In this document: positions 1 through 54,102 of the stretch, in pieces
How positions within the stretch are numbered: the stretch's first letter is position 1
How the letters are laid out: every line of letters starts with the position of its first letter
Assembly (NCBI GenBank): GCA_013815535.1
Contig: JACDGC010000002.1
Coordinates: 1-54,102 of the forward strand
Reading direction: 5' to 3'
Length of the DNA: 54,102 nt
DNA from: Ktedonobacterales bacterium
GTDB taxonomy: Bacteria; Chloroflexota; Ktedonobacteria; Ktedonobacterales; JACDGC01
Program-made: the position numbers and the translations under genes
Notes under the pieces: model-generated
Seen by the model: only the letters and a program-made list of their open reading frames with translations
The model's database searches: none
Told to the model about the DNA's origin: nothing

Positions 1-223
1 CTCCACGAACACGCGCGGTGAATCCGCCCATATCAATGGCTCCACCAATTTTACACCAACCGGGCAAAACAACCGCCTCCTCATGCCCTTTGTTGATAGA
101 CGACATCGGCGCATGCGCCCCCACGAAATGGGTGAAGAGACGATGGCCCGAGTCCTCAGCGGGCCGCACCGAAGATGTGCGTGCTGGCAGTTCCCTGATC
201 GCGGCAGGAGGGCTGCCGCGCAT
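1..223 (-). CDS. hypothetical protein, 5' part only (runs off window start)
   Basis: The minus-strand frame is open from ATG 223 (alternative GTG 226; in-frame stop at 281-283 upstream) to position 1. The peptide MRGSPPAAIRELPART...VVLPGWCKIGGAIDMGGFTARVRG looks globular. It competes with + ORF 18..236, which has no better support. No family recognised. Confidence 0.3.
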   Translation of the reverse strand, partial: MRGSPPAAIRELPARTSSVRPAEDSGHRLFTHFVGAHAPMSSINKGHEEAVVLPGWCKIGGAIDMGGFTARVRG

Positions 224-376
224 CACACGCTGGTAAGCGATGAAGTGTACTAGTCGCGCTGTGCTACACCATACGAGCGGTTAACGCCTCATCGTATCGC
301 CCTCGTTGCCGAACTCGCCAAACATGATGAGCGCTCTCAGGTGGGGGTGGATCCTCGAGAAGAGGAAAGGGGAGAG

Positions 377-2914
377 ATGACGTATCAATGGATGCGTGCC
401 TGGCGGTTCTATGACCGGGTCTATCATGTCATCGTACAAGGATGGTGGCAACTCTTCGGGAGTCTTATTCTCGGCACTCTTGCCGCTGATCTCCTCTTTG
501 GCGGTACCCAGAGCATCGGGGACCCCCGGTCGTGGTGGTTTGTGCGCGTTGGTCTGGTGAATTGGCCGTACCTGGTTGTGCTGGCCCCTCCGTTGGCGGT
601 GCTGTGGGTGCTCGCCTGGTATGGTCATCACGAGGCGCATCCGCGTGCTTCGGCCGCTCCAGTCCAGCGATTTCCGGTGCGGCGCCTGCGGGTGGCCCAG
701 GATGGCCCAGCATTGGGGTTGGGGTATCGCTCACCTCCCGCGTATTTCCCCTGGCCAGGTTATCAGGAGGCGATCCTGCAGCTGCGCCACTTCGCTCGTT
801 CCGGAGGAATCCTCGTCTTGACGGGAGTGTCCGGAGTCGGCAAGACCCGTATGGCGTTCGAGGCGGTGCGCCAGAGCTTGCCCCGCTCCTCCCTCATTCC
901 GCTCGATACCCATGTGGTATTCGCCGACCTCGATTTGCAGCCCGGTGAGCAGATCGTGCTCTGGCTTGACGATCTCGCTGAACGGGGGGCGACGGACCAG
1001 GATGCCAAGCTGCTGACGCGCCTCGTGCGGCATGCGGCAGCCCAACTGAAGATAGGTCGCTCGTTGATCGTGGTGGCGACCTGTACCACGGCGGAATTAC
1101 CCACGGTGCAAGCGCGGTATCGGTCGCTCCTGCGCGATGGCGTGTTCTTGGATGTGGCACCGGTGCTGCCCGAAGAGCCGCATTGGCTGGCATTCTTGGG
1201 GTGGGCCAAAAGCCAGCAGTTGCCGCATGATGCCGCCCAGTTTGATGGGACGCCAGGCTCGCTCATTCTCGATCTGGCCGCGCGGGTTGGGGCGTATCAA
1301 GGACTCGCAGGACCCGCACGGGCGATTCTGGATGTGGTGGCGCTGTTCTACGCTTGTGGCATTGGCAACTGGACGCGCGCTCGTGTGCAGCAAGCGGCAA
1401 CCGTTGCGTTTGATCTTGCTGCGGTCGCATGGCCAGCAGGTCTCACGGCCCTGCTCGCGGATCGCTGGTTGCTCAGTCGGGGTGCACAGGTGCAGGTGCC
1501 GATTGCCGCTTACCTGACCAGAGTGCTGCCCCGGGTTGGGCACAGCCTCGACACGCCGATCCTGCAAGATGCCCTCCACCGCTTGATCCTCTGGCATGCG
1601 ACCGCAGCGGGGCGCGATCGGATTCGTGATCTCTATGCATTGAGTGATGCCTTGGCGGCGGGTGTGGGTGCCTTCGCGGATGCGTCCGAACTCCGGCAGG
1701 CCTGTTTGACGCGGGCCTTGGATCTGCAGGCGGCTGACCAGGAGACGCCCCTGTGGGCGGGGGGCCAGCAGCGGCTGGGCGAGTTGCTGGCGACCGAGGA
1801 GGATCATCCGGCGGCCATCGTGGCGTTCCGCCAGGCGCTGCGCGGGTATCCGTTGGCGCAGTACCCGGTGGAACACGGGAGTACCCTGGTGGATCTGGGC
1901 AACAGTTTCAAGGAGGAAGGGAGTCCGGCGGATATCGAAGAGGCGATTGCCTGTTATCAAGCTGCGTTAGCCGTGTTCACGCCGCCAGACTTCCCGGTGG
2001 AACATGCGGAAATCCAAACGACCCTGGCCGACACCTTTCATCAGCGGTATGCTCAGGCACGGCACCCAGAAGACCTTGATCACTCGATTGCGTCGATGCA
2101 AGAGGCCCTCACGGTGATGCCCCGTGAAGCAGACGCTGACACTTGGGCGCAACGGCAAGACACCTTGGGTGATTACTATCGCGAGCGCGCGTTCTGGCAT
2201 CGTGGGGATGAAGCGCAGGCCGTGGTGGCGTACGAACAGGCGTTGTCGGTGTATTCTCCGGAACGAACGCTGCTGCGTTGGGCGGAAACGGCGACCGAAT
2301 TGGGGGAAGCGCTGCGGCGCCGGAGGAAGGGGGGCGTGCTCGCCAATGTCCGCCAGGCGCAGGAGGTGCATCGGCGTGTCCTCCAGTTCGTGACGCGCGA
2401 GCGCCAGTTCTGGCTGTGGGCGAATGCCTCACACCAGCTAGGACAAGACTATGCGAGTGAGGCCGCCCATGTCCGCGACCGAGACCAGCAATCGGCACTG
2501 CTTCGGCAGGCGGTCGCTGTTTACGACACGGTCCGCGAAGCGGCCGTCCCCGGAACTTTTTTTGCGGGGCTTATCGCGATCGATTTAGGGGCGGTCGCGC
2601 AACTCGAAGAGCGGTGGGAAGATGCCCTCGCGTGGTTTGATCAAGCTGCGGCAATCTTCGCTCCCGAACAGCTGCATGCCAACGCCCATAATTGGGGGCT
2701 GGCGCAAGCCGAACGAGGGGAGTGCTTCGCGGCGTTAGCGGAGCAGGCGCGTCGGGCGCACGATGGGGCGCGGTGTCACCGCTACCGCACGCAGGCCATT
2801 CAGGCGTATTCCTCGTCGTCGTCGAGCTACCTGCTGGCCCATTCCCTGATTGGGGCCGAGGGCGCACAAACGGCGCTCGCGAAGATGCACGCCTTGGCCT
2901 GTGCGCTAGCATGA
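377..2914 (+). CDS. membrane-anchored P-loop NTPase with C-terminal TPR array (STAND/NACHT-like)
   Basis: ORF 341..2914; ATG 377 is preferred because a GGAAAGGGGAGAG Shine-Dalgarno lies just upstream. Two N-terminal hydrophobic helices (WWQLFGSLILGTLAADLLFGG; WPYLVVLAPPLAVLWVLAWYG). Walker A LVLTGVSGVGKTRMA and Walker B IVLWLDDL. About 400 aa of TPR-like repeats follow (AIVAFRQAL, AIACYQAAL, AVVAYEQAL, AVAVYDTV). Confidence 0.8.
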   Translation: MTYQWMRAWRFYDRVYHVIVQGWWQLFGSLILGTLAADLLFGGTQSIGDPRSWWFVRVGLVNWPYLVVLAPPLAVLWVLAWYGHHEAHPRASAAPVQRFPVRRLRVAQDGPALGLGYRSPPAYFPWPGYQEAILQLRHFARSGGILVLTGVSGVGKTRMAFEAVRQSLPRSSLIPLDTHVVFADLDLQPGEQIVLWLDDLAERGATDQDAKLLTRLVRHAAAQLKIGRSLIVVATCTTAELPTVQARYRSLLRDGVFLDVAPVLPEEPHWLAFLGWAKSQQLPHDAAQFDGTPGSLILDLAARVGAYQGLAGPARAILDVVALFYACGIGNWTRARVQQAATVAFDLAAVAWPAGLTALLADRWLLSRGAQVQVPIAAYLTRVLPRVGHSLDTPILQDALHRLILWHATAAGRDRIRDLYALSDALAAGVGAFADASELRQACLTRALDLQAADQETPLWAGGQQRLGELLATEEDHPAAIVAFRQALRGYPLAQYPVEHGSTLVDLGNSFKEEGSPADIEEAIACYQAALAVFTPPDFPVEHAEIQTTLADTFHQRYAQARHPEDLDHSIASMQEALTVMPREADADTWAQRQDTLGDYYRERAFWHRGDEAQAVVAYEQALSVYSPERTLLRWAETATELGEALRRRRKGGVLANVRQAQEVHRRVLQFVTRERQFWLWANASHQLGQDYASEAAHVRDRDQQSALLRQAVAVYDTVREAAVPGTFFAGLIAIDLGAVAQLEERWEDALAWFDQAAAIFAPEQLHANAHNWGLAQAERGECFAALAEQARRAHDGARCHRYRTQAIQAYSSSSSSYLLAHSLIGAEGAQTALAKMHALACALA

Positions 2915-3324
2915 TGCCGCAGGGCGAGGTCGATTGGCGCGCACCACTGCCGGCAGTGGTGCTGCACACCGAGGAAGGGAACGAAAAGATGATCAATGAT
3001 CGCCAGATTGTGCTGGCGGGTGCCTCGATGGAGGTCGGATTGGCGATCCTCGACCTGCTGTGGCAGGCTGATATCGACATCGCCGCGGAAGTGGTGACTT
3101 TTTCCGGGCTGCCCCACGCGCTGCAAGCGGGCAAGCTACGACTGATGATGGTGATGGGTTGGTCGCTCGAAACGGTGCAACCCTTGGTGTACCTCGTGCA
3201 TGGACACCCAATTGAGGTCGTGTTCATTCATGAGCAGCAACCGACCGATCTGCCACCTACGTGGACCTGGCTGTCGCTTGAGCGGCTCCCTGCGTGGACG
3301 CGAGCGTGGTGGGCAGCGGCATAG
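2911..3324 (+). CDS. hypothetical protein (137 aa), translationally coupled to the NTPase-TPR gene
   Basis: ATG 2911 overlaps the upstream TGA 2912-2914 (ATGA). It is part of track ORF 2692..3324. No motif recognised; it could be a degenerate receiver-like alpha/beta domain. Confidence 0.45.
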   Translation: MMPQGEVDWRAPLPAVVLHTEEGNEKMINDRQIVLAGASMEVGLAILDLLWQADIDIAAEVVTFSGLPHALQAGKLRLMMVMGWSLETVQPLVYLVHGHPIEVVFIHEQQPTDLPPTWTWLSLERLPAWTRAWWAAA

Positions 3325-3477
3325 GTGTTCATGATCTGAACTATGGTATCCTCCCCTGTGGATGAGGACGGTGCCGCTCGATGTTGCGACAGACCCTCGA
3401 TTCGGCGAAAGGGGGGCCAACGATTGGCCCCGCGCTTGCAGACAGGACCCTATCCCATAAGGAGAGGAGGGGCACCG

Positions 3478-4143
3478 ATGTGTGGTCGCTATGTTTTGGA
3501 CAAACCGCTCGCTGAGGTGGCCGCGCGGTTTGCCGTGGCCCAACCGACGTTCGCCTTCGCGCCAAGCTATAACATCGCCCCTGGGCAACCGTTGCCCGTC
3601 GTGGTCGAGCAGGACGGGCAACGGGAACTGCGCCTGATGCATTGGGGCCTCGTGCCGCTGTGGTCAGCCACCGCCGCCCGTCCCCCAAAGGCGCTCATCA
3701 ATGCGCGCGCGGAAGGCATCGCGGCGAAGCCCAGCTTTCGGCGAGCCGTGCGAACGCAGCGGGTGCTGGTACCAGCGAGGGGGTATTATGAGTGGCAGGC
3801 GACAGCGCAGGGGAAGCAGCCGTACTTCATCCATCGACCCGATGGGGACCTGGTGAGCTTCGCCGGGCTGTATGAAGTCGCCCCAGCGGGAGGCGTGGCG
3901 ACCTTCACCATCATCACTTGCCCTGCCAATGCCCTGACTGTTTCTGTGCATCAGCGCATGCCTGCTTTGTTGCGGGATACGGCGGCGGAGGCGCACTGGC
4001 TCGATGCCACCATCACCGAGCCGCAGGAGGTCGTGCCCCTCTTGCAACCCTATCCTTCCGAGGACCTGGCGATGTATCCTGTGAGTAAGCGCGTGAGTGC
4101 CGTCGCCAACAATGGTCCCGCCCTTATCATCAATTCGGTGTAG
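3478..4143 (+). CDS. SOS-response-associated peptidase (SRAP, YedK/HMCES family)
   Basis: An internal ATG at 3478 gives the family-typical N-terminus MCGRY (catalytic Cys2). AAGGAGAGGAGG lies 5-8 nt upstream. Continues ...PSYNIAPGQP..LMHWGLVP.W...INARAE... Confidence 0.85.
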   Translation: MCGRYVLDKPLAEVAARFAVAQPTFAFAPSYNIAPGQPLPVVVEQDGQRELRLMHWGLVPLWSATAARPPKALINARAEGIAAKPSFRRAVRTQRVLVPARGYYEWQATAQGKQPYFIHRPDGDLVSFAGLYEVAPAGGVATFTIITCPANALTVSVHQRMPALLRDTAAEAHWLDATITEPQEVVPLLQPYPSEDLAMYPVSKRVSAVANNGPALIINSV

Positions 4144-4156
4144 CGATGGCCCCCTC

Positions 4157-4182
4157 GGCTCGTTCACACCTCCGAACGAGCC
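4157..4182 (+). terminator. hairpin downstream of the SRAP gene (possible terminator, no U tract)
   Basis: GGCTCGTTC-(8 nt)-GAACGAGCC, a 9-bp stem 14 nt after the stop codon. Confidence 0.3.
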
Positions 4183-4235
4183 GATGATGCGCAGCGGATC
4201 TGCTAAGGGCCAGGGAAAGCGAGGAGGGCCGGCGA

Positions 4236-4523
4236 ATGGATGTCCTGTATAACATATTGGCACAGCGCGGCGAACAGGGCTTGACGCTGACCCTGCTGGA
4301 CCCCTTAAGCATTCCGGAAGGGCCGCATACGCCGCTGCGGTTCACGCGGGGGGATGGCATCGAGGTCTCTGGGCAGGTGTACTGGCAGATGTTGCCCCTC
4401 CCCACGCCCACCGAGCGTGCGGCACTCCTGGCCCGCATCCATCGCATCGTCGAGCGCAATCCCCGCGACCCGACCGGCCCTGACTGGGATGGGACATCCC
4501 AGAATAGCACCGACCACGATTGA
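4236..4523 (+). CDS. hypothetical protein (95 aa)
   Basis: ORF with GAGGAGGG about 8 nt upstream of the ATG. No recognisable motif. Confidence 0.45.
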   Translation: MDVLYNILAQRGEQGLTLTLLDPLSIPEGPHTPLRFTRGDGIEVSGQVYWQMLPLPTPTERAALLARIHRIVERNPRDPTGPDWDGTSQNSTDHD

Positions 4524-4624
4524 GAGGCCTTTGTCCCCCACATTTAATGTGGATAGGAAATCCTACAACGCACGCAAAAAAAGGGGGAGGAGCCACTGGG
4601 GCAGCCAGGAGCTAGTTGCCCCAC

Positions 4625-5272
4625 TTAGCGCTGTGGCTTGGCGACGCTGGGATAGGCTGCTTGCCGAAAGAGGCGATTCGACGCAACCATCGCTCCGTAG
4701 CCGACCACCAGGAAGACCCCAAAGATCCCCAGGCAGTACAGCGCCACGACCCCCGCGCCGCCCACTTTGGCGGGATTGAGGAAAGGATAGGGATACCACC
4801 CGGTCAGCGCACCGCGTAGCAAGGTGGCGATGAGGTAAACCAAGGGGTAGCTGAGCCAGAGCAGCACCTGCCCGAAGGTGATGCGGAGCCAGGACGGCGC
4901 TACCAACCAATCTACGACCATCACGATCGGCATGAGGATGTGGACGATGCCGTTGACCCAGGGGAGCAAGGCCCCTAAGTCTTCACCGCGCAACAACGCG
5001 AACCAGATGAGGCCCACGATGGTCATCGCCACGGTCGCCGCGCCGCGCACCAGCTCTTGGGTGGGGCTAGGGGTCCGCTGCTGAGCGAGGGTGTACGCCC
5101 CAACGAGCAAGATGACAGCGCCAAAAATGTTCGACAGGTTGGTGAAGTACCCGAAGTAGTTGACGAGATCGAAGCCATGTTGCACATGAATAATGAGCTG
5201 CGTCACGATGGCAAAAATGGCCAGGCTCCCAAAGAAATAGCGAGAACTGAGGAGGAGGGGGCGTTGCGTCAT
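4625..5272 (-). CDS. integral membrane protein (about 6 TM; Pr6Pr/AIG1-like, tentative)
   Basis: The internal start MTQRPLLLSS at 5272 was chosen because the longer 5' extension is Cys/Arg-rich and non-protein-like. Six hydrophobic segments; FGYFTNLSNIF motif. Confidence 0.7.
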   Translation of the reverse strand: MTQRPLLLSSRYFFGSLAIFAIVTQLIIHVQHGFDLVNYFGYFTNLSNIFGAVILLVGAYTLAQQRTPSPTQELVRGAATVAMTIVGLIWFALLRGEDLGALLPWVNGIVHILMPIVMVVDWLVAPSWLRITFGQVLLWLSYPLVYLIATLLRGALTGWYPYPFLNPAKVGGAGVVALYCLGIFGVFLVVGYGAMVASNRLFRQAAYPSVAKPQR

Positions 5273-5517
5273 GAAAACGGACCTCTCTAAGATGTTGGCG
5301 CACCATCCTGGTGCCGGTGAAAAGGGATAGGACCATCCAAACACACGAAGAACTGCTTCCACTATAAGGCATCTCCGGTGGCGCGTGCAAACTGGCTGAG
5401 GGTAGATCAAGGTCATATTGCAGATGTACACCGAAATGCATAATGAGATAATAGTCTGATTGGCTGGTTAAAGACGTATCATTTCAGCTAATGAGGTAGG
5501 TGCGTTTGCAATGAACA

Positions 5518-5545
5518 CGGGTGGCTTCTAGAGCGAAGCCACCCG
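5518..5545 (-). terminator. stem-loop downstream of the 145-aa membrane protein gene
   Basis: CGGGTGGCTTC-(6 nt)-GAAGCCACCCG, an 11-bp stem 19 nt past the stop at 5564. The tail on the minus strand is GTGTTCATT. Confidence 0.4.
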
Positions 5546-5563
5546 TGAAGAGCCAGCGGTTCT

Positions 5564-6001
5564 TTATACGCCCGTGGCCCCCTTATCCGTTGCGGGCACG
5601 TAATTGACAAAGCTCAGAATCATCGCGACGAGCGCGAACAAGAAGCTGGGGATAAGAAACACGCCGAAACTGAGAATCGCGAGGCAACTTAATATTCCCA
5701 AAAACGCCGTGCCACCGGCGAGGACGATACGGGCGGTTGGTTGCCCTTTTTGTGTGCCATCGAAGTAAGCCGACACCCCGATACTCGCGAGGATGACCCC
5801 GAAAAATACCAGGAAACCAACTGTTTCGGGATGGATGCCCTGCGTGAGCAGACTCGACTGGCTGACGTGGTCTGGGCCGCCAGTCGGCGAACCAGATACA
5901 TGCGTGTAGGTCGGGCCAAAGAGGACCCAGATAAGAGCCCCGATTCCCCAGAGGCTCGCCAAGAGTCCCGCGCCAATCTCAATACCTCGTGCGACGCGCA
6001 T
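5564..6001 (-). CDS. small membrane protein (4 TM)
   Basis: AGGAGG lies 5 nt upstream of ATG 6001. Four hydrophobic helices. Confidence 0.65.
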   Translation of the reverse strand: MRVARGIEIGAGLLASLWGIGALIWVLFGPTYTHVSGSPTGGPDHVSQSSLLTQGIHPETVGFLVFFGVILASIGVSAYFDGTQKGQPTARIVLAGGTAFLGILSCLAILSFGVFLIPSFLFALVAMILSFVNYVPATDKGATGV

Positions 6002-6022
6002 ATCATCCTCCTATGGATGTTC

Positions 6023-6988
6023 CTAGGAATTCCACCAAGCTGTCTGCACTGAGATGAGGCCAGCGCAATTGCCGGTTTGTCCCGTTGATTCATTGCCGTA
6101 GCCACTGCCATCGTAGAGCAGATGGGCTTCGTTGGGGTGCATGTACACATCGGTCCAGTTTAGCAGGCAGAATGGCTTATTGCGGAAGTGGTCGGTGGTC
6201 GACTCCATCGCGTGACCACTGTTCACATACTGCATATAGCTCGAATGGCTGACTTCGTACCAACCATCCGTGCTATACCAGTAGCGATTATCCCACCCAG
6301 AACACCCGGTCACGTATCTCCCACTGGCACTATAGTAGCACCCAATGCTATCAGTGACATCGGCGAGGTCGATGTAGACCGGATCGGTGAAATACGTTTC
6401 CATATTAAAGGTGGTGTAGGGTAACGAGCTACCGCCACCACCGCCACCACAACTCAGTTGTGGACTGATCTTTCCAACTTGAACGCAGGCGTTGGGAGCA
6501 ATGCTCTGCGTCTTTTGCTGGCTGCTTTCCGCTGGCAATTTTTTGTTCATAAACAAGCTGGTGGCGGCACCAACGGCGACAAGCTCAGTATGGGCGCTAA
6601 GATTGTAGCCAAACGTGATCATGGCGATCCGCACCCCTTTGCCCGCCGGATAGCCCTGAACATCGAAGTGATACGTGCTGCCATCCCACATCCCAGCCAC
6701 TTGGAAAAATTGGGGATTGAGCAGCCGCGCCTGGACATCGGCCAATTTACCAGCGAACTGCCCGCCAGCTTGCTGATACGTTGCTGCTGAGGGGAGCAGT
6801 GTGAGGGTCCCGCCCACTTCCCCCCCTGGGACGGGGAACCGTGCTGGCTGCATCGTTCCCATCATTCCCATCATTCCCATTGCGCTCTGCGTTTGGGGCA
6901 AAGCCGTGGGCGACAATTGGGAGACGATACCCACACCCGCAATCAGGAGGCTCACCACCAGACATACCTTCAACCACATACCATTCAT
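6023..6988 (-). CDS. secreted or membrane-anchored protein with a Gly6 linker and a Cys/aromatic-rich C-terminal domain
   Basis: N-terminal signal/anchor MNGMWLKVCLVVSLLIAGVGIV (the start may be the second ATG at 6979). Contains MGMMGMMG and GGGGGG linkers. The C-terminal 130 aa are rich in Y/W/C. No family recognised. Confidence 0.65.
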   Translation of the reverse strand: MNGMWLKVCLVVSLLIAGVGIVSQLSPTALPQTQSAMGMMGMMGTMQPARFPVPGGEVGGTLTLLPSAATYQQAGGQFAGKLADVQARLLNPQFFQVAGMWDGSTYHFDVQGYPAGKGVRIAMITFGYNLSAHTELVAVGAATSLFMNKKLPAESSQQKTQSIAPNACVQVGKISPQLSCGGGGGGSSLPYTTFNMETYFTDPVYIDLADVTDSIGCYYSASGRYVTGCSGWDNRYWYSTDGWYEVSHSSYMQYVNSGHAMESTTDHFRNKPFCLLNWTDVYMHPNEAHLLYDGSGYGNESTGQTGNCAGLISVQTAWWNS

Positions 6989-7303
6989 CTCCTGGAGCGA
7001 CGCGGAAAATGCGCCACTCGGTTGGGGGGAGAAATTCCGGTGAGCACCTGCTCATTTCTCCCGGTTTTGCTGGATAACGGTGGCGTGCAACCCGGTGTTG
7101 CAACGCTCTATCTCACATCGGTCCAGCGAGGGGCCGATGGTGAAAGACGAAAACAGAGATGCTGCGGTGTTGCGTCCCCAGTGGGATGGCTCTTCCAACG
7201 CTAGCAATTAAGCAGTATTTTTTTGGGAAAACGAACTGTAGTATCTCCCCTCTGCTATGCAAGGAAGGGAAATTTTGGGTGATGCAGGATATCCTCAGCC
7301 TGT

Positions 7304-8407
7304 TTATTTGCTTGCTTGCCGGCCGGTGAGCTCCACATACGACTGGCCGCTCACGGTTTGCCCCTTGAGCGTGCCTGTGACGGTGCAGGCGCCTTCCCAG
7401 TAGGAGGTGCCAGCGCTCGCATTCTGGGCGACGAATTCCTGATTGAGCAAATCGGGGGTAATCGTCAATTGGCCGTCAGGCACGCTTAGGTGCCAGCCGG
7501 AGGGATACGTGATGTGGGTCGTTGGACTGGTCCATTGGTGTAAGGCGACTTCCGCCAAACCCATCGTGAGCGGCGTCGACGTGCCGTCCGCCGCAACCCG
7601 TGTTGCGCCACTGTAACTCGTATTGCTGGTGCGATCATTGAGGAAGAAGACCATGTATTCCACATTGGTGGACAACTGCACGGAAAACCAGTCCCAACTA
7701 ATCGCGGGGCCAATGAGGAAATTGCCCCATTGATGATCCATCCAGGCGATCCCGGTGACGGGGACGCTCACCCCATGATCCATCAGCGTCCCTGTTGCCT
7801 GGAGATGCGTGCGGGAGTAGTAGTAGGAGAATCCTATCCCAAATGAGGTCAAGAGTCCATCACCATTGTGCAGGGCCACTCCCGGCTTGTTTGAGGTCAG
7901 GCCGAGCGTGAGCGCATAGTCATCCGCTGCGGCGGTGAGCTGCTCGTGGCCGTTGAGGCCGTGCATCGACCAGGCATTGACCTGGAGGTTGAAGCCCGTA
8001 TCAGGCGGGGACGATTCGTTGCGTAAGACTGCATTGGGATCGCTCACAATCTGTTGCTGGCTGATATAGGTGCCGCGCGTCAGGTCGGTGAGGCCGTAAT
8101 GGCCCACGTAGCCGGTCAGGTCGCCCCGCGCGATCTGGAAGAAGGTGAGTTCGAAGCCATACGTGTGCGCGTGTCCCATGGCATCCGTTCCTTGGAGATG
8201 GCCCGTGTAGTACCACCACTCCGTGAGATCCTGGTGCGGCCCCTCATCAAAGGGGAGGCTGAGACCGGGCAGGGGCGTCGGCGATGGGGTGGCCTGGGCA
8301 GCAGGCAAAGCCTGCCCTGGTGGAATCATCCCAGGAAAACTGCACCCCGCCAGGACGAGACAGCCGAGCAAAAAGGCGTACCGCAACCAACGATACCAAG
8401 GAATCAT
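7304..8407 (-). CDS. AttH / CrtC (hydroxyneurosporene-synthase-like, lipocalin-type) lipoprotein
   Basis: Lipobox LVLAGC. LTEWWYYTGHL and AWMDHQWGNF motifs typical of the AttH/CrtC family. ATG 8407 is preferred over TTG 8425. Confidence 0.8.
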   Translation of the reverse strand: MIPWYRWLRYAFLLGCLVLAGCSFPGMIPPGQALPAAQATPSPTPLPGLSLPFDEGPHQDLTEWWYYTGHLQGTDAMGHAHTYGFELTFFQIARGDLTGYVGHYGLTDLTRGTYISQQQIVSDPNAVLRNESSPPDTGFNLQVNAWSMHGLNGHEQLTAAADDYALTLGLTSNKPGVALHNGDGLLTSFGIGFSYYYSRTHLQATGTLMDHGVSVPVTGIAWMDHQWGNFLIGPAISWDWFSVQLSTNVEYMVFFLNDRTSNTSYSGATRVAADGTSTPLTMGLAEVALHQWTSPTTHITYPSGWHLSVPDGQLTITPDLLNQEFVAQNASAGTSYWEGACTVTGTLKGQTVSGQSYVELTGRQASK

Positions 8408-8421
8408 CGAGGCACCTGCTT

Positions 8422-9714
8422 TCAAGCGATATCGAAACGTGAAGCGACCAGCGTGGGATCAAGGGTGGCTGCCGTGTGCATCCGGCGAAAGGCCGCGGCG
8501 ACCAATTCGAGATAATGAACCTCTTGTGCACTAAACGAGGGTGGATGTAAGAGGGTGGCGAACGGTGCCATTTTTGATGGGGCGCGTTGTGGTCCATGCT
8601 GCGTCGGGACATAGTTGGCCAGCGCAATGACCAGTTGTGCGGCGTCGTGTTGCGCGAGGCGTTCGACTTCCATGACGCGGCGATTGGGGGGTGTGCTGGC
8701 AGTATCCGGTTGGTTGACCACCTCTTGGATGTTGACGATCCAAGCGCGCTGACCTGTTTGGCTGCCTAACGTGAGGTCGAGGCGATGCATGGCATCCAAG
8801 ATCTCGACAATACGCGCATCACGCAGTAAATCGACGCGGTTTTGTAAGACGGTGGCAAGCCATGGCATGGTCACTGGCGGAATGACTTCAGGAATCGTGG
8901 AGGTCAGGGTATGCCAGAGCGGGTACAAGCGCGTGACGGTCATGATGCTCCAGGCCCGTTCCCCAAAGCGGCGCAAACGGATGCCTGGGTTTTCCACCAG
9001 GCGCGCTCCCAAATAGTACACGATCAGGAGCACACAGATATTGAGAAAAGTGGCCAAGCCTAAGTAGGTAGCCACTGGCGAAGCAGCGGGTGTCCACAAA
9101 CCAATGAATGCCAGGAGGCTATTGAGGAGACCCAGATAGTTTACGACCAGAAAACAGTAATTTCCGGTCTTGAAACTTGGTACGGGGGTAATGCGCGCGA
9201 ACCGTCGGTTGAATGACGCGATGCGGAGATAGATGATGCACATGTAAACCAAGCAGGCTAATGAAACGATAATCAGATCGCCGTTTTGCTGGGGGTCTTT
9301 GGCGAACCAGGTCGTTGTTTCTTGTTCCCCTGCGGCCACGGCGCGCAGGAAAAAGATCACCATGATGCTCATCGTGATGAGCAGTAATCCCAGGAAGCGA
9401 CGTTGGCTCTGGCGCGCGTCAGGGCTCTGCCACCCATACATAATCGCGGTACAGTAGACATTGACGTAATAGCCACTGAGCATCAAGCAGAGATTAAAGC
9501 TCTGGTGGGCAAGGAGCCGAACATTGGTTGAAACGCTGACTGGTAAGAGGTCGGCGAGCATTGGCACGAAGAGCAAGATGAGGATCCCCCCCATCATCAA
9601 CAGACCGACCAGCCAGATGCTGAAGCGGTAGGGATTGGGCGCGCGCCAAAAGCGGAAGGTGGCTTGTACCGCATACGCGAGAATGAACACCGCTGGAATG
9701 AAAGCGACAAGCAT
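8422..9714 (-). CDS. polytopic membrane protein with a soluble C-terminal domain (resembles the MAB_1171c-type putative transporters, tentative)
   Basis: About 8 hydrophobic helices, then a 130-aa hydrophilic tail. Its stop lies 15 nt before the AttH start, so the two are co-transcribed. Confidence 0.75.
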   Translation of the reverse strand: MLVAFIPAVFILAYAVQATFRFWRAPNPYRFSIWLVGLLMMGGILILLFVPMLADLLPVSVSTNVRLLAHQSFNLCLMLSGYYVNVYCTAIMYGWQSPDARQSQRRFLGLLLITMSIMVIFFLRAVAAGEQETTTWFAKDPQQNGDLIIVSLACLVYMCIIYLRIASFNRRFARITPVPSFKTGNYCFLVVNYLGLLNSLLAFIGLWTPAASPVATYLGLATFLNICVLLIVYYLGARLVENPGIRLRRFGERAWSIMTVTRLYPLWHTLTSTIPEVIPPVTMPWLATVLQNRVDLLRDARIVEILDAMHRLDLTLGSQTGQRAWIVNIQEVVNQPDTASTPPNRRVMEVERLAQHDAAQLVIALANYVPTQHGPQRAPSKMAPFATLLHPPSFSAQEVHYLELVAAAFRRMHTAATLDPTLVASRFDIA

Positions 9715-9751
9715 ATCCGTTCCTTGTCTTGTTTACTTCGATAAACAACGA

Positions 9752-10417
9752 TTATTCCTCGGCATCGAGGGGGGCGAGAAAGGTGGTAAAGCGTTCCCAG
9801 GCGCGCCGGTCCACCTCATCGATGGCATCCGTGCGTTGCAACCGATACTGGGGGGGGCGTACTTCGAGCCACTGGCGGCGCATCAGATACGCCATCCGTT
9901 CGGCCTGGACTTCGCGGACATGATCGTAGCAGGAACGTTTCAGCGCCGCGCTGATTTCCACGGCGGTGAGGTCATCATTGTTCGTGCCGTTGACCCCATG
10001 CTGCACATGTCCCAATAAGAGATGGCCAAGTTCATGCAAGATCGTCTGCATCCCTAAGATGGGATGGGCCTGTTCGGCAAAATAGATCGTGTCATGGGTG
10101 GGACGAGCGATCACCAGGCCGGAAATGGTGGGGGTAAACGGGAACGCAATGAGGTGGATCGGGCGGTGGCGCCACTGCGCGATGTGATCGCATAAGGCGG
10201 CACTGTCGGGGCTGACGCGAAAAACCCCGGCCTGGTCAAGGGCTTGTAAGCAGTGACGCAGCTGCTGCGTATTGGAGTGCCAGGCAGCGAGCGTCTGCCA
10301 TTCCTCCCACACCCGGTCTCGGCCAATGCGGCCGACCGCTAAGACCGAAGCGAGGGTGCGCTGGGAGCGTGTTCGCGTTTTTTCACGCCATTCCGTCGAT
10401 TCCCGAAGCAAGTTCAT
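9752..10417 (-). CDS. ImmA/IrrE-type zinc metallopeptidase
   Basis: HELGHLLLGH (HEXXH) in a roughly 220-aa protein directly downstream of an HTH gene. Confidence 0.75.
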   Translation of the reverse strand: MNLLRESTEWREKTRTRSQRTLASVLAVGRIGRDRVWEEWQTLAAWHSNTQQLRHCLQALDQAGVFRVSPDSAALCDHIAQWRHRPIHLIAFPFTPTISGLVIARPTHDTIYFAEQAHPILGMQTILHELGHLLLGHVQHGVNGTNNDDLTAVEISAALKRSCYDHVREVQAERMAYLMRRQWLEVRPPQYRLQRTDAIDEVDRRAWERFTTFLAPLDAEE

Positions 10418-10486
10418 ACCGACTAGGGCTCCTCATCCCCGCATCCCTGCACATCCTCCACGTTGCTGCGCCATCGGCGCGATTCG

Positions 10487-11203
10487 TTATGTCTGTCGTT
10501 TCGGTGTTTTCGCTTTGGTCCCTTTGCCAGGCGGATTGGTCGCGACCGATTCGCGAATGAGGTGTTCAATGGCTCGCCGTTGCGGTTCAGGCACGGCGCG
10601 CAGATGAGCCAGAATTTCGAGGCCGCCATCGAAGGTGGGATCCGCCGTCATCGTTTCCAGCAGGCGTCGTTGCGATTCGCTGAGACCACGCAGAAAGCTG
10701 AGTAATTCCCCTTCTTCGGTTTGGCTTTGCAGCTGACGCAACTGATCGAGGGTGAGTTGATCCGTGATGGGTGTCCCTCGCAGGGCTATTGATGCTTGCC
10801 TATCACCAGCAATAGTCACCCCTGGTGATGGTTCTTGGACCTGCTGCTGCAGGTTCCCACGCGCTGAGATCAGCGCGCGTTGTCGCTCCATATCGGTATC
10901 GAGAAAGAAGTCCAACTCGATGCCAAAGACCTGGCAGAGATACAAGGCGAGCTGTAAGGTGACGATCACTTTCTTTCGGCCGGTGGTCAAATTGAGAAAA
11001 TGGGGATAGGTAAACTGAAAACCGGGATGTTGGGCGTGAATCTGGTCGACAATCATCCGCAGGGTGCGTTTAACCCAGTGGCCCTTCTTCAACACCCGAA
11101 GGTTGTCAATGAGCCAGTTCAGTTGCTCACGAAAGCGCTCCTCGTCAAAATCTTGAGCGAAACGCTGTTGTGCTGTTCCGGGTGTCGCATTACTCACGAT
11201 CAA
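10487..11203 (-). CDS. XRE-like helix-turn-helix regulator with extended C-terminal domain
   Basis: HTH-like segment LRMIVDQIH...TLQLALYLCQVFGIELDFFL. The start is uncertain (TTG 11203 or GTG 11197, with GGAG 8 nt upstream of the latter). Confidence 0.65.
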   Translation of the reverse strand: MIVSNATPGTAQQRFAQDFDEERFREQLNWLIDNLRVLKKGHWVKRTLRMIVDQIHAQHPGFQFTYPHFLNLTTGRKKVIVTLQLALYLCQVFGIELDFFLDTDMERQRALISARGNLQQQVQEPSPGVTIAGDRQASIALRGTPITDQLTLDQLRQLQSQTEEGELLSFLRGLSESQRRLLETMTADPTFDGGLEILAHLRAVPEPQRRAIEHLIRESVATNPPGKGTKAKTPKRQT

Positions 11204-11371
11204 CTCTCCAAGTGAACAGGTCGAGGTCCGCCGTCAGTTTCCTCGCCTGCTCAGACTATACCAGATTATATCATCTGTAGGCTAGTTATTGAGAAATAAT
11301 AGCCCTCTCTACCCATTCTTGTGTCCTATAGGTGATAACGATACAGAGGTAAAAAATACCTATTCGACCCA

Positions 11372-11376
11372 ACCAA
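11372..11376. repeat. target-site duplication ACCAA (left copy)
   Basis: Identical pentamer immediately outside both transposon termini (11372-11376 and 40778-40782). Confidence 0.8.
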
Positions 11377-11444
11377 TGTCGGATCTCAGAATTCATGTCA
11401 CTAGTATCAGAATTCGTGGCACCACGTCTCAAAATTCGTGACAC
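11377..11444. repeat. tns-proximal end: three tightly phased TnsB-type binding-site repeats
   Basis: ATCTCAGAATTCATGTCAC (11383), GTATCAGAATTCGTGGCAC (11404) and GTCTCAAAATTCGTGACAC (11426), with 21-22 bp spacing. Confidence 0.8.
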
Positions 11445-11541
11445 TGGTCTCATCCTCAGGATCTCTGGCACAACCCCGCAATGTTCAAGCGGGAAGTAGT
11501 GAAGCGATTGCTGAGATTCCTGGCACACAAAGGAGGATGAG

Positions 11542-11596
11542 GTGATATGAATTCTGAGATCGGACATCCGGTGTCCGATCTCAGAATTCATGCGAC
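11542..11596. repeat. back-to-back transposon termini separated by 5 bp (internal junction)
   Basis: GTGATATGAATTCTGAGATCGGACA (ends 11566) + TCCGG + TGTCCGATCTCAGAATTCATGCGAC (starts 11572). This is a near-perfect 20+5+20 palindrome that includes the terminal ACA/TGT. Confidence 0.8.
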
Positions 11597-11672
11597 CATG
11601 CTCATGTGATTGCGGACAGATATGCCCCCATAGCGCAAAGAGGAAGGGCAGCTCTTAGCTATTGGTTCCTGC

Positions 11673-13877
11673 CTAACGGTATAACAGTTGTTCAGGGGTT
11701 ACTCCCAGCGCGACCGCCAGTCGCTCTACGGTTGGTTTGGTGGCTCGTCGCGTACAGTTTTCGAGTGTGCGGATGAACTCGGTGCGCATTCTCATTCTTC
11801 CGGCCAACTCCGTTTGGTCCCATTTCCGTCTCTTGCGCCACTCTGCAAGCAAAGGAACATACTGATTTTTTGGGAGGGCCACCAGCGTCCCATTCCATTC
11901 GCTGGCAAGCTGTTTCACCAGCGATTGAACTTGAGCGATGCGCTGCTGATGGTCGTGTTCATCCTCTCTTTGTGCAGATACGTCTGGCTCGGGTGATGCT
12001 CCCCTTCTTCGCTTTTTGGGAGTCGGCAAGGAGATGAGTGACCAGTGTTCACGCATCGCACTCAAGATGGAACGCCGCAATACAAGGAAATATTGGTCTC
12101 CAACACGGAGCCGTGCGGCGACCAACGTTGGAAGATACCGCTGCCACTCCTGCATCTCCCCAGCGGTCATCCCGTGTTCGCGTATCGCTTCGCCGGCAAA
12201 TTGATAGGTGGTGTGAAACCGCAGCACTGCCTGCCGTGGAATGACAGGCGCCGCAGTTCGTCCCGGTGACGCACGCAACAATCCCCGCTTGAGCAAGGTC
12301 GGAATACAAGCCACAGGACAGCCCAGGTCCTCGGCCACTTCCTCAGCGGTGCATTCTGTGGAGGGAGGATGCTCCACGAAGGACATGGTGGCCTCCACCA
12401 TCGCAGGGAGCGCCAGGACGTGGCAGAGACGCGAGCCCGGTTCTTCAACCCACAGTGGCAACCGGTGGACCAACACGGCCTCGATCAGGGCAGCGATACT
12501 ATCCGGCTCGTGGTCACACAGTCGGATACATGGGTCAGGACGTGCTGCCGCAGGAGCCTGAACGCAGGCCATGATTTGGTCAACCCCGGCCATGATGGCT
12601 TCCCATCTGAACCAGTAGATGAGCCGTGCCGCCGTCATCGCTAATCCCGCTGGGTGGAGAATATTCCGTTCCACGAGCCCATGGACGGTGGCCAGAGGCA
12701 CCCCCAGGATGTGTTCGGCGAGCCAGCGATCCATGACCCACTCGCCATGAGCAGGCTGGTGAGGCGGAAGTGTCACAAAGTACTGCTTCTTGAGGGCTGT
12801 GCGGGGACTCGGCGACCAGCGCCGTGCGGACGGTTGCCAGGATACGAGAGGACGTTCCTGGCGCAGGAAATCGGCGAAGGACTCGCGCAACCATGGGTAC
12901 GCTGGCGCGCGCTGGTGCCACTGCAACAACCAGCTCGAGAAGGCGACAAAGAGCCGTTCCTGATCCAGGGTGTGGAGGGTTTGCATGATACGAACGGGCC
13001 AGTGTGCCAGCAGGTCATAGCTGTAGGTGAGAATCGTACACCAGCGCGCAAAGTCGGGATAGTCGTAGCGCCCCCCTCCTCTTGCCGCGGTCCGCCGTTG
13101 CAGATGGCCCTCCGCCACTCCCGTATGCTTCCAGAAGAACTGACAGAGATCTTGCACGAATGCAAGGCTGAGCCAGTGTGGCAGCGCGTTCCAAGGCGCT
13201 TGCTGCCACACGGCTGGGAGCGGCGGCAAAGGGATCGTGTGGTTTCCTAGGCGATGCAGCAACCATAGGTTGCCGCTGTAGAGCATGGCCGGTGCCGCCA
13301 CAGCCACAACGGTTCGTAAATCGATGCCGCATGCGCCGCAATGAGCGAGATCGGGGCGCGTCATCGCCAAAGGCGCACCACAGGTCGGGCAGGCGTCGAG
13401 GAGCAGTGTCCCATGCCAGGGACAGGTGACGAGTTCCCGTAATCCCCAGTACACACGCCCGTAAGGAATCGGTCCCGCCAGACAACTTGGACAGACGCGC
13501 CCAGTCGGGTGGGGTAAGACGTAGTGTTTCAGCAAGTTCAACGGGAGGAAAGGATAATCCAGGGGCATCGCTTCTGCCACTTGTTGCTCAGCAGGACTCA
13601 ACCAACTCCGGCTCCACCGATGGACCGTGCAGGCTATGAGATCAGGAATGTCTTGATGGAGCAATTGCGCCAGCAACTGATAATCGCGATACCCGGTTAA
13701 GTGGGTGAGGGTGGCGGCGTGGATCTGATGCGTGCTGAGTTCAGGGCGCAAAATGAACGCCGTTTGCTGGTAGCCCATCGCGGTAGCACTTCGGCGCACC
13801 AGCGACTGGAGGTCTTCATCCGGTTGGCGTTCCACTCGGGCAGGCAGCGGAGCAGCGACGAACGGTGTAATCATCAT
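11673..13877 (-). CDS. tniQ: TniQ/TnsD-family target-selection protein with C-terminal XRE-type HTH (734 aa)
   Basis: ATG 13877 overlaps the tnsC TGA (ATGA). Cys-rich zinc-ribbon region CPSC..CPWH..CPTCGAP..CGACG. C-terminal WDQTELAGRMRMRTEFIRTLENCTRR..LAVALGVTPEQLLYR. Positioned after tnsC. Confidence 0.85.
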   Translation of the reverse strand: MMITPFVAAPLPARVERQPDEDLQSLVRRSATAMGYQQTAFILRPELSTHQIHAATLTHLTGYRDYQLLAQLLHQDIPDLIACTVHRWSRSWLSPAEQQVAEAMPLDYPFLPLNLLKHYVLPHPTGRVCPSCLAGPIPYGRVYWGLRELVTCPWHGTLLLDACPTCGAPLAMTRPDLAHCGACGIDLRTVVAVAAPAMLYSGNLWLLHRLGNHTIPLPPLPAVWQQAPWNALPHWLSLAFVQDLCQFFWKHTGVAEGHLQRRTAARGGGRYDYPDFARWCTILTYSYDLLAHWPVRIMQTLHTLDQERLFVAFSSWLLQWHQRAPAYPWLRESFADFLRQERPLVSWQPSARRWSPSPRTALKKQYFVTLPPHQPAHGEWVMDRWLAEHILGVPLATVHGLVERNILHPAGLAMTAARLIYWFRWEAIMAGVDQIMACVQAPAAARPDPCIRLCDHEPDSIAALIEAVLVHRLPLWVEEPGSRLCHVLALPAMVEATMSFVEHPPSTECTAEEVAEDLGCPVACIPTLLKRGLLRASPGRTAAPVIPRQAVLRFHTTYQFAGEAIREHGMTAGEMQEWQRYLPTLVAARLRVGDQYFLVLRRSILSAMREHWSLISLPTPKKRRRGASPEPDVSAQREDEHDHQQRIAQVQSLVKQLASEWNGTLVALPKNQYVPLLAEWRKRRKWDQTELAGRMRMRTEFIRTLENCTRRATKPTVERLAVALGVTPEQLLYR

Positions 13878-14806
13878 GCCCCCTTGAAGGCGGGGGTGAA
13901 GGGGTTGTCTTTGTTCTTGCCCATGATTGTCCCGGCCACACGCTCTTGATACGCCGCCGCGAGTAGTTCCAAAGAAATGCCATGGCACGGCGTGCGAATC
14001 GCGGCAAACGCCGCATGCCGCACGAGATGCATCACCCAGCCCAGGTAACCATTGGTGGCATAGAAGAAGCGATAGGCCATCGCTTCTTCGCCCAAGCCGC
14101 TGGGGTCGAGCGGTAACGCCGCATCGATGGTTCCCAGCAATTCACAGAATTCCGCAATGGTATCGTCCGGGCGAGCGCGATCCCACATGAAGGGGGTGAG
14201 CAGGCGCGGCGTGCCAAAACGCCGGTCGAGTTGGCTGTTGGCTGCGAAGATCTCCTGCATCTCCTGCGTGTGCCCAACGACGACCATCGGCACATGGGTT
14301 TCGAGTAAAATCGTCTTGAAGAAATCGGCCACCCGATGCGCGATTTGATGCTGCCGTTCTTTGTTGATGAGGTGCTGAAGTTCATCGATGATCACCATCT
14401 GGACTTGGCAGGCAGCCATCAGACGATAGATACGCATCGTCATGTTCCATTCCGTCCCGCGTGACGGGTTGGGATCGTGCAGCTTCGTCAGGATTGCCGC
14501 CGCCGCCGCTTTCATACTGGCATACGCCGGCACGATGACATAGAGATACGGAATGATCGTGGCCGTGGGAGTTTCTCGCTCGGGGGTGCGCGTCAGCCAA
14601 GTCCGTATCAAGGTCGATTTCCCCGCGCCGGTGTCGCCCATGATGGCAAGACACGGGGGCTCGTGGATACGGCTGGTGAGGCCGACCCGCGCGTACTGCG
14701 TGATCTCGCGGTACAGGGCATTAAACCGCTCATGCTCAATCAAGATGCTGTCGACCAGCGCGTAGCGCGCGTCGTCAGACAGGGCTTGCCATTCCTCGTG
14801 TTCCAT
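13874..14806 (-). CDS. tnsC: TnsC/TniB-type AAA+ transposition ATPase (310 aa)
   Basis: Walker A MGDTGAGKST and Walker B VQMVIIDELQHL. Size and position match TniB-like regulators. Confidence 0.85.
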   Translation of the reverse strand: MEHEEWQALSDDARYALVDSILIEHERFNALYREITQYARVGLTSRIHEPPCLAIMGDTGAGKSTLIRTWLTRTPERETPTATIIPYLYVIVPAYASMKAAAAAILTKLHDPNPSRGTEWNMTMRIYRLMAACQVQMVIIDELQHLINKERQHQIAHRVADFFKTILLETHVPMVVVGHTQEMQEIFAANSQLDRRFGTPRLLTPFMWDRARPDDTIAEFCELLGTIDAALPLDPSGLGEEAMAYRFFYATNGYLGWVMHLVRHAAFAAIRTPCHGISLELLAAAYQERVAGTIMGKNKDNPFTPAFKGA

Positions 14807-14809
14807 TAT

Positions 14810-17197
14810 TCAGACCTTTCGGCGCGGCAGCGTGTAGCTCACGGTCATCGTGGTAGGGCGCGCGGGAGGCGACAGCGGAACGGGAGCAGCCGACTCGACT
14901 GGTGCCATGGCCGCATCCGTTCCCGGTTTGCCACGCTTCTTGGGTTTGGGGGTCGGGGTGGCCTCCGGTTCGGCGGCAGGGAGGACCTCCAAGACGGGGG
15001 CCGCGACGTTGGCGAGCAACGTGACCCCTGCAACCATCTCAGGCAGCATGCTCCCATTGGTTGCGAGGGCGGCGATTCCCACCACCTCTGGGGACGCGAC
15101 CGTCGGTACCAGTGCGTCGCCGAAGGCGGGCGGAGTGGCCTGCGCGAGGGATAGCTCCTGGACCAGCGGGGCAGTACCTGCCGGGGGTGGCTGCAACCAC
15201 CCCGTGACCTGGAGATCGAACCAGCGCGCTGCACCCATGCGCGACTTCACCTGTTTCTTGCGGCGGAATTCATCCGTGATCTTGACATGGATGCGGTGCT
15301 TCGCTTCGAGCAAGGCTTCGAGATCAATGTCCTGGCGGAGTTCCTCGCGCGCGTACCGTTTGATCACGCGATGTTTCCACTGCGTGAGCTGGCGCGTGTA
15401 CTCTTGGAACTGGCGTGCCGCAGGGACTTCCAGATAGCGTTTGGTGAGCGGGTCCATGACCCAGATGCGCGCGAGGTCCCCCGGATTGTACTTGAACGAA
15501 ACCGCGATATCAACCAGGCGCTTCGCATCTCTGGTGCCTCTTCCCGGCTGCTGATCAAGGCGTGCCCGCAACCCCATGAGCGGGAGGCTAAAATAGCAGA
15601 TATCGTCAAACCAGATCCCCGTCCCCACAATGCAGCGGGTTTCGATGCGGGTGAGCAGCGTGAGCAGTTCCTCCCGATTCACCGGGAGGTGCGGCGTGAA
15701 ACGATCCACCAGGGCACGCTCCCACAGGCGGGCCGGCACCCCTTTCACGCGCCCGCGATGCGCGTCCTGGGTATAGACGTCGACAATCCACTGTATGCAG
15801 AGCTCCCACAAGCGATCCAAGGAGATGCAGGCATAGCGGGAGGGATCGTAATCGTCGCGCGCCAGGAAGTTGGAGAAGGTCGTCCCCGGCATAGTATGAA
15901 TCAGATCGGCCTGCATATCCCCGATGAACTTTTCGATCCCGCCTTTGAACCAGGGGGTACGGCGGGGCATACGGTGGACGGTGATTCCCAGTTGGTAACA
16001 GGCCAGTTCCACGTCGGTCGAGCGGAATTCGGGGCCGTTGTCGATGGCGAGCAACTCGGGAACGCCCCACGCCAAGTAGTCATGCTGGAGGCCAAACTGC
16101 GCCTTGAGGTGGGTCTTGGGCAGCATGCCGAAGCCCAGGCATTCCAGCACCGCACGCACGTTGGGGGGTTCGAACGAGATGCGCACCCCGGGCGGATAAT
16201 AGCTGTAGCGGTCGCGGAGCGCCGTAAATAATGGACGCCCAATTGGCAGCCCATCATCGGGATCAATCACGAGGTAATCGAGCTTCGTGTGGTCTTCTTC
16301 CCACCGTTCATTGGGACGTGTCGGCTCCGGGCCGCCATTGATGCCGGCATATTTGCGTTCGGTATGCGCGACGCCCAACCGTGCGATATCAATGTCTTCT
16401 TGATCCAACCGTTCGACGATCCGATACATCGTCGAACGGCTCGGCATGGGGATGTGCGTCTCCGCCGTGCGGGTCGTGTTTTTCGTAGCAATCCGGCTGC
16501 ACATCTCGTCATACGCTGTCTGGATCGTTGGCTGCTGGCGCTGCTTGTACACGTCTGTCAGGGCATCTTGAAAGGCGGTCTGGGCTTCGGGATGCAGGTG
16601 CGCTTTACGGCCTTGGCGTTCACGTCCGTGCCGCAGCGCGCGGGGATCGCCATGCGCGACGGTCAGCGCCTGTAACCACCGATAGACCGTCCGCAGCGCC
16701 AGCGTTGGCCGTCGTGCCGATGCCCCTTGCGTGGGATCGGTGCCTTTCGGTGCTGTGTGATGTGCATACGTGCGGAGCGTCAGCATCCAGGCTTCGGGTT
16801 GTTCATCGGCTTGCACCCTCAGCACTTCATCGATGCGGGCTTGGACCACCGCGTGCGTGCGGTGCCGTCGGGGGAGGGCGAGGAGTGGTTGACAGAACTG
16901 GTATTTTGCCCAGATGAGTATCCGCTCTGCTTCTGGCAGGAAATCCAGGTCGGTGAATGCATAGGATGTTGCCAGGGGCTGCGCGTCCTCCTGGCGCAGA
17001 TTGTTCCCGTGGAGCGCGAAGCGCAGCGTCCCGGCAAGCCAGGCATCGAGGAGGATCGCACGGGTCGTTCCGGTCTCATCATGCGTCATGAGATTGCGCG
17101 CGAAGATCGAGCCATCCCGCCCGGTGGCGATGATGCGATAGCCCACCCCTTGCAGGGTGTATTCCATGCCAGTTTCAAAGGCAACGGGTTGGGGCAT
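14810..17197 (-). CDS. tnsB: TnsB-type DDE (rve) transposase
   Basis: DDE triad context WEEDHTKLDYLVID / LAIDNGPEFRS / FKGGIEKFIG. ATG 17197 with GGAAAGGAG upstream. Pro/Ala-rich C-terminal tail. Confidence 0.9.
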   Translation of the reverse strand: MPQPVAFETGMEYTLQGVGYRIIATGRDGSIFARNLMTHDETGTTRAILLDAWLAGTLRFALHGNNLRQEDAQPLATSYAFTDLDFLPEAERILIWAKYQFCQPLLALPRRHRTHAVVQARIDEVLRVQADEQPEAWMLTLRTYAHHTAPKGTDPTQGASARRPTLALRTVYRWLQALTVAHGDPRALRHGRERQGRKAHLHPEAQTAFQDALTDVYKQRQQPTIQTAYDEMCSRIATKNTTRTAETHIPMPSRSTMYRIVERLDQEDIDIARLGVAHTERKYAGINGGPEPTRPNERWEEDHTKLDYLVIDPDDGLPIGRPLFTALRDRYSYYPPGVRISFEPPNVRAVLECLGFGMLPKTHLKAQFGLQHDYLAWGVPELLAIDNGPEFRSTDVELACYQLGITVHRMPRRTPWFKGGIEKFIGDMQADLIHTMPGTTFSNFLARDDYDPSRYACISLDRLWELCIQWIVDVYTQDAHRGRVKGVPARLWERALVDRFTPHLPVNREELLTLLTRIETRCIVGTGIWFDDICYFSLPLMGLRARLDQQPGRGTRDAKRLVDIAVSFKYNPGDLARIWVMDPLTKRYLEVPAARQFQEYTRQLTQWKHRVIKRYAREELRQDIDLEALLEAKHRIHVKITDEFRRKKQVKSRMGAARWFDLQVTGWLQPPPAGTAPLVQELSLAQATPPAFGDALVPTVASPEVVGIAALATNGSMLPEMVAGVTLLANVAAPVLEVLPAAEPEATPTPKPKKRGKPGTDAAMAPVESAAPVPLSPPARPTTMTVSYTLPRRKV

Positions 17198-17837
17198 CAG
17201 CGGCTCCTTTCCACGCGATGATCGTCTCGGCGAGATGCAGCGGCTGGGTGAGGTCGGCGGACAGGATGCCATCGTACAGCAGCGCCAGGACATGCGTGCG
17301 ATCTAGCAACGGATCGAGTTGGGGGCAGTGCTCCATGAGGGTGGCGATCGAGCACTGCCCCCCAATGTCGTGCATCACCCGGAGCACGATCTCCCGCACC
17401 TCCGGTGGCACGGGATGATGGGCATGACTCAGGAGCAGACGCAGATTGTCGAGCAGGGGGGCGAAAGGAAGAAGCGTGGCATCGGTCACCACCACGAACG
17501 TCCACTGCTGTGCGGCACACCATAGCCGCGCCGCCGTCCACTTGAGGGCATTTTTGGGGTCGCTTACCTGATGTTGCGGCTTGCATTCCACGAGGGTCGT
17601 GGTCCCGCTCCGCCAGCGCACGAGTACGTCAGGGGTGTAAGGATGATCGTGGTGATTGGCGCGGTAGCGAATAGTACAGGGCTGCTCCTCGTACCATACG
17701 ACCTCGGGGGCATACTCAATGAGGCGAATGTAACGTTCCTCAATCAGACTCTCGAAATGGACCATCCGCCCTAATTTGCGACTGGGGACACCACCAATGA
17801 TGTTGTGCCCAATCTGCTGCACCTGGCGTACAGGCAT
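17175..17837 (-). CDS. tnsA: TnsA endonuclease
   Basis: FESLIEERYIRLIE...YTPDVLVRW...TLVECKP (restriction-endonuclease-like E/D/K core). ATG 17837 is preceded by AGGAAAGGAGGAAAACG. The 3' end overlaps tnsB by 23 nt. Confidence 0.85.
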   Translation of the reverse strand: MPVRQVQQIGHNIIGGVPSRKLGRMVHFESLIEERYIRLIEYAPEVVWYEEQPCTIRYRANHHDHPYTPDVLVRWRSGTTTLVECKPQHQVSDPKNALKWTAARLWCAAQQWTFVVVTDATLLPFAPLLDNLRLLLSHAHHPVPPEVREIVLRVMHDIGGQCSIATLMEHCPQLDPLLDRTHVLALLYDGILSADLTQPLHLAETIIAWKGAADAPTRCL

Positions 17838-18150
17838 CGTTTTCCTCCTTTCCTGGCGCGGGTCTTCAGCACCATCAACGCATTCCCGCGCCTTTTTGTT
17901 GGATAGCGCCAAGAGGAGCACAGGGTAGCTGGGAAGGGCATGTCCGAGCATGATTGGTGGCCAGAAAGGCGGCGTGCATGGCATGCGCTTGTCCCCTCAT
18001 CTCTGCTTGGCATCGCAGGTTGGAAGCGCACGCCTCGCACTGCTGTTCCACCCGGGAAACGGTGCACTGCACAACGTTTCGATGTGCGGCCTAGATCATG
18101 CGCTTCATCCCCTGGCTAACCGCTCTGAGCATCTTGCACTTCAACCATGC

Positions 18151-19509
18151 CTACCTCATACGCTGCTGTGTACACCAGACCTGCGCGACCATTTGGATCG
18201 GATCCCAAGGACTGCTCAGCGGCGGCGTATAACTGAGATCGAGGTCGCTGAGCTGCTCAATCCGCAGGTCCTGGTAGAGTGCGGTGGCGATGATATCGAT
18301 GCGCTTGGCCACTTCGCTGCCCCACGCCCCCAGGATTTGCGCGCCCAACACCCGCCCACTCATGCGATCGCCGGTGAGACGCAGCACCAGTTCCCGTGCG
18401 CCGGGATAGTAGACCTTGTGGTCCCAGGTCGTCAGATCCACCGAGAGTGGATCATAGCCCGCAGCCCGCGCCTCATGTTCCAGTAAGCCCGTGCGTGCCA
18501 CGACCACGTCACAGACTTTGACGGCCTGGGTCCCTACCGACCCCGCGAAGAGCCGATGGCCGCCGACCGCATTTTCCCCTGCGACGCGCCCCTGCTTGTG
18601 GGCGGTGGTCCCCAGGGGGAGATAGGTTGGCTCGGCCAAGAGCCGATGATGCGTCTCGACACAATCCCCGGCGGCGAAGACATCGGGCAGGGTCGTCGCC
18701 ATGGTGCGCGTGACGCGTAGCGCGCCGTCCGCACCCAGGGGGACGCCAGCGGCACGCGCCAGGGCCGTGGCGGGTTGCACGCCCGTCGCCACCAGCACCA
18801 ACTCTGCCGCCCAGCGTTGGTCAGCCTGCCCCACGACATGCAACTGGCCATCGTGCGGAACAATCTGGGTGGCGGTGGCCCCGGTGACGATCTGGACGCC
18901 ATGACGTCCCAATTCCGCCGCGATGCGGTCACCGAAAACCGCATCGACCGATGGGTGAATTTGGGCACCCCGTTGCAAGAGGGTCGTGGCGATGCCTTTG
19001 CTGGCGAGGGCTTCGGCCATCTCCAAGCCGATATACCCCGCTCCGACGATGATGGCGGACTGCGGAGGATGCTCTTCTAGGTGCCGCTTCACCGCGAAGC
19101 TGTCATCCATCGTGTGCAGCAGATAGACGCCCTCTTGATCGAGGCCCGCAATCGCGGGACGGTGGGGGGTCGCTCCGGTGCCGATGACGAGGCGATCATA
19201 GGCGATGGCCTGGGTGCCGCCCTGGCGATCCTGCACCGTGACGGTCTTGGCACCAGGGTCGATGTGGGTCGCCGTGTGGTCGAGCAACAAATGGATGCCC
19301 ACCGCTTCGATGTCCGCGCGGGTACGATGGGCCAGGTGGTGCCAGTCCGCGACCTCGCCACTCAAGAAATAGGGCAGACCGCAGATACTGAAATTAGGAT
19401 AGGCATCGGCGACGACCATGGTCACCTGCCAGGAAGCATCGACTTCGCGGGCACGCAGAGCGGCACTGATGCCCGCGTCACTGCCGCCGATGATGAGTAA
19501 ATGGGGCAC
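18151..19509 (-). CDS. CoA-disulfide reductase / NADH-oxidase-family pyridine nucleotide-disulfide oxidoreductase
   Basis: IIGGSDAGISAA FAD fold. Redox Cys in PNFSICGLPYF. Second Rossmann motif IVGAGYIGLEMAEA. C-terminal dimerisation domain. Confidence 0.85.
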   Translation of the reverse strand: MPHLLIIGGSDAGISAALRAREVDASWQVTMVVADAYPNFSICGLPYFLSGEVADWHHLAHRTRADIEAVGIHLLLDHTATHIDPGAKTVTVQDRQGGTQAIAYDRLVIGTGATPHRPAIAGLDQEGVYLLHTMDDSFAVKRHLEEHPPQSAIIVGAGYIGLEMAEALASKGIATTLLQRGAQIHPSVDAVFGDRIAAELGRHGVQIVTGATATQIVPHDGQLHVVGQADQRWAAELVLVATGVQPATALARAAGVPLGADGALRVTRTMATTLPDVFAAGDCVETHHRLLAEPTYLPLGTTAHKQGRVAGENAVGGHRLFAGSVGTQAVKVCDVVVARTGLLEHEARAAGYDPLSVDLTTWDHKVYYPGARELVLRLTGDRMSGRVLGAQILGAWGSEVAKRIDIIATALYQDLRIEQLSDLDLSYTPPLSSPWDPIQMVAQVWCTQQRMR

Positions 19510-20403
19510 TTACTGGACCTCACGGTGCTTGGCTTGCTGGGCCAACCAGGACCAGCAGGCGAAATAGAGGGCATCACGCACGGCACGAAATGCCCGGAGT
19601 TGTTCCATAGGACTGCCCACGACGGCAGCGGGGTCAGGGAAGCTCCAGTGTTCCCGCCGAGCTGGGCCGGGGAAGGTGGGACACGTTTCCGCCGCTTGAT
19701 CGCAGACGGTGATGACATAGTCAAAGGGGTGATGGAGGAATTCATCGACGGACTTGGAGCGGTGTCCGCGAATGTCGATGCCGCGCTCATCCATGACCGC
19801 GATGGCCAGCGGATGCACGTGGCTCGGATGCGTCCCCGCGCTGGCCACCTCGTAGCGCGTCCCTCCCAGATAGCGCAACCACGCCTCACCCATTTGTGAG
19901 CGGGCGGAATTACCCGTGCAGACGACCAAGATGCGGACATGGTCCGCATCGGTCGTTCCCAGGGCGGGTGGCGGGATGGCCTCGGTGGGGGAGGCTTGGC
20001 CCAGCCAGAGTCGTAGTCGCACCAGAATGAGGTCGCGTGTGTGGCGGAAGGCATTGAGCTTCGTCGCCTCGTCGCCCTGGACGCTGGTCGGGTCAGCGAA
20101 GCCCCAGTGCAGTTGCTCGCGCGCCCCGGCAAAGACCGGGCATTCCTCGGCGGCAGAGTCGCAGACCGTCACCACCACATCGAAGGGCTGCCCCTGATAG
20201 ACACTGAGGGCATGGCTGCCTTGCCCCGTAATGTCGATACCGAGTTCGGCCATGACCTGCACCGAGAGGGAATGGATGCCCGTCGGATGCGTGCCCGCGC
20301 TGAACGCGGTGTAGCGGTCGGGGGCCAGCCAATTGAGCAACCCTTGCGCCATTTGGGACCGGGCCGAATTGTGGGTGCAGAGAAAGAGGATCCGCTGGGT
20401 CAT
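19510..20403 (-). CDS. arsC: tandem (two-domain) LMW-PTP-type arsenate reductase
   Basis: Two complete repeats, each with CT(H/G)NSARSQ (CX5R) and TVCD..A.E.C. ATG 20403 overlaps the aquaporin stop. The long 5' extension of the track ORF is out of context. Confidence 0.85.
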
Positions 20404-21149
20404 GCTGTGCCTGCCTTTCCGTCTCCGCTGGCTACACGCAGCCAGCGATAGGTGAGCGCGGCAAGGGCCGCACCCAGAAAGGGCGCGGTGAGGTAGACCC
20501 ACAGTGCCGTCCAGGTGCCGCTCACCAACGCCGGTGCCAGCGAGCGCGCCGGATTCATCGACGCGCCGGAGATCGGTCCGGCGAAGAGGGCTTCCAGACC
20601 CACCGTCGCCCCGATGGCGAGGGCCGCCGCTTGCCCTACGGCGCGGGTGTCGGTCGCCACCGCCATGATGACAAACATCAGGAAGAAGGTCAGAATCACC
20701 TCGAAGCCGAACGCCTGCCAGGGATTGCCCACCGGAAGCGTCGTGCCCAGGAGCGCGACATTGCCCAGTAACAAGCGCAGTGCCCCCGCCGCCAGTGTTG
20801 CCCCGGCGAGTTGCGCGCCCCAGTAACTCAGTACGCGCGGCCAGGGCAGGTGGCGCGCCAGGGCAAAGCCGAGCGTTACGGCAGGATTGAAGTGCGCGCC
20901 GCTCAGATGTCCGGTCGCGTAGATCATCGCGGTGATAATGAGCCCAAAGACGATGCTCACCCCGACATGAGTCACCTGCCCATGCGAGAGGGTGTCGATC
21001 ATGATCGCTCCACACCCGGCGAAGACCAGGCCGAAGGTGCCAATCCCTTCCGCCACCAAAGCCGGGACCAGGGCAGGGAGCGGCGGTGAGGCGGTTTGCG
21101 CGTCATCCGCCTCTGGGGTGTGTGACCGAGCCAGCGTCGAAGCGGCCAT
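20400..21149 (-). CDS. MIP-family aquaporin/aquaglyceroporin (AqpS-like arsenite channel by context)
   Basis: Two NPA boxes ([18 protein letters not shown]) and six TM segments. ATG 21149. Confidence 0.85.
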
Positions 21150-21199
21150 AGGACAGGAACTCCTTGGGAGAAAGGCCGTCGCCTTCCTTGTATATTTTT

Positions 21200-21217
21200 C
21201 ATCAAATGAGATTGATG
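21200..21217. promoter_or_regulatory. 6-6-6 inverted repeat CATCAA-ATGAGA-TTGATG upstream of the aquaporin-arsC operon (possible ArsR operator)
   Basis: Perfect 6-bp arms in the AT-rich intergenic region 21150-21284. Assignment is by context only. Confidence 0.25.
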
Positions 21218-21284
21218 GATTGCAGACAGAGCATACCTTACCTGCGCCCGTTTGTCGAGGGGCGCGTGACCGTGTCATCGCGGC

Positions 21285-21932
21285 TCAGCGGGGATGGGGG
21301 GGCCGGATGCCGGTGCGGGCATAGACCACATCACGCGCGATGTTGATGATGCGGTCGCCGATGCGTTCGAGATCGCGCACGACAAAGAGGATCGGGATGG
21401 CGGGCGCGATATGTTCAGCGTGAGCCGTCATCTCGGCTTGCAGCGAGGCCACCAATTGATGACGCAGGATATCCAGGTGGCGCTCACCCTCGTCGAGGTC
21501 GGTGAGGGTGGCGCCGTCCACCTGGGCGAGCAAGCGCATGCCCCCATGCATCTGGTCGCGCACCAGCCGCGTCATTTCCTGTACCAGCCCCATGAGTTCG
21601 GGGGTCAGGGTGTTGATGCCGGGCAGGTCGCGCGCGACGTGCAGGGCATAGTCCCCGATGCGTTCGCACTCGTCGGCGATGGCATACAGCGCCATCAAGT
21701 AGCGCAGGGCTGGTCCCAGGGGTGCCCAGTGTTCCAGCGCTTGCGCGATTTCGATTTGGATCTGAGCGCGGAGCTCGTTGACGCGCCCTTCCCACACGGG
21801 CACCTGGTCAGCGGCCTCGTGACGTCCCATCGTCGCACACGCCCGTGCCAGTTGGCCTTGTACTAGGGCCGCGAGTTGCAGGGTGTGTTCTTCGATGATC
21901 TGGGTTGCCTGGGTTAAGGTGTAGCGCGGCAT
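21285..21932 (-). CDS. phoU: PhoU-family phosphate signalling protein
   Basis: Two PhoU repeats (E..RIGD motifs ADECERIGDYA and RDLERIGDRIINIA). ATG 21932. Confidence 0.85.
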   Translation of the reverse strand: MPRYTLTQATQIIEEHTLQLAALVQGQLARACATMGRHEAADQVPVWEGRVNELRAQIQIEIAQALEHWAPLGPALRYLMALYAIADECERIGDYALHVARDLPGINTLTPELMGLVQEMTRLVRDQMHGGMRLLAQVDGATLTDLDEGERHLDILRHQLVASLQAEMTAHAEHIAPAIPILFVVRDLERIGDRIINIARDVVYARTGIRPPHPR

Positions 21933-21946
21933 CGCATCCCTCTTTC

Positions 21947-22687
21947 TCAGCGCGCGGACGCATCGACCAGGCACGCATGGGGACACGTGAAGCGATAGCC
22001 GACACCGCGCACCGTTTGGATGAGGAGCGGCGCGCTGGGGTTGGCTTCGATCTGCTCGCGCAGCCAACGCACATGCACATCGACCGTGCGGGAATCTCCC
22101 CCGTGGTCAGCGCCCCAGACGTGCTCGATAAGTTGGTTGCGGGTCAACACCCGGTCGCACTGCTGCATGAAGTAGACGAGCAGATCATACAAGCGACCCG
22201 CCAGGTTGAGTTCCTGCCCGTTGTGCCAGACACGGTGGGCATCGAGATCCACGCTGAGATCGTCCACGGTGATCGTGCCGCGACGAGGCGGCGGTGCGAT
22301 AGCCTCGGCGACCCCAGCCCGGCGGCGCAACTGCGTCTGGATGCGAATGCGGAGTTCCGCCCAACTGAAGGGCTTGGTGATGTAGTCATCGGCCCCCACT
22401 TCCAGGCCGACTAAGCGATCCGTCAGTTCGGTGCGGGCCGAGATGATGAGGATGGGCGTCACGCGCGTCGCTTCCCGTGCCCGCAGTTGTTTGCAGACTT
22501 CCAGCCCATCCAGTTTGGGCAGCATGAGGTCCAGCACGACTAACTGTGGCGTCACCTGGGTGGCGGCGATGAGGGCGCTCATGCCATCCGCAGCGGCGAT
22601 GACGCCGTAGCCCTCGCGTCGCAGCCGGGATGCGAGCAGATCACGGAGCGGGGCATCATCCTCGACCACTAAAATTGTGTCGCTCAT
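21947..22687 (-). CDS. OmpR/PhoB-family response regulator
   Basis: Receiver ILVVEDD...VVLDLMLPKLDG...ADDYITKPF plus a winged-helix C-terminus (TVDVHVRWLREQI, IQTVRGVGYRF). ATG 22687. Confidence 0.9.
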   Translation of the reverse strand: MSDTILVVEDDAPLRDLLASRLRREGYGVIAAADGMSALIAATQVTPQLVVLDLMLPKLDGLEVCKQLRAREATRVTPILIISARTELTDRLVGLEVGADDYITKPFSWAELRIRIQTQLRRRAGVAEAIAPPPRRGTITVDDLSVDLDAHRVWHNGQELNLAGRLYDLLVYFMQQCDRVLTRNQLIEHVWGADHGGDSRTVDVHVRWLREQIEANPSAPLLIQTVRGVGYRFTCPHACLVDASAR

Positions 22688-22718
22688 ACCAGACCCTCCC
22701 CGCCCATTCCTGGACGTC

Positions 22719-23537
22719 TTAGCCAAACCGTCCCGTGATGAAGTCTTCGGTGCGCTTGTCGCGGGGGCGCTCGAAGACCTCTTGCGTGGGACCAAACTCG
22801 ATCAGCGACCCCAGCAGGAAGAAACCGCTGTAGTGCGAGAGTCGTCCGGCCTGTTGCAGATTGTGGGTGACAATAGCGATGGTGTAGGTCTGCGCCAGGT
22901 CGCGCACCAGGTCTTCCACCTTGAGGGTGGCGACGGGGTCCAGTGCGGAGGTCGGCTCGTCAAGCAACAAGACTTCGGGTTCCACCGCCAGCGCCCGCGC
23001 GATGCACAGACGCTGCTGCTGGCCACCGGACAAACCGACCGCACTCTGGCGCAGGCGATCCTTCACTTCGTCCCACAGTGCGGCCTGGCGCAGACTGTGT
23101 TCCACCCGGTCGGCGATGGCCGCGTGCTTGAGACCCCCCTGCACCCGCACCGCGAAGGCGACATTCTCGAAGATGGATTTGGGAAAGACGACGGGTTTTT
23201 GGAAGATCATCCCCATCCGCTGACGCAACTGGACGATGTCGAGGCCGGGTCCCAAAATATCCTGTCCATCAAAGAGGACCTGCCCGGTAACCCGCGCGCT
23301 GGGGGTGCGATCATGCATGCGGTTGAGGGCGCGTAAGAAGGTCGATTTCCCGCTGCCTGACGGCCCCATCAGTGCCGTGACGCGCTTGGCGGGAATGGGC
23401 AACGTCACGTCCTTGAGGGCGTGGCTGTTCCCAAAAGAAACATTCAGGTGCTGCGCGTCGACAATGATGGGTTCGGTGGGCGCGGTCAGCACGGTCGGCG
23501 TGTGGGGCGTAGCAGGCAGGGCGGCGGGTGTCGTCAT
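22719..23537 (-). CDS. pstB: phosphate ABC transporter ATP-binding protein PstB (copy 2)
   Basis: [35 protein letters not shown]-terminal FITGRFG typical of PstB. Confidence 0.9.
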
Positions 23538-23557
23538 CAGGTGGTCCTCCCCGGCGA

Positions 23558-24313
23558 TCAGCCGAATCGTCCGGTAATGTAATCTTCGGTCTCTTTGTGT
23601 TGCGGGCGGGCGAAGACTTGCTCGGTCGGTCCCGCCTCGATGATGCGCCCCAGCAGGAAGAAGGCGGTCTGGTCCGCGATGCGGGTCGCCTGTTGCAGGT
23701 TGTGCGTCACGATGACCACGGTGTACTGCGCCTTGAGGTGGCGCACCAGATCCTCGACCTGTAAGGTCGAGAGGGGATCGAGCGCCGAGGTGGGTTCGTC
23801 GAGCAAGAGCACCTGCGGCTCCAACGCCAGGGCGCGGGCGATGCAGAGGCGCTGTTGCTGCCCCCCCGAGAGGCCTGCCGCCGGGTCATCCAGGCGATCC
23901 TTGACTTCGTCCCACAGGAAAGCCTGGTGCAAACTCTGCTGGACGCGTTCACGCAAGGCTTTGCCGCGGGCGATGCCATTGATTTGCAGGCCAATTGCCA
24001 CGTTTTCATAAATGCTGCGCGCCGGCAACACGTTCGGGCGTTGGAAGACCATGCCGATGTGCCGTCGCACGTACTGCGCCGTGATGCGCCCGCCATACAG
24101 ATTCACGTCATTGACCCGAATCTCGCCCGTCACGCGCGTGCCGGGGATTTCCTCGTGCATGCGGTTGAGCGTGCGGATGAAGGTCGATTTGCCACAGCCC
24201 GATGGCCCCATCAGCGCCGTCACCTGCTGGTTGGGCATGGTGAGGGTGATGTCGTGCAGGGCGTGATGTTTGCCATACCAGGCATTGACGTTGTGTGCCA
24301 CGATGCTTGTCAT
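23558..24313 (-). CDS. pstB: phosphate ABC transporter ATP-binding protein PstB (copy 1)
   Basis: [41 protein letters not shown]. Confidence 0.9.
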
Positions 24314-24316
24314 CGC

Positions 24317-25198
24317 TTACCTCACACTCTGGCGGAAGCCGCCGGTCGCCAGGCGCACCCCAAACGAGGTCAGCACCAACAGGATGATGAGGACGAACGC
24401 GCCCGCATACGCCTGATGGACCTGCACCGGGAAAGGACTCTGGGCGAAATTGTAGATCCGCAGCGGCAAGGCATCGATGGCGTGATTCAGGCCATCATTC
24501 CAAAAGGAATTGCCAAAGGCGGTGAGCAGCAGTGGCGCGGTCTCGCCCGCGATGCGCGTCAAAGCCAGCAATAGTCCCGTGATGAGACCTCGGCTGACCG
24601 AGGGGAGGATCACCTGTAAGAGCGTCCGCCATTCTGGCACACCCAGGGCCAGCGCCGCCTCGCGTAACTCCGTGGGGACCAGCCGCAGGATCTCTTCGGT
24701 GGTGCGGGTGACGATGGGGATCATGATGATGCCTAGCGCGACCCCACCCGCATACGCCGAGAAGCTGTGTGATGGCACGACGATGAGGACCCAGGCGAAC
24801 AGCCCAAAGATGATGGTGGGGATGCCCGTCAGCACGTCGATGAAGAAGCGCACGATCGTGGCGAAGTTCGAGGTCCGGCCAAACTCGGCCAGGTAGATGC
24901 CCGCAAAGAGGCCCAGCGGGATGCCGAAGAGCGAGGCGAGACCCAGCAAGACGAACGACCCCTGAATGGCGGGGCCAACGCCGCCGCCGCTCTGGCCTGG
25001 TGGCGGGGACAACTGGGTAAAAAAGTCGAGATTGATATACTGGCCGCCCTGGCCCAGGACGTAGAGGATGATGACCAGGAAGACGGCAATCGCGAAGAGG
25101 CTCGCGCTGGTCGTGAAGGCAATGGCCACCCCATTGACCACCGCGCGGCGCGTGGTGGCGGCGGTCTGGGGCGCGGCGAAGGGGAGGGGCGTGCTCAT
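24317..25198 (-). CDS. pstA: phosphate ABC transporter permease PstA
   Basis: Six-TM permease with an EAA-like loop (EAALALGVPEWRT). Overlaps the pstC stop (ATGA). Confidence 0.9.
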   Translation of the reverse strand: MSTPLPFAAPQTAATTRRAVVNGVAIAFTTSASLFAIAVFLVIILYVLGQGGQYINLDFFTQLSPPPGQSGGGVGPAIQGSFVLLGLASLFGIPLGLFAGIYLAEFGRTSNFATIVRFFIDVLTGIPTIIFGLFAWVLIVVPSHSFSAYAGGVALGIIMIPIVTRTTEEILRLVPTELREAALALGVPEWRTLLQVILPSVSRGLITGLLLALTRIAGETAPLLLTAFGNSFWNDGLNHAIDALPLRIYNFAQSPFPVQVHQAYAGAFVLIILLVLTSFGVRLATGGFRQSVR

Positions 25199-26202
25199 GC
25201 GACTAAGCCTCCGACACGGTGGTGTCGTCCCATGCGCGCGATCAAGAGCCGCGCCAAGACATTGACGATGAGCGTCATGACGATCAGGATCAACCCCGCT
25301 TCGATAACGGCCGAGCGGAACAGACCCGGGGTCGCCTCACCAAACTGGTTCGCGATAACACTGGGCAGGGTGTAGCCCGTCGCGAAGAGATCGGGCGAAA
25401 TTTTGTTGGCCTGGTTGCCGATGACCAGCGTCACGGCGATGGTTTCGCCGAGGGCCCGGCCCAAGGCCAAGATGACCCCGCCCGTGATGCCCACGCGCGC
25501 GAACGGCAAAATTGCGTAACGGACCACTTCCCAGCGGGTTGCGCCCAGCGCCAGCAGGGCCTCGCGCTGTTCATTGGGCACAATCTGCATCACTTCGCGT
25601 GCGATGGCGATGACCAGTGGCAGGATCATGACCGTCAGGATCATGCCTGCCGTCAACAAGCCAACGCCGCGTGGGGTGCCCACGAAGAAGGGCAGGAAGC
25701 CCAGATGGAGCTTGAGCCAGGGTTCGCCGCTGTGTTGCATCCAGGGGGCAAGCACCAGAAAGCCCCACAAGCCAAAGACGACGCTCGGCACCGTGGCGAG
25801 CAGGTCGGTGAAAAAGGCAAGTGATGTGCGGGCACGCCGGGGACAGAACTCCACCAGGAACACCGCTGCGCCGATGCCCAGGGGCGCCGCAAAAACGAGG
25901 GCGAAGACTGAGGTAACGATGGTCCCAAAGATCGCCGGCCCGACACCAAAGGAGTTGTGATCGGGATCGAAGGCCTGATTCGTCAGGAATTGCCAACCAA
26001 ACTGGTGGATGGTGGGCATGGAGCTGGCGAGGACGACCCAGAAGACGCCGGCGATGAGGGCGAGGACGGCGATGACGATCAGGAGGGTGCCATTTTGTAA
26101 GACGAAATCCCCCAGGGCCATGCCACGCACGGTGATGCGCGTGCGGCGGTGGGTGGTCGCGGCGGATGTGGCGGCCCCGGTGACGGAACGAACTTCATTC
26201 AT
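25195..26202 (-). CDS. pstC: phosphate ABC transporter permease PstC
   Basis: Permease with REALLALGATRWEV. Positioned between pstS and pstA. Confidence 0.9.
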   Translation of the reverse strand: MNEVRSVTGAATSAATTHRRTRITVRGMALGDFVLQNGTLLIVIAVLALIAGVFWVVLASSMPTIHQFGWQFLTNQAFDPDHNSFGVGPAIFGTIVTSVFALVFAAPLGIGAAVFLVEFCPRRARTSLAFFTDLLATVPSVVFGLWGFLVLAPWMQHSGEPWLKLHLGFLPFFVGTPRGVGLLTAGMILTVMILPLVIAIAREVMQIVPNEQREALLALGATRWEVVRYAILPFARVGITGGVILALGRALGETIAVTLVIGNQANKISPDLFATGYTLPSVIANQFGEATPGLFRSAVIEAGLILIVMTLIVNVLARLLIARMGRHHRVGGLVA

Positions 26203-26297
26203 AAGGGTTCCTTAGGACGAAGGGCGGGGTAAGCGGTGTCGCCACCGTTGCCCCGCCGTGAACACGGCCTTGCCATTGATGGCATGTCCGTCAACGT

Positions 26298-27419
26298 TTA
26301 GCCGAAGAGCCCTTTGTAGCAGGCGCTGCCGCCACACTGGAGCTTCTTGATCTGGGCCTCATCCTTGGTGGCGATGCTGGCCGGCAGCACAGCATAGTTC
26401 AACGCGTTGCTGTACTGCTGGCCGTCGTGGGTCATCCACCACAGCGTGTTGGCCAGATTCTGCCCCTTGGTGGAATCACTCTGGTTTTGGTAGACGATCA
26501 CCCACGAGAAGCCCGCGATGGGGTACGAAGCGGCCCCGGGGGCGTTGACGATGAAGAAGCGCAGGTCAGCGGGCACCGAAGCCGCGTTCTGCGCCAGGTA
26601 GTTATCCGCCGCGGCCTTGATGGCATCGAGCGTCGGGCCAACATAGGCATTGGCGGCGTTCTGCACCGTCGCGACGGGCAGGTTATTCACCGTGGCATAG
26701 CCCGCCTCGACGTAGCCGATGGCACCTGCCGTCTGCTTCGTGCTGGCGGTGACGCCATCATTGCCCTTGCTGCCCACCCCCACCGGCCAGTTGAGGGTCG
26801 TGCCGGAACCTGGACCAGCCTTCCAATCCGCGTTGACCGCTGAGAGATAAGCCGCGAAAATGCCCGTCGTGCCGCTGCCATCCGAGCGGTGCTCGACGGT
26901 GATCTTCTGATTCGGGAGGGTCACACCCGCATTGAGCGCCGCGATGGCGGCATCATTCCAGGTGGTGATTTTGCCCAGGAAGATCTGGGCGATGACATCA
27001 CCTGTCAGTTGCAGCTTCGTCACGCCCGCGAGGTTGTAGGTCATGGCGACCGCACCCAGCGTCACCGGGATGTGGAGGATCGGACCCTGCGTGCTCTTGG
27101 CCAGATCGGTATCTTTCATCGGGGCGTCGGTCGCGCCGAAATCCACCGTGCCAGCCAGCAACTGGGCGATGCCTGCGCCGGAACCAACGGACTGATAATT
27201 CACCTGGATGCCACACTTGGCGGCGGGGTACACCTGAAACTGTTTCGTGAAGAGCGGGTTGTCGAAGGTCGAGCCAGCGCCGGTCAACGAGGTCGGCGAG
27301 GGGCAAGCGACACCACCCGGCGTGCTCGATGCGGTACTGGATGAGCCACAGGCCGCTAGCAAGAGCGTCATGCCTACCAAGGCCAAGGCACCAAGCCGCG
27401 CGCGCGAGAACAAGGACAT
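26298..27419 (-). CDS. pstS: phosphate-binding lipoprotein PstS
   Basis: Lipobox LLLAAC. GAGSTF..P and SDGSGTT motifs of PstS. Confidence 0.9.
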   Translation of the reverse strand: MSLFSRARLGALALVGMTLLLAACGSSSTASSTPGGVACPSPTSLTGAGSTFDNPLFTKQFQVYPAAKCGIQVNYQSVGSGAGIAQLLAGTVDFGATDAPMKDTDLAKSTQGPILHIPVTLGAVAMTYNLAGVTKLQLTGDVIAQIFLGKITTWNDAAIAALNAGVTLPNQKITVEHRSDGSGTTGIFAAYLSAVNADWKAGPGSGTTLNWPVGVGSKGNDGVTASTKQTAGAIGYVEAGYATVNNLPVATVQNAANAYVGPTLDAIKAAADNYLAQNAASVPADLRFFIVNAPGAASYPIAGFSWVIVYQNQSDSTKGQNLANTLWWMTHDGQQYSNALNYAVLPASIATKDEAQIKKLQCGGSACYKGLFG

Positions 27420-27535
27420 GCGGATATTCCCTCCTCAGGAATGGGGAACGATACACCGTTTTCGGGGAGGCACCGCCGACCATCGCGGTGTTGCGGTGCG
27501 TCCATAAGCATTTGTAGAGTGCTAACAGAAAGCCC

Positions 27536-27564
27536 AGATTAAGCGAAGATAAAATTTAGATTAA
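27536..27564. promoter_or_regulatory. three phased direct repeats AGAT(T/A)AA (possible response-regulator / Pho-box-like site)
   Basis: AGATTAA 27536, AGATAAA 27546 and AGATTAA 27558, spaced 10-12 bp. They lie in the divergent intergenic region between pstS and the + strand regulator. Confidence 0.3.
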
Positions 27565-27711
27565 ATGACAAGCAGACACCGTCAGGCGAAAAATGGGGCG
27601 AAGCCCTTCACCGCTGCCCTTTCCTGGCTTTTTACGAGAGGCTGAGGGTTGGCGCGCATGGTATAAACAGATCAAGTTTATTTGATGGATATCGGACCTG
27701 GGGAGGGCGAT

Positions 27712-28416
27712 ATGGCCGAGCGCATCTTGCTTGTCGAAGATGACCCGACATTGCGCGCGACGCTGACCTACCGTTTACAGCACGAAGGCTACACGGTTGA
27801 AGCGGTAAGCGATGGCGATCGCGCCATCGACAGCGCCTGCAAAAAACCGCCCCAGCTCATCTTGCTCGACCTCATGTTGCCGGGTACCGACGGCCTCACC
27901 GTATGTCGCAAGCTGCGCGCGTGCTGCGCGCCCTCGCAGCGGATTCCGATCATCATGGTCACAGCGCGCGTCGAGGAGAGCGATATCGTGGTTGGGCTAG
28001 AGGCGGGGGCCGATGATTACGTCACCAAGCCCTTTAGCTGGATGGCACTGCGGGCGCGCATCCGGGCCCAGTTGCGCCGCACCCAAACAGAGGAGGCGGA
28101 CGAAGAAGAGAAATTGGGCAGTCTGGAGAGCACGGATGTGCATATCGATCTCGACGCCCACTCGGTCACCCGTGCCGGCATCCCCATCGATCTCACGAAT
28201 CGCCTCTTCGATCTGCTGGTCTACTTCGTGCGGCATCGGGGCATGGTGCTCACCCGTTCGCGGCTGTTGGAGCGCGTATGGGGCTTCGACTACTTGGGTG
28301 ATTCCAACACCGTCAATGTGCATGTGCATTGGCTGCGCGAGAAGCTGGCGGTGGACCCGACTGCCCCCAATCTCATTCAGACGGTGCGCGGCGTCGGCTA
28401 CCGCTTCCTGGGCTGA
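27712..28416 (+). CDS. OmpR/PhoB-family response regulator (paralog of 21947..22687)
   Basis: ILLVEDD...ILLDLMLPGTDG...ADDYVTKPF and a winged helix TVNVHVHWLREKL, IQTVRGVGYRF. ATG 27712. Confidence 0.9.
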   Translation: MAERILLVEDDPTLRATLTYRLQHEGYTVEAVSDGDRAIDSACKKPPQLILLDLMLPGTDGLTVCRKLRACCAPSQRIPIIMVTARVEESDIVVGLEAGADDYVTKPFSWMALRARIRAQLRRTQTEEADEEEKLGSLESTDVHIDLDAHSVTRAGIPIDLTNRLFDLLVYFVRHRGMVLTRSRLLERVWGFDYLGDSNTVNVHVHWLREKLAVDPTAPNLIQTVRGVGYRFLG

Positions 28417-28478
28417 CCTTGCCGCCCCCGGCCATGCCGCGATATACTCCACTGATACGAGCAAAGGATGAACCCCGC

Positions 28479-29240
28479 ATGACCAGCGCCGCTCCCCATC
28501 CCCTGACCCTGCTGCAAGCTTTGGCCCATGAAGTACGCTGGCAGATCGTGACCGAACTGGCCCAGAGTGACCGCCGTGTCGGGGAACTGATGGCCGTGGT
28601 CGGGCGGCCCCAAAACTTCGTATCGTACCACCTCAAACAACTGCGCCAAGCGGGGCTGGTGCGCGAGCGGCGCAGCATCGCGGATGGGCGCGATGTCTAC
28701 TACACCCTCGATCTGCTCGCCCTGCGCGAGCAACTCAGCGTCACGGGGGCACACCTCCATCCGGCCCTCATGCCGACCTGGGAACCGCCAACGCTCGATC
28801 TGCGCTCGCCCCTGCCACGTCCCATCCACGTCTTGTTTCTGTGTACCCATAACAGTGCCCGCTCCCAGATCGCGGAGGCGCTGCTGCGGTATGCGACCCA
28901 TGGAGCCATCGAGGTCTTCAGCGCGGGCACCCACCCCACGACCTTGCATCCCCTGGCGGTCACGGCCCTGGCCGAATTTGGGGTGGCCGATGCGGGCCTC
29001 TTCGCTAAGCCGCTCGCTCAGCTGGTGCCGTTGACCTTCGAGTACGTCATCACGGTCTGTGACCGTGCGCGCGAAGAGTGCCCCCCCTTCGCCGCCTCGA
29101 CGCAGGTGATCCATTGGAGTCTGCCTGATCCCCTAGAAGCTGAACCACTCAATCAGGCCCCCTTCACCGCGACGGCGCAGGAACTCAACACGCGCATCCG
29201 CTTCTTTCTCAGTCGCATTGCCCACGATTGGGTACCGTGA
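28479..29240 (+). CDS. ArsR-family HTH fused to LMW-PTP arsenate reductase (ArsR-ArsC)
   Basis: N-terminal ALAHEVRWQIVTELAQSDRRVGELMAVVGRPQNFVSYHLKQLRQAGLV. C-terminal [11 protein letters not shown] ... TVCDRAREEC. The start is 28479 or 28434. Confidence 0.8.
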   Translation: MTSAAPHPLTLLQALAHEVRWQIVTELAQSDRRVGELMAVVGRPQNFVSYHLKQLRQAGLVRERRSIADGRDVYYTLDLLALREQLSVTGAHLHPALMPTWEPPTLDLRSPLPRPIHVLFLCTHNSARSQIAEALLRYATHGAIEVFSAGTHPTTLHPLAVTALAEFGVADAGLFAKPLAQLVPLTFEYVITVCDRAREECPPFAASTQVIHWSLPDPLEAEPLNQAPFTATAQELNTRIRFFLSRIAHDWVP

Positions 29241-29265
29241 GCGCGTGTCCTTGCTCCGGTCGGTT

Positions 29266-29790
29266 TCACCCGTCAGCGTAGGACGTTGGCTGACGCGGTG
29301 CAAAGCGGCGCAGGGCGCGGACCAGAAATGGGAGGGTGATGAGGGTGGGCATCACCCAAAAAACCAGCACGGGGAGTCGCTGCAACAGCGGGATGAGATG
29401 CGCGTTGTCAACGTAAAAGGCCGTCAGCAGCACAACATACGACCCAATCATCCCGCACAGATGCGCTACCACCCACCAGTTCCCCAGCCACCGCTGCATC
29501 CACCCCGTCAGGCGATAGCGCCGCGCACCATAACTCCCCAGCGCCGCACCATACCCGACGGTTGCTAACCCGAGCAGATAGGCGTCGGCGGGCCAACGCT
29601 GGATAGCTAAAAGTGTTGCAGTGAAAAACACGACGGTATACGCCCAGAGATAGCGCACCCCCCAGGTCGGGTGGCGTCCTGGCTGCTTGGGCGCGGTGAA
29701 AGTGAGGATGCCCATGACGACCGTCGTCAGACCGGCGAGGGCATGGATGACCAGGGGCACGAAAAAGGGCCAGGGGAATCCGGCGATCAT
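29266..29790 (-). CDS. membrane protein (5 TM, DUF-type)
   Basis: Hydrophobic throughout. ATG 29790 chosen because the 5' extension of the track ORF is Cys-rich junk. Confidence 0.6.
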   Translation of the reverse strand: MIAGFPWPFFVPLVIHALAGLTTVVMGILTFTAPKQPGRHPTWGVRYLWAYTVVFFTATLLAIQRWPADAYLLGLATVGYGAALGSYGARRYRLTGWMQRWLGNWWVVAHLCGMIGSYVVLLTAFYVDNAHLIPLLQRLPVLVFWVMPTLITLPFLVRALRRFAPRQPTSYADG

Positions 29791-29818
29791 GGGGATGATC
29801 CTTTCATTGGTGGCCACC

Positions 29819-30295
29819 TCATGCGGCCAGCACAAACAACGCCCACAAGAGCACGCCAAATGTGGCCAGTTGCACGATGCAACGTCGTCCATGCCAGCGG
29901 GCAAAGCGCCTAAATACTTCCTGCAAGGTCGCTTCATCAAGATCGTGGTGGCGCAACTGGAGCAGCAATGGGGCCGCGCGACTCGTCGTCACAAGATGTG
30001 CGCCACTCAATCCCGCTGCCACGAAAATGGGAATTATCACGCTGCGGGGAAATCCGGCAAAGGGCAACAGTGCCACCGCAGCGACGACGAGCAGTGGGGC
30101 ACCCACGCCCAACAGGGGATACCACCGGAGACCGCCTTGCAGGTCCGCCGCCCGGATATAGGCGGCATACGCCAAGGCCCCCAGTTGGTGGCGTGCTGGC
30201 AATTGCACCACCGCTTTGTCGAGGCTGATGCCCGCCAGCAGACCGCTGAGTCCGGTCGCGGCGAGCAACACCCCAAGCAGGAGATATCTGATCAT
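29819..30295 (-). CDS. membrane protein (4 TM, DUF1772-like, tentative)
   Basis: Four helices. ATG 30295 overlaps the upstream stop (ATGA). Confidence 0.6.
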   Translation of the reverse strand: MIRYLLLGVLLAATGLSGLLAGISLDKAVVQLPARHQLGALAYAAYIRAADLQGGLRWYPLLGVGAPLLVVAAVALLPFAGFPRSVIIPIFVAAGLSGAHLVTTSRAAPLLLQLRHHDLDEATLQEVFRRFARWHGRRCIVQLATFGVLLWALFVLAA

Positions 30296-30888
30296 CGTGT
30301 TCGTTCCTTTCTCGTGAGGCGTTCCGCTTCATGAGGGTGACGGTCAAGTGGGGGTGTTACCCAGAATGGGAAGCAACAGAGCATGCCCAGGATGCCCGCG
30401 CCTGCCATCACCACCACGGCACCGCTCAGCGAGGGTTTGACCACCATCAGGAAGACAATTCCCAGCAGGAGTGGGACGAGCAGATACAGCGCCGTGATAA
30501 GCAGGGGATGGTGGATGCGCTCGTTGAGTGTATCGGTGAGTGGTCCATCTGGCGCAGCTTTTGCCAGTGTCGCGATGGCGCGCAGACGCGGTTCGATGAA
30601 GAGGGGGCTGATGGGCGCGATGAGGACGAGGGTTCCCAGCGCCACCACGATCCAGTCCGTGGTGAACTGCCAGGCCATCAGGGTCATGACGACCCCTGCC
30701 AGCAGCAGCACCACGATACTGCTCATGGCGCCCACCTGCGAGCGGAGCACCAGGGCCACGAGGGGACGAACTTCCTCAACCCGGTGCGCACGGCGTAGTG
30801 CCGTGAGGACGGCCACCCACAGCAGCAGGCTGCCAAAGAAGCCTAACGCACCAACGATGTGGAGGAAAAGCACCAGAGCATAGACCAC
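30292..30888 (-). CDS. membrane protein (about 6 TM)
   Basis: GTG 30888 is preceded by AAGGAGAACCCAACC. Hydrophobic helices throughout. Confidence 0.55.
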   Translation of the reverse strand: MVYALVLFLHIVGALGFFGSLLLWVAVLTALRRAHRVEEVRPLVALVLRSQVGAMSSIVVLLLAGVVMTLMAWQFTTDWIVVALGTLVLIAPISPLFIEPRLRAIATLAKAAPDGPLTDTLNERIHHPLLITALYLLVPLLLGIVFLMVVKPSLSGAVVVMAGAGILGMLCCFPFWVTPPLDRHPHEAERLTRKERTR

Positions 30889-31073
30889 GGTTGGGTTCTC
30901 CTTGCACGGATTCACCTCTGAGTGTAGGTGCGCCGCGCCTCGGCGTGAAGGGAGATCGCGCCGATCTTCCCCATGACAGATGTCACGGGGAAGTCCTGAC
31001 ACGTGGCGTTCCCCACGCAGGGGCCGTCCGCATACAATAAGACCACACCCCTTGGGGAAAGGAGGGCCGTCCC

Positions 31074-32267
31074 ATGCATCTGTTCCGCGCGTATTTTCGG
31101 CGTGTGTTGCGCCCCATACCGGCTACGGACGAGGCCACGCAAGCCCTCGGCATCTCGCCCTGGCTGTGGCGGTTGTACGTCGTGTTCTGGCTGATCTCCC
31201 TGGGATACACCGTTTTGTTGCTGCTTCAGACGCGGCTGAATCCGCTCCGAGTCGGCTTCATCCTGGGTGGCGGCGTGATCTTGGCCGGCAGTTATTTGGG
31301 GGTCATGTTGCCGCATCCCAGCGAACGGCTCACCGGGTGGCGGCCGCGCTTTGCCTGGGCGTTGCTGGGGTTCGTGACCTTGGTGGTGGTGGTGTTCTCC
31401 CTGAGCCTATTTGATGATCCTGCCTGGTTGTGGCTGTGCATCTGTGTCAGTGCCATCGCTGGCATCCTTTTTGCCCCCCGCCGCGCGGTGCTCATGGTCA
31501 CGACGCTGACGCTGCTCTGTTTGCTGGTGGGGTGGGTCCGTTTGGGATGGATGACCGCGATCCCCCTGGCCTTGCTTGTGCGCGGGTTAGGCATTGACAT
31601 GATTGGCGTGATCCTGCTCATGCGGGCCCTCCAGCGGCTGCAACGTCAACGGCAAGCACTGGCGCGGCTCGCGGTCACCGCAGAGCGCTTGCGCGTGGCC
31701 CGCGATCTCCACGATCTGTTGGGACGCAACCTGGCGGCGGTGACCCTCAAGAGTGCGCTCGCCGAGCGCCTGGTCTCCGTTGATCCCATCCGCGCCCGGG
31801 CTGAAATGCGTGCCGTGGAAGCTCTGGCGCGTGCCACGCTGCGCGAAGTGCGCGTGGCGCTTGCCGGGTATCGTCAGATGACCATCGCACACGAGATCGA
31901 AGGCGCGCGTCAAATCCTGCTGGCAGCCGGTATCACGCTTAGCATGACGGCAGATCGCCTGACACTGCCCCCGCGCATAGAGGGCGCGTTCGCCAGCGTC
32001 ATTCACGAAGGCGTGACGAATATTTTGCGTCATAGCCAGGCAACCCAGTGTCAAATCATGCTGGGCTGTACGGCACAGGTCATGTGGTTGGAGATCACGA
32101 ATGATGGCGGTGTTCCTGGCGTGCCGCCATCCGAACCGGGGCAGGGAATTGGCGGCTTGCGAGAACGTCTGGTCGCGCTGGGCGGCGGTGTCCTCGCGGA
32201 AAGGCGCGACCCCGACCGATTCTTTTTGCGTGCCGAGGCCCCCTTCACGGAGGAGGGAACGCCATGA
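31074..32267 (+). CDS. sensor histidine kinase (HisKA_3 / NarX-DesK type), polytopic N-terminus
   Basis: H-box RVARDLHDLLGRNLAAV, N box EGVTNILRHS, G box GQGIGGLRERL. Five to six N-terminal TM segments. Confidence 0.85.
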   Translation: MHLFRAYFRRVLRPIPATDEATQALGISPWLWRLYVVFWLISLGYTVLLLLQTRLNPLRVGFILGGGVILAGSYLGVMLPHPSERLTGWRPRFAWALLGFVTLVVVVFSLSLFDDPAWLWLCICVSAIAGILFAPRRAVLMVTTLTLLCLLVGWVRLGWMTAIPLALLVRGLGIDMIGVILLMRALQRLQRQRQALARLAVTAERLRVARDLHDLLGRNLAAVTLKSALAERLVSVDPIRARAEMRAVEALARATLREVRVALAGYRQMTIAHEIEGARQILLAAGITLSMTADRLTLPPRIEGAFASVIHEGVTNILRHSQATQCQIMLGCTAQVMWLEITNDGGVPGVPPSEPGQGIGGLRERLVALGGGVLAERRDPDRFFLRAEAPFTEEGTP

Positions 32268-32869
32268 TTCGCATCTTGTTAGCCGAAGACCAGGCTCTCG
32301 TGCGCGGTGCCCTCGCCGCCCTCCTGCGTTTGGAAAGCGACCTGGCGATCGTCGCGGAGGTGGCGCGCGGTGACGCGGTGGTCCCGACTGCCCTCGCCAC
32401 CCACCCCGATATCGCGCTGCTCGACATTGAGATGCCCGGCGGCGGTGGTTTGGCGGCGGCGCGTGCCTTACATGCGCAGCTCCCGGCGTGCCGAATCATC
32501 ATGGTGACGACCTTTGGACGCAGTGGCTATCTGCGCCAGGCGATGGAAGGTGGCGCGGTCGGTTTTCTGCTCAAAGACGCGCCACCGTCTGATCTGGTCG
32601 CCGCCATTCACCGCGTCCATGCAGGGGGCAAGGTTGTTGACCCTGAACTGGCCATGACGGCCTTGAGTGCGGGTCCCAATCCGCTCACCGACCGGGAACG
32701 TGCGGTATTGGCGGCGGCGTTAGACGGGGGAAGCATCGCGGTCATCGCGGCACGTATCGCGCTGGCGGAAGGGACCGTGCGCAACCACCTGTCGCTGGCG
32801 ATGCACAAACTGGGGGCGCAGAATCGGATGGAGGCCGCGCGGCGGGCGGAACAACAGGGGTGGTTGTGA
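32264..32869 (+). CDS. NarL/LuxR-family response regulator
   Basis: Receiver ILLAEDQ..LLDIEMPG and a LuxR HTH LTDRERAVL..GTVRNHLSLAMHKLG. ATGA overlap with the kinase. Confidence 0.9.
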   Translation: MIRILLAEDQALVRGALAALLRLESDLAIVAEVARGDAVVPTALATHPDIALLDIEMPGGGGLAAARALHAQLPACRIIMVTTFGRSGYLRQAMEGGAVGFLLKDAPPSDLVAAIHRVHAGGKVVDPELAMTALSAGPNPLTDRERAVLAAALDGGSIAVIAARIALAEGTVRNHLSLAMHKLGAQNRMEAARRAEQQGWL

Positions 32870-33054
32870 GACGGGTCCAGACGAACCGTATCTGCTGGGG
32901 GAGGCAGGCCTGTGGGGCCGCGCTGATGCCGATGGCGGGCAACGCACTCTTCGTAAAACCGCACGCCAGCAAAGAAGGTCCGTCACGAGGCACTGCCACG
33001 ATGGATAAAGCCTTTGCTGGCGCGATATCGGGCATCCTTTCCATAGTGACCCAT

Positions 33055-33093
33055 CTCACACCCTGCACCAGCCTTTCTGGCTCAGGGTGTGAG
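33055..33093. terminator. 11-bp stem-loop between convergent genes
   Basis: CTCACACCCTG-(17 nt)-CAGGGTGTGAG. No clear U tract. Confidence 0.35.
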
Positions 33094-33125
33094 GTGAGCT
33101 GTGCGTTAGCAATCAGCGGGTGGAG

Positions 33126-33221
33126 TTAACAACACGTCGTGTCGCAGCAGCCACCATCGCAGTCGCACGGGCCGTCGCCACAAGGGCAATCACACGCAGC
33201 AGAGATGTGCATCGTCGTCAT
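33126..33221 (-). CDS. 31-aa Cys/Asp-rich peptide (metallothionein-like), not in the ORF track
   Basis: Hand translation of ATG 33221 to TAA 33126 gives MTTMHISAACDCPCGDGPCDCDGGCCDTTCC (9 Cys, 6 Asp). GAAGGAAAA lies 6-7 nt upstream. It overlaps the last 32 nt of merR in another frame. Confidence 0.45.
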   Translation of the reverse strand: MTTMHISAACDCPCGDGPCDCDGGCCDTTCC

Positions 33222-33675
33222 ATGGATTTTCCTTCAGTGAAGTGAGGCCAATACAGCGCCCGTCCGTACAGGTGCTGAATGGCGCGGTACTCGTCGGGGG
33301 ACAAGCCACGATGGCTTGCCGATACTGTTGGACCTCCGCACGCAAAGCCGCCAGCGCCCCCATTTCCTGATCAATCGCCGCCAATCGCTGGGTGATCACG
33401 GCCAGCAAGCGGCGCTGCACCTCCGCGCAGCGGGCGGTGTCCGATCCGGTCAGGAGGGTCTTGATGTCAGCGAGGGAGGCTCCCAGGTGGCGGATGCGGC
33501 GCAGGAGGTGCAGCCGGGCGCAATCAGCGGAGCCATAGCGCCGATACTGATTCGTGCCGCGCTGCGGAGGGGGCAATACGCCGATAGCTTCGTAGTAGCG
33601 AATCACTTTCGCGTTGACGCCGGTTAGCTGCGCCAACTGGCCAATCGTGAAGTCGTCAGGGTCGCGTCGCATCAT
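33190..33675 (-). CDS. MerR-family transcriptional regulator
   Basis: FTIGQLAQLTGVNAKVIRYYEAIGVLPPPQRGTNQYRRY, a coiled-coil dimerisation helix and a Cys-containing C-terminus. Confidence 0.85.
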   Translation of the reverse strand: MMRRDPDDFTIGQLAQLTGVNAKVIRYYEAIGVLPPPQRGTNQYRRYGSADCARLHLLRRIRHLGASLADIKTLLTGSDTARCAEVQRRLLAVITQRLAAIDQEMGALAALRAEVQQYRQAIVACPPTSTAPFSTCTDGRCIGLTSLKENPYDDDAHLCCV

Positions 33676-33734
33676 GTTCCTCCTCTAAAACACACCGTAC
33701 ACCTTCCCAGCGTGGGAAGGTCAAGAGCCGCCGA

Positions 33735-34931
33735 TTACGCGATAGGATCCATGGTAACGGGCAAGAACAACACGATGGCACCGAGCACCGAGAGCAGCGC
33801 CAGCATGCCAAAGACGGGCGGATAGGTACCCCACCAGCCCAGCAAGAGACTCGCGCCAGCCGGGGCCGCCGCACGGGCGAGCGTCACGGCCAGGGCCAAT
33901 TGCCCGTTGACGCGCCCATAGATCAGCGTGCCGAAGCGGTCGGCCACCAGTCCAGCCCGCGCGGGCGAGATCACACCGAAGCCCGCCCCGAAGAGCACGA
34001 TGAAGACGATGATGCCCATCGTTCCTGGCACGAGCAGTAAGAGGATGATGCCAACGGCCTGGACCAGGAAAATCAGGGCGGTCATGGTGGCGCGGGTCCG
34101 CGCGGTGCTGCGCCAGGTGGCCACCATCCGGCCCACGAGCGAGACCCCACCAATGAGACCCGTCGCGGTAGCGGCCAGCGGTGCCGGGATGCCGCGTCCA
34201 CCCAGGAAGGGAACGAGATGCACCATGACCGCGACCAGTGCCATCTGGGCCAGCATGAAGGCCAGCACCAGTTGCCAGAAGCGCCAGGTCCGCCACGCGG
34301 CAACGGTTGTGCTCACGAGTAGCGTGTCTGCTTGCAGGGAGGGAAAAGGCCGTAAGAGCAGCGCGTTGGGCAGTCCCACGCCAACCAGGATCACCCCTGC
34401 GAGGACGAGGAGCGCGGGTCGCCACCCAACATGCTGGACGAGCAGCGCCGCGACGGGCAGATAGATCACGCTGGCGAGGCCGCCGCAGGTAGTCAGTACC
34501 GTCAGGGCGCGCTCCCGCTGCGGGAACCAGGCCGCGACGGTGGCGAAGGCGGGTTCATAGAGCGTCGCCGCCATCGCCAGTCCCAGCAGGATCCACAGAC
34601 CATAGAAGCCACCCAGCGTGCTCACCCGTGCCCAGAGCACGAGGCCCGCCACACCGAGCAGCGCGCCAACCGCCATGAGGGCACGGGGGTTGCGCGCATG
34701 GTCGAGCCAACGCCCCACCAGTAACCCGGCGATCCCCGACACCAGCAGCGCCAGCGAATACGCCCCGGTGAGGCTGGCCTGGCTCCAGTGCAGCTCGCGC
34801 CCCATCGGGGCCAGGAAGACCGGAAAGGCGTAGTAGAGGATGCCCCAGCTCGTCACTTCGGTGAACGAGAGCACCCCGACCTGGCCCCAAGGGTGCGCCC
34901 ATCCTGTCGTGGCGATACTGGTCTCAGCCAC
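33735..34931 (-). CDS. MFS transporter
   Basis: Twelve hydrophobic segments and GRWLD / GRMVATW MFS loops. GTG 34931 overlaps the upstream stop (GTGGCTGA). Confidence 0.8.
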   Translation of the reverse strand: MAETSIATTGWAHPWGQVGVLSFTEVTSWGILYYAFPVFLAPMGRELHWSQASLTGAYSLALLVSGIAGLLVGRWLDHARNPRALMAVGALLGVAGLVLWARVSTLGGFYGLWILLGLAMAATLYEPAFATVAAWFPQRERALTVLTTCGGLASVIYLPVAALLVQHVGWRPALLVLAGVILVGVGLPNALLLRPFPSLQADTLLVSTTVAAWRTWRFWQLVLAFMLAQMALVAVMVHLVPFLGGRGIPAPLAATATGLIGGVSLVGRMVATWRSTARTRATMTALIFLVQAVGIILLLLVPGTMGIIVFIVLFGAGFGVISPARAGLVADRFGTLIYGRVNGQLALAVTLARAAAPAGASLLLGWWGTYPPVFGMLALLSVLGAIVLFLPVTMDPIA

Positions 34932-36252
34932 GAGTGGCTCCCAGCACCGGGATGGCCTTCCCTTGCCACTTTGGGGCCACGGTGACGACGGGGTCGCAAC
35001 AGCCGCCCCCATCCGTTGAGCAGACGCCCGTTTCTGGTAACACCAATTGCACCTGCCGGGCACCAGCCAGATCCCCGGTGAGGGCACAGGCAATCGACCG
35101 CACCTGTTCATAGCCCGTGAGCATCAGGAAGGTTGGCGCGCGGCCATAGCTCTTCATCCCGACGATGAAGAAATCCGCTTCGGGGTGCTGCAATTCCTCA
35201 TAGCCATGCGGTGGCACGGTGCCGCAACTGTGGACATTGGGATCGATCAGGGGCGCCAGCGCGCGCGGACTCTCGACCGACGGATCGAGGTCCAGCCGTA
35301 ACTCGCGCGTCAGTTCGAGATCGGGGCGAAAGCCGGTGGCGACGATCAGTTCGTCGACATGGGGCAGATCGCCATGCGTGGTCGAGGCGACGATGCCTGC
35401 CTTCGTCAGGCGCACCCGTTCGATGGCGCTGTCGGTGTGCCGTTCGACCACACCCGCATCGATGACCCTTTGCAGGCGCTGACCCAACTGGCCGCGCGCG
35501 GGCAGGGCATCGGTGTCACCCCCCCCGAACAGCGTCCCCAGTGTGGCGCGGCGCACCGCCCAGACGATGCGTGTCGTCGGTTCCTGCTCCGCGAGGCGTG
35601 CGAGGTCCAAGAGGGCGTTGAAGGCGGAATGACCGCTGCCCACGACCAGCACGCGCTTCCCCGCGTAGCGCGCTCGCGCCGTCCCCAACACATCGGGAAT
35701 GCCGTAGGCGACACGAACGCCAAGCTTGGCTTCGCCAAGCGCGGGCAGCCCATTGGCCCCCAGCGGGTTGGGTTGGGCATACGTGCCGGAAGCGTCGATG
35801 ACCGCACAGGCCAGCACCTGCGTCGTCGCTCCAGCGGCTCCTCGGATCGTCAGCACAAATGGCGCGGCTTCACGGCCCGGCGTCTTCATTTTGTCGTAGC
35901 CCTGGCGCGCGACGGCGACCACCCGCGCGCCTAGGTGCAGATGCGGTGCGATGGTGGGTAAAGCCGCCAGGGGCCGCAGGTACTGATCAACGAGTTCCTG
36001 ACCCGTTGGCAAGGCTTCGGGATCGGGATCGCGCCAACCCGCCGCGTGGAGCAGGTCAGCGGCGGCGGCATCGATGAGATAGCGCCAGGGCGAGAAGAGG
36101 CGCACATGCCCCCATTCCGCGACGGCTGCCCCGACCTCGGTGCCGGCCTCGAAGATGATGGGCGTCGCCCCACGCGCCAGGAGTTGGGCCGCGGCGGCGA
36201 GGCCAACGGGACCGCCACCGATGATGGCGATGGGCAAAGTGGAGGTGTTCAT
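34924..36252 (-). CDS. FAD/NAD(P)-binding oxidoreductase (two-dinucleotide-fold flavoprotein; ArsO/FMO-like, tentative)
   Basis: IIGGGPVGLAAA and VLVVGSGHSAFNA Rossmann motifs. Cys cluster CSTDGGGCCD near the C-terminus. ATG 36252. Confidence 0.8.
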   Translation of the reverse strand: MNTSTLPIAIIGGGPVGLAAAAQLLARGATPIIFEAGTEVGAAVAEWGHVRLFSPWRYLIDAAAADLLHAAGWRDPDPEALPTGQELVDQYLRPLAALPTIAPHLHLGARVVAVARQGYDKMKTPGREAAPFVLTIRGAAGATTQVLACAVIDASGTYAQPNPLGANGLPALGEAKLGVRVAYGIPDVLGTARARYAGKRVLVVGSGHSAFNALLDLARLAEQEPTTRIVWAVRRATLGTLFGGGDTDALPARGQLGQRLQRVIDAGVVERHTDSAIERVRLTKAGIVASTTHGDLPHVDELIVATGFRPDLELTRELRLDLDPSVESPRALAPLIDPNVHSCGTVPPHGYEELQHPEADFFIVGMKSYGRAPTFLMLTGYEQVRSIACALTGDLAGARQVQLVLPETGVCSTDGGGCCDPVVTVAPKWQGKAIPVLGATRG

Positions 36253-36265
36253 TCGGATGGTCCTT

Positions 36266-37438
36266 TCAGATAGCCGCGAGACCCGTTGCCAGGTCCGCGA
36301 TGATATCATTGGCGTCTTCGATGCCCACCGAGAGCCGCAACAGGCCATCGGTGATGCCCGCCGCTAGGCGACGCTCGCGCGGCACGGCGGCATGGGTCAT
36401 CGACGCGGAATGTTGGATGAGGGTCGCCACATCGCCCAGGGAAACCGCCAATTGACACAGCGTCAGGTGATCGATGAGGCGCTGGCCGGCGCTGAGGTCG
36501 GCGACCTCGAAGGCGAGCATGCCGCCGCACCCGGTCATCTGGCGTGCCGCGAGCGCCTGCTGGGGATGGGTGGGTAAGCCTGGGTAGGCAACCTGTTGTA
36601 CCTGGGGGTGCCCCGCGAGGAACTGGGCGACGGCGAGGGCATTGGCGTTGTACTGTACCATGCGCAGGGCCAGCGTCTTGATGCCGCGCAGCACGAGCCA
36701 GGCCGTCTGCGGAGCGATGACCCCACCCAGAATCTTGTGGATACGCCAGCGGGCGTCATGGACGAAGGCGGCGGGACCCACGATGGCCCCAGCGGTCAGA
36801 TCGCCGTGGCCGCCCAGATATTTCGTGGCGCTGTGCACCACGATATCGACCCCCCAGTGCAAGGGTTGTTGGTTGTACGGGGTGGCGAAGGTGTTGTCCA
36901 TCACGGTCGTGATGCCGTGGGCCCGCGCCACCGCCACGACCGCTGCCATGTCCACGAGTTGGAGGCGGGGGTTGGCCGGCGATTCGAGATACAGCACCTT
37001 CGTCGTTGGACGAATGGCAGCGGCATACGCGGCAGGATCCGTGGCATCGACATAGGTGACGGCGACGCCCCAGGGGGTGAGCACCTCATCGAGCAGAGCG
37101 GTGGTGGTCGCGTACATCGCCAGCGGCGCGACCACATGGTCGCCGGGCCGTAGCAGCGTCAGGAAGGTGGTGGTGATGGCGGCCATCCCTGATGCCAGGG
37201 CCAGGGCGGCCTCACCGCCTTCCAGCGCGCAGAGCGCCGCTTCCAAGGCGGCTTGCGTCGGATTCCCCATGCGGCCATAGAAATAGCCGGGCTGCTCGCC
37301 GGCGTGGATCGCCGCCCCCTGTGCGGCATCGGGGAAAGCGAAGACCGCGGCATCATAGATCGGGGTCGAGAGGGCACCAAAGTGTGCGGCGGGATCTTCG
37401 CCCGCATGCACCATCGGGGTCTCGCGTGCGTAGGCCAT
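36266..37438 (-). CDS. PLP-dependent Cys/Met-metabolism enzyme (cystathionine gamma-synthase/lyase, methionine gamma-lyase family)
   Basis: HSATKYLGGHGD (PLP-Lys), RLSVGIED and STPIY motifs. GGAGGA lies 6 nt before ATG 37438. Confidence 0.85.
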   Translation of the reverse strand: MAYARETPMVHAGEDPAAHFGALSTPIYDAAVFAFPDAAQGAAIHAGEQPGYFYGRMGNPTQAALEAALCALEGGEAALALASGMAAITTTFLTLLRPGDHVVAPLAMYATTTALLDEVLTPWGVAVTYVDATDPAAYAAAIRPTTKVLYLESPANPRLQLVDMAAVVAVARAHGITTVMDNTFATPYNQQPLHWGVDIVVHSATKYLGGHGDLTAGAIVGPAAFVHDARWRIHKILGGVIAPQTAWLVLRGIKTLALRMVQYNANALAVAQFLAGHPQVQQVAYPGLPTHPQQALAARQMTGCGGMLAFEVADLSAGQRLIDHLTLCQLAVSLGDVATLIQHSASMTHAAVPRERRLAAGITDGLLRLSVGIEDANDIIADLATGLAAI

Positions 37439-37501
37439 GCTGTCCTCCATTCATTGATAGATATCGATGGGTTACGGCAAAAAAGGGGAGTGCATGGGCG
37501 C

Positions 37502-37852
37502 TTACCCCAAGGACAATGCTACTATCAGGGCGCGCTGCCCCGCGTCGGTCACCCAATAATATGCCCAAACACCGCGCTTTTCACAGTCGACGAAGCGTGC
37601 CTCGCGTAACAGCCGCAGATGATGGCTAATCGTCGGCTGATGTTGATCGAATTGGGCGGTGATGTCACAGACACACAGCGGCTCCGTCTGCTGCGCCAGT
37701 AAGCTCAGCATGCGTAACCGCGTCGGATCCGCCAACGCCTTGAGGGCCTCGGCCAGCCGTAGGGCGGTGTCGGGTGCCAGGGTCGGCGGTGCCCCAGGGG
37801 GGCAGCACCCATTGGGTGCAAGCACCGAGACGGGAGGTGTGTTGGTGTTCAC
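37502..37852 (-). CDS. arsR: ArsR/SmtB-family metalloregulator
   Basis: LADPTRLRMLSLL...PLCVCDITAQF...TISHHLRLLREARFV. The CVC metal site is in the helix-3 position. GTG 37852 avoids overlap with the upstream gene. Confidence 0.8.
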   Translation of the reverse strand: MNTNTPPVSVLAPNGCCPPGAPPTLAPDTALRLAEALKALADPTRLRMLSLLAQQTEPLCVCDITAQFDQHQPTISHHLRLLREARFVDCEKRGVWAYYWVTDAGQRALIVALSLG

Positions 37853-37858
37853 AGGCCG

Positions 37859-37887
37859 ATGATAGCATATATATCGAAGATTGTCAA
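37859..37887 (-). promoter_or_regulatory. sigma70-type promoter TTGACA-N17-TATCAT immediately upstream of arsR (leaderless or near-leaderless)
   Basis: On the minus strand, -35 TTGACA (37887-37882), a 17-nt spacer and -10 TATCAT (37864-37859). The GTG start is only 6 nt downstream. The spacer contains the imperfect inverted repeat ATATCGAAGA/TTGTCAATAT, a possible ArsR operator. Confidence 0.45.
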
Positions 37888-37911
37888 TATAGGGGGGCAA
37901 GGCCGTTTGAC

Positions 37912-39999
37912 CTAGGACGCTGCAAGTGGTGCCAAGCGGGAGAGAACATCGGCCTGTGTCCAAGGACGAATGCACAATTCGCCATGGGTTTGCTCTTTGA
38001 GTGCTGCGGCTACGGTCGCAACTTCTGAAGAGCGTGGTGTGGCGGTCAACCCTGGCTCGGGCGTTTGTGTCAAAAGATATTGGACGTGCAAGAAAGCATG
38101 CGTTTCCTCACATGCCGCTAACGCACCGCGTAAATTGCTCCACCACCGTGCGTTGTCTGATTGCAATGTCAACAGGCGTAACAGGACGAGAATGCACGTT
38201 GCATAATCATGTAAGCCGGCAAAGCAATCTGCAAGATAGGCCAGGTGAGTCGTTTCCATTTCCGGTAAGAGTTCCGCATAACAGCTAATCGCTTGCCGAT
38301 ACCACCCCTGTTGCTGATAGAGGTGGCCTAAACGATGCACGATATAGCGTTCGGGCGTTGCGGCCTGTGCTTGCTCGAATAGACGAATCGCGGCGTCGTG
38401 GTGTCCTTCATCAGCAAGCATACTTCCATAATAGAATAGCGAAGCTGTTGAGGCATCGTCAGTGAGCTTCGTGGCTCCCACCAGTTCACGTGCCTGAGCA
38501 TCGGCCCCGTTAGCGCGATACACTAAATATAATTCTTTGACGATGAACATATCCTGTGGCTCACTGGCAAGCCATTGCTGGTAGGCACGCACGGCCACTT
38601 CGCCATAGGTGAGATCGCTGCGCCAGAGATGGCTGAGGGAAAGGGCGAGCAGTCGCAGCGCACGCCGATGTTCGGGCCGCAGGTCGACGGTGTGCTGCGC
38701 CCAATGTGCAGCAGTCGCGAAATCTTCACATTGATACGAGGCATACGCCAAGGCATAAGCTTCAGCGGGCATCTGCTGGACGGCTGGTATCCTGGCAAAT
38801 GCTTCGAGGAGCAGGTGTTGGGCATGACTTGGCTGGCCGCAACGAACCTCCGTCGCCGCCCAACAGCTCAGTGCTTGCCACCGCATTGGATCGCGTTGTA
38901 ATGCCGCGGCATATGCCGCATATTCTTCCTCATGGCGGCCCAAATGAAAAAGACACACGCCTTTGTTCGTCAATACTTGGCCCGCGAGCAACGCATCGGG
39001 ATCATGGGAGAGCGCATCATCATAATGAAGTAAGGCCTCTTCATAATAACCCAGTGCCTTGAGCGCATTGCCGTGGTTGTAATCGTTGTGGACTTTGGGC
39101 GGATAAGCGAGTTGCGCGCCAAGTGCGGCGAAAATTGCGGTAGCTTCCACGAGTAAGTGACGAGGTACTGGCGTGTGGGTATTCGTGTATTCGGTGAGAA
39201 TGCTGGCGCGAGTCCCCAGGTACTCGATCCCCACAGCGCCTTTGGCTTGGGCGGCGTTGATCGCGTGGAACGCATCATCAATAGCGTCACGCTCATACGC
39301 GAGCTTCGCGATAGCGAGATCGATCCGCCAATTCTGTGGTGCTTGGGCCGCTGCCGTCTGTAAGCGGGCGAGCATTGCGAGCTGTTGAGCAGAAAGTGGC
39401 AGCAGCGTTGGTTTCCGGGGAACAGGGGTGCCCGGTTGCGGCACCCCCTGAGCAATGTACGGATCAGGTTGGGCCAACTGCACCTGTTGTTCCTGCTCAA
39501 GATGCTGTCCGAGCCTGCGATAGGCGGCATCCAACACAACAGGTAATGTGCCAAGCTCGCCGCGTTGCAGCATGTGCGTGGCGGGAACAGGAATCGTGCG
39601 CATCCCGGCTCCTGTCAGCCACTGGGGATTGGCAGCAAGTTGGGCGGCAATCACCGGCTGGATATGCACCCAATACCCGCATTCGCGTGTGATGTCCCAC
39701 AGCACCAGGAACACTGGCCAGAGGATACGTTGCCATTGGCGTAAATGGACGACTTTTACGCGATACTGATACCCTTGTTTGTGCCCATATTTACTCACAT
39801 CATCGGTACTCTTGAGTTGAATGTACCCATCTTTGCCCGTCATCTCTCCCTGATGAAACGGATGGAGCAGAAAATCTTGCCCGTAATCGGCGGAAATCTT
39901 CGTCACACTCCATTGTGCCCGCTGAAAGCAGGCGCTTACCTGTGATTCACCGAGTTCATTGAAGATGTGTTGGAACGGTTTGCGTGAAGCGGCTGCCAT
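37912..39999 (-). CDS. DUF4365-like (PD-(D/E)xK-type) N-terminal domain fused to a long TPR array (695 aa)
   Basis: N-terminal GESQVSACFQRAQWSV..DYGQDFLL..GYIQLKSTD matches the DUF4365 pattern. About 400 aa of TPR-like repeats follow (EEALLHYDDAL, YAAYAAALQ, AAIRLFEQA, QAISCYAEL). Confidence 0.75.
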   Translation of the reverse strand: MAAASRKPFQHIFNELGESQVSACFQRAQWSVTKISADYGQDFLLHPFHQGEMTGKDGYIQLKSTDDVSKYGHKQGYQYRVKVVHLRQWQRILWPVFLVLWDITRECGYWVHIQPVIAAQLAANPQWLTGAGMRTIPVPATHMLQRGELGTLPVVLDAAYRRLGQHLEQEQQVQLAQPDPYIAQGVPQPGTPVPRKPTLLPLSAQQLAMLARLQTAAAQAPQNWRIDLAIAKLAYERDAIDDAFHAINAAQAKGAVGIEYLGTRASILTEYTNTHTPVPRHLLVEATAIFAALGAQLAYPPKVHNDYNHGNALKALGYYEEALLHYDDALSHDPDALLAGQVLTNKGVCLFHLGRHEEEYAAYAAALQRDPMRWQALSCWAATEVRCGQPSHAQHLLLEAFARIPAVQQMPAEAYALAYASYQCEDFATAAHWAQHTVDLRPEHRRALRLLALSLSHLWRSDLTYGEVAVRAYQQWLASEPQDMFIVKELYLVYRANGADAQARELVGATKLTDDASTASLFYYGSMLADEGHHDAAIRLFEQAQAATPERYIVHRLGHLYQQQGWYRQAISCYAELLPEMETTHLAYLADCFAGLHDYATCILVLLRLLTLQSDNARWWSNLRGALAACEETHAFLHVQYLLTQTPEPGLTATPRSSEVATVAAALKEQTHGELCIRPWTQADVLSRLAPLAAS

Positions 40000-40087
40000 A
40001 CCCCATCCTTAGTTCGTGAACTGACTTTACCGTAGCATATCCCCTGTGTCCGTGTTGTTTCACAGGACCAAAAGGCCAGCGGCTCAG

Positions 40088-40372
40088 CTATTTGTCGTAG
40101 CAGGCGTCTCCCGTCCAAAGCACCTTTTCCAAGGAGCGGGGAGGGAGCGGGTCCTTACGCAAGGGTTGGCGGATTCCCTGCCACCAACCCACATCATGCC
40201 ATGCTCCCAGTTTGTACCCTACTTGGCGGTAGACACCCAACTTCCCTATTCCCATCGCTTCATGGAGGGCAATACTGGCCGGATTGGGCAAGGCAAAGCT
40301 CGCGAAGACCTGATAGAACCCTTGGCCAGTCTTTGAAATTACCCACATACGCGATGCTCTGCTCATCCCCAA
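40088..40372 (-). pseudogene. 3' remnant of a GNAT N-acetyltransferase (phosphinothricin/ArsN-type)
   Basis: ...NPASIALHEAMGIGKLGVYRQVGYKLGAWHDVGWWQ matches the C-terminus of PAT-like GNATs. The N-terminal half is missing or out of frame in 40373-40620. Confidence 0.5.
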
Positions 40373-40656
40373 AGAACCAGTGTCGCAGATTTCATCGCAG
40401 TTACCCTCGATTCCCGTCTGCTCTCAGTGATAATTCACTGCTGCCTGAAATGCGGTGCGTTCTTGGAAGTCTACAAAGTGGTAGCGGGCAAAATGGATGT
40501 CGGGCCAAACGTGCTTCATACCTCGCCAACACAGATATATTGAATAATCCGCTCATTGGGAAAATACCGAGGCGCTCCGCGATTTATGACCATGATTCCA
40601 GCTACTGGTGCCTCCCTGTTCGCTTTACCTGATCACCTGCTCACTTTTTTGGGGTA

Positions 40657-40777
40657 GTGGCACGAATTCTGAGATTTCCAGTGGGTAGTGTCAGATTTTC
40701 TGAGACGCAGTGACACGAATTTTGAGATTATCGGCACCAAATCCCCCCTTTAGTGACATGAATTCTGAGATCGGACA
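40657..40777. repeat. tns-distal end: four spaced TnsB-type binding-site repeats
   Basis: GTGGCACGAATTCTGAGATT (40657), GTGTCAGATTTTCTGAGAC (40688), GTGACACGAATTTTGAGATT (40710) and GTGACATGAATTCTGAGATCGGACA (40754-40777). Confidence 0.8.
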
Positions 40778-40782
40778 ACCAA
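40778..40782. repeat. target-site duplication ACCAA (right copy)
   Basis: Identical to 11372-11376. Confidence 0.8.
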
Positions 40783-41041
40783 GCTACCTGTATTTGTAGA
40801 TTTTCGGGATGTTGTGATTGCCTGGGCACGCTATCCCCTTTAGGCTCACAGGGCGACATTGTCGTATTTACCCTGGTTGCTATACAATCTGCTCTGCGAG
40901 AAGATGTTGTTAGCTTTTGCCGAGGGTGCCTGTGGTACCTGCCCTAAATCACTGCCCCATATTTTATTATCTGCATGAAGAAATACCGATAAAGGATAGC
41001 ATGTTATGGCCTCTTGTCCCTGGCGTAGAGCCATAAACGCA

Positions 41042-41082
41042 CCAGTTTTTGTGAGGTTGATTCAACCTCACAAAAAGCAAGC
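41042..41082. repeat. 41-bp inverted repeat, left copy (31-bp perfect palindrome T5-GTGAGGTTGA-T-TCAACCTCAC-A5 plus asymmetric arms)
   Basis: CCAGTTTTTGTGAGGTTGATTCAACCTCACAAAAAGCAAGC. The reverse complement of 46274-46314 matches 40/41. Confidence 0.75.
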
Positions 41083-41107
41083 TATCACTATGCTTATGAT
41101 GTGGATC

Positions 41108-41168
41108 TTTACGCGAATCTTCGAACGATTTTACGCCAAGGTTCGAAAATTTACGCGAAGGTTCGAAA
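41108..41168 (+). repeat. three direct 21-bp-phased copies of TTTACGCGAAGGTTCGAAA
   Basis: TTTACGCGAATCTTCGAAC (41108), TTTTACGCCAAGGTTCGAAA (41129) and TTTACGCGAAGGTTCGAAA (41150). Confidence 0.7.
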
Positions 41169-41651
41169 GTAACCAAGAGATGTTGTCAGAACTTTGACGA
41201 CGGGTGAGGCGGCACCTGTTCTCGAAGGAAGCGATAGATGATAAAAAGCTGTTGCTGAGATCGAAATTCAAAAATGGACCACAAGGTACTTTTATTGTCG
41301 CTGCAATTGATACAGAGGAACGAGTACCATGAGGAAAAACAGCGAAGTGTGGGAGCGGCCTGTGCCTGTGGGGCAGATGACTGCGCCGACTGAGTCGGCC
41401 ACACGGGGTGCGTCCTCCTCCGCTGACTGGCATCCCCTGTGCAAGCGCAGTCAGCATTCCCCCCTTCTCTGGAGGTTGTCCATGACCCAACCAGCCGCAA
41501 GCTTCAATGGGGCGGCCCTGGATGAAGCCGTCATCCCCCCAAAGAACCGGCCATCGAGACGAGGGCAAGGATCCCCAGTCAGCCGCAGGGACCGGGGCCG
41601 CTTGATTCGACCAGCCCCCTGGTGGTAAGGTAGACGGAGACGACCTTCCGT

Positions 41652-41700
41652 CTCGCGATGAGGCTCGCGTTACGCCATCCCTGGCTAATAGCTTCTACCG
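41652..41700 (+). promoter_or_regulatory. fluoride riboswitch (crcB RNA motif) aptamer
   Basis: CUCGCGAUGAGGCUCGCGUUACGCCAUCCCUGGCUAAUAGCUUCUACCG. It aligns with the remembered B. cereus crcB aptamer (GGCGAUGGAGUUCGCCAUAAACGCUGCUUAGCUAAUGACUCCUACC). P1 is CGCG/CGCG, with a GAGGCU/AGCUUC long-range helix and a GCCA-UCCC-UGGC hairpin. It lies 94 nt upstream of crcB. Confidence 0.7.
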
Positions 41701-41793
41701 ATCGTTGGTGCTCTGTGTGCCACGCGGGAGAAGCCGACGCGGTTGACGCTGCTCCCCGAAGCACATGAGCTTTCGCCCTCAAGGGAGATCGTT

Positions 41794-42177
41794 GTGCCGA
41801 GTATCGCGCTTGTATTGTGGACCGGAATGGCGGCGATGGCGGGGACGCAAACCCGCCATGTGCTCGCCATTCGCTTTCGCCAACGCGGGGGGGATGCCTT
41901 CCCCTGGGGCACCCTGTGGATCAATCTCACCGGCACCTTCCTCATTGGCCTCGCCCTGGCCCTCTTCGCGTCCCATGCGTCCTGGTCAGCCTGGCACATC
42001 CCGGTGATCCTGGGCTTTCTGGGCGGCTACACTACCTTTAGCACCTTCATGTTGGAATCCGCCCGCTTGCGTCGGCGGGGCCAGCGGTGGCGTGCCTTGG
42101 GCTATGTGCTGCTCAGCGGCATCGGCGGCCCATTGCTGGCAATCGGTGGCATGGTGTGGGGAGGACATGGCGTATGA
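41794..42177 (+). CDS. crcB: fluoride channel CrcB/Fluc (subunit 1)
   Basis: 127 aa, 4 TM. GTLWINLTGTFLIG and GFLGGYTTFSTF motifs. GTG 41794 with AAGGGAG upstream. Confidence 0.85.
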   Translation: MPSIALVLWTGMAAMAGTQTRHVLAIRFRQRGGDAFPWGTLWINLTGTFLIGLALALFASHASWSAWHIPVILGFLGGYTTFSTFMLESARLRRRGQRWRALGYVLLSGIGGPLLAIGGMVWGGHGV

Positions 42178-43094
42178 CCGCCCCCGTCTTCGCTTCGCTC
42201 GACAGTGATGCTGACCAACTGGCGCCCTCACGGACCTGGCGGACCCTTTTTCTCGAACTCAGCCTCGTGCTGAGCGGGAGCCTCGTGGGGGTGGCGGCAC
42301 GAGCGGCCATCCAGCTCGGCGTTGGCCCCGCCCTCAATCAGTGGGCGGGCGGGTGGCCGCTCGATCTCCTCCTCATCAATGGGAGTGGCTCCGCCCTGAT
42401 TGGCCTCTTCGCGGGGTGGCGCGATGAGGCAAGCCGCACGCATGAGCAGCTGTGGTTGGCCCTCGCCATCGGGTTCCTCGGCACCTACACGACGTTTAGT
42501 TCCCTGGCGGGGGATCTCGCGCAATGGACGCTGCACGGCCAGGTGGTCCTGGGGGTGGGCTACCTCATCGGGAGTATTGGGGTGGGTTTGGTGGCGGTCG
42601 AAGGCGGATTGGCATGGGGGCAGCACCTGGCCGCGCAGCATCGCCGCCCTGCTCGCCCCCTCCCCCCGGTGCTCCAGCGCATTGCCGTGGCCTACGATGG
42701 CACGTCCGGCAGTGAGCAAGCCCTGGCCCTCGCGATCACGCTCGCTACCTGTTCGCAGGCGCAGATTCATCTCTGCTCTGTCGCTGAGCGCATTCCGCGC
42801 TTCGCGACTAGTCCCACCACGTGGGACCGCCGTGCCGGGGAACAAGCCCAGGCATTGACGCGGCGGCAGGAGGAAGCGCGACACCACATGCTCGCCGCTG
42901 GATTAGGGGTGCCCATCTGCCATGTGGTGGTCGGCCTGCCCCGTGAGCAGCTGCCGGCCTTGGTCACCGCGGTTGACGCGCAACTGTTGATTGTGGGGAG
43001 TCATGGCCGCACCCAACGCGCCAAACGGCTGGTGGGATCGACCGCGTATCGCCTCTTTGATCGCGTGGCGTGTCCCGTCATCGTCATTGGGTAA
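42174..43094 (+). CDS. crcB: CrcB/Fluc (subunit 2) fused to a C-terminal universal stress protein (USP) domain
   Basis: N-terminal LLINGSGSALIGLF ... GFLGTYTTFSSL. C-terminal 140 aa RIAVAYDGTSGSEQAL...LLIVGSHGRT...GSTAYRLFDRVACPVIVI (USP). ATGA overlap with crcB-1. Confidence 0.8.
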   Translation: MTAPVFASLDSDADQLAPSRTWRTLFLELSLVLSGSLVGVAARAAIQLGVGPALNQWAGGWPLDLLLINGSGSALIGLFAGWRDEASRTHEQLWLALAIGFLGTYTTFSSLAGDLAQWTLHGQVVLGVGYLIGSIGVGLVAVEGGLAWGQHLAAQHRRPARPLPPVLQRIAVAYDGTSGSEQALALAITLATCSQAQIHLCSVAERIPRFATSPTTWDRRAGEQAQALTRRQEEARHHMLAAGLGVPICHVVVGLPREQLPALVTAVDAQLLIVGSHGRTQRAKRLVGSTAYRLFDRVACPVIVIG

Positions 43095-43270
43095 CCCGGC
43101 ATCAACGGTCACGCGCTGATCAAGGCAGTGCGCTTCCCCCAAGGCGACCTGCCGCCACGCGGGCGGTGCCAGATGCGCCATACACGTCATGTAACGGGTG
43201 TTGCACAGTGATGAGCACGGCTGGTATGATCCTCATGCAACACCTGTTACATGAGGAAGAAAGAGGCGTC

Positions 43271-43816
43271 ATGGAAGCTCTATCCTGGCTGCTCTTTCTC
43301 CCGCAAGCGCCGGCCACATCCTCGAGCTTGCGGGTCCAAATCTGGCGGCACTTGCGTGCCGCCGGGGCCATCACGCTCCAAAACGGGGTGTGGGTCTTAC
43401 CAGCCAGCGACGCCCACGTGCAGTTTTTGCGACAGGAAGAAGCCGAACTAGCCGCCCACGGGGGCACCGCTTGGCTCTTTACCGCGATGCCTCTCGATGG
43501 CGACCTCGTCGAGCGCTTCCGCAGCGAGCGTGACCGGGAATATGTCGAGGTCGTCGAGCGGTGCCAGGGATTACGGGACGAACTCGCCCGCGAAACGGCC
43601 GCGGGGAAATGGACCTTCGCGGAACTCGAAGAGAACGAGCAGGATCTCGCCAAGTTGGAGCGCTGGCTCGCCCAGATTCGTGCGCGTGATTTCTTTGCCG
43701 CCTCCGGGGCGGAGGCGGCAGCGGCAGCCCTCGCTGCCGGTCGCCAGGCGCTCACCGCGTTTGCCCAAGTGGTGTATGCCCAGGAAGGCATCCTTCCTTC
43801 CCAAGGAGCTGACTAA
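43271..43816 (+). CDS. ChrB N-terminal-domain protein
   Basis: LLFLPQAPATSSSLRVQIWRHLRAAGAITLQNGVWVLPAS resembles the ChrB N-terminus (ITSLP..A..R.R.WR.LK..GA..LRDGVYLLP). Confidence 0.7.
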   Translation: MEALSWLLFLPQAPATSSSLRVQIWRHLRAAGAITLQNGVWVLPASDAHVQFLRQEEAELAAHGGTAWLFTAMPLDGDLVERFRSERDREYVEVVERCQGLRDELARETAAGKWTFAELEENEQDLAKLERWLAQIRARDFFAASGAEAAAAALAAGRQALTAFAQVVYAQEGILPSQGAD

Positions 43817-43817
43817 C

Positions 43818-44783
43818 ATGCTCATGACCATTTTGGTCGCTGTAGCGCTGGTAGGTGGGGGCACGCTGCTCTTACTCCGCGGGGCGGACTGGTTCACCGA
43901 TGGCGCGACCGACCTCGCCCGCGAACTGGGGGTCAGCACCCTGTTGGTCGGCATTGTGTTGGCGGGGCTGGAGCCGGAAGAGATGCTCACCGCCGCCATC
44001 GCCTCGGGACGGGGCGCGGCGGGCATCGCCCTCGGGGATATCATTGGGACCAATGTGACTATCGTGCTCGCGGCCCTTGGCCTTGCGGCGTGGCTCACAC
44101 CCCTGATCATCCACCCTGCGGTGCGGCGTCAGGCGGTCATTGCCACCCTCGCCTCAGTTCCCCCCATTATCGCCCTGTACCTGGGCTTCATCCCGCGCTG
44201 GGTCGGCGTGCTCCTGTTGGCCCTCTTCGTGGGCTACACGCTGCTCTTGGTGCGGGTGGACCATCAGGCCCTGGCACGGCAGACCGCGGCCGAGCAATTG
44301 GAGCAGGACGATGAGGATGCGGATGCCCCCGCTCCGTCACGCCGCACCCTGTTGACGCTGACCGTCGGCGGTTTGGTGGCGATGGCAGCAGGGGGACCCC
44401 TCATTGTCGAGGGGGCCTTGCGCTTCACGACGGCGCTCGGGCTGCGGCAATCTGCCGTTGGACTCACCATTGTGGCGCTGGGCACGGCGGCGGAGATGTT
44501 CGCGCTTGCCGTGGCGGCGGCGCGGCGGCATCAGGCGGATATCCTGGTGGGGGGTATCATCGGCTCCTTCGCCTACAATCTGCTGGTGACGCTAGGACTG
44601 GCCGCCGTCGTGCGTCCCCTCCCCGTCGCGCCTCAGTTTCTCCAGGTTGGTGTGCCCGTGATGATCGCGGCGCACCTCGTCTTACTGGGCCTTGTCTTTC
44701 GCGGGCGGATGGGGCGCGTTACGGGGGCCCTGCTGATGGGGGGTTATGGCGTTTATCTCGTGGCCGTGGTGGTGCATGGCTGA
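43818..44783 (+). CDS. CaCA-family (sodium/calcium exchanger type) membrane protein
   Basis: About 10 TM with two internal repeats (GIVLAGLEPEEMLTA; VALGTAAEMFALA). CCAAGGAG lies 9 nt upstream of the ATG. Confidence 0.8.
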   Translation: MLMTILVAVALVGGGTLLLLRGADWFTDGATDLARELGVSTLLVGIVLAGLEPEEMLTAAIASGRGAAGIALGDIIGTNVTIVLAALGLAAWLTPLIIHPAVRRQAVIATLASVPPIIALYLGFIPRWVGVLLLALFVGYTLLLVRVDHQALARQTAAEQLEQDDEDADAPAPSRRTLLTLTVGGLVAMAAGGPLIVEGALRFTTALGLRQSAVGLTIVALGTAAEMFALAVAAARRHQADILVGGIIGSFAYNLLVTLGLAAVVRPLPVAPQFLQVGVPVMIAAHLVLLGLVFRGRMGRVTGALLMGGYGVYLVAVVVHG

Positions 44784-44793
44784 AGGACATCGC

Positions 44794-45387
44794 ATGAAGA
44801 CGGCAAAGTTGGTGCAGCGCGGACTGTGGCTGGAATACGTGACCCTGGGCTGGAATGTGGTCGGGGTGGGGATCGTGGCGTGGGCAGCGGTGCTGGCCCG
44901 CTCGGTGGCCCTGGCGGGTTTTGGGCTGGATTCGTTGATCGAGATTGTCGCCTCGGTCGTCGTGGTATGGCAGTTACGCGGCAGCAATGCCCACCGCGAA
45001 CGCACCGCCTTGCGATTGATTGCGAGCGCGTTCGGCGTCCTGGTGGTCTACATCGTCGGGCAACTCGTCGTGACGCTGCTGACGCGCACGCATCCGCAGC
45101 CATCAGCGGGTGGCGTGGTGTGGCTGGCGCTGACCCTCGTGACGATGCTGCTGCTGGCCACCGGCAAACGGGTGACAGGCAATCAATTGGGCAACGCGGT
45201 GCTGCAAACCGAAGGGCGGGTGACCCTGGTCGATGCATATCTGGCGGGCGCCGTGCTCCTGGGTTTACTGCTCAATGCCCTCCTGGGGTGGTGGTGGGCT
45301 GACCCGCTGGCCGGCCTCGTGATCGTTTATTATGGGGTCAAAGAGGCCCGGCATGCCTGGCAGGAAGCCACCGCTGAGGAGACCTGA
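44794..45387 (+). CDS. cation-efflux (CDF-like) transmembrane-domain protein
   Basis: LEYVTLGWNVVGVGIVAWAA...ALAGFGLDSLIEIVASVVVVWQL is typical of cation-efflux TMDs. 197 aa with no cytoplasmic C-terminal domain. Confidence 0.7.
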   Translation: MKTAKLVQRGLWLEYVTLGWNVVGVGIVAWAAVLARSVALAGFGLDSLIEIVASVVVVWQLRGSNAHRERTALRLIASAFGVLVVYIVGQLVVTLLTRTHPQPSAGGVVWLALTLVTMLLLATGKRVTGNQLGNAVLQTEGRVTLVDAYLAGAVLLGLLLNALLGWWWADPLAGLVIVYYGVKEARHAWQEATAEET

Positions 45388-45392
45388 CACCG

Positions 45393-45674
45393 ATGACCGG
45401 ACTGACCCTCTTTGGAGCCAGCGCCGTCACAACGATGCTGTTGGCGTACCTGCTGGAACGCCGCTCATCGTGGTGGGTCCTCACTTTTCGCTCCGAGACT
45501 ATGATGCGGGAGGAACGGATCGGGATGCTGGACGATATCCCGCCCATCTCTGAAGCAGAGCTAGCGGTGCTGGATCAGGAGGATGAAGAGCTAGCCTGGC
45601 TGTTCGAGGAACGAGGCCGAAAAAAGCGGGTAAGGAAGCAGACTACCGCAGACCTGGGAGACACCTCGGAGTAA
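45393..45674 (+). CDS. hypothetical small protein (one TM, then an acidic tail)
   Basis: The ORF starts 6 nt after the upstream stop. Coding status is weak. Confidence 0.35.
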   Translation: MTGLTLFGASAVTTMLLAYLLERRSSWWVLTFRSETMMREERIGMLDDIPPISEAELAVLDQEDEELAWLFEERGRKKRVRKQTTADLGDTSE

Positions 45675-45689
45675 GCCGCTTGGTCGGAA

Positions 45690-46070
45690 TATGTTTCGAA
45701 CCTTCGCGTAAAATTTTTTACGTGAAGGTTCGAAAAGCAAGCGCATCAGCCCAGGAAACCCGTTCGAACTTTCGAGCAAATTACCATGATGGGATATTTT
45801 GCGAAGGATCGAACAATTTTATGCGAAGGTTCAAAAGAGTGGTGTACTTGGGTAGCTGGCTTTGTAAGAGCGGTAGACGTATTTTATGCGAGCCGATAGG
45901 TGCGTCAGCACTTACCCGCAACCAGTGAAATAGTTGCGAACCTTGGCGGACATCCTTGTGCGTGGAGGGTCGAACACTGGGCATGTGATTTCAGGAAATA
46001 TGTTCGGAACTTGTCCTCAAGCTCGCACGCCTATTTGGGAAGCGCAAGATCATCGGAACTTCGTGTCCTA
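45690..46070. repeat. dense array (at least 9 copies, both orientations) of the TTTACGCGAAGGTTCGAAA motif
   Basis: Includes a 42-bp near-palindrome, TTTCGAACCTTCGCGTAAAA-TT-TTTTACGTGAAGGTTCGAAA (45694-45735). Further copies lie at about 45761, 45798, 45817, 45944, 45958 and 46001. Confidence 0.65.
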
Positions 46071-46273
46071 CCAATTCAGTTCGTCATTGACACAGAGCTG
46101 ACCTTTCTGCTTGATCAAAAATGGCATCTACCTCGTAGATTGCTGCCGATCTCCCGATCAACCTGGCCTATATTAGCCCGATAGATAGAGAAGCTCTGTG
46201 TCAACTTTGCCATGCGCCGATCTGCTTAGTGTCTCGTATCTAGCGCGAAGATCTCACGAAAATAACGAAGATG

Positions 46274-46314
46274 GCTTGCTTTTTGTGAGGTTGATTCAAC
46301 CTCACAAAAACTGG
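46274..46314. repeat. 41-bp inverted repeat, right copy
   Basis: GCTTGCTTTTTGTGAGGTTGATTCAACCTCACAAAAACTGG. Confidence 0.75.
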
Positions 46315-46825
46315 GGGGTAATTGGCTCTGTGGCAGGGATAAGAGGCCATAATAGTCATGCCTAGCAATGGTATTCGTAGGCAATACCCGGCGTGATTTT
46401 GCTCTTGAAGCATGCACGCACTTGGTGGTACAATTCAGGCGTTCATTTTTTCTGGTCTGCACCTATCCAGGTTGGTGTTGCTGCCTTTGGCGCAGGTATC
46501 CAACGCAGCGTGAAGTTCCTTTGCTGACCTTGTCGCAGGTCCTTCACCCAGGGTGTTTGTGATAGCTCCCATGTTCTCTGCTGCATGTGCGCATTCAACA
46601 TGGCCTATCTTCCGCTCGGATGTTGCTGTCTCTGCTGCATGTGCGCAAACAGCACCTATGAGCTTTCCCGGCTGGTTCACCCTCGGTGTGAGGATCGTCT
46701 GTTGAACGTTTTCCATGAAGAAGGAGGAAGGTTCCCATCTCGCACATCTGTCACGCAGCCTAGCGAGTTTTCGCGTCATCGCTCCATCACTCTGTTTCCT
46801 GGGAAAGGAGTATCCTTCCGCACCT

Positions 46826-47062
46826 ATGCGCTTCGTACCGGTTTTGTTTTTCCGCATACCGGCAGTGCTGATCTCGATGATTGTGGCGCTGATGATCATT
46901 CCCCTCCTCGTCTTTGGCCTGTTTCTGGGGATTGGTATCAGCTTTTTCCAGGCACTCTTCGCGGCATCACCCCTGGCTGGCACGATTGCTATCCTCGGTC
47001 TGTTGCTTTTGACGGGTGTTGGGATCACTTCCGTTGTTCGAGTAGTTCGCGCACACGCCTGA
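46826..47062 (+). CDS. small membrane protein (78 aa, 2-3 TM)
   Basis: MRFVPVLFFRIPAVLISMIVALMIIPLLVFGLFLGIGISFF... The Shine-Dalgarno is rather distant (15 nt). Confidence 0.4.
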   Translation: MRFVPVLFFRIPAVLISMIVALMIIPLLVFGLFLGIGISFFQALFAASPLAGTIAILGLLLLTGVGITSVVRVVRAHA

Positions 47063-47278
47063 TTCAAGCTCATTTCCTTGTTATGTTCCTGCGGGTTCCT
47101 AACGAGGTATGTCTCCTATTGCCTTTTTTCTCCTCATGTACCTGTGGCAGCCACCTTTCCTCCTGTGCTGCTGCTTCCCCCCCTTCATTCCTGTTGATGT
47201 GATGCACATCTGAGCCATGTTGCTCTGCCATCAGGGTTTGCTTGAGCCGTGGCCGCGGCTCGCTGGTGATAGCCGTTA

Positions 47279-47309
47279 CAGCCGAACTTCCTCCGGGGGT
47301 TCGGCTTTT
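47279..47309 (+). terminator. intrinsic terminator
   Basis: AGCCGAAC-(11 nt)-GTTCGGCT followed by TTTT. Confidence 0.6.
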
Positions 47310-47381
47310 TCGTTGTCTGTCGGCAGCGAGGCGCGGCTGCGCCATATTTCGCCCGGTATGGGCATTGTAAGGAGGCCAGTT

Positions 47382-47756
47382 ATGGCCATGCGCACTCCTC
47401 CCCCGTTTCCTCCCACTCCGAACGAGTTGCAGCTATTGGATTGGCTGCGGGAGACAGAACGACGTCAGAGCATTCCTCCGGGGAGCCTGGTTCCTGCTCT
47501 GCTCGTGACGTTGCAAACCATCAGTTCTGGTCGAGGGAATAAAAATTTGCTTGCTCGGCTTGCCGAGCTGGGGACCATGGGATCACCGCAACGGCAGACC
47601 GGGCTGCGCGTCATGCAAATCGTGATTGCGCTAGCTGTCGTTGCGCTCGCATGCTGTATCTTCACCTACGGAGCTGGCGCACTGATTGTCATCGCCAATC
47701 ACCACGTGGCCACGCCAACCGTGCCCGTACCGTTGACGCCAACGGTGCCACGTTAG
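47382..47756 (+). CDS. hypothetical protein (124 aa) with C-terminal TM anchor
   Basis: TAAGGAGG lies 6 nt upstream of the ATG. MAMRTPPPF... ends with the hydrophobic VMQIVIALAVVALACCIFTYGAGALIVIA. Confidence 0.6.
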   Translation: MAMRTPPPFPPTPNELQLLDWLRETERRQSIPPGSLVPALLVTLQTISSGRGNKNLLARLAELGTMGSPQRQTGLRVMQIVIALAVVALACCIFTYGAGALIVIANHHVATPTVPVPLTPTVPR

Positions 47757-47765
47757 CTTGCGGTG

Positions 47766-47804
47766 ATGAGGCGGAGCTTTGTCTCCGCCTCATTTGCTTG
47801 TTTT
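47766..47804 (+). terminator. intrinsic terminator
   Basis: ATGAGGCGGAG-(6 nt)-CTCCGCCTCAT followed by TTGCTTGTTTT. Confidence 0.6.
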
Positions 47805-47828
47805 CCAACAATGAAGGAGTTCACTGCG

Positions 47829-48149
47829 ATGGCAATGCGCGTTTGGCACCGCCGACACTCGTTGTTTGGTCTAGTCCCACAAGCGATGGATCCGGCGCTG
47901 TTTACCTGCGTGGCAGAATTGGCAACTGTGGATCCTGAACAGGCGTTTCGCTGGTCACAACATGCGGATCATGCTTGGCAGACGCAGCAGAATCGCGTCA
48001 TTCAATCCTTTGCTGCACACCCACGCTCGACGAGTGTGGGTGACATCTTGCAACAATGCTTGACCGGCACCTGCCTGCTCGTGTGTGCTGAAGGGTTTAC
48101 CGAACTGCCCGGCTGGGTATTTCCTGACCCAACGTCATCTTCTTGGTAA
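47829..48149 (+). CDS. hypothetical protein (106 aa)
   Basis: GAAGGAG lies 9 nt upstream. Starts MAMRVWHRRH... No family recognised. Confidence 0.55.
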   Translation: MAMRVWHRRHSLFGLVPQAMDPALFTCVAELATVDPEQAFRWSQHADHAWQTQQNRVIQSFAAHPRSTSVGDILQQCLTGTCLLVCAEGFTELPGWVFPDPTSSSW

Positions 48150-48260
48150 CGTGAGCGGAAGCTCTTTGTGGGACTCGCCAAAGTTATTGGTGAGTCCCAT
48201 TGTTTTGGGTCCCTTCCTGTACGCACATCGTGCTTTCGCCCTGCAGCGCTCGCTCCCCTC

Positions 48261-48348
48261 TTCCTATCCGTGGCTGCTGCTGCCACGCTGATGAGCCACC
48301 TTGAAACGGTTTCAGGGTTGGCACGCCTGAGCACAGGCGAAATAGGAA
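48261..48348 (+). ncRNA. hammerhead-ribozyme-like motif A (type III topology, expanded stem II)
   Basis: UUCCUAUC|CGUGGC(UGCUGCU)GCCACG-CUGAUGA-G[43 nt]C-GAAA-UAGGAA. Stem III is 7 bp (48261-67 / 48342-48) and stem I is 6 bp (48269-74 / 48282-87). Cleavage triplet AUC, with the predicted cut after 48268. Confidence 0.6.
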
Positions 48349-48456
48349 TCGCGGCGGACTGATGTTTACGTCCGCTTGCTCATGCACACCTCGACCACGG
48401 TGCTGGTTGAGAAAGGTTGGCGCGATCATGCTGTCTGTTTCCTGGTTACACGACAT

Positions 48457-48765
48457 GGCTGGGAGGCCACTGCCCCCAGTGAAAGGAGAATGGCCATGGC
48501 TTACGAGAAAATCTTGGGCGATATCATCGGCTTAGTGATATTGACGGGACGTTACCCTGCGTCCCCAAGTGAGAGGGAGTGGTACCTGTACAGCGCATTC
48601 GTCCGAAGGTTATTTGATAACTGGAAAAGCAATGGGGGGCTACCGCCACCTACTGATGAGGAATGTGAAGCCGCGCTCGCTGTTCGAGAGCGATTAATGG
48701 AAAGTATCTCCTCCGTTATTCAAGTCCCAGTAGCGTAGTTTGTCAATGGCGGTGGCCTCCCAGCC
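48457..48765 (+). repeat. 18-bp inverted repeat pair bracketing the 80-aa cistron (long-range RNA clamp candidate)
   Basis: GGCTGGGAGGCCACTGCC (48457-48474) pairs with GGCGGTGGCCTCCCAGCC (48748-48765): 17 Watson-Crick pairs plus 1 U-G on the + strand transcript. Confidence 0.6.
48496..48738 (+). CDS. hypothetical protein (80 aa)
   Basis: GAAAGGAGAA Shine-Dalgarno. ATG 48496 (or 48490). Ends ...QVPVA with the shared 3' sequence GTAGCGTAGTTTGT. Confidence 0.55.
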   Translation: MAYEKILGDIIGLVILTGRYPASPSEREWYLYSAFVRRLFDNWKSNGGLPPPTDEECEAALAVRERLMESISSVIQVPVA

Positions 48766-48936
48766 CTGTTGTGTTCCCCGCGCGGGCTGCCATCAGTATT
48801 TCCCCCGTGTTCATCGTCCCCCAGAATCCACCACCCCTTCACGCTGCCCGGCTGTAAATAGCAGCCATGCGGCATTGTGCTGTCGTTTGTGGGAAGGCGC
48901 GGTCCTCCCCATTTACCACCACCATTCCACGCCGCG

Positions 48937-49312
48937 ATCGGAGAGGCGGGCCACCGCCGACCCATCGAAAGGAGAACTCAATGCTGAAAGACACTGCGAA
49001 TTACGAGAAAGTTCCCCAAATTCTGGTGGCGGCTTTGGTCGTCATGAGGAGGGTCAAACGAATATGGGCGGATACGATGCCGCCTGAAATGGCCGCCGAA
49101 GCGATGCGGCGGTTTTCTGGGGATGATCTCCTGGCGCTTGCTCTGTGCGAGCTCGAAAAGATAGGTGCCCTTGATAATCCCACCTCTGACCAGGTGTGGA
49201 TGGCAAACCGTTGGCTCGACGTGTTGGTAGAGTGGTCGTTTGCTGAGGCTCGTCAATGTGGTGAGCCGATCGTAGCGTAGTTTGTTTATCGGCGGTGGTC
49301 CGCCTCTCCGAT
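48937..49312 (+). repeat. 24-bp inverted repeat pair bracketing the 99-aa cistron (long-range RNA clamp candidate)
   Basis: ATCGGAGAGGCGGGCCACCGCCGA (48937-48960) pairs with TCGGCGGTGGTCCGCCTCTCCGAT (49289-49312): 23 Watson-Crick pairs plus 1 G-U on the + strand transcript. Confidence 0.65.
48981..49280 (+). CDS. hypothetical protein (99 aa)
   Basis: GAAAGGAGAA Shine-Dalgarno 6 nt upstream. Ends ...EPIVA with the shared GTAGCGTAGTTTGT. Confidence 0.55.
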   Translation: MLKDTANYEKVPQILVAALVVMRRVKRIWADTMPPEMAAEAMRRFSGDDLLALALCELEKIGALDNPTSDQVWMANRWLDVLVEWSFAEARQCGEPIVA

Positions 49313-49324
49313 TGCCGCATAGCA

Positions 49325-49396
49325 CATCCATCCACGGCTGTTGCTGCCGTGCTGATGAGTCCCGCCGGACCCGCCTGAGCACAGGCGAAATGGATG
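49325..49396 (+). ncRNA. hammerhead-ribozyme-like motif B (type III topology, expanded stem II)
   Basis: CAUCCAUC|CACGGC(UGUUGCU)GCCGUG-CUGAUGA-G[26 nt]C-GAAA-UGGAUG. Stem III is 7 bp (49325-31 / 49390-96) and stem I is 6 bp (49333-38 / 49346-51). The predicted cut is after 49332. Confidence 0.6.
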
Positions 49397-49444
49397 GCAG
49401 AATCCCTGGCATGCTGGGTGACTCGCCCAGTCGTTGCCGCCATG

Positions 49445-49478
49445 AAAACCCGCACGCATCCCCATGCGTGCGGGTTTT
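49445..49478 (+). terminator. strong terminator-like hairpin immediately upstream of the csrA-like RBS
   Basis: AAAACCCGCACGCAT-CCCC-ATGCGTGCGGGTTTT. It ends 10 nt before GGAGG and 19 nt before ATG 49498. Confidence 0.6.
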
Positions 49479-49497
49479 GGCGTGTCATGGAGGAACC

Positions 49498-49839
49498 ATG
49501 ATCATCGTGCGACGGCCCGGCCAGGCCGTCTTCCTCGGCGACTACATGCTGGAACTCACCAGTACTGGTGGTCGCTTCGCGCGCTGGACCCTCACCGTCC
49601 CTCCGGAGATTCCCGTGCGCAAAGGGGACATGTTGCTTGCCCCCTGTCGGACCCGCAGCGTGCTGTTCTTTGGTCTCGATCCAGGCGATGCGGTCTGGAT
49701 CGACGACCGCATTGCGGTCGAACTCCGCCACTGTTCATCCCAGCACGCCACGCTCAGCGTGACGGCCCCCCGGCAAATCCTGGTGCTGCGCCAGGAACTG
49801 CTCACCTCCGCCACACCCTACCAGTACGCTCGCCGCTGA
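49498..49839 (+). CDS. CsrA-like protein with an internal tandem duplication of the CsrA fold (113 aa)
   Basis: Repeat 1 is MIIVRRPGQAVFLGDYMLELTSTGGRFARWTLTVPPEIPVRKGDML. Repeat 2 is VLFFGLDPGDAVWIDDRIAVELRHCSSQHATLSVTAPRQILVLRQELL. Both align to the CsrA pattern MLILTRRVGE.l.IGD.i.v.vl.v.g..VrlGi.AP..v.v.R.E. Confidence 0.65.
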   Translation: MIIVRRPGQAVFLGDYMLELTSTGGRFARWTLTVPPEIPVRKGDMLLAPCRTRSVLFFGLDPGDAVWIDDRIAVELRHCSSQHATLSVTAPRQILVLRQELLTSATPYQYARR

Positions 49840-49851
49840 GCGCACGCCAGA

Positions 49852-49889
49852 GCATGACCAGCGCGCCCAAACACCCGCGCTGGTCATGC
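49852..49889 (+). terminator. 13-bp stem-loop after the csrA-like gene (no U tract)
   Basis: GCATGACCAGCGC-(12 nt)-GCGCTGGTCATGC. Confidence 0.35.
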
Positions 49890-50112
49890 CATCTGCCACC
49901 CCCGACGGTTCTTTTGCTTTTCGTCAAGCACTTCCTCTCTTTTGTTCTTCCTCTTCATGTGCTTCTGTTATTCCCCCTGGCTCTTCTCCCCATCTGCCAC
50001 GCTCCTGGCTTTTCCTCACACGGACCCCCCTGTGGGTCGTTAGCGAGCAGACGCTGACGTTCCACAGGGGTGCCTGTCAAGGCGTCCCTATCTCCCTTTA
50101 AGGAGGGCACCG

Positions 50113-50337
50113 ATGATGCCCCCGATTCCACCGCCTGAGGAAACCCCTGGCGAGGCTGAGCTGTTGGCCTTGCTGCGCGTACTTGACGCGCAGGGTGGTG
50201 CCATGCCGGGTGACCATGCCCGGTATACCGCTGATCGTTTGCCCCTGATCATGGCAAACCTGCCGGTTGGCCTGAGTTGGCCGGCAGTCCTTGATTGGCT
50301 CTTGACCCGTTTCCAAACGGGCCAAGGTCTTCCCTAG
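50113..50337 (+). CDS. hypothetical protein (74 aa)
   Basis: TAAGGAGGG lies 7 nt upstream of ATGATG. No family recognised. Confidence 0.5.
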   Translation: MMPPIPPPEETPGEAELLALLRVLDAQGGAMPGDHARYTADRLPLIMANLPVGLSWPAVLDWLLTRFQTGQGLP

Positions 50338-50450
50338 TACGGTCGGGGCAGAGGCAACTCTGTCCCGCTGCGCGTGTTCTCTTCACCGGACCCTCGCATC
50401 GTTCCCTCGGCATACCCCCCTAAAACAGCGCGTAATTGAAGGAGAAGCTG

Positions 50451-50726
50451 ATGACCTCTGTTCGTGTGTTGATTGCTGCCAGCATGTTCGAGGTGGCCCT
50501 GTTTTGGGCCTACGGGTTGGGCGTTCCCCTCCCTGCCCTGGTTCTGGTGGTCATCCTCGGCCATCCGTTGACGATTCCCCTGATCGCGCATGTCCCGTTG
50601 TGGACCTCGGTGATCACCTTTGGGATGCTGATGGGAGGGGAGCGTCACGTTCCCTTTACCAACAGTTTGGTGGCACACCCTATCGGCTGTTTCTCGTCTT
50701 GGGGGCGGGTCTCTTTACGGGACTGA
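50451..50726 (+). CDS. small membrane protein; probably continues by a +1 frame change into 50650-50854
   Basis: GAAGGAG lies 7 nt upstream. There are 2-3 TM segments in this frame. The overlapping +1 frame (track ORF 50504..50854) encodes further clean TM helices (LFLVLGAGLFTGLTCVCLTILWFALIVLADGAFIVVLLL) but has no start of its own. Confidence 0.5.
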   Translation: MTSVRVLIAASMFEVALFWAYGLGVPLPALVLVVILGHPLTIPLIAHVPLWTSVITFGMLMGGERHVPFTNSLVAHPIGCFSSWGRVSLRD

Positions 50727-50960
50727 CCTGTGTCTGCCTCACCATCCTGTGGTTCGCGTTGATTGTCCTGGCTGACGGTGCCTTTATCGTGGTGCTGTTG
50801 CTCAGGCTGCTTGGTGGTCAGGCGATGCGGTGGTGGCATCGTGTGGCGCGATAACGGTCGCTTGTCTGGTAGATGCGTCGGGGGAATGATGCGAGCGCCT
50901 GGTGGCGTTCGGTTCGGAGTGGGTAGGAAGCGATTTTGTCCACTCTGGGTAATGGAAGTT

Positions 50961-50991
50961 GGGCGACCACAAGATGGTCGCCCTTTGTGTT
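50961..50991 (+). terminator. intrinsic terminator
   Basis: GGGCGACCA-(5 nt)-TGGTCGCCC followed by TTTGTGTT. Confidence 0.55.
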
Positions 50992-51019
50992 GCCCTCGTA
51001 AGGGCAGGAGGATGTTGGG

Positions 51020-51289
51020 ATGTTGGTACTTCGTCGTAAGGCCGGTGAGGTCGTGGTCCTTAATGGCGTCATCAAGGTGTATGTGCTCGCTGTCGAGGGC
51101 GAGCGCGTCAAGTTAGGTTTCGATGCGCCACCGGATGTGGTCATCGTACGGCAAGAACTCCTCGACAATGATGGCACACCAGCGCAGAGCAAGGCAAACT
51201 TTTGTGTGCGTATCGTCGAGCATCTGCGGGGGTGGTTGGCTGCTTGGGGCAGTCGCCGTGGTGCTGTTCTGGTTGCGGTCAGCCGCTAA
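51020..51289 (+). CDS. csrA: CsrA-family RNA-binding protein paralog
   Basis: MLVLRRKAGEVVVLNGVIKVYVLAVEGERVKLGFDAPPDVVIVRQELL closely follows the CsrA consensus. AGGAGG lies 7 nt upstream, within a GCCCT-CGTA-AGGGC hairpin context. Confidence 0.75.
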   Translation: MLVLRRKAGEVVVLNGVIKVYVLAVEGERVKLGFDAPPDVVIVRQELLDNDGTPAQSKANFCVRIVEHLRGWLAAWGSRRGAVLVAVSR

Positions 51290-51372
51290 CGGGCATGCTC
51301 GGCGTGTGCGTTGGTTTCGTGGGAGCACTGGTGCCAGCACTGGCACCGGTGCTCCTGAAGGGAGCATCTCCC

Positions 51373-51840
51373 ATGGCGTTTTCACCACGAGTGGATGTCG
51401 CGGCGCTCAAAGCCGCGCACCCGCTCGAAGATATCGTCGGGCTAACCGTCAATCTCGTGCGGGATGGCAAAGCCTTGAAGGGTCTGTGCCCGTTCCATCA
51501 CGAGCGGACGCCCTCCTTTTTCGTCTTCCCCGACCCCATCACTGGGGGCCGCTGGCACTGCTTTGGTGCCAGTTGTGCCCGTGGCGGAGATGTCTTCACC
51601 TATTTACACCTCCGCGATGGTCTGAGCTTTCGTGAAGCCGTCGCGTATTTGCAACAATGTGACCCAGCTACCCCCCTGTATTCGCTAGTCGAGTTGAGCA
51701 GCAGACGCTCCAAAAATGCTGGTGAGAAAACGGCAGCACCTTGCGGGAAAGTGTTAGTCAAACTACGGCAGCAGTGGCCATGTTTTCCCCAAAGTGTTAC
51801 TCGAAGTGGTTGCCATTTGGTTGCTCATCTGGTACACTAG
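51373..51840 (+). CDS. CHC2 zinc-finger (DnaG/primase-type) protein, probably 3'-truncated by the IS21 insertion
   Basis: LKGLCPFHHERTPSFFVFP...WHCFGASCARGGDVFTYL is the CHC2 primase zinc finger. Only 155 aa, and the tail is read into the IS end. Confidence 0.7.
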   Translation: MAFSPRVDVAALKAAHPLEDIVGLTVNLVRDGKALKGLCPFHHERTPSFFVFPDPITGGRWHCFGASCARGGDVFTYLHLRDGLSFREAVAYLQQCDPATPLYSLVELSSRRSKNAGEKTAAPCGKVLVKLRQQWPCFPQSVTRSGCHLVAHLVH

Positions 51841-53975
51841 GAGGAATACCGATCCGGTCTTGGGAAAGGAAGGTTCCCGGCCATGATCACCGAAGAAGAG
51901 CGCGAACAGATCCGGCGCGCCTACTTTCTTGACCATCACAGTGTTCGCCAGATTGCCCGGGATCTCCATCGCAGCGGGCGCACGGTGGCCAATGCGCTGT
52001 TTCCCGCCCCCACGGTGCCCTCGGCTCCGCGTCGCCCCCGCTCTGCTCCCGTCTTTGGACCCTTCCAGGCACGGGTGGAAACGTTCTTGCTCCAGAATGA
52101 GCGCCTCCCGCGCAAACAACGCTTCACCGCCCGCAAGATCTTTGAGCTGCTGCGTGCCGAGGGCTACACCGGCTGCGAGTCCCTGATTCGCGCCTTCAAA
52201 GCCGCCTGGCAGCGGGAACGGCATGCCCCCGACACCTTTCTCCCCTTGCAATTCGAACCCGGTCAGGATGCCCAAGTCGATTGGGGAGAGGCCCAGGCGA
52301 CCATTAATGGCATCCCCCAGACGGTGCAGTTCTTTGTCATGCGGCTGTGCTACTCACGGCGCCTCTTTGTCATGGCCTTCCCCAGTCAGAAACAGGAAAG
52401 CTTCTTTTACGGGCATGTACTGGCCTTTGCCCATTTCGGCGGCGTCCCCACGCGCATCAGCTACGACAATCTGGCGACCGCCGTCAAGTTGGCCTTTGAC
52501 CACGGGCGGACGCGACACGAAAACCGCACGTTTGTCTCGTTTCGCAGCCATTACCTCTTCGACTCCCATTTCTGCACGCCTGGTGAGGGTCATGAGAAGG
52601 GCGGCGTCGAAAGTGCCGTGGGATATGCGCGCCGCAATTTCCTCGTCCCGCCGCCCGACGTCGCCTCCTTTGACGCACTCAACCTCCATCTGCTACAAGC
52701 GTGCTTGCGCGACGACCAGCGCAAGGTCGCCCGTACCCAACCAACCATCGGCGAAAACTGGGAAGAAGAACGCCCGCTGCTCATCCCCTTACCGCCCTTT
52801 GCCTACGATTGCTGTACCGTCACGACCGCACAACTCACGCCCTACAGCCAAGCCACCTTTGAGACCAACCGCTATTCCGTGCCCGTTCAGCGCGCTCGTC
52901 GGGACGTGACCGTCAAGGCCTACCCCTTCCATGTCGATCTCCTCGATCACACCACGCTGCTGGCGCGGCATCCGCGCTGTTACGACCGCGAGCAAGATAT
53001 TTTTGATCCGTTGCATTACCTGGCCTTGCTCGAACAGCGTCCGGGAGCGTTTGACTACGCGAAACCCATACAGGCTTGGCGCAAGGGCTGGCCCCCGTCC
53101 TACCACCTCATGCTGCGCAACTTGCAGGACAAGTGGCCGGGGGGGCGCGGGGTGCAGGAATTCGTGCGCATCCTGCGCCTTCACCAGGAATATCCTGCCG
53201 CTCTCGTCCAGTCAGCCATCGAACAGGCCATTGCCTACGGATGTATCCATCTCGACGGCGTCTTGCATTGTCTCCACCAACTCATTGAGCCGTCGCCGCC
53301 TGAGCCGATGCTCCCCACCACCGATCCGTTGCCCTTGCGCGAAGTGGGTACGCAGCCCATTGACCTAGCCCGCTACGAATTGCTGCTCAAACGTCCTGGC
53401 TAAAGGAGATCGCCGTCATGGAGTCGCAAGAGTTACTCGAAAGCTACCTGCGCCAGCTGCATCTGCCCACGTTTTTGCAGAACTATCAGGCGTTTGCCCA
53501 GGATGCGGCACGCGGGAATATGTCCAATGAGCGGTTTCTCCTGGCCTTGTGTGAAGCGGAAGTGCTGCAACGCGATGCCAAGCGTATCGCGGCGGCGGTT
53601 GCCTACGCGCGCGTGCCCATCTTCAAAGACTTGGCGAGTTTTGATTTTAGCCTGATTCAGGGTGTCACGAAAGCGCGCGTCCTCGAACTCATGCAGGGCG
53701 GCTACATGACCCAGGCAGAAACCGTCATCTTGATTGGGATTCCGGGGCTCGGTAAATCCCATATCGCCACGGTCCTCGCGCTGGCCGCGTGCCAGCAAGG
53801 GAAACGAGTGCGCTTTTGGGGTACGGCGAAACTGGTCGAAGCGTTGGAAACCGCCCGCAAGGATCTGCGCTTGTCGAAATTCCTCGCCAGTCTCGCCAAG
53901 CATGATCTCATCGTGCTCGACGAGTTTGGCTTTCTCCCTTTTTCTCCCGATGGCTCCCAACTGTTGTTTCAAGTC
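51742..53975 (+). mobile_element. IS21-family insertion sequence, 3'-truncated (left boundary approximate)
   Basis: An istA-istB gene pair. The candidate left terminus TGTTAGTCAAACTACGG near 51742 is inferred, not proven. IstB similarity stops after ...LLFQV at 53975. Confidence 0.7.
51883..53403 (+). CDS. istA: IS21-family transposase IstA
   Basis: N-terminal HTH (EEEREQIRRAYFLDHHSVRQIARDL), a DDE core (QVDWGE ... SYDNLATAV ... GHEKGGVESAV) and a conserved C-terminal domain. Confidence 0.9.
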   Translation: MITEEEREQIRRAYFLDHHSVRQIARDLHRSGRTVANALFPAPTVPSAPRRPRSAPVFGPFQARVETFLLQNERLPRKQRFTARKIFELLRAEGYTGCESLIRAFKAAWQRERHAPDTFLPLQFEPGQDAQVDWGEAQATINGIPQTVQFFVMRLCYSRRLFVMAFPSQKQESFFYGHVLAFAHFGGVPTRISYDNLATAVKLAFDHGRTRHENRTFVSFRSHYLFDSHFCTPGEGHEKGGVESAVGYARRNFLVPPPDVASFDALNLHLLQACLRDDQRKVARTQPTIGENWEEERPLLIPLPPFAYDCCTVTTAQLTPYSQATFETNRYSVPVQRARRDVTVKAYPFHVDLLDHTTLLARHPRCYDREQDIFDPLHYLALLEQRPGAFDYAKPIQAWRKGWPPSYHLMLRNLQDKWPGGRGVQEFVRILRLHQEYPAALVQSAIEQAIAYGCIHLDGVLHCLHQLIEPSPPEPMLPTTDPLPLREVGTQPIDLARYELLLKRPG

Positions 53976-54008
53976 TGCTCACCAAGACCAGCAAACTACA
54001 GACCATGA
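53418..54008 (+). pseudogene. istB: IS21-family helper ATPase IstB, truncated after Walker B
   Basis: LLALCEAEV..R, Walker A GIPGLGKSH and Walker B LIVLDEFGFLP are present. The expected ...LLFQLISRRYE...SN continuation is replaced by CSPRPANYRP-stop. Confidence 0.8.
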
Positions 54009-54102
54009 TGCCACGTTAGACCAATCGATTCAGGTCATTGCCCCTCATCACCCCTTGTATGGTCAGCGCCTGCCGCTCCTCCGCCGCCTCCGCAAACGGG
54101 GT

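Follow-up and report, generated by a model that had tools for sequence, protein, structure and literature searches.

The prototype Tn7 of E. coli encodes a heteromeric transposase of TnsA and TnsB, the AAA+ protein TnsC, and a TnsD-type target selector that binds DNA and carries a TniQ domain; its termini are 5'-TGT…ACA-3', its ends hold asymmetric arrays of ~20-bp TnsB sites, and its insertion duplicates 5 bp of target (PMC11406308). In the Tn7-like Tn6022/AbaR islands of Acinetobacter, insertions in or beside resident copies yield multiple ends and diversify the islands despite target immunity (PMC11014353), and adjacent or internal insertion producing multiple ends has been documented for Tn7-like elements (PMC8649781; PMC11014353). 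The Tn5053/Tn402 family has TniA/TniB/TniQ-type proteins and multi-site ends, lacks TnsA, and relies on a resolvase and a res site for replicative transposition.

The window analyzed here is a 54,102-nucleotide stretch of DNA from a Ktedonobacterales bacterium (Chloroflexota), in which the segment 11377-40777 (~29.4 kb) is likely a Tn7-family cut-and-paste transposon whose clade is confined to Chloroflexota, and a composite that arose in three steps. The first-pass annotation had read this segment as a Tn7-like transposon, and TnsA, TnsB, TnsC, a long TnsD-like TniQ, TGT/ACA termini, asymmetric site arrays, and a 5-bp duplication were all present, as in Tn7. Unlike Tn7, the element lacks tnsE and has a distant TnsB, and the spacing of its sites is reversed: those in tight phase occupy the left end, beside tniQ, and the right end has the spaced ones. 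Moreover, its cargo separates the right end from tnsA, rather than lying beyond the targeting genes, and its TniQ, at 733 aa, has a C-terminal half that is private to the element.

By sequence, the closest solved proteins were those of PseCAST and Tn6677, for TnsB (2.5e-58 and 1e-41, respectively) as well as TnsC (4e-26) and TniQ (2.4e-6). Identity as a CAST was nevertheless rejected, as the cargo ORFs contained no Cas domain and the element contained no spaced repeat array or CRISPR and no Rfam match; because cas genes and a CRISPR array are missing, targeting would be protein-based, not RNA-guided. Tn6022 and AbaR belong to another clade and host phylum, and the window element is not in comM, the Tn6022 attachment gene, although one of its relatives (L001) is. 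We saw no tyrosine recombinase or dif-like module in the element. In contrast to Tn5053/Tn402, the window has tnsA, and no resolvase domain was detected among the window ORFs scanned.

Element boundaries and ends

The element begins with TGT at 11377 and finishes with ACA at 40777, and its terminal inverted repeats match at 26 of 27 positions, the sole mismatch being position 5 (G versus C). Identical ACCAA pentamers flank it at 11372-11376 and 40778-40782 and form the outer target-site duplication; the probability that 5-mers at two random positions match is 1.2-1.3e-3. The first-pass annotation had given the same ends, repeat, and pentamers, and each of its coordinates was reproduced. Its concern that ACCAA might belong to a longer native repeat could be set aside, since the 10 bp beyond each copy differ.

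The putatively functional left end on the tniQ side (Y, 11377-11448, plus strand) comprises the 5'-TGT terminus and three predicted TnsB-type sites (11377-11405, 11398-11426, and 11420-11448) in a phase of 21-22 bp, which Tandem Repeats Finder reported as an array of period 21 with 3.2 copies. The right end (X, 40653-40777, minus strand) has three strong, spaced sites (40653-40681, 40706-40734, and 40749-40777), the last of which finishes in ACA-3', and a weak fourth (40684-40712; 10.7 bits). By convention, the right end is the one upstream of the tns genes. The ends thus show the several subterminal repeats, arranged differently at the two termini, that characterize Tn7-like elements; three sites had been claimed on the left and four on the right, and one of those on the right proved to be weak. 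Across the window, a 19-nt site pattern had eight matches (0.00 expected) and a 21-nt terminus pattern had four (0.01 expected). Only a single pair of ends had originally been described. This outer pair stands, but a second, internal pair, the members of which face each other, had been overlooked, which makes the left end compound.

Transposition genes

The four transposition genes placed inside the element by the first-pass annotation are all intact, on the minus strand, and form an operon that adjoins the left end and reads toward it: tnsA (17175-17984, exact start uncertain), tnsB (14810-17197, the longest ORF reaching 17293), tnsC (13874-14806), and tniQ (11673-13874), the start codon of which shares 1 nt with the stop codon of tnsC. 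TnsA, the predicted endonuclease subunit, matched Pfam Tn7_TnsA-like_N (PF08722, 1.5e-17) and NCBIfam TnsA_like_Actin (7.9e-21, but below the model cutoff), and its PD-(D/E)xK motif ('YTPD…VECKP') aligned with that of PseCAST TnsA. The 310-aa TnsC is a TniB-type AAA+ regulator (PF05621, 2.4e-27), and its match to Tn6677 (Vch) TnsC had an E-value of 4e-26.

All four products had been expected to match family profiles, and those for TnsA, TniB, and TniQ did so. The 795-aa DDE transposase reached only E=0.033 against rve and 0.0027 against Mu-transpos_C, yet in phmmer comparisons to solved structures it matched TnsB from PseCAST (2.5e-58), Tn6677 (1e-41), ShCAST (7e-20), and Tn7 (1.6e-8), and its catalytic residues (D302, D386, and E422) were invariant across the clade alignment. 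Despite the rve miss, it is clearly a TnsB in its sequence relationships.

The TnsD-like target selector TniQ matched Pfam TniQ (PF06527, 6.7e-9), with C-terminal HTH_31/HTH_3 matches, and has a TniQ zinc-ribbon domain at its N terminus, HTH-like repeats in its interior, and an XRE-type HTH at its C terminus. The zinc-ribbon core was 35% identical to that of L001. While a word-indexed search recovered no TniQ relatives below 1e-8, an exhaustive HMMER search recovered nine below 1e-30, in all of which the best-scoring stretches were in the N-terminal ~340 residues; consequently, none is a comparator for the target-binding half. No relative of the C-terminal half was detected among 1.84 billion representative proteins.

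Cargo and layout

The cargo (17985-40652) measures 22,668 bp (first estimated at ~22.8 kb) and lies entirely between the right-end sites and tnsA. It includes arsenic and phosphate genes, and its products are ArsC, ArsR, an ArsR-phosphatase fusion, an ArsO-like flavoenzyme, PhoB-like regulators, PstSCAB, a MIP aquaporin, a CoA-disulfide-reductase-like enzyme, a Cys/Met PLP enzyme, MerR, a HisKA_3/LuxR pair, an MFS transporter, and a DUF4365-TPR protein. The layout of Tn7 sensu stricto, with tns genes just inside the right end and cargo beyond the targeting genes, was not found here; L001, L031, Ktedonobacter robiniae, and the P0006 contig share the placement of cargo between the right-end sites and tnsA. 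Two other candidate arrangements were rejected. For a lost right end beside tnsA, no site there scores even 3 bits. The region at 34.9-40.0 kb was discounted as a second transposition module, its ORFs being the flavoenzyme, the PLP enzyme, ArsR, and the DUF4365-TPR protein.

Insertion site

Rebuilding the empty junction (11376 joined to 40778) gave …TTCGACCCAACCAAGCTACCTG…, and a 24-mer of this site had no match in metagenome contigs, in a search by exact match only, which a diverged empty site would escape. A 20-mer of the terminus had no match in contigs from 185k genomes or in metagenome contigs, the window itself not being part of these collections. The left flank had no match in E. coli genomes, nor the tns region in plasmids, and the protein of the nearest flank gene, through which an empty site was also sought, is an orphan that matched itself alone. 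With neither an empty site nor a second copy, and an orphan flank gene, all of the evidence for the insertion event is internal to the window. No tRNA, tmRNA, or Rfam family was detected in the window, and the rebuilt site restored no convincing ORF, so the hypothesis of a target gene was rejected. Judged from the sequence, the insertion is intergenic. A 20-bp repeat in three copies is present in the right flank (41108-41168).

A miniature element within the compound left end

Of the four terminus matches, two lie inside the element and face each other across 5 bp, with one ending in ACA at 11566 and the other beginning with TGT at 11572. The first closes a 190-bp miniature element (11377-11566, plus strand) without genes, in which a 46-bp core separates the three left-type sites from two of right type, one weak (11495-11523) and one strong (11538-11566). 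The right-type sites are 43 bp apart, the same spacing as between the outermost two at the true right end. Because its right arm is only 73% identical to that end despite the shared spacing, the miniature is a diverged relative, rather than a recent duplication. When considered as a MITE-like unit, it has both arrays within 190 bp, flanks that differ (ACCAA and TCCGG), and no other known copy.

The second internal match is the inner terminus (y', 11572-11600, plus strand) of a gene-bearing unit of 29,206 bp (11572-40777), and is located 72 bp from the tniQ stop. It has the complete tip TGTCCGATCTCAGAATTCATG (21/21), while its binding half is altered, with GTCGCA in place of GTGACA, and no further site reached 3 bits in 11597-11690. 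The gene-bearing unit therefore retains a single site at a tniQ-side end of its own. Between the facing termini, the spacer TCCGG (11567-11571) is equal in length to the target duplication and, by this length and by analogy with the relative L030, is probably a duplication left by an earlier tandem insertion. The miniature is flanked by ACCAA and TCCGG and the gene-bearing unit by TCCGG and ACCAA, such that only the outer pair matches; because the matching duplication is restricted to the outer ends, it would be the composite that moved last.

Relatives in Chloroflexota

Relatives of the element were confined to Chloroflexota, with a best TnsB identity of 40-46%. Compact elements in this phylum (L029, L030, and L008, as well as L005/L006/L027/L028 from K. 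robiniae) share the gene order tnsA-tnsB-tnsC-tniQ, related site motifs (…TGAGATCCTACA tips), and duplications that are likewise 5 bp (CCATT in L029 and GCATC in L030). They differ in that their TnsB proteins are only 32-46% identical to that of the window, the C-terminal regions of their TniQ proteins are unrelated, and they span 5-8 kb, without cargo, the right end being 250-290 bp upstream of tnsA.

A further feature in common with the window is the presence of extra termini next to the tniQ-side end, which were seen in roughly half of the independent elements that were examined (the window element, K. robiniae, L030, L031, L027, and L021). In L030, the GCATC duplication belongs to the full element itself, and 7 bp past that element (GCATC+TT) lies a 95-bp miniature, head to head as in the window. 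In K. robiniae, the region past tniQ contains a single y'-like site, 79 bp from the tniQ stop, two inverted sites, and four forward sites up to the terminus. Read from their sequences, L030 shows what would be a fresh version of the tandem layout, and K. robiniae a decayed one. The four K. robiniae copies show 99.7% identity as far as the outer terminus, where their homology halts exactly, and from the next base onward the target is matched by a paralogous copy that is uninterrupted; this identity shows that the composite moved as a unit. Inverted repeats of 276 bp in K. robiniae, considered as element ends, were rejected because they are target DNA outside the terminus. In L001, a decayed inner junction was only a weak match by eye.

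Proposed history and alternative readings

Extrapolating from the family, TnsB would bind the arrays of ~20-bp sites at both ends, pair them, and cleave and join the 3' ends at TGT/ACA, while TnsA would cut the 5' strands and the AAA+ protein TnsC would link the transposase to the DNA-binding TniQ, which would select the target. The ACCAA duplication would result from joining with a 5-bp stagger. In the likely composite history, the 190-bp miniature would have resided first at an earlier site. The gene-bearing unit would then have landed at exactly the same position, with its right end toward the target, leaving y' and the right terminus of the miniature (x') facing each other across a duplicated TCCGG. 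Lastly, the left end of the gene-bearing unit would have shrunk to a single site with loss of function, and a later transposition would have paired the right end (40777) with the left end (11377) that the miniature had kept intact, with three sites, carrying both units and the intervening TCCGG to the present intergenic site. The earlier TCCGG-bearing site was not observed, and target immunity would speak against the second step if it is as strong as in Tn7. The intact ORFs, near-perfect ends, and intact duplication make it plausible that the element is still mobile.

An unlikely alternative is that the element is single and non-composite, the inner facing pair being intrinsic to the left end in this clade, kept there by selection and co-evolving with TnsB, and not the scar of a tandem event; the pair might act as a palindrome for TnsB binding or regulation, or form an RNA hairpin at the end of the tns operon. 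The inner copies are almost undecayed, the junction folds as a perfect 20-bp hairpin (z = -4.3), and K. robiniae, the TnsB of which is 43-46% identical, has a comparable layout, in which the similar distance from the tniQ stop (79 versus 72 bp) could signify inheritance or function. However, the inner copies keep the complete cleavage tip TGTCCGAT, which is absent from internal binding sites 2 and 3, their spacer is exactly of duplication length, and the hairpin lacks the T-tract of a canonical terminator, such that an intrinsic terminator at the junction is unsupported. Furthermore, the tniQ-side ends of the compact relatives L029, L008, L011, L016, and L019 are plain, without the pair, and in L030 the full element has its own duplication, which places the miniature outside it as a separate element.

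We regard as very improbable the idea that two unrelated insertions became neighbors, with the 29.2-kb or the 190-bp unit inserting alone in the last event, a coincidental ACCAA match, and 11377-40777 never having moved whole. A precedent for such neighbors is L030, in which the full element landed beside a resident miniature with its own duplication. In the window, the 5-bp flanks of neither subunit match, whereas those of the outer pair match at 5/5 (p ~1.3e-3), y' has one site only, and the K. robiniae composite moved as a unit.

Equally remote is the notion that the inner junction descends from an excised transposon joined end to end, in circularized or dimeric form, with the 5 bp derived from donor-flank overhangs: TnsA of Tn7 cuts 3 nt outside each end, end-joining systems are frequent in hosts of Chloroflexota, and such joining would leave the ends abutting, a few bp apart, but the 73% identity of the miniature arms to the ends of the big unit signifies that two different elements were joined, the L030 spacer contains the verified duplication of its full element, as fits tandem insertion, and no circular form is known for TnsA-containing elements.

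Beyond the composite history itself, we entertain only as a speculative extension, and doubt, that landing beside a resident end is favored in the Chloroflexota clade, as opposed to a mere leak in immunity, with inner termini perhaps kept functional. If true, the locus would be three nested mobile units (the miniature, the gene-bearing unit, and the composite), and rescue of crippled autonomous elements, through capture of an end from a neighboring miniature, would be routine.

Implications

The element is well preserved and essentially ordinary, and it leaves the current understanding of the family unchanged. It provides a base-exact, apparently intact representative of an uncharacterized, Chloroflexota-restricted Tn7 clade, the defined ends and proteins of which are usable for experiments. 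The C-terminal half of its 733-aa TniQ could define a new protein-guided attachment specificity. Under the composite history, one molecule would record two successive transpositions, the inner duplication being the earlier and the outer duplication the latest, and would illustrate how Tn7-like elements swap or borrow ends and build islands.

Outer ends and inner junction

Our analysis supports a Tn7-family cut-and-paste transposon with a compound left end. As the first-pass annotation had claimed, the element runs from TGT (starting at 11377) to ACA (ending at 40777), and its 27-bp terminal inverted repeats differ by a single mismatch. Sequence inspection placed the reported target duplication, ACCAA, on both flanks (11372-11376 and 40778-40782); because the bases beyond the two pentamers are unlike each other, ACCAA does not belong to a longer native repeat. 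A 21-nt terminus pattern had four matches in the window, versus 0.01 expected, and a 19-nt site pattern had eight, versus 0.00 expected. Sites were placed by a position-weight scan, recovering the three phased left-end sites (11377-11405, 11398-11426, 11420-11448), a triplet also found by Tandem Repeats Finder (period 21, 3.2 copies), and the four spaced right-end sites, three of them strong (40653-40681, 40706-40734, 40749-40777) and the fourth weak (40684-40712, 10.7 bits). In the right flank, some 330 bp beyond the right end, a 20-bp unit, TTTACGCGAAGGTTCGAAAA, is present three times in tandem (41108-41168); these copies may serve as an array of protein-binding sites or belong to an attachment signal.

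The earlier description of the ends, accurate for the outer pair, missed an internal pair at 11566/11572. Specifically, of the four terminus matches, two lie inside the element: one ends with ACA at 11566, the other begins with TGT at 11572, and they face each other across TCCGG (11567-11571). They delimit a gene-less miniature element of 190 bp (11377-11566), with three left-type and two right-type sites (the latter at 11495-11523 and 11538-11566), and a gene-bearing unit of 29,206 bp (11572-40777). The miniature's right-type sites are 43 bp apart, as are the two outermost true right-end sites. Outside the tip, the right arm of the miniature shares only 73% identity with the true right end, so the 190-bp element is a gene-less relative that did not arise by recent duplication. 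On its tniQ side the gene-bearing unit has a single site; 72 bp separate the inner left terminus from the tniQ stop, and no further site of even 3 bits was found between the 11572 terminus site and that stop. The miniature is flanked by ACCAA and TCCGG and the gene-bearing unit by TCCGG and ACCAA; only the outer pair matches.

Transposition genes and cargo

The annotated tnsA, tnsB, tnsC, and tniQ are located at the left end on the minus strand. Profile HMMs identified tnsA (17984-17175; PF08722, 1.5e-17), tnsC (14806-13874; TniB, 2.4e-27), and tniQ (13874-11673; 733 aa; TniQ, 6.7e-9, with a C-terminal HTH_31/HTH_3), whereas TnsB (17197-14810; 795 aa as called) fell below the Pfam threshold for rve (E=0.033; Mu-transpos_C, 0.0027). 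Its assignment was instead established by strong matches to solved TnsBs (PseCAST, 2.5e-58; Tn6677, 1e-41; ShCAST, 7e-20; Tn7, 1.6e-8), with which the catalytic positions DHT, DNG, and IEKF align, and D302, D386, and E422 were invariant in an alignment of nine clade members. Additionally, TnsC matched that of Tn6677 (4e-26), and TnsA aligned with PseCAST TnsA via the PD…ExK motif. All four ORFs are uninterrupted and similar in length to those of relatives. Domain, repeat, and RNA scans found no cas genes, CRISPR array, tRNA, or Rfam families.

The right end is conventionally the one lying upstream of the tns genes (PMC11406308), here 40777. The 22,668 bp from the right-end sites to tnsA are cargo throughout, in keeping with the roughly 22.8 kb first proposed, whereas in Tn7 the tns genes start just inside the right end. 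Moreover, the tightly packed sites are at the right end in Tn7 (PMC11406308) but at the left end here. No right-end remnant was found beside tnsA. The cargo comprises ArsR, a thioredoxin-type ArsC, an MIP channel, an MFS transporter, an ArsO-like flavoenzyme, a CoA-disulfide-reductase-like enzyme, PstSCAB with PhoB-like regulators, MerR, a HisKA_3/LuxR pair, a Cys/Met PLP enzyme, and, adjoining the right end, a 695-aa DUF4365-TPR protein (37912-39999). The N-terminal domain of the last matches the PADLOC Aga-type restriction-endonuclease model (6e-10), a similarity by which this is possibly a defence gene. The MIP aquaglyceroporin ORF (20400-21278) overlaps a 501-aa ORF in another frame whose C-terminus is the thioredoxin-type ArsC (region 19510-21278); the two may represent a channel-ArsC fusion, or else the overlap may stem from a frameshift or an over-extended ORF.

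Relatives in Chloroflexota

The closest TnsB among 5.8 billion clustered proteins was 40% identical, and profile scanning across 185,579 species genomes returned 26 loci, 26/26 in Chloroflexota. The clade's distribution points to a Chloroflexota host for the window. TnsBs were 43-46% identical in Ktedonobacter robiniae, where several copies sit at contig ends, and 32-37% identical in Ktedonobacteraceae, Anaerolineae, and Chloroflexia MAGs. Every relative retained the order tnsA-tnsB-tnsC-tniQ. Anaerolineae-type elements are compact (5-8 kb), with the left end directly after tniQ and the right end 250-290 bp upstream of tnsA; the termini of the compact element L029 are TGT…ACA, with a duplication of CCATT. 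Across the window's closer subclade (loci L001 and L031, the P0006 contig, and K. robiniae), genes directly abut tnsA upstream, so cargo at this position is the norm in the subclade and does not reflect a local rearrangement.

The left end of L001 (40% identical) adjoins a genuine comM reading frame, this locus being inserted within the comM/YifB Mg-chelatase-like gene (L001 17896-18379); comM is also the attachment gene of Tn6022/AbaR in Acinetobacter. L001 encodes a pair of TniQ paralogues, both long (767 and 700 aa). On the single contig of L002/L003, three successive tns modules (tnsA/tnsB/tnsC; 1900-17300), some truncated or fused, show related elements stacked in tandem at a single location. 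A divergent tyrosine recombinase (Phage_integrase) gene is located upstream of tnsA in the P0006 contig, adjoining it, and in L031 (1725-2582), with a sigma-70-like gene between; these resemble recombinase modules described for Tn6022. No tyrosine recombinase gene was seen in the window.

Target choice and surroundings

Rebuilding the empty site restored no gene; the element is inserted upstream of an orphan XRE-like gene, at a distance of 173 bp. TniQ combines a zinc-ribbon N-terminal domain common to relatives with repeated HTH-like segments. Only nine of 1.84 billion representative proteins matched it below 1e-30, every best-scoring stretch falling in the N-terminal ~340 residues; the predicted DNA-binding half is thus private to this element, and the target is not inferable by comparison.

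The XRE-like HTH gene (10487-11203) had no homolog among 5.8 billion clustered proteins and after it comes a gene with weak similarity to M78 (ImmA/IrrE-like) peptidases (together 9752-11203, directly left of the insertion), a putative ImmR/ImmA-type pair, typical of prophages and ICEs. Further left is an 857-aa STAND NTPase-TPR protein (341-2914). Right of the element are two CrcB fluoride-channel genes (41743-43094), one fused to a Usp domain; no fluoride riboswitch reached the Rfam threshold in the window. At the end of the contig, which the window appears to span in full (54,102 bp), a CHC2 zinc-finger (DnaG-type) protein gene (51202-51840) precedes an IS21-type pair (51883-54008) of a 506-aa IstA-like protein (rve + Mu-transpos_C_2) and a 196-aa IstB-like partner, probably truncated by the contig end; the DNA around 51202-54008 looks accessory or mobile.

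Origin of the compound end

Most simply, the inner TCCGG is the duplication from an earlier insertion of the gene-bearing unit, which would have entered exactly where a miniature already resided; the resulting layout (target, duplication, new element, duplication, old element) is the one expected from orientation-specific homing to a single attachment site. In the last move, the right end at 40777 and the adjoining miniature's left end at 11377 would have been used, duplicating ACCAA. Reduction of the unit's own left end to one site would explain use of the outer end. We infer this order of events, the disabled inner left terminus, and current mobility. Searches with a terminus 20-mer found no second copy in the genome and metagenome contigs, collections that do not include the window itself, and an exact-match 24-mer found no empty site in the metagenome contigs.

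Extra termini are recurrent in the clade. The compact element L030 (322-5459) has GCATC on both flanks, followed after TT by a 95-bp miniature, TGT(5467)…ACA(5561), head to head with the full element; this arrangement reproduces the window's inner junction in fresh form. In K. robiniae, tniQ is followed by one forward site (…CCCCACA), a spacer of ~25 bp, a pair of inverted sites, and finally four forward sites up to the terminus at L005:11344. Homology among these copies (99.7% identical) stops exactly there, and an uninterrupted paralogous target copy matches from the next base, indicating that a decayed composite moved as a unit. That target has an uninterrupted 276-bp inverted copy 7 kb away (L005 4235-4510 vs 11345-11619), the occupied copy is followed by a ~211-bp tandem duplication (L005 11617-12053), and four contigs of the assembly end within element copies. 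The window and K. robiniae pair a moved composite with a single-site inner end, in contrast to L030, whose inner end is intact, with three sites, and whose full element has its own duplication. Second left-end remnants lie 10 bp (L031) and about 140 bp (L027) past the first, and in L021 an inverted terminus copy adjoins the left end.

Alternatively, the inner pair could be a palindrome inherent to the left end, as would be suggested by its comparable location in K. robiniae and by the perfect 20-bp hairpin into which the junction folds (z = -4.3); this reading is weakened by the absence of the pair from five compact relatives, the demonstrably separate miniature of L030, the complete cleavage tips on the inner copies, and the lack of a T-tract at the hairpin. 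Coincidence of the ACCAA flanks is highly improbable, a 5/5 match arising by chance with a probability of 1.2-1.3e-3. An end-joined circle or dimer does not fit, as the miniature's arms have diverged from the ends of the gene-bearing unit.

Insertion beside or within a resident Tn7-like element is known to generate multiple ends (PMC8649781), and Tn6022 shows such formation despite target immunity (PMC11014353). The compound end is a well-preserved case of this already documented process.

Follow-up and report, generated by a model that had tools for sequence, protein, structure and literature searches.

Gene content of the element

The window (the whole stretch of 54,102 nucleotides analysed here) contains a gene-carrying transposon, referred to below as the main element, with the following features:

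11572..40777, minus strand: main element, gene-carrying and Tn7-like, 29,206 bp, with termini, tns genes and cargo
11572..11598, plus strand: tniQ-side terminus of the main element, one TnsB-type site at the terminus, sub-terminal array absent
11673..13874, minus strand: tniQ/tnsD-like target selector with a C-terminal XRE-type HTH, 733 aa as called (PF06527, 6.7e-9; PF13560; PF01381)
13874..14806, minus strand: tnsC/tniB AAA+ regulator, 310 aa (PF05621, 2.4e-27), Walker A and B motifs present
14810..17197, minus strand: tnsB DDE transposase, 795 aa as called (D302, D386, E422; homologues with PF09299/PF00665)
17175..17837, minus strand: tnsA endonuclease subunit, 220 aa (PF08722, E = 1.5e-17), also found in an independent gene call
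18151..39999: cargo upstream of tnsA, about 22 kb, up to the end at 40777
40655..40777, minus strand: cargo-side end of the main element, a spaced-type array of a terminus and four sites, with offsets as in the spaced ends of relatives

The tns operon (minus strand, 11673-17837) reads toward the terminus at 11572. In Pfam, the TnsB of the window gives only a weak match to HTH_29, and 41 homologues at E <= 1e-20 have PF09299/PF00665. The residues D302, D386 and E422, which stand in the contexts EEDHT, IDNGPEF and KGGIEKF in the window, are invariant across 12 homologues. The closest relatives of this TnsB are 40-46% identical and come from Ktedonobacter, other Chloroflexota, Acidobacteriota and cyanobacteria. 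The hallmarks of a Tn7-like element are all present: TnsA, TnsB, TnsC/TniB and TniQ are encoded in one operon, the ends read TGT...ACA, the sub-terminal sites are asymmetric, and the target site duplication (TSD) measures 5 bp. To judge from its sequence, the main element is thus a Tn7-like transposon of the heteromeric TnsA/TnsB kind with intact machinery. Its cargo encodes flavoprotein oxidoreductases, ArsC-like low-molecular-weight phosphatases, PhoU, a Pst-type ABC transporter and response regulators, and also an ArsR fusion, MerR, an MFS transporter, a PLP enzyme and a DUF4365-TPR protein.

The insertion site is intergenic and has no recognisable att gene, and neither tRNA nor Rfam matches were found anywhere in the window. 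A SRAP protein is encoded in the flank; its best match has 63% identity, and the identity to a Ktedonobacterales MAG is 48%.

Four termini and their flanks

Next to the tniQ-side terminus of the main element lies a second, much shorter element, the mini. The junction between the two and the outer flanks are made up as follows:

11372..11376: left TSD copy of the composite, ACCAA, identical to 40778-40782
11377..11566, plus strand: mini-element, gene-less, 190 bp, with termini at 11377 (+) and 11566 (-), six TnsB-type sites and no gene called
11547..11591: palindrome formed by two facing termini, with 20-nt arms and a 5-nt spacer
11567..11571: TCCGG spacer, equal in length to the target duplication; putative relic of a target common to both original insertions
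40778..40782: right TSD copy of the composite, ACCAA

An earlier note on this DNA had claimed that two termini stand back to back at a distance of 5 bp. Direct reading and a repeat finder agree with this down to the base: ATGAATTCTGAGATCGGACA (11547-11566) faces TGTCCGATCTCAGAATTCAT (11572-11591) across TCCGG, and the two arms are 100% complementary. With up to three mismatches allowed, the 21-mer terminus TGTCCGATCTCAGAATTCATG occurs four times in the 54-kb window, at 11377 (+), 11546-11566 (-), 11572 (+) and 40757-40777 (-), and 100 shuffles put the expected number of chance copies at none. Both facing arms contain the terminal 8 bp TGTCCGAT, which are missing from the sub-terminal sites. 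The arms are therefore complete, true transposon termini and not internal binding sites.

Read from left to right, the locus consists of ACCAA (11372-11376), the mini, TCCGG (11567-11571), the main element and ACCAA (40778-40782), the order of flanks that had been proposed from the sequence alone. A match at five of five flanking positions has a chance probability of 1/1024, and the two flanks of each element taken singly, mini or main, agree at just two of the five positions. An identical TSD is found only at the outermost pair of termini (11377 and 40777), and neither inner combination has one. Since the outermost pair alone is flanked by a matching 5-bp duplication, the last move used the outer ends: the latest transposition carried the 29.4-kb composite (29,401 bp, with a mini of 190 bp and a main element of 29,206 bp) as one unit via the termini at 11377 and 40777. 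The earlier suggestion that the composite moved by its outermost ends only is thereby upheld.

TnsB-type sites and the mini-element

A position matrix was derived from eight obvious TnsB-type sites and scanned across the window. It predicts 11 sites at 16-34 bits, compared with a background maximum of 9.4 bits over the whole window:

11384, 11405, 11427 and 11454, plus strand: outer end of the mini, offsets 8/29/51/78
11540-11559 (21.2 bits) and 11497-11516 (16.3 bits), minus strand: inner end of the mini, offsets 8/51
11579-11598, plus strand: tniQ-side terminus of the main element, single site, offset 8, 24.3 bits
40751, 40708, 40686 and 40655, minus strand: cargo-side end of the main element, offsets 8/51/73/104

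The weaker site at 11497-11516 had been left out of the training set of the matrix. At the inner end of the main element, nothing above 4 bits lies between 11599 and 11720 beyond the terminal site, and the scan found no further site between this terminus and the tniQ stop codon 100 bp away. The matrix thus returns only 11579-11598 at the tns-proximal terminus, where one TnsB-type site had been noted before. For the mini, a length of 190 bp and a lack of genes had been stated correctly, whereas the count of three phased sites and one terminal site has to be replaced by four sites at the outer and two at the inner end. The head-to-tail arrangement of the mini and the 29.2-kb element, also part of the earlier note, is supported.

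The mini can be divided into two unlike ends:

11377..11473, plus strand: outer end, packed-type array with terminus TGTCGGAT, forming the tniQ-side end of the composite; offsets as in the packed ends of relatives
11497..11566, minus strand: inner end, truncated spaced type, alignable to the terminal 70 nt of the cargo-side end of the main element

In the latter alignment the last 20 nt at the terminus match fully, and identity over the remainder is about 70%. One of its ends has a complete packed array, and the other retains only sites one and two of a spaced array; by this map the mini is a genuine deletion derivative, with two ends, of a related Tn7-like element. Genes were also called independently on a Logan contig that covers this part of the window (see below), and none is predicted between the tniQ stop codon and the flanking gene. 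A mechanical ORF at 11286-11591 consists of repeat sequence and is probably spurious. Inverted termini, retention of predicted transposase sites and the absence of coding capacity are traits that the mini has in common with MITEs. It has no target duplication of its own, as its flanks ACCAA and TCCGG differ.

Ends of related elements

For comparison, 80 loci encoding TnsB relatives (labelled L0xx) were collected. The relatives L019, L025, L034, L059, L064 and L046, all of which have perfect 5-bp TSDs, possess at least three sites at each end. Two types of end recur in the TSD-flanked relatives: a packed type with sites at offsets of about 9/30/52/75, and a spaced type with sites at about 9/52/74/105. 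The packed type lies on the tniQ side in L025, L029, L057 and L059, as it does in the composite. In L004, which encodes the closest full-length relative of the window TnsB, the operon runs into a packed end with a 21/22-bp spacing beside a comM fragment; the contig contains no internal terminus-like copy and no second end. In the Ktedonobacter copies, the tniQ-side end was read directly, and a four-site array follows immediately after tniQ. An attempt to delimit the Ktedonobacter robiniae element by comparing L008 with L009 was discarded, the break in homology at 15.78 kb lying inside a gene and not at a transposon end.

By this comparison, the outer ends of the composite are the canonical pair of the clade, one spaced and one packed. 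The inner end of the main element, with its one site, is atypical, because the TSD-flanked relatives have at least three sites per end, and it is the mini that supplies the normal tniQ-side array. In the TSD-flanked relatives whose end sites were counted, the ends showed no internal palindrome.

Origin of the junction

We interpret the palindrome as the fossil boundary between two head-to-tail Tn7-like elements that now form a fused composite, and assign this reading a probability of roughly 0.7. Two successive insertions, in either order, at the same TCCGG target, located at an earlier site and carried out by the same TniQ-TnsC-TnsAB machinery, would account for the arrangement. A spacer of TSD length is what two insertions into one staggered target would be expected to leave between them. 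The fusion would later have moved from the TCCGG site to ACCAA. In the present composite, the TnsB paired-end complex may assemble on the four-site array of the mini and on the four-site array at the cargo side, and the mini would then stand in for the crippled end of the main element. The inner termini have one and two predicted sites and the outer ends four each; the former may be too weak for efficient use, which would hold the fusion together.

This scenario needs one additional event, in which the main element would have lost its sub-terminal sites either before or after the arrival of the mini. Three points count against the tandem model. At least about 70 bp with the sub-terminal sites would have been lost while the terminal site was kept exactly. 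Target immunity should discourage a second insertion beside a resident end. Finally, no other locus was found with the mini, with the main element by itself or with TCCGG on both flanks. Such loci, for which a search had been suggested in the earlier note, are missing from the genome, metagenome, viral and plasmid collections searched: the terminus motif TGTCNGATCTCAGAATTCAT has 0 matches in species-representative genome contigs and 0 in viral contigs, and blastn of 11340-11700 against plasmids gave no match. Three matches to the motif in JGI metagenomes were dismissed as AT-rich chance matches with no neighbouring sites. Because the searched collections hold no second copy, we infer the order of events, and likewise the dependence on the mini, from the single locus.

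Several other routes to facing termini were set aside. A fold-back (hairpin-primed) duplication of the mini terminus is made unlikely by the main inner terminus, which continues past the 20-nt arm as an independent, near-consensus site (positions 21-25 read GCGAC, the consensus is G-N-C-A-C and the mini has ATCAC). Autointegration, worked through on paper for inversion and for deletion circles, leaves termini that point outward or lie beside target DNA, never ACA-5 bp-TGT, and the same is true of nested insertion followed by recombination and of an excision footprint.

Alternative explanations

Facing termini are not confined to the window. In all loci, a scan looked for inverted repeats in which ACA and TGT border a short spacer, and the matches were then read in context. 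L026 has two multi-site ends in facing orientation, separated by the 5-bp sequence ACACT. L046 contains a minimal element of 6,029 bp with TCGTA on both sides, and a gene-less mini of 255 bp, in which one terminal site is accompanied by five diverged ones, starts 2 bp later. In L068, the facing multi-site ends are 20 bp apart, and in L064 a 5.2-kb element with the TSD AAGAT sits within the terminal site of another end. Since the element in L046 has its own TCGTA duplication, the facing termini there separate two elements, and the other genuine cases in the relatives are likewise boundaries between separate elements. Including the window, about 80 loci thus contain five insertions within 20 bp of, or inside, the end of another element (the window, L026, L046, L068 and L064). 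Judged by these junctions, stacking at or beside resident ends is recurrent in the clade. Palindromes in L021, L032, L034 and L071 also have ACA/TGT at the spacer but lack flanking sub-terminal sites and were rejected as transposon junctions; the one in L034 is located between mraY and murD. In L020, a lone terminal-type site occurs 308 bp inside a three-site end, with no facing terminus and no TSD.

These five insertions could also mean that the machinery of the clade prefers resident ends, either because target immunity is weak or absent or because the ends themselves are recognised. The second element in the window would then have been directed to the end of the first instead of reusing a host site, and the composite would still have moved afterwards. 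The newcomer in L064, which lies inside the terminal TnsB site of the resident, fits such a preference. On the other hand, classical signs of host attachment sites are found in the same set of loci: the related elements L019 and L034, from different genomes, were inserted about 50 bp from each other at one host locus, which is what targeting of an attachment site would give, and L004 interrupts comM. Pile-ups at a common att site would also produce the same pattern without any recognition of ends. We regard end-directed insertion as an unlikely source of the junction.

The palindrome might alternatively be a native part of one transposon, whose tniQ-side end would contain inverted terminal-type TnsB sites that serve, for example, as an operator, as an immunity enhancer or as an RNA hairpin. 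The outer terminus lies 296 bp from the tniQ stop codon, much as in L004 (about 354 bp), and in read-through RNA the palindrome is predicted to fold into a strong hairpin (z = -3.8 for a 181-nt region). However, both arms include the terminal 8 bp, the spacer is of TSD length, and the inner side of the mini retains a second site at offset 51, as a genuine spaced end would. The earlier note had stated that an internal palindrome in every related copy, with no independent minis, would favour a native structure; the tniQ-side ends of L004, L008 and L046, all read directly, have no internal copy of the terminus. Where relatives do have facing termini, these mark the boundaries of elements with their own TSDs. 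Furthermore, no terminator-like site was found at the structure, and the sole promoter-like match lies off the junction, inside the site array of the mini, and is no more than shuffles give. A native internal structure is thus improbable.

Still less probable is an artefact of assembly in which the 20-bp terminal repeat led to a false join. The real arrangement would then be a solo mini flanked by ACCAA, with the main element elsewhere or in a tandem or circular L-TCCGG-R form. An exact repeat of 20-21 bp is indeed present three times, and a short-k graph could swap its continuations; a solo mini between ACCAA and ACCAA would also be a tidy solution. The signatures of such an error would be an inner terminus of the mini joined straight to ACCAAGCT, or a cargo-side terminus joined to TCCGG-TGTCC. 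Against this, the independent Logan contig SRR11719862_40047 (9,756 bp, from run SRR11719862) is 100% identical to 9807-19562 of the window and runs from the host flank through the mini, the junction and tniQ. Logan contigs presumably derive from a k=31 graph, and if so, single 31-mers link base 11546, specific to the mini, and bases 11592-11594, specific to the main element, to TCCGG. The sequences beyond the arms of 20-26 bp are not reverse-complementary to each other, and the junction is therefore not a fold-back chimera. As for a circular form, circularisation is not known from Tn7-like elements with TnsA and TnsB. With support at the level of contigs, a small residual doubt about the assembly remains.

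Least credible of all is that the junction is an active substrate, a copy-out or dimer product like (IS21)2, (IS30)2 or the circles of the IS3 family. Abutted inverted ends a few bp apart do resemble the junctions of such circles and dimers, and TnsB and TnsC are distant relatives of IstA and IstB of IS21. But TnsA is intact, and cut-and-paste excision is therefore expected. The two sides of the junction also belong to different elements, the sub-terminal region of the mini being only about 70% like the main end; no junction promoter was found, and the outer TSD indicates that an ordinary two-ended insertion came last.

Comparison with known transposons

In prototypic Tn7, the right end (Tn7R) has closely packed TnsB sites and the left end (Tn7L) spaced ones. 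The composite has in common with it the TGT...ACA termini, one end with sites spaced at about 21-22 bp, one spaced end and the 5-bp duplication. The orientation of the genes differs. In Tn7, the packed right end lies beside tnsA and the cargo beyond tnsE, whereas in the composite the packed end is next to tniQ, the operon reads toward this end, and the cargo lies upstream of tnsA. The description of packed (8/29/51/78) and spaced (8/51/73/104) ends across a poorly studied clade may aid the automated delimitation of such elements and their cargo.

Like the mini, MITE-type derivatives are short gene-less units with both termini and transposase-binding sites that are presumably mobilised in trans. 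MITE-type derivatives are dispersed, however, whereas the mini is known from one copy, has no TSD of its own at its present site and is fused to an autonomous partner. It represents a concrete case of a gene-less mini as the proposed functional end of an autonomous element. The junctions of (IS21)2, (IS30)2 and IS3-family circles likewise consist of inverted ends that meet across a few bp. These are the two ends of the same element, are reactive and contain a junction promoter, in contrast to the case described here, where two elements meet, TnsA is present, no promoter was seen and the last insertion was a normal one.

The closest precedent is the stacking of Tn7-like elements. Parks and Peters reportedly described in 2007 the formation of islands by stacked Tn7 elements. 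For Tn7 and Tn6022 in Acinetobacter, Correa et al. (2024; PMC11014353) describe multiple insertions at one att site, TSDs that pair the ends, and composite-like capture. Stacked cases of this kind bypass the rule of target immunity, which is documented in Tn7, in Tn6022 and in an archaeal element. The stacked elements at the glmS and comM islands resemble the composite in having TnsA/TnsB with TnsC and TniQ, in the bookkeeping of insertions by 5-bp TSDs, in repeated insertion despite immunity, and in the mobilisation of larger units by the outer ends (PMC11014353). Unlike in those islands, the partner in the window is a gene-less mini of 190 bp, the spacer is exactly of TSD length, the autonomous partner lacks sub-terminal sites of its own, no protein found exceeds 46% identity to its TnsB, and the host lineage is unsampled and probably Chloroflexota-like.

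It is conceivable, if rather doubtful, that weak immunity or an attraction to ends throughout this Chloroflexota-centred clade makes TSD-spaced stacking routine, with minis serving as portable replacement ends along a regular evolutionary route. If this were true, minis made up of a short spaced end and a full packed array could rescue autonomous elements whose ends are damaged and fuse neighbours into larger carriers of cargo. The locus itself provides a clean natural record of the growth of a Tn7-like element, in which TSDs and site offsets keep the history to the base pair. It adds a clean case to a known route of stacking and fusion and involves no new mechanism or system; what is new compared with the known cases is the miniature partner, the exact TSD-length spacing and an autonomous partner without an array of its own.

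Stacked and abutting elements in related loci

Loci encoding relatives of the TnsB in the window contain further cases in which transposon ends abut or interrupt each other. In one of them (L046, 5023-11313), a minimal Tn7-like element of 6,029 bp with the target-site duplication (TSD) TCGTA is adjoined by a gene-less mini-element of 255 bp. The terminal site of this mini-element matches the tnsA-side end of the 6,029-bp element at 27 of 27 positions; outside this site its sequence is diverged, and its far terminus is decayed. In a second locus (L064, 9104-14340), another related end is interrupted within its predicted terminal TnsB site by a 5.2-kb element that is flanked by the TSD AAGAT. 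The terminus of the interrupted end reads TGTCGGATCTCA, and its first 12 nt are common to the outer terminus of the composite in the window. Head-to-tail junctions of multi-site ends occur in two more loci, with a spacer of 5 bp (ACACT) in L026 (4440-4860) and of 20 bp in L068 (1-300). In L020 (20143-20450), a lone terminal-type site lies 308 bp inside the three-site end of a 12-kb element; neither a facing terminus nor a matching TSD was found for this site, which may represent a fusion like that in the window at a more advanced stage of decay.

Insertion sites and copies of related elements

In L004 (17896-18379), the element with the closest full-length TnsB relative splits a comM (Mg-chelatase-like) gene; it contains two tniQ genes. 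Three consecutive tns gene sets, partial or complete and including a TniB fusion of 953 aa, were found in L005/L006 (L005, 1978-17311), which stem from the same study as L004. Related 6.1-kb elements occupy one common host locus in different Chloroflexota MAGs (L019, 359-6446; L034, 68-6136), where the right flanks are collinear (55-80% amino-acid identity) and the insertion points lie approximately 50 bp apart. Ktedonobacter robiniae harbors, on separate sequences within one genome (L008 and L009), two copies of at least 15.8 kb that are 99.7% identical. In these copies, inverted repeats of about 1.3 kb flank the tns genes on both sides, and a perfect 211-bp tandem duplication (11617-12038) is located immediately outside the transposon end.

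Cargo and flanking genes of the window

The cargo at 18151-29240 looks like an arsenic/phosphate stress module.

Genes of the cargo and the flanks
341-2914: STAND-type NTPase with TPR repeats, 857 aa, left part of the window
3343-4143: SRAP (YedK-like) peptidase, following the NTPase
Within 18151-29240: flavoprotein disulfide reductase
Within 18151-29240: 501-aa protein with two LMW-phosphatase (ArsC-like) domains
Within 18151-29240: PhoU
Within 18151-29240: two OmpR-type regulators
Within 18151-29240: Pst-type ABC transporter (two ATPases, two permeases, one binding protein)
Within 18151-29240: ArsR-LMWPc fusion
37912-39999: DUF4365-TPR protein, 695 aa, directly inside the cargo-side end
51883-54008: IS21-family istA/istB (rve and Mu-transposase C_2; IstB), extending to the contig end

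Around the DUF4365-TPR gene, the G+C content is lower (0.54-0.56 versus about 0.63). The top homologue of the SRAP peptidase is only 63% identical, and the host lineage is therefore poorly sampled. The assembly probably stops at the contig end because of the istA/istB genes. A 20-nt inverted repeat at 45694-45735 (TTTCGAACCTTCGCGTAAAA/TTTTACGTGAAGGTTCGAAA, one mismatch, 2-nt spacer) is unrelated to the transposon ends.

Operon orientation compared with Tn7

In the window (11673-40777), the tnsA-tnsB-tnsC-tniQ operon points to the packed-type end, and the cargo of the main element lies entirely upstream of tnsA. In prototypic Tn7, by contrast, the packed right end is abutted by tnsA; the arrangement of operon and packed end is thus reversed in the window element. 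Its closest relative, L004, shares its layout of operon and cargo.

What the first reader, a model, noticed from the sequence alone, without database searches (positions are those of the whole stretch)
48261..48348. Hammerhead-ribozyme-like motif A in an intergenic region of the small-gene module
All three catalytic-core boxes are present in the order expected for a type III hammerhead on the + strand:
- stem III 5' strand UUCCUAU
- cleavage triplet AUC (predicted cut after 48268)
- stem I hairpin CGUGGC-UGCUGCU-GCCACG
- CUGAUGA, then G...C closing the stem II region, then GAAA
- stem III 3' strand AUAGGAA

Stem III is 7 bp including the A15.1-U16.1 pair.

The stem II region is unusual. Between A9 and G12 there are two hairpins, a variable one and the invariant GCCUG-AGCA-CAGGC, instead of a single helix. 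Only a 3-bp GCC/GGC closing helix is possible, and it competes with the invariant hairpin. If active, this would be a structural variant of the hammerhead.
Basis: partly seen in the sequence, partly recalled or inferred. Interest (0 to 1): 0.75.

Follow-up and report, generated by a model that had tools for sequence, protein, structure and literature searches.

The report
Hammerhead ribozyme with inserted extra hairpin
The motif is very likely a real self-cutting hammerhead RNA, one of two flanking a pair of small genes in a mobile-DNA island. It belongs to a phage-borne group that carries an extra hairpin spliced into the normally uninterrupted catalytic core, a layout I could not find described.

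Summary
Window 48261-48348 (+) has every hammerhead core nucleotide in type III order, a 6-bp stem I and a 7-bp stem III. A second copy lies at 49325-49396. No dinucleotide shuffle of the window gave two such motifs.

A 93%-identical locus from another sample keeps both copies, with two compensatory double substitutions in stem I of copy A. Pattern scans of viral contigs recovered 24 distinct sequences with the same layout. Stems I, II and III all covary.

The "invariant" hairpin GCCUG-AGCA-CAGGC is the true stem II. It covaries across the family, always closes with G10.1-C11.1 next to G12, and its loop pairs with three bases of loop I. The variable hairpin (two hairpins in some relatives) is an insertion between A9 and G10.1. 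Canonical relatives that are otherwise identical carry a single U there.

Rfam misses these RNAs (18 bits against a cutoff of 48.5), but it also misses their canonical relatives.

The likely role is cutting a polycistronic transcript after C48268 and C49332. Cleavage itself is untested. I rate this a new variant of a known kind, of moderate interest.

The parts
48261..48348 (+). Hammerhead A, whole ribozyme (type III order: cleavage-site block, CUGAUGA block, GAAA block)
   Evidence: Sequence read; descriptor hit; four-helix minimum-free-energy fold, z = -4.27; custom model R1 scores 70.7 bits (it was in the training set); kept in ortholog L323 1551-1634.
48261..48267 (+). Stem III 5' strand UUCCUAU (U48267 = U16.1)
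   Evidence: Pairs with 48342-48348. Stem III covaries in the family, 6 of 7 pairs with double changes.
48268..48268 (+). C17; predicted cleavage between 48268 and 48269
   Evidence: C at this position in 24/24 expanded relatives. C or A in canonical relatives. The cleavage site is inferred by analogy with hammerheads.
48269..48287 (+). Stem I (CGUGGC/GCCACG) with 7-nt loop I UGCUGCU (48275-48281). Loop bases G48279, C48280 and U48281 are predicted to pair with the loop of stem II.
   Evidence: All 6 pairs covary in the family. Ortholog L323 has two compensatory double changes, U-A to C-G and G-C to A-U. Loop-loop covariation.
48288..48294 (+). Core CUGAUGA (C3-A9)
   Evidence: Invariant in all family members, though the search patterns required it.
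48295..48324 (+). Inserted hairpin IIa (48295-48322, 12 bp with one bulged U, loop CGG) plus 2-nt linker AC
   Evidence: Folds alone at -15.3 kcal/mol. Relatives have 1 or 2 hairpins of unrelated sequence here, 14-37 nt. Canonical twins have a single U instead. Substitutions in L323 are structure-neutral.
48325..48338 (+). True stem II (GCCUG/CAGGC; G48325-C48338 = G10.1-C11.1) with loop AGCA (48330-48333)
   Evidence: Exact repeat at 49373-49386. Four of 5 pairs covary in the family and the closing G-C is invariant in 22/22. The same stem II sequence occurs in canonical and expanded twins.
48339..48348 (+). G12-A13-A14 (48339-48341), then stem III 3' strand AUAGGAA (A48342 = A15.1)
49325..49396 (+). 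Hammerhead B. Stem III CAUCCAU/AUGGAUG; C17 = 49332 (cut after 49332); stem I 49333-49338/49346-49351; loop I UGUUGCU; CUGAUGA 49352-49358; inserted hairpin GUCC-CGCC-GGAC 49359-49370 plus linker CC; stem II 49373-49386; GAA 49387-49389.
   Evidence: (z = -3.68). Identical in ortholog L323 2619-2686.
48496..48738 (+). Small ORF 1 (80 aa from the second ATG; unknown function), first cistron between the two ribozymes
   Evidence: Ribosome-binding site AAAGGAGAA upstream. Conserved in L323 with 4 amino-acid differences. No Pfam hit.
48981..49280 (+). Small ORF 2 (99 aa; unknown function), second cistron between the two ribozymes
   Evidence: 85% identical homolog P0002. Substitutions biased to third codon positions, 10/6/18. 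No Pfam hit.
49498..49839 (+). CsrA-like ORF (113 aa), the cistron downstream of hammerhead B
   Evidence: Pfam PF02599 CsrA, E = 2.2e-07, 31.2 bits against a cutoff of 27. Conserved in L323.

Best explanation
A (48261-48348) and B (49325-49396) are self-cleaving type III hammerhead ribozymes of a clade found in phages and other mobile elements.

Each has the standard core (C3-A9, G12-A14, A15.1-U16.1, C17), a 6-bp stem I with a 7-nt loop, and a 5-bp stem II capped by AGCA. The first three loop II bases pair with the last three bases of loop I. That contact would hold stems I and II side by side, as in other natural hammerheads.

What is unusual is a hairpin inserted into the core strand between A9 and G10.1. 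The three-way junction becomes a four-way junction, and a five-way junction in relatives with two hairpins.

Transcribed as part of a + strand polycistronic RNA, the ribozymes would cut after C48268 and C49332. This would release a 1064-nt ORF1-ORF2 RNA with a 5'-OH and a 2',3'-cyclic phosphate. It would also separate that RNA from upstream RNA and from the downstream hairpin and CsrA-like cistron. Because these are type III ribozymes, almost the whole folded ribozyme stays at the 5' end of the downstream product.

Shown: the motif, its second copy, family conservation and covariation, which hairpin is stem II, and that the other hairpin is an insertion.

Inferred: catalysis, the exact cut site, transcription of the region, and the effect on gene expression.
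For: - **More than chance.** Exactly two hits in the window; shuffles gave a mean of 0.095 and never 2.
- **Orthologous locus.** L323 is 93% identical over window 48253-49897 and keeps both copies. Within A, four of the eight substitutions form two compensatory pairs in stem I, and two fall in the inserted hairpin (one turns a pair into a G-U wobble, one is in the bulged U). The other two fall in stem III: one gives a C-A mismatch and one unpairs the outermost pair.
- **Family.** 24 distinct sequences with the same architecture in the window and viral contigs. On 22 of them, 99.8% of cells are paired, 17 of 21 pairs show changes on both sides, the covariation score is 0.60 against 0.14 shuffled, and slid registers give 32-44%.
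- **Which hairpin is stem II.** The hairpin next to GAAA has an invariant G-C closing pair (22/22 and 37/37). Canonical L262 and expanded L070 are identical except for a 17-nt insertion after CUGAUGA, and L199 and L066 share the same stem II.
- **Loop-loop pairing.** In a sample not selected on the loops, 86.5% of cells are paired against 69.5 +/- 2.3 shuffled (0/500). Sixteen cells have double changes against 3.1 expected. Six complementary types occur: GCU:AGC, GCC:GGC, GCG:CGC, UCU:AGA, ACU:AGU, AUC:GAU.
- **Link to known hammerheads.** Rfam Hammerhead_3 gives below-cutoff hits to relatives: 28.7-35.9 bits for L063, L083, L044 and L045, and 33.1 for L020. The variants share contigs with canonical type III copies (L069, L037), and with a type II hammerhead scoring above its gathering cutoff in L119.
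- **Genomic setting.** Intergenic and on the same strand as flanking small genes. One relative sits 17 nt upstream of an anti-restriction gene. Perreault et al. 2011 (PMC3088659) report clustered, active hammerheads in bacteria that flank the anti-restriction gene ardA and process polycistronic RNA.
Against: - No cleavage, transcription or RNA-end data exist for this locus.
- Rfam Hammerhead_3 gives only 18 bits (E = 0.12) on copy A when 131 nt are searched, and nothing at the gathering score.
- The insertion interrupts the strand next to A9 and G10.1, close to the active site. Eckert et al. 2023 (PMC10085705) state that no known hammerhead alignment has more than 1-2 nt inserted there. Activity therefore cannot be assumed from canonical relatives.
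- The family alignments were gathered with patterns and filters that required the core boxes and paired stems. The percentage paired is partly by construction; only the diversity of pair types is independent evidence.
- Loop-loop pairing fails in some members, for example the L149 group (ACU:AGC) and L303, L305 and L308.
- Stem III of copy A has a C-A mismatch in the ortholog.
Confidence: 0.72

Rival explanations
1. A hammerhead-derived RNA that no longer cleaves. The hairpin inserted next to A9/G10.1 has disabled catalysis, and the fold is kept for another job, such as a stable 5' or intercistronic structure or a protein-binding site.
For: The insertion lies in a core strand where published alignments show no insertions longer than 1-2 nt (PMC10085705). 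Perreault et al. 2011 found that some core insertions strongly reduce activity. No experimental data exist. Rfam scores are low.
Against: Positions needed only for catalysis (C3, U4, G5, A6, G8, G12, A13, A14, C17) are unchanged in all 24 distinct expanded sequences. Meanwhile the stems have turned over many times. The loop-loop contact that promotes the active fold is also kept. The insertion arose or was kept in several sublineages and in one- and two-hairpin forms, which is unlikely for dead copies. Part of the core invariance was imposed by the search patterns.
Confidence: 0.12
2. A conditional (gated) hammerhead. The inserted hairpin is a regulatory module, a protein- or ligand-binding or folding switch, that sets when the ribozyme cuts.
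For: The insertion sits at the one core position where canonical relatives already tolerate an unpaired nucleotide. It is next to the A9/G10.1 region. Its presence in 16 of 40 distinct sequences of one clade suggests it is more than neutral.
Against: The hairpins have no conserved sequence, length (3-12 bp) or loop. Loops include plain GNRA-type tetraloops (GAAA, GCAA). This is the opposite of what a specific binding site would show. No associated conserved protein was seen.
Confidence: 0.1
3. Alternative topology. The variable hairpin next to CUGAUGA is the real stem II. The conserved hairpin is an insertion before G12, or stem II is the 3-bp GCC/GGC helix that Rfam's model and the first reader drew.
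For: The variable hairpin directly follows A9 and usually closes with G-C. Rfam's Hammerhead_3 alignment pairs the first three bases of the variable hairpin with the last three of the conserved one.
Against: Canonical twins share the conserved hairpin, not the variable one. The pair next to G12 is an invariant G-C. The conserved hairpin's loop is the one that covaries with loop I. The GCC/GGC helix cannot form in L001, L179, L144, L119, L049, L046, L105, L036 or L169. The variable hairpin closes with C-G in the two-hairpin forms.
Confidence: 0.04
4. Not an RNA element at all: a chance resemblance, part of a protein-coding sequence, or a DNA-level repeat or recombination site.
For: An ORF (48168-48362) formally spans copy A. 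Homology with L323 starts 8 nt upstream of copy A, so the site coincides with a recombination boundary.
Against: Shuffles never give two hits. Substitution is by compensating base pairs, not by codon position. The motif recurs in contigs with no other detectable DNA similarity to the window. The spanning ORF has no support.
Confidence: 0.02

Closest known systems
Canonical type III hammerhead ribozymes of phages and bacteria (Rfam RF00008, clan CL00010; survey of Perreault et al. 2011, PMC3088659)
   Same: Same core nucleotides, block order, A15.1-U16.1 and C17, and G10.1-C11.1. Same 6-bp stem I with a 7-nt loop, and the same AGCA-type stem II loop that pairs with loop I. Same genomic habit: intergenic, clustered, and in early or anti-restriction regions of phages and mobile elements. 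Canonical twins differ only by the insertion.
   Different: A hairpin, or two hairpins, of 14-37 nt including linker sits between A9 and G10.1. Canonical relatives have 0 or 1 nt there. The junction is four- or five-way instead of three-way. The window copies score far below the Rfam gathering cutoff.
Non-circularly permuted hammerheads, types SGC and CSG (Eckert, Friedrich, Weinberg & Weinberg 2023, PMC10085705)
   Same: Natural hammerheads whose connectivity departs from the classic three-way junction, found by bioinformatics.
   Different: Those keep each of the three blocks intact and change their order. Here the order is the classic S-C-G (type III), but the CUGAUGA block itself is interrupted. 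That paper assumed this does not occur.
Pseudoknot hammerhead (PK hammerhead, PDB 8YDC; Zhan et al. 2024, PMC11300833)
   Same: A hammerhead with an additional helix and Watson-Crick tertiary pairing.
   Different: In the PK hammerhead, helix II is replaced by a pseudoknot formed with the loop of an extra helix IV attached to helix I. Here helix II is a normal hairpin next to G12, and the extra helix branches from the core strand after A9.
Discontinuous Clec2 hammerhead and engineered stem II aptazymes
   Same: Hammerheads that carry large extra sequence yet keep the core (PMC6765202; PMC12192606).
   Different: In those, as far as I know, the extra sequence replaces or extends a helix end (a loop). 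The strand from A9 to G10.1 stays continuous. Here the insertion is at the junction itself.

Membership tests
Hammerhead ribozyme, type III (Rfam RF00008) | Conserved core nucleotides C3 U4 G5 A6 N7 G8 A9 and G12 A13 A14 | tested here: met
   CUGAUGA at 48288-48294 and 49352-49358; GAA at 48339-48341 and 49387-49389. Unchanged in 24 distinct relatives, though the search patterns required them.
Hammerhead ribozyme, type III (Rfam RF00008) | A15.1-U16.1 pair followed by an unpaired H17 (not G) at the cleavage site | tested here: met
   U48267-A48342 with C48268; U49331-A49390 with C49332. The U-A pair is 22/22. H17 is C in all expanded relatives and C or A in canonical ones.
Hammerhead ribozyme, type III (Rfam RF00008) | Helices I, II and III around the core, supported by covariation, with the open end at helix III | tested here: met
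   helix III 6 of 7 pairs, helix I 6 of 6 and helix II 4 of 5 with changes on both sides. Slid controls give 32-44% paired. Compensatory changes in ortholog L323. Caveat: the selection filters required pairing.
Hammerhead ribozyme, type III (Rfam RF00008) | G10.1-C11.1 closing helix II directly next to G12 | tested here: met
   G-C in 22/22 and 37/37 for the hairpin that abuts GAAA.
Hammerhead ribozyme, type III (Rfam RF00008) | CUGAnGA contiguous with the 5' strand of helix II (no more than 1-2 nt inserted; "Block C" of Eckert et al. 2023) | tested here: not met
   30 nt (copy A) and 14 nt (copy B) lie between A9 and G10.1; the range in relatives is 14-37 nt. This is an empirical regularity of known alignments rather than a mechanistic definition.
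Hammerhead ribozyme, type III (Rfam RF00008) | Tertiary contact between helix I and helix II loops | tested here: met
   Three-base-pair loop I: loop II pairing. 86.5% paired against 69.5% shuffled (0/500), with six complementary types. In the window this is G-C-U with A-G-C in both copies.
Hammerhead ribozyme, type III (Rfam RF00008) | Score at or above the Rfam gathering threshold (48.5 bits) | tested here: not met
   No hit at the gathering score. 18.0 bits, E = 0.12, when only 131 nt are searched. The test has little force: canonical relatives score 32.9-46.7 bits, also below the cutoff.
Hammerhead ribozyme, type III (Rfam RF00008) | Site-specific self-cleavage giving 2',3'-cyclic phosphate and 5'-OH ends | not testable with these tools
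   Needs in vitro transcription and cleavage assays, or RNA-end mapping.
PK hammerhead (helix II replaced by a pseudoknot; PDB 8YDC) | No helix II hairpin; its place is taken by a pseudoknot with the loop of a helix IV attached to helix I | tested here: not met
   A covarying 5-bp helix II hairpin is present next to G12. The extra hairpin follows A9, not helix I. Architecture taken from PMC11300833.
Non-circularly permuted hammerheads (types SGC, CSG, GCS) | Block order other than the three circular permutations | tested here: not met
   The order here is cleavage site, then CUGAUGA, then GAAA, which is SCG or type III.
Other self-cleaving ribozyme classes in Rfam (twister, twister-sister, pistol, hatchet, HDV-like and others) | Match to the family covariance model | tested here: not met
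   No such hit in the window at the gathering score. None at E up to 10 in 47000-50000 or in 48240-48370.

The most novel reading that the evidence does not exclude
The position between A9 and G10.1 is a natural expansion port of the hammerhead core. A whole sublineage of phage hammerheads works as four- and five-way junctions. The added helices are not neutral: they tune or gate cleavage through folding kinetics, a bound protein, or a contact near the A9/G10.1 metal site. If so, these would be natural examples of what engineers build as aptazymes. It would also mean that block-based and Rfam-based searches systematically miss part of hammerhead diversity.
Probability: 0.15. Interest if true: 0.7.

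Novelty: new variant of a known kind. Interest (0 to 1): 0.48.

Why it matters
Hammerheads are the textbook small ribozyme. Current search strategies assume that the CUGAnGA box runs straight into helix II.

This locus and its phage relatives show natural, selected hammerhead-type RNAs in which that strand is interrupted by one or two helices. In one clade, sampled without regard to the insertion, about 40% of distinct sequences have this form.

If they cleave, three things follow:
- The catalytic core tolerates a multi-helix junction right beside the A9/G10.1 region. That is useful for structural work and for designing switchable ribozymes.
- Descriptor-based and Rfam-threshold surveys under-count hammerheads in phages and mobile elements.
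- Matched natural pairs with and without the insertion, such as L262 and L070, offer a ready experiment on what the extra helix does.

For the window itself, the finding marks a probable RNA-processing cassette. Two ribozymes bracket two small genes in a low-GC island next to an IS21 element.

Tried and rejected
- **Rfam over the whole window at the gathering score:** nothing. At E up to 10 over 47000-50000, only chance hits such as snoRNA and miRNA models, and no hammerhead.
- **Exact and relaxed patterns built on the window's stem II sequence (CUGAGCACAG):** viral contigs gave only L001. The remaining 25 loci, judged by eye, have no paired stem I or III next to the match, and I treat them as chance.
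- **BLAST against GenBank phages and PLSDB plasmids:** no match to the region. The only hits were to an unrelated cation-transporter gene. A family member also gave no match.
- **tblastx and blastn of L020 against the window:** no real similarity. The shared ribozyme is therefore not due to overall relatedness.
- **PHROGs and Pfam on the neighbouring small ORFs:** no hits except a CsrA-like domain. The window is bacterial chromosome, not a phage genome.
- **Model-fitted alignment A5:** unsuitable for counting the loop-loop pairs, because 4-bp stem II members were pushed into insert columns. I used rule-extracted fixed-length segments instead.
- **Literature searches** for a hammerhead with an inserted hairpin, a four-way junction or an extra helix found nothing relevant. 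The library lacks most subscription-journal papers, so this is not proof that the variant is undescribed.
- **Rejected readings:** the 3-bp GCC/GGC stem II, the variable hairpin as stem II, the PK hammerhead, and a permuted hammerhead.

Full report

Yes.

A descriptor for a type III hammerhead was run on both strands of the whole window. It required H17, a stem I hairpin abutting CUGANGA, GAAA within 150 nt, and a stem III that includes A15.1-U16.1. It finds this site and one more, at 49325-49396, and nothing else.

In 200 dinucleotide-preserving shuffles the lenient descriptor hit 0.095 times on average and never twice. The strict version, with both stems at least 6 bp, never hit.

Each copy folds on its own into the same four-helix junction, with z-scores of -4.3 and -3.7.

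**2. Related sequences**

The two window copies share the 14-mer GCCUGAGCACAGGC. Otherwise they differ in every helix in a compensating way.

Searching public collections for that 14-mer plus GAAA found one phage contig (L001 = L020; IMG/VR 3300019360_000004). It has no other similarity to the window. Wider scans of metagenomes and genomes built on the same stem II sequence returned only that contig plus loci I judged to be chance matches.

Two looser viral scans were more productive:
- One fixed only the core boxes and the two loop motifs.
- The other fixed only the core boxes and a GUGU/ACAC stem III.

After filtering for paired stems, these gave 24 distinct sequences of the same architecture.

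A protein search with the ORF between the two ribozymes found one homolog. Its contig, L323, is 93% identical to window 48253-49897 and unrelated outside that block. L323 keeps both ribozymes:
- Copy B is identical.
- In copy A, stem I carries two compensatory double substitutions (U-A to C-G and G-C to A-U).
- The two changes in the inserted hairpin are structure-neutral. One creates a G-U pair and the other falls in the bulged U.
- Stem III has two changes. One creates a C-A mismatch and one unpairs the outermost pair.

**3. Anatomy: which hairpin is stem II?**

On a 22-sequence alignment (A2) the proposed pairs are 99.8% standard. Seventeen of 21 pairs show changes on both sides. The covariation score is 0.60 against 0.14 in shuffles. 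Sliding the partner by 1-3 columns drops pairing to 32-44%.

The search filters required paired stems, so the percentage paired is partly by construction. The variety of pair types is not, and neither is the collapse on sliding.

Four observations identify the hairpin that abuts GAAA as the real stem II:
- It covaries across the family: GCCUG/CAGGC, GCCCA/UGGGC, GGCGG/CCGCC, GACCU/AGGUC, GGCCC/GGGCC, GGUGC/GCACC.
- Its closing pair next to G12 is G-C in 22/22 sequences and in 37/37.
- Canonical type III hammerheads in other viral contigs have exactly this stem II and no extra hairpin. L262 and L070 are identical through stems III, I and II and both loops, except that L262 has a single U where L070 has GCGCAAUCCUGCGCCUU-G. 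L199 and L066 are a second such pair.
- Its loop pairs with loop I (section 4).

The variable hairpin is therefore an insertion between A9 and G10.1. Every insert folds into one hairpin plus a 2-4 nt linker, or into two abutting hairpins with no linker. The junction is thus four-way or five-way.

It cannot form in many members and can be dismissed.

**4. Loop-loop contact**

I used the two scans that did not constrain the loops. From each sequence I took the last three bases of the 7-nt loop I and the three bases before the terminal A of loop II.

- 29 of 40 distinct sequences are fully Watson-Crick complementary.
- Six different complementary combinations occur: GCU:AGC, GCC:GGC, GCG:CGC, UCU:AGA, ACU:AGU, AUC:GAU.
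- Shuffling partners among the 15 distinct types gives 1.5 complementary types on average, and reaches 6 in only 6 of 5000 trials.

The counting tool, run on fixed-length segments extracted by rule (A6), gives 86.5% paired against 69.5 +/- 2.3 shuffled (0/500). It counts 16 cells with changes on both sides against 3.1 +/- 1.6. Slid registers give 16-52%.

Some members do not fit, namely the L149 group and L303, L305 and L308.

Watson-Crick loop-loop pairing that holds stems I and II together is an established feature of many natural hammerheads (Perreault et al. 2011, PMC3088659). Both window copies have the majority combination.

**5. Relation to known hammerheads**

Rfam's Hammerhead_3 model gives nothing at its gathering score. 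It gives 18 bits on copy A when only 131 nt are searched.

That carries little weight:
- Expanded relatives score 28.7-35.9 bits.
- Canonical members of the same phage clade also fall short of the 48.5-bit cutoff, at 32.9-46.7 bits.

The expanded ribozymes share contigs with canonical type III copies (L069, L072, L073; L037 has three). In L119 one shares a contig with a type II hammerhead above Rfam's cutoff.

Those with a 5-bp stem II and an AGCA loop usually have one unpaired U, A or G between A9 and G10.1. That is the very position of the insertion.

In the clade sampled without regard to the insertion, 16 of 40 distinct sequences are expanded.

**6. Is the variant already described?**

I found no description of it. 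Eckert et al. 2023 state that in all known hammerhead alignments no insertion longer than one or two nucleotides lies between CUGAnGA and the adjacent stems. They built their block model on that (PMC10085705).

Two other variants are different things:
- The pseudoknot hammerhead replaces helix II with a pseudoknot (PMC11300833).
- The permuted types reorder intact blocks.

Other literature searches found nothing relevant. The searchable library is incomplete. Earlier large collections may also contain such sequences drawn as long stem II loops, so "undescribed" is provisional.

**7. Context and likely function**

The window is bacterial chromosome. It carries transporters, a PLP enzyme, a histidine kinase and a TniQ-type protein.

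The ribozymes sit in a lower-GC stretch of small + strand genes next to an IS21 element at 51883-54008. The order along the + strand is:
- hammerhead A
- ORF1 (48496-48738)
- ORF2 (48981-49280)
- hammerhead B
- a strong palindromic hairpin (49445-49478)
- a CsrA-like ORF (49498-49839)

All three ORFs are conserved in L323. ORF2 and the CsrA-like ORF show third-position-biased substitution.

In viral contigs the expanded ribozymes are intergenic and on the same strand as their neighbours, often 5-25 nt upstream of a start codon or about 20 nt after a stop. One precedes an anti-restriction gene. In L020 the ribozyme lies in the leader of an operon that diverges from a helix-turn-helix repressor-like gene, which I identified by eye from the sequence.

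This matches what is known of bacterial and phage hammerheads. They occur clustered, flank small genes including ardA, and process polycistronic RNA in vitro and in E. coli (PMC3088659; review PMC6765202).

The inferred mechanism is co-transcriptional cleavage after C48268 and C49332. This would yield a 1064-nt ORF1-ORF2 RNA and uncouple its fate from upstream RNA and from the downstream hairpin and CsrA-like cistron. Transcription, cleavage and the consequences for stability or translation are all inferred, not shown.

**8. Rivals**

- A catalytically dead derivative is the main alternative (about 0.12). Against it, catalysis-specific nucleotides and the loop-loop contact are retained while the helices have turned over.
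- A gated ribozyme (about 0.10) is attractive, but the hairpins have no conserved sequence, size or loop.
- The alternative topologies and non-RNA explanations are contradicted.

**9. Verdict**

It is a hammerhead in mechanism and ancestry, but it breaks one regularity of all described hammerhead alignments.

I class it as a new variant of a known kind, with moderate interest (0.48). It is a useful and testable structural surprise for ribozyme specialists and a warning for search methods. It is not a new kind of system.

Noticed in passing
window 48253-49897 versus L323 1541-3193: The 93%-identical block shared with the only homologous contig begins 8 nt upstream of hammerhead A and ends about 60 nt after the CsrA-like stop codon. 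The flanks are unrelated. The ribozyme therefore sits exactly at a cassette or recombination boundary.
   Followed up: partly
window 49445-49478: A perfect 15-bp palindromic hairpin (AAAACCCGCACGCAU-CCCC-AUGCGUGCGGGUUUU) lies between hammerhead B and the CsrA-like ORF. It looks like a terminator on both strands. If it terminates + strand transcripts, cleavage at B would remove it from the ORF1-ORF2 RNA.
   Followed up: no
window 48168-48200; also 47280-47306 and 47765-47794: Terminator-like hairpins followed by U-rich tails on the + strand. The nearest is 60 nt upstream of hammerhead A. No sigma-70-like promoter was found in 47000-51000.
   Followed up: no
window 45400-48150: GC drops from about 66% to 48-58%. 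The listed ORFs translate to Cys/Arg/Ser-rich products that do not look like real proteins, and none has a Pfam hit. This may be non-coding or foreign DNA of unknown nature upstream of the ribozyme cassette.
   Followed up: no
window 49498-49839: A 113-aa protein with a CsrA domain match only in its C-terminal half (residues 60-104). Its N-terminus (MIIVRRPGQAVFLGD) also resembles the start of CsrA, so it may be a tandem or fused CsrA-like protein on a mobile island.
   Followed up: no
window 51883-54008; 11673-13988; 37912-39999; 341-2914: Other mobile or defence-like genes in the window: IS21 istA/istB; a TniQ plus helix-turn-helix protein beside large ORFs (possibly a Tn7- or Tn5053-like unit); a DUF4365-TPR protein; and a STAND-NTPase-TPR protein.
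   Followed up: no
L161 3470-3536 (-) and L177 2573-2639 (+): A different expanded layout: CUGAUGA-U-GGCCC-[GGUCA-GU-UGACC]-CGCA-GGGCC-GAAA. Here the extra hairpin sits inside the stem II loop, 5' of the conserved xGCA, rather than before stem II.
   Followed up: no
L119 3184-3260 (+); L037 9731-11748 (-); L069 10729-11442 (-): Ribozyme clusters in phage contigs. L119 has a type II hammerhead above Rfam's cutoff 2 kb from an expanded type III. L037 has three canonical type III copies within 2 kb. L069 has one expanded and one canonical copy 600 nt apart.
   Followed up: partly
canonical relatives, e.g. L262 8355-8407, L185 7867-7919, L222, L223: Canonical type III hammerheads with a 5-bp stem II and an AGCA loop usually carry one unpaired nucleotide (U, less often A or G) between A9 and G10.1. 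Those with a 4-bp stem II and a 5-6 nt loop carry none. Rfam's Hammerhead_3 gathering score misses most of this phage clade.
   Followed up: partly

Follow-up and report, generated by a model that had tools for sequence, protein, structure and literature searches.

Clusters of hammerhead ribozymes around one gene or a short block of genes in prophages were described by Perreault et al. 2011 (PMC3088659). In that work, native fragments of about 2 kb from three tandem clusters were transcribed in vitro, with product sizes that fit cleavage by all ribozymes, and the A. tumefaciens cluster, cloned and transcribed in E. coli, also cleaved itself in vivo; the idea of circular or spliced RNA was raised as well, and such products were not detected. 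The purpose of these gene-flanking clusters, known since 2011, is not yet demonstrated. Long-range pairing in transcripts is described for two other systems: RNase III cleaves two large stems which flank the 16S and 23S rRNA in their polycistronic precursor (PMC6582327), and in icaR the pairing of 5' and 3' UTRs controls translation through RNase III (PMC3868564).

Here we report the analysis of a locus in which predicted ribozyme cuts are joined by a second, independent feature of mRNA ends, i.e. a long 5'-3' helix for each cistron. The locus lies in a window of 54,102 nt, by which we mean the whole stretch analysed (contig JACDGC010000002.1 of a Ktedonobacterales bacterium). On the whole, two hammerhead-type motifs on the same strand enclose two small ORFs (Table 1), and the predicted cuts after C48268 and C49332, both following AUC, lie 1,064 nt apart and would free the segment 48269-49332, as the first-pass annotation proposed. 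A repeat search of the window also bears out that each small ORF, together with its own Shine-Dalgarno site, is bracketed by an inverted repeat, below called a clamp. The arrangement suggests cleavage of the transcript into individual messages with protected ends. The same annotation knew of no described bacterial system with this combined architecture, which is overstated in one part: gene blocks flanked by ribozymes are known (Perreault et al. 2011, PMC3088659), and the clamps around single cistrons appear to be new, being found only in the window and one near-identical relative, the ENA contig L002.

Table 1. Coordinates of the features of the locus and of its surroundings in the window
Feature	Position	Strand	Description
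Hairpin (repeat I8)	48168-48200	+	14-bp, U-rich tail; after small gene 47829-48149; 68 nt upstream of first cut
Putative RNA-processing module	48261-49396	+	two hammerhead-type motifs around two clamped small ORFs
HH1	48261-48348	+	four helices; predicted cut after C48268; 74.5 bits (model R1)
HH1 stem III	48261-48267/48342-48348		
HH1 stem I	48269-48274/48282-48287		7-nt loop ending GCU
HH1 core CUGAUGA	48288-48294		
HH1 hairpin IIa	48295-48322		variable
HH1 linker	48323-48324		
HH1 hairpin IIb	48325-48329/48334-48338		conserved; loop AGCA
HH1 GAAA	48339-48342		
Leader between HH1 and clamp 1	48349-48447	+	holds hairpin GCGGAC...GUCCGC; 3 differences in ~97 nt vs L002
Clamp 1, 5' arm (repeat I2)	48448-48474	+	27 nt, 89% complementary; 26/27 pairs with P>0.9
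ORF1 GGAG	48485-48488		10 nt after end of clamp 1 5' arm
ORF1	48496-48738	+	80 aa; 82 aa from in-frame ATG at 48490
Clamp 1, 3' arm	48748-48774	+	starts 9 nt past ORF1 stop codon
Spacer between cassettes	48775-48930	+	C-rich; most variable: 21 differences in 156 nt vs L002, including a 1-nt deletion
Clamp 2, 5' arm (repeat I1)	48931-48960	+	30 nt, 90% complementary; 26/30 pairs with P>0.9
ORF2 GGAG	48971-48974		10 nt after end of clamp 2 5' arm
ORF2	48981-49280	+	99 aa
Clamp 2, 3' arm	49289-49318	+	starts 8 nt past ORF2 stop codon; ends 14 nt before HH2 cut
HH2	49325-49396	+	four helices; predicted cut after C49332; 74.4 bits (model R1)
HH2 stem III	49325-49331/49390-49396		
HH2 stem I	49333-49338/49346-49351		
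HH2 core	49352-49358		
HH2 hairpin IIa	49359-49370		
HH2 hairpin IIb	49373-49377/49382-49386		
HH2 GAAA	49387-49390		
Hairpin (repeat I4)	49445-49478	+	perfect 15-bp, then UUUUGG (terminator-like); between HH2 and next gene; identical in L002
CsrA-like protein gene	49498-49839	+	113 aa; last gene of the block common with L002
Candidate third clamp (repeat I6)	50384-50409/50879-50904	+	26 nt: 21 Watson-Crick, 3 G.U, 2 mismatches; -40.6 kcal/mol

Hammerhead-type motifs with a split stem II

The two motifs have the layout ...AUC/C-stem I-G CUGAUGA G...C GAAA U... (the slash marks the predicted cut), with the conserved catalytic core CUGAUGA...GAAA, the A15.1-U16.1 pair, the paired positions 1.1-2.1 and an H17 residue at the predicted cleavage site present in both. 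The covariance model R1 finds exactly two matches in the window, both at about 74 bits, and the next best reaches 14.6 bits. Comparison of the window with Rfam, at the gathering score and at E<=10, gives no hammerhead or other ribozyme, and the weak matches there (SNORA64, SorX and others) are attributed to chance. The first-pass reading as hammerheads holds in that the core is complete and the family covaries, and needs correction in one respect: where a canonical hammerhead has a single stem II, these motifs have two hairpins, IIa and IIb, a departure from every canonical model. A canonical stem II with the pairs 10.2/11.2 and 10.3/11.3, hinted at by the Rfam alignment, was rejected, as these pairs are lost in L019 and L021 and both IIa and IIb covary. 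A branched stem II closed by the single G10.1-C11.1 pair is a possible alternative to the two-hairpin model. It is also possible that the AGCA loop of IIb pairs with the GCU of the stem I loop, recalling the tertiary contacts between stems I and II of hammerheads.

Between HH1 and HH2, stems I, IIa and III differ, with two compensatory pair differences in stem I. Compared with L002, HH1 shows two compensatory pair changes (48271/48285 and 48273/48283), and in L002, which is covered about 2x, stem III of HH1 carries two mismatches; HH2 has no differences at all. A 90-aa ORF on the - strand (48184-48456) was discarded, since it overlaps HH1, whose stem I has compensatory changes.

By a pattern scan, the same four-helix form is found in about 20 phage contigs. 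In the 17 family members compared, all of stem I is paired (100%) and its six pairs all covary, and hairpin IIb is likewise 100% paired, with covariation in three of five pairs; overall, stems I, IIb and III covary strongly, IIa covaries too, and the observed covariation score is reached by none of 500 shuffles. The core columns are invariant in the 17 members, with CUGAUGAG and CGAAA being fixed by the search pattern. Against the Rfam Hammerhead_3 model the phage relatives score 28.7-35 bits (E about 1e-3 for those at 33-35 bits) vs a gathering threshold of 48.5, and eleven phage loci compared with Rfam at the gathering score have no match. The four-helix hammerhead is a structural variant missed by current Rfam models, and, if active, it would widen the known tolerance of the hammerhead core. 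In the species-representative genomes, the exact ribozyme pattern has no match, and a degenerate pattern has nine, all with stem I unpaired and considered as chance. The phage relatives L014 and L020 have the same layout of ribozyme, gene and ribozyme as found here, and in the phage relatives a GGGGGCUUCGGCCCCC hairpin lies 5 nt before the cut.

Clamps around two small ORFs

The existence of the clamps is confirmed, and they are longer than the 18 bp and 24 bp given earlier, with arms of 27 nt and 30 nt. As stated for the 18-bp and 24-bp cores, each has exactly one non-Watson-Crick position, which is G.U in the + sense; the full arms of each clamp have two G.U pairs and one true mismatch in this sense. 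All four transition-type mismatches are G.U in the + sense, and seven of eight when the candidate third clamp is included, a bias with P ~0.06 and ~0.035, respectively, in a small sample. This asymmetry alone is no proof of an RNA role, because single-stranded DNA also tolerates G.T. The clamps lie far outside what chance would give: the best 24-nt stretch has 23 of 24 Watson-Crick pairs, whereas none of 300 dinucleotide shuffles exceeds 20, and only three inverted repeats of clamp quality occur in the whole 54-kb window. In the + sense the duplex energies of clamps 1 and 2 amount to -54.2 and -63.8 kcal/mol, vs -46.3 and -57.3 in the - sense; for the whole RNA the + and - sense energies are -442.8 and -398.6 kcal/mol, respectively. 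The predicted fold of the + strand RNA contains both clamps, whether as minimum-free-energy or as centroid structure, with pair probabilities above 0.9 in processed and unprocessed contexts and also in L002. Together with the conservation of the arms in L002, the + sense G.U pairs, energies and pair probabilities favour the RNA-level structure which had been proposed for the clamps.

Clamps 1 and 2 have a common 10-bp core, GGCCACYGCC/GGCGGTGGYC, and their outer parts differ in sequence with the pairing kept in both. The distance from the 5' arm to the Shine-Dalgarno site (10 nt) is the same in both cassettes, that from the stop codon to the 3' arm is 8-9 nt, and the spacing from GGAG to the start codon is 6-7 nt. 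According to a terminator-like scan, the other small genes of the operon each have a local 3' hairpin in place of a clamp. The candidate third clamp encloses GAAGGAGAAG and a membrane-protein-like ORF starting at 50451; its arms are unrelated in sequence to clamps 1 and 2, and its Watson-Crick score exceeds 100 of 100 shuffles, a score counting G.U being reached by 5 of 100.

The relative L002 has the block 48253-49888 in common with the window, and about 6.6% of positions differ across this block. The differences amount to 13.5% in the spacer between the cassettes, and there are none in the 114 nt of the clamp arms (P ~4e-4 for such identity by chance), so that the inverted repeats are conserved in this homologous locus. 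At the level of sequence comparison, this absence of substitutions beside so diverged a spacer indicates selection on the arms themselves. The evidence for the clamps comes from paralogue comparison and conservation, because there are only two near-identical instances, the window and L002. The 112 kb of phage loci with the same ribozyme type contain no inverted repeat of clamp quality.

The common ends of the two cassettes are present as described, namely the 5' UTR CCCA..GAAAGGAGAA (family D7) and the 3' end GTAGCGTAGTTTGT (family D8); the two proteins also both have YEK close to the N-terminus and VA at the C-terminus, and the cassettes look like diverged paralogues, in accordance with the first description. 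Three helices are predicted for ORF1 with low confidence; the ORF2 model is a helical bundle (pLDDT 80), with nothing below E=1 in the PDB by Foldseek. Between ORF2 and L002, 18 of 34 differences are in third codon positions, a pattern that fits coding sequence. When ORF1, ORF2 and the CsrA-like protein were compared with 5.8 billion proteins, only the window itself and L002 matched; a HMMER scan of ORF2 against 1.84 billion representatives gave no true homologue, and neither ORF has a match in Pfam or PHROGs. The DNA pattern of the cassette ends has only chance matches in viral contigs (e.g. glycine-rich coding sequence and a phage gene that resembles a peptidase by eye), and 90 matches in JGI metagenomes, none related to the window by blastn or tblastn. 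An 81-aa ORF on the - strand (48720-48965) was rejected, being frameshifted in L002 and located in the most variable region.

In the neighbourhood, two CsrA-family genes follow downstream in the same operon, and there are a primase Zn-ribbon gene and an IS21 transposase, with Tn7-like genes 30 kb away. The block common with L002 starts exactly at HH1 and ends past the hairpin behind the CsrA-like gene, which argues for modular exchange. The CsrA paralogues, primase Zn-ribbon gene, IS21 and this mosaic block suggest a mobile element. Among the ORFs scanned there is no integrase and no phage structural gene, and neither PLSDB plasmids nor INPHARED phages match the operon by blastn. The terminator-like hairpins at 48168-48200 and 49445-49478 raise a question over the amount of read-through transcript.

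Predicted processing of the transcript and rival readings

Our preferred reading, to which we give a probability of about one half, is that the clamps are RNA-level end-pairing stems for processing or stabilisation in a ribozyme-flanked module, by analogy with the RNase III stems of rRNA operons. The locus would be an RNA-processing module in a + strand operon of small genes, within a mobile-element-like island. The two hammerhead-type ribozymes would cleave the polycistronic RNA at the two predicted sites, a layout which is that of the hammerhead clusters flanking prophage genes, and in the freed RNA of ~1.06 kb a helix of 27-30 bp would close each cistron, its strands placed just 5' of the Shine-Dalgarno site and 8-9 nt beyond the stop codon. 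These helices may define each cistron as its own folding and processing unit. A flanking duplex of about 20 bp or more characterises RNase III stems, and the clamps, with 27 and 30 bp, would be long enough for an RNase III substrate, as in the stems flanking 16S and 23S rRNA. They may also shield the RNA ends from exonucleases, with a possible effect on mRNA half-life. As clamp 2 ends shortly before the HH2 cut, it may take the role of the local 3' hairpin which precedes the hammerhead cut in the phage relatives. The Shine-Dalgarno sites and start codons are predicted to be single-stranded and translation would still be possible; since a terminating ribosome would halt at the foot of the helix, translation and clamp would be compatible. 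The locus supports the idea that such ribozymes make discrete, end-protected mRNAs, and is a compact test case of ~1.1 kb for it; the design is also of possible interest to synthetic biologists as natural insulator parts.

Hok-type toxin mRNAs are kept inert by fold-back pairing, and it is conceivable, if unlikely, that the 5'-3' helices here control translation or decay through a factor such as the downstream CsrA-like protein. The icaR precedent, the two CsrA-family genes and the GGA motifs in the Shine-Dalgarno regions (GAAAGGAGAA) and 5' arms would agree with such control; however, the predicted structures leave the Shine-Dalgarno sites and start codons open, so the clamps would not mask initiation as in icaR and hok, and no antisense RNA or CsrA-site hairpin is evident. 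ORF1 and ORF2 exceed typical type I toxins in size, and the ORF2 model is a helical bundle. Another thought, which we consider equally unlikely, denies the repeats any RNA role and takes them as a scaffold of duplication or recombination, i.e. as boundaries of tandem duplication, sites of module exchange, or single-stranded DNA hairpins of a conjugative element. The cassettes are clearly paralogous with common ends and diverged ORFs, the limits of the L002 block show modular exchange, the primase Zn-ribbon gene, CsrA paralogues and IS21 fit a plasmid or integrative conjugative element, and + strand single-stranded DNA would likewise tolerate G.T wobbles. Yet duplication accounts for direct repeats and not for complementary arms of 27-30 bp whose outer sequence differs, and the unchanged arms beside the spacer indicate selection on the arms. 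Moreover, the single-strand promoter or initiation hairpins known to us are contiguous, unlike the clamps, and are not 27-bp stems around loops of 270-330 nt.

DNA inversion switches (invertons) would make each repeat pair the recombination site of an invertible segment of ~330-390 bp, whose inversion would turn a single small gene round with respect to the operon promoter and give phase variation gene by gene. Invertons typically have inverted repeats of 18-30 bp around a few hundred bp, a geometry that the clamps fit, and the common core of both clamps could act as a recombinase site. We nevertheless hold this to be distinctly unlikely: no serine or tyrosine recombinase is found among the ORFs scanned, with only the IS21 transposase nearby and Tn7-like genes 30 kb off, and the orientation is identical in the window, the Logan contig L001 and L002 at the assembly level. 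The G.U bias and greater stability of the helices in the + sense, the tuning of arm positions to Shine-Dalgarno sites and stop codons, the unrelated arm sequences of the candidate third clamp, and the flanking ribozyme motifs, which point to RNA processing at this locus, all speak against inversion as well. Two other categories were considered. An integron attC, which was rejected, would take an imperfect hairpin of 57-141 nt downstream of each ORF and an IntI integrase; here the ORF sits between arms separated by 273-328 nt, with no RYYYAAC/GTTRRRY cores and no integrase seen. For a retron, no reverse transcriptase is found among the ORFs scanned.

Hammerhead cleavage leaves 5'-OH and 2',3'-cyclic phosphate ends, which an RtcB-type ligase might join into a circular two-gene mRNA of 1,064 nt, a natural counterpart of engineered Tornado or viroid-like RNAs. 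The circular RNA considered in the first-pass annotation is pure speculation, as nothing in the sequence joins the two cut ends, and we regard it as very improbable. In its favour, the end chemistry is established, engineered circularisation by ribozyme and RtcB exists, both Shine-Dalgarno sites are internal so that a circle would still be translatable, and the same possibility was raised for the clustered prophage hammerheads, although similar clusters gave no circular or spliced products (Perreault et al. 2011, PMC3088659). Here no helix unites the ends, and the predicted fold pairs only 4 nt of the 3' end with the HH1 core. The stem III strands differ between HH1 (UUCCUAU/AUAGGAA) and HH2 (CAUCCAU/AUGGAUG), so a ligated junction would be without a good stem III, the chimeric junction having only 2+2 pairs; in addition, the clamps close the cistrons separately and not the whole segment, and no RtcB gene is found among the ORFs scanned. 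Viroid-like and retrozyme circles have identical ribozyme copies, so that ligation of a monomer re-forms the ribozyme, and a rod-like or branched genome fold; such a circle was rejected here, with HH1 and HH2 non-identical, the junction stem III defective, and the predicted fold made of two closed coding domains and no rod. A wider and still quite improbable conception is that of a natural closed-loop mRNA system, with either monocistronic mRNAs circularised by the helix or an RtcB-ligated, covalently circular two-gene mRNA; in a non-covalent circle, the terminating ribosome would be passed straight back to the Shine-Dalgarno site. If true, bacteria would here have their first natural equivalent of the engineered, ribozyme-assisted circular RNAs, and the long-unexplained hammerhead clusters of mobile elements would gain a function.

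Comparison with described systems

Returning to the reading as end-pairing stems in a ribozyme-flanked module, we compare the locus with the described systems. The Tornado design (used in 10.1101/2023.07.11.548538) has an RNA flanked by two self-cleaving ribozymes leaving ligatable ends, as is predicted here; there a stem juxtaposes the ends for RtcB, whereas here the helices close internal units and there is no terminal stem. With the type III hammerhead (RF00008), the motifs have in common the core C3-A9, G12-A14, A15.1-U16.1 and C17, the covariation of stems I and III, and an open stem III; they differ in that a variable hairpin, a linker of 2-4 nt and a conserved 5-bp hairpin with AGCA loop replace stem II, and in the cleavage triplet, which is AUC vs GUC. 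The prophage hammerhead clusters are similar in their same-strand motifs about 1 kb apart around small uncharacterised genes, in a setting that is mobile-element-like here, and in the predicted processing of polycistronic RNA into shorter mRNAs; what differs here is the split stem II, giving four helices, and the 27-30 bp 5'-3' helix of each cistron, which none of the 112 kb of related phage loci has. In both icaR (PMC3868564) and hok the 5' and 3' untranslated ends of one mRNA pair over a long range, as predicted here; there the ribosome-binding region or a translational activator becomes hidden in this way, whereas here the Shine-Dalgarno site is predicted to stay free and the helix, with 27-30 bp, is much longer. 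Like the RNase III stems of rRNA (PMC6582327), each unit of the polycistronic precursor has a long-range inverted repeat forming a helix of at least 20 bp; in contrast to them, what the helices enclose here is protein-coding, with cistrons of 240-300 nt, and the outer limits are predicted to be set by ribozymes.

Clamp helices around the two small genes

The inverted repeats that the first-pass annotation placed around the two small genes are recovered by the repeat search, and they are longer than the 18-bp and 24-bp cores quoted there (see the table). Each core contains one non-Watson-Crick position, which is indeed a G.U pair in the + sense; taken at full length, either helix has a single true mismatch and two G.U pairs in this sense. 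Also borne out are the claimed common ends of the two cassettes (each a small ORF with its clamp), namely CCCA..GAAAGGAGAA 5' of the start codon and GTAGCGTAGTTTGT spanning the stop codon. The inner 10 bp are alike between clamps 1 and 2, and the outer 8-20 bp differ, being complementary in both. The spacing is equal in both cassettes, with 10 nt from the end of the 5' arm to GGAG and 8-9 nt from the stop codon to the 3' arm; the end of clamp 2 lies 14 nt from the HH2 cut.

The clamp repeats are not explained by chance. The best 24-nt clamp window has 23 Watson-Crick pairs, compared with a maximum of 20 in 300 dinucleotide shuffles; in the whole 54-kb window only one other, unrelated repeat (11375-11568) is of clamp quality, and none is present in 112 kb of phage DNA with the same ribozyme type. 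In addition, a candidate third clamp encloses the next gene with a GAAGGAGAAG site, a membrane-protein-like ORF starting at 50451, and its Watson-Crick score exceeds those of all 100 shuffles of its 1.4-kb surroundings. In this gene hydrophobic, transmembrane-like stretches continue in a second frame up to the stop codon 50854, so a frameshift near the G-run 50693-50703 may exist.

Folding of the 1,064-nt + strand RNA predicts both clamps in the minimum-free-energy and the centroid structures, with pair probabilities above 0.9 for 26 of 27 positions in clamp 1 and 26 of 30 in clamp 2, in the processed as well as the longer unprocessed RNA; the corresponding counts for L002, the ENA metagenome contig that is the sole relative of the block, are 25 of 27 and 26 of 30. 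The + sense is favoured over the - sense both for the whole RNA (-442.8 versus -398.6 kcal/mol) and for the two clamp duplexes (-54.2 and -63.8 versus -46.3 and -57.3 kcal/mol). Neither the Shine-Dalgarno sites nor the start codons are paired in the predicted structures.

Features of the locus and its surroundings (+ strand coordinates) and differences from L002
Feature	Position	Extent and pairing	Differences from L002	Remarks
HH1	48261-48348			predicted cut after C48268
HH2	49325-49396		0	predicted cut after C49332
Clamp 1	48448-48474 / 48748-48774	27 nt, 89% complementary, arms 273 nt apart	0 in 114 nt (four arms of clamps 1 and 2)	repeat search
Clamp 2	48931-48960 / 49289-49318	30 nt, 90% complementary, arms 328 nt apart	as clamp 1	repeat search
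Candidate third clamp	50384-50409 / 50879-50904	26 nt, 21 Watson-Crick and 3 G.U pairs		arms unrelated to clamps 1 and 2
Leader		~97 nt	3	
ORF1	48496-48738		8	
Spacer		156 nt	21	
ORF2	48981-49280		34, 18 in third codon positions	
Hairpin after small gene	49445-49478		0	+ strand operon
Other hairpins after small genes	47280-47306, 47765-47794, 48168-48200, 49854-49888, 50961-50983			+ strand operon
CsrA-family genes	49498-49839, 51020-51289			one operon
DnaG-type Zn-ribbon ORF	51295-51840			directly before istA/istB
IS21 istA/istB	51883-54008			
Unrelated inverted repeat	11375-11396 / 11547-11568			only other of clamp quality

A mosaic module in a run of small genes

Among 5.8 billion proteins, ORF1, ORF2 and the CsrA-like protein have homologues from one source only, the 4.5-kb contig L002, and ORF1 and ORF2 are orphans. 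The match is limited to 48253-49888 against L002 1541-3184, at 93% identity; its start is about 15 nt upstream of the HH1 cut and its end past the hairpin behind the CsrA-like gene. Since the flanks on the two sides are unrelated, the block is an exchangeable module, mosaic in nature and bordered by structured RNA elements. With about 108 differences the block rate is ~6.6%, at which zero changes in the 114 arm nucleotides have a calculated P of ~4e-4. As the arms are identical in L002, no clamp covariation can be shown from it. In HH1 the stem I pairs 48271/48285 and 48273/48283 are changed on both sides, and stem III has two mismatches in L002, a contig of 2x coverage.

The module is embedded in a series of small + strand genes spanning ~46.7 to 51.8 kb, among them two CsrA-family genes and a DnaG-type Zn-ribbon ORF. 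IS21 istA/istB comes next, and its insertion may have truncated the primase gene. The Logan contig L001 stops within IS21. Most of the other small genes have a local 3' hairpin, mostly with a U-rich tail, the exceptions being the clamped ORF1 and ORF2. One of the two CsrA-family genes encodes a 59-residue N-terminal extension, and this extended form has one homologue only among the 5.8 billion proteins.

Elsewhere the window contains a Tn7-like transposition module, genes for metal and arsenic resistance, and a phosphate transporter. The unrelated inverted repeat adjoins the Tn7-like module at 11673-17984 (TniQ, TniB and TnsA-like genes and a large unassigned ORF) and is probably related to a transposon end. 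A 72-nt inverted repeat of 86% identity (41004-41075 and 46281-46352) flanks a 5.2-kb block of CrcB-Usp, ChrB, Na/Ca-exchanger and cation-efflux genes, and its copies may mark the termini of a transposable unit; the right copy contains the palindrome TTTTTGTGAGGTTGATTCAACCTCACAAAAA (46281-46311), the first 30 nt of which match 41047-41076 exactly. Just upstream of the small-gene operon, 45690-46070 holds an array of repeats and palindromes with TTCGAAC, for example TTTCGAACCTTCGCGTAAAA and its inverted copy, which look like iterons or operators.

A four-helix hammerhead family

Both ribozyme motifs of the window run in the order stem III 5' strand, AUC (cut), stem I, CUGAUGA, hairpin IIa, a 2-nt linker, hairpin IIb, GAAA and stem III 3' strand. 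Stem I has 6 bp and a 7-nt loop ending in GCU, IIb is GCCUG-AGCA-CAGGC in both, and IIa is a variable hairpin; between HH1 and HH2 two pairs in stem I are compensatory, and stems III and IIa are unrelated. The hammerhead rule of Eckert et al. is kept in these motifs, but in stem II the strands belonging to the CUGAnGA and GAAA blocks pair with partners of their own and not with each other. Complementarity exists between loop AGCA of IIb and the (U)GCU that ends loop I, both sequences being fixed by the search pattern; pairing between them could replace the usual tertiary contact of stems I and II. A 13-nt complementarity, kept in L002, is also seen between 49191-49203 inside ORF2 and 49328-49340, which comprises the HH2 stem III 5' strand and the start of stem I; such an alternative pairing could mask the cleavage site as long as ORF2 is untranslated.

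A degenerate pattern built from the invariant motif parts gives only chance matches in 185,579 representative genomes, all with stem I unpaired, and 21 loci in IMG/VR viral contigs, all 21 with stem I perfectly paired. The four-helix layout is found in 20 of these 21, L014 being a canonical three-stem hammerhead; the split-stem-II family includes, besides HH1 and HH2, the phage loci L003, L013, L015-L026 and L028-L032. Across 17 distinct aligned sequences, 100% of the cells of stem I and of IIb are paired, and compensatory changes affect 6 of 6 and 3 of 5 pairs respectively; the inner pairs of stem III covary. The covariation score is reached by none of 500 shuffles, and the signal is lost when partners are shifted by 1-3 columns. 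The covariance model from the family alignment has exactly two matches in the window (74.5 and 74.4 bits; the next is 14.6), where an Rfam search detects no hammerhead even at E<=10. For four phage relatives Rfam Hammerhead_3 gives sub-threshold matches of 28.7-35 bits (gathering score 48.5; lowest E 4e-4), in which IIa and IIb together are taken as a giant stem II loop. The 10.2/11.2 and 10.3/11.3 stem II pairs implied by this alignment are not maintained across the family, and covariation of both IIa and IIb makes two separate hairpins the better supported model.

Among the phage relatives, single genes are found between hammerheads. In L020, for example, a gene of ~180 codons lies between an upstream canonical hammerhead and a downstream four-helix one; a GGGGGCUUCGGCCCCC hairpin precedes the four-helix cut by 5 nt, and the next Shine-Dalgarno site comes directly after this second ribozyme. 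Three hammerheads occur within 2 kb in L014.

Reading of the clamps and comparison with known systems

The most economical reading, to which we give a probability of about 0.5, is that the clamps act in RNA as end-pairing stems. By analogy with rRNA stems the helices might serve as RNase III substrates; they leave the translation signals free, and clamp 2 stands in the place of the protective 3' hairpin of the phage relatives. The geometry also fits DNA inversion switches, which we consider quite unlikely given that the ORFs scanned near the locus include no recombinase, that all assemblies have one orientation, and that the clamp mismatches are biased to G.U and the arms are placed relative to Shine-Dalgarno sites and stop codons. 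A circular RNA is very improbable, with no end-joining helix and with different stem III strands in HH1 and HH2. A scaffold for duplication or recombination, or a structure of single-stranded DNA, is unlikely, and the same holds for a regulatory fold-back acting with the CsrA-like proteins.

The first-pass annotation knew of no described bacterial system with the combined architecture; the ribozyme-flanked gene block by itself is a known arrangement. Perreault et al. reported three tandem hammerhead clusters whose in vitro transcription products are sized as if all ribozymes cleave, one of them also self-cleaving in vivo in E. coli, and proposed processing into gene-length mRNAs; spliced or circular products were mentioned but not detected (PMC3088659). 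Unlike those clusters, the window locus adds one long helix per cistron. The stems flanking 16S and 23S rRNA are RNase III stems (PMC6582327), and like them the clamps are long enough for this enzyme. For the four-helix hammerhead we found no description in the searchable literature, which is not proof of novelty; the form, missed by Rfam at the gathering score, is apparently new. Already known are clusters of hammerheads at genes of mobile elements and the long-range stems by which rRNA precursors are processed; the combination of outer ribozymes with one long 5'-3' helix per protein-coding cistron, the clamps occurring in only two near-identical instances, is apparently new.

Follow-up and report, generated by a model that had tools for sequence, protein, structure and literature searches.

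The window analyzed here is a stretch of 54,102 nt from the forward strand of contig JACDGC010000002.1 (assembly GCA_013815535.1, Ktedonobacterales bacterium), and all coordinates refer to it. The region of interest looks like the early part of a Mu-like transposable prophage. Cellular transporters lie upstream of about 45.4 kb, and genes from about 47.2 kb onward are all on the + strand, in the order two hypothetical genes, a terminator-like hairpin, a hammerhead-like motif (motif A), two small ORFs, a second hammerhead-like motif (motif B), another terminator-like hairpin, a gene for a CsrA-like protein, small ORFs, a second CsrA gene, and genes for a DnaG zinc-ribbon protein, a Mu-type transposase, and a MuB/DnaC-like ATPase (Table 1). 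Motifs A and B are on the same strand as the genes and lie 1064 nt apart, bracketing the two small ORFs, as is typical of clustered prophage hammerheads. No recognizable sigma-70 promoter was found, and together with the terminator-like hairpin upstream of motif A this leaves the ribozyme-carrying transcript ambiguous. A search of IMG/VR for relatives of the Mu-type transposase returned none.

Table 1. Coordinates of features at the locus, numbered along the window
Feature	Position	Strand	Remarks
Terminator-like hairpin upstream of motif A	48168-48200		
Motif A, sister copy	48261-48348	+	Same CUGAUGA core directly 3′ of stem I
Motif A, predicted cleavage	48268/48269	+	After C48268
Motif A, inserted hairpin	48295-48322	+	
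Motif A, stem II	48325-48338	+	
Small ORF 1	48496-48738	+	80 aa; no family match (Pfam, PHROG); called as a gene on an identical Logan contig
Small ORF 2	48981-49280	+	99 aa; no family match (Pfam, PHROG); stop 44 nt upstream of motif B
Motif B, stem III 5′ strand CAUCCAU	49325-49331	+	U49331 = U16.1; partner 49390-49396
Motif B, cleavage-site nucleotide C17	49332	+	Predicted scission 49332/49333; position by the hammerhead numbering rule
Motif B, stem I CACGGC/GCCGUG with heptaloop 1 UGUUGCU	49333-49351	+	6 bp
Motif B, catalytic core box CUGAUGA (C3-A9)	49352-49358	+	Exact match, directly 3′ of GCCGUG
Motif B, inserted hairpin GUCC-CGCC-GGAC and 2-nt linker CC	49359-49372	+	Fourth helix, between A9 and G10.1
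Motif B, stem II GCCUG/CAGGC with loop 2 AGCA	49373-49386	+	5 bp; closing pair G10.1-C11.1
Motif B, core GAA (G12-A14) and stem III 3′ strand AUGGAUG	49387-49396	+	GAA at 49387-49389; A49390 = A15.1
Intrinsic-terminator-like hairpin	49445-49478	+	Perfect 15-bp palindrome flanked by an A-run and a U-run; 48 nt past the end of motif B
CsrA-like gene	49498-49839	+	113 aa; Pfam CsrA 31.2 bits against a cut-off of 27; PHROG "CsrA-like regulator"
Second CsrA gene	51020-51289	+	Compact and typical; better-scoring, 62 bits
Mu-type transposase	51883-53403	+	rve and Mu-transpos_C_2

The terminator-like hairpin and the csrA-like gene that an initial annotation had reported downstream of motif B are both present. 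The product of this gene has an N-terminal extension of ~55 aa and a weak Pfam score. One relative of it, at 96% identity, was found on the 4.5-kb ENA contig L228. Positions 1541-3193 of L228 match the window only over 48253-49897 (1.65 kb, 93% identity), starting 8 nt before motif A and ending shortly after the CsrA-like gene, and L228 is otherwise unrelated. Because the match is confined to this interval, the ribozyme-bracketed module appears to be a mosaic block with its left edge at a ribozyme. The terminator-like hairpin downstream of motif B is 100% conserved in L228. A Logan contig is also 100% identical to the window, over 46281-52146.

Each small ORF is enclosed by a long inverted repeat, of 27 nt with 89% complementarity around ORF 1 (48448-48474/48748-48774) and of 30 nt with 90% complementarity around ORF 2 (48931-48960/49289-49318). 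One arm of each repeat lies just 5′ of the ribosome-binding site and the other just past the stop codon; both stems are present when the MFE fold is computed for the 1064-nt fragment, and L228 conserves them at 100%. The two units encode unrelated proteins but have in common a ribosome-binding-site box, CCCAnnGAAAGGAGAA, and a stop box, GTAGCGTAGTTTGT; the idea that ORF 1 and ORF 2 are paralogs was rejected (BLASTP E = 14). The enclosing stems look like RNase III substrates or end-protecting clamps.

A perfect 30-nt repeat, itself a palindrome (TTTTGTGAGGTTGA-TTC-AACCTCACAAAA), occurs at 41047-41076 and 46281-46310. Runs of T and A border it, as in a bidirectional terminator, and its two copies bracket a 5.2-kb block of ion-transport genes. 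The identical Logan contig begins exactly at the second copy, and the repeat may mark a prophage or island boundary.

Architecture of motif B and its sister copy

Motif B occupies 72 bases of the + strand (49325-49396) and reads CAUCCAU-C-CACGGC-UGUUGCU-GCCGUG-CUGAUGA-GUCCCGCCGGAC-CC-GCCUGAGCACAGGC-GAA-AUGGAUG. The parts of a type III hammerhead are all there in the correct order, aside from a helix inserted at A9/G10.1. Stem III, of 7 bp, is open, stems I and II are closed by loops, and A49390 (A15.1) pairs with U49331 (U16.1). The initial annotation had described a type III layout at this interval, which can be read from the sequence itself as described, and had placed the cut after 49332, in agreement with the predicted assignment of C17 to C49332. 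Folded by itself, each copy has a four-helix junction as its MFE structure (z = -3.7 for motif B and -4.3 for motif A), and none of 200 shuffles folded as well as copy A or copy B.

The 18-mer GCCTGAGCACAGGCGAAA has exactly two occurrences in the window, against 0.01 expected. In a pairwise alignment of the two copies, the core boxes and the second hairpin (stem II) are identical, and the six compensatory changes of the initial annotation are recovered as exactly six double, pair-preserving substitutions from A to B. Two of these are in stem I (G-C to A-U and U-A to C-G) and four in stem III (U-A to C-G, U-A to A-U, C-G to U-A, and U-A to C-G). The first, inserted hairpin differs between the copies in sequence as well as in length. 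The distance from CUGAUGA to the conserved hairpin is 30 nt in A and 14 nt in B, a difference of 16 nt, which, as first noted, is no multiple of three. The accompanying proposal that these features reflect conserved RNA structure rather than protein coding is supported by covariation among relatives, given below, and by indels of 5, 1, and 1 nt that separate L228 from the window between ORF 2 and the CsrA-like gene and mark this stretch as non-coding.

In L228, motif B is identical at 73 of 73 positions. In its copy of motif A, two more stem I pairs have undergone compensatory change (U-A to C-G and G-C to A-U), one pair of the inserted hairpin has gone from A-U to G-U, and outer stem III contains two mismatches. 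A GGA in the stem III 3′ strand of A (AUAGGAA) and of B (AUGGAUG) recalls the GGA motifs bound by CsrA; because copy A of L228 has lost it, the likeness may mean nothing.

Relatives and covariation

Relatives of the two motifs were collected from viral (IMG/VR) and metagenome contigs, giving 44 further distinct sequences and 46 with A and B included. Pattern scans of IMG/VR yielded 22 loci with the same architecture among the matches listed. The pattern used for metagenomes fixed only GCU, CUGAUGAG, G.C..AGCA..G.C, and GAAA and imposed no complementarity; in the 38 stretches that it retrieved, stem I was paired at 6/6 positions in all 38 and stem II at 5/5 positions in 37. As the search patterns were derived from the window copies, the conservation of CUGAUGAG, AGCA, and CGAAA is imposed, and as CUGAUGA was fixed in the patterns, its invariance among the relatives is uninformative. 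Pairing in stems I and II served as a filter for the viral matches but not for the metagenome matches, and stem III was never used for selection. A pattern scan of 185,579 species-representative genomes produced 45 matches, all of them noise lacking stem I and none a member of the family, and a Megablast search of the region against phage GenBank records gave no match.

The compensatory changes seen between the two copies are kept up in the further homologs. In an alignment of 42 sequences, 91.4% of the cells are paired, compared with 31-49% when partners are slid by 1-3 columns, and double compensatory changes occur at 15 of the 18 pairs. The covariation score of this alignment, 0.708, compares with 0.17 in shuffles and no more than 0.18 with slid partners. 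Pairing reaches 100% in stem I, with double changes at all six pairs, and 99.5% in stem II, with double changes at three of five pairs; the inner four pairs of stem III are likewise 100% paired, with four to five pair types each. The A15.1-U16.1 position is U-A in all 42 sequences. RNAalifold by itself predicts the same three helices.

At gathering thresholds, Rfam 15 matched neither the window nor any of 10 related loci. In E-value scans, Hammerhead_3 (RF00008) was the only Rfam ribozyme family matched, with 13.4 bits for motif B and 18.0 bits for motif A, and neither copy reached the gathering score of 48.5 bits. Relatives with four helices scored 20-33 bits against the same model, and three-helix relatives from the clade scored 32-43 bits, aligning over the full model with E-values down to 1e-6. 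The low scores of A and B are attributable to the extra hairpin between CUGAUGA and stem II and to the 7-nt loop 1. That the Rfam model at its curated threshold misses the clade matters for homology searches. A covariance model built from 40 relatives from elsewhere, with A and B left out, identified both copies in the 54 kb window, B with 67.3 bits (E = 2e-18) and A with 55.4 bits (E = 1e-14), and no further copy on either strand at E ≤ 1. A regular-expression scan and two covariance-model scans of the 54 kb with filters off likewise revealed no hammerhead besides A and B.

These results bear on the idea that the motifs are a chance resemblance or a recent, functionless duplication whose compensatory changes are coincidental. 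The core boxes are short and only two copies exist in the window, as such an origin would have it, but the family has more than 40 distinct members with covarying helices, all six stem differences between A and B keep pairing, and motif B is unsubstituted in L228, where the surrounding block is only 93% identical. Chance is effectively refuted by the family covariation, the score of motif B with a model from which it was left out, and its identity in L228, and the idea as a whole is extremely improbable.

The additional helix

Two hairpins separate CUGAUGA from the GAA of the core, one variable and one conserved, and three assignments of stem II were compared. The initial annotation, writing the core as CUGAUGA - G...C - GAAA, had a single G...C pair close a stem II that branches into two hairpins. 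This part was not upheld, since the second closing pair can form in only 26 of the 46 sequences, against 46 of 46 for the hairpin's own pair. A second assignment, with the variable hairpin as stem II and the AGCA hairpin as the insertion, was rejected on the evidence of three-helix relatives, which keep an AGCA-type hairpin as their sole stem II. These relatives came from a scan in which loop 1 served as the anchor and no constraint was placed between CUGAUGAG and CGAAA; it returned 31 distinct three-helix and 13 distinct four-helix sequences. The three-helix forms have the same 6-bp stem I and a UGNNGCU heptaloop, with a single stem II closed by an (N)AGCA loop. In an alignment of marine phage contigs, three- and four-helix forms occupy the same intergenic site, between the end of the same upstream gene and the start of the same downstream gene.

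Homology to ordinary three-helix relatives decides the third assignment: judged by sequence comparison, the conserved GCCUG-AGCA-CAGGC hairpin is the true stem II, closed by G10.1-C11.1, and the variable hairpin with its linker of 2-4 nt is an insertion between A9 and G10.1 that is predicted to turn the three-helix junction into a four-helix one. All 32 distinct inserts in the relatives fold as a hairpin starting at the G after A9, compared with 46% of shuffles (mean z = -2.65), and neither the sequence nor the loop of this hairpin is conserved among them. At the junction of motifs A and B, C11.1 (49386 in B) adjoins G12, and 14 nt in B and 30 nt in A intervene between A9 and G10.1 (49373 in B). 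The junction is not that of a three-helix hammerhead, and the motif was therefore filed as a hammerhead variant and not as a canonical member.

In CChMVd(+) and in the hammerheads of Penelope elements, catalysis tolerates one additional nucleotide between A9 and G10.1. A literature search for a natural hammerhead with a four-way junction or a helix at 9/10.1 found none, and an earlier description may still exist. The RNAMotif descriptors of Perreault 2011 accept a 2-bp stem II with as many as 100 nt in loop II (PMC3088659), and with such permissive descriptors four-helix sequences could have been gathered earlier without being recognized as such.

Predicted cleavage site, loops, and catalytic core

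The cleavage triplet of motif B is AUC, which agrees with the NUH rule, nucleotide 17 not being G. Among the relatives the triplet is GUC in 42, GUU in one, and GUA in one, and AUC occurs only in A and B. AUC is essentially absent from natural hammerheads and is cleaved efficiently after transcription and more poorly during transcription (PMC1636495). Loop 1, UGUUGCU (U-G-Y-U-G-C-U), conforms in sequence to UNmYN, and loop 2, AGCA, conforms in sequence to RNnA; loops of these types mediate loop-loop docking in most natural hammerheads (Dufour 2009, PMC2632901).

Catalysis by A and B, like self-cleavage of the four-helix group as a whole, is proposed on grounds of homology. The insertion breaks the continuity of A9 and G10.1 beside a metal-binding region of the core, and it could slow or abolish catalysis. 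The motifs might accordingly be hammerhead-derived RNAs that no longer cleave, their fold being kept as a binding site for a protein or RNase or as a structured 3′-UTR element before the terminator. Such a loss of activity would suit a junction with four helices instead of three, the Rfam scores of 13-18 bits, and the unusual AUC triplet, and the conservation of the inserted hairpin as a structure suggests selection for something. Against it stands the integrity of the catalytic nucleotides in A, B, and L228, all of which are intact, including G5, G8, G12, and C17, which are needed only for chemistry. The docking motifs of loops 1 and 2 are also retained, and their sole known role is to make catalysis faster. 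The exchange of three- and four-helix forms at the same locus in sister phages argues for equivalent function, and the hairpin, its sequence and loop being unconserved, is unlike a specific binding site. A non-cleaving derivative is on balance unlikely.

Hammerheads in related contigs

Relatives on other contigs also occur in pairs or beside early phage genes. On one contig (L212), a single ORF sits between two hammerheads spaced 380 nt apart, and in three others (L007-L009) two hammerheads 600 nt apart flank one ORF. A further four-helix hammerhead (L226) has a divergent cI-like HTH gene on one side and early genes for an HNH nuclease and a Rad52-like protein on the other, and another (L005) lies amid genes for an ATPase, an HNH protein, and a primase-helicase.

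The second hammerhead of L212, at 1166-1224 on the - strand, has CCGAUGA in place of the expected CUGAUGA (U4 to C) and shares the flanks of the neighboring four-helix copy. In both L212 copies, ACAGGAG, the 3′ strand of stem III, shares bases with the Shine-Dalgarno sequence of the ORF that follows, such that cleavage followed by strand release could unmask the ribosome-binding site. In marine phage contigs (L003-L012, L143, L147, and related contigs), a GGGGC-UUCG-GCCCC hairpin lies directly 5′ of the stem III 5′ strand. Cleavage in these phages would leave a stable hairpin at the 3′ end of the upstream mRNA and the compact ribozyme body at the start of the downstream mRNA, about 10-20 nt before the ribosome-binding site.

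Proposed function

Taken together, motif B is probably a self-cleaving type III hammerhead from a clade carried by phages, situated in the + strand early transcript of a Mu-like prophage. The RNA would fold while it is being transcribed and cut itself between C49332 and C49333, giving an upstream product that ends in a 2′,3′-cyclic phosphate and a downstream product that starts with a 5′-OH and comprises the ribozyme body followed by 48 nt and the terminator hairpin. With motif A cut after C48268, the two ribozymes would release a 1064-nt RNA that carries the two small ORFs. This RNA would be uncoupled from the upstream gene, the terminator, and the downstream csrA-like cistron, and the pieces may then differ in stability or translation. 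Detaching pieces of RNA, with effects on their stability or translation, is the role that has been suggested for bacterial hammerheads generally (PMC6765202). An outward-facing backbone between 9 and 10.1 would explain how the ribozyme accommodates the inserted hairpin. The four stem III differences between A and B make their strands cross-pair badly, which would lessen misfolding between the two copies on one transcript.

A same-orientation pair of type III hammerheads flanking a discrete segment could also act as a cleavage-ligation pair that circularizes or splices the 1064-nt fragment, as in viroid-like RNAs or retrozymes, a possibility that has been raised for clustered prophage hammerheads (Perreault 2011, PMC3088659). 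The long inverted repeats, which join distant parts of the fragment, would fit such a process. The stem III strands that would have to meet, however, are poorly matched: the 5′ strand of B (CAUCCAU) and the 3′ strand of A (AUAGGAA) form three Watson-Crick pairs and one wobble pair out of seven, which disfavors a chimeric, ligation-competent A/B hammerhead. Perreault et al., moreover, sought circular or spliced products and found none (PMC3088659). Ligation of the fragment is very unlikely, and the self-cleaving hammerhead that detaches it remains the preferred reading.

Relation to known hammerheads and significance

Hammerheads are known to cluster in prophages, where they flank single genes or short blocks, and arrays of them cleave in vitro and in E. 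coli (Perreault 2011, PMC3088659). The strongest gene association of bacterial ribozymes is with Mu-like phages (PMC10085705). Motif B shares its catalytic core, its open stem III, and predicted cleavage 3′ of H17 with the type III hammerheads of phages and prophages (RF00008; PMC3088659). As in the prophage hammerheads of Perreault et al., the copies lie within about 1 kb of each other, flank genes, and are located in an early region near Mu-like genes. Unlike canonical type III hammerheads, the four-helix form has a hairpin of 12-28 nt and a linker of 2-4 nt at A9/G10.1, and motif B has AUC in place of GUC and scores far below the Rfam cut-off.

Three-helix members of the clade (for example IMG/VR L143, L147, L170, L119, and L120) resemble motif B in their 6-bp stem I, UGNNGCU heptaloop, 4-5 bp stem II with an (N)AGCA loop, and short stem III, and lack the inserted hairpin. 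CChMVd(+) and Penelope hammerheads carry an insertion at the same backbone position, although theirs is one nucleotide and here it is a whole helix. At the level of sequence, the loops resemble the tertiary motif of Dufour 2009 (PMC2632901), with a heptaloop that has a 5′ U, G2, and a penultimate pyrimidine, and an R-N2-A loop 2. Non-circularly permuted hammerheads (the SGC and CSG types; PMC10085705) likewise have non-canonical connectivity and were found by comparative genomics; these types reorder the core blocks and form pseudoknots, whereas motif B keeps the classical type III order and adds a helix.

Prophage hammerheads as such are familiar. What is new is the four-helix architecture, its frequency in metagenomes, and the natural pairing of three- and four-helix forms, although earlier surveys may contain such sequences. 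A broader reading is offered tentatively, as possible rather than probable: the four-helix form may be an unrecognized hammerhead subclass, widespread in phage metagenomes and, at orthologous sites, interchangeable with the three-helix form. Earlier searches would score its members only as having a "two-base-pair stem II with a long loop". A possible role of this additional helix is to adjust the rate of folding or cleavage, for example as a built-in brake or as a platform for a factor, and in this prophage it would act in concert with the long-range stems of 27-30 bp that enclose each ORF, in an mRNA-processing cassette combining ribozyme and double-strand-RNase action.

That a hammerhead core accommodates a whole helix at 9/10.1 would offer ribozyme engineering a possible new attachment point for aptamers, and the orthologous three- and four-helix pairs are ready-made constructs for probing the effect of the extra helix. 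For the prophage hammerheads known since 2011, this locus is a compact test case, with two ribozymes, two stem-enclosed ORFs, a terminator, and a CsrA-like regulator. Hammerheads in prophages are already well known, and to these the present clade adds a four-helix variant that is common in phage metagenomes.
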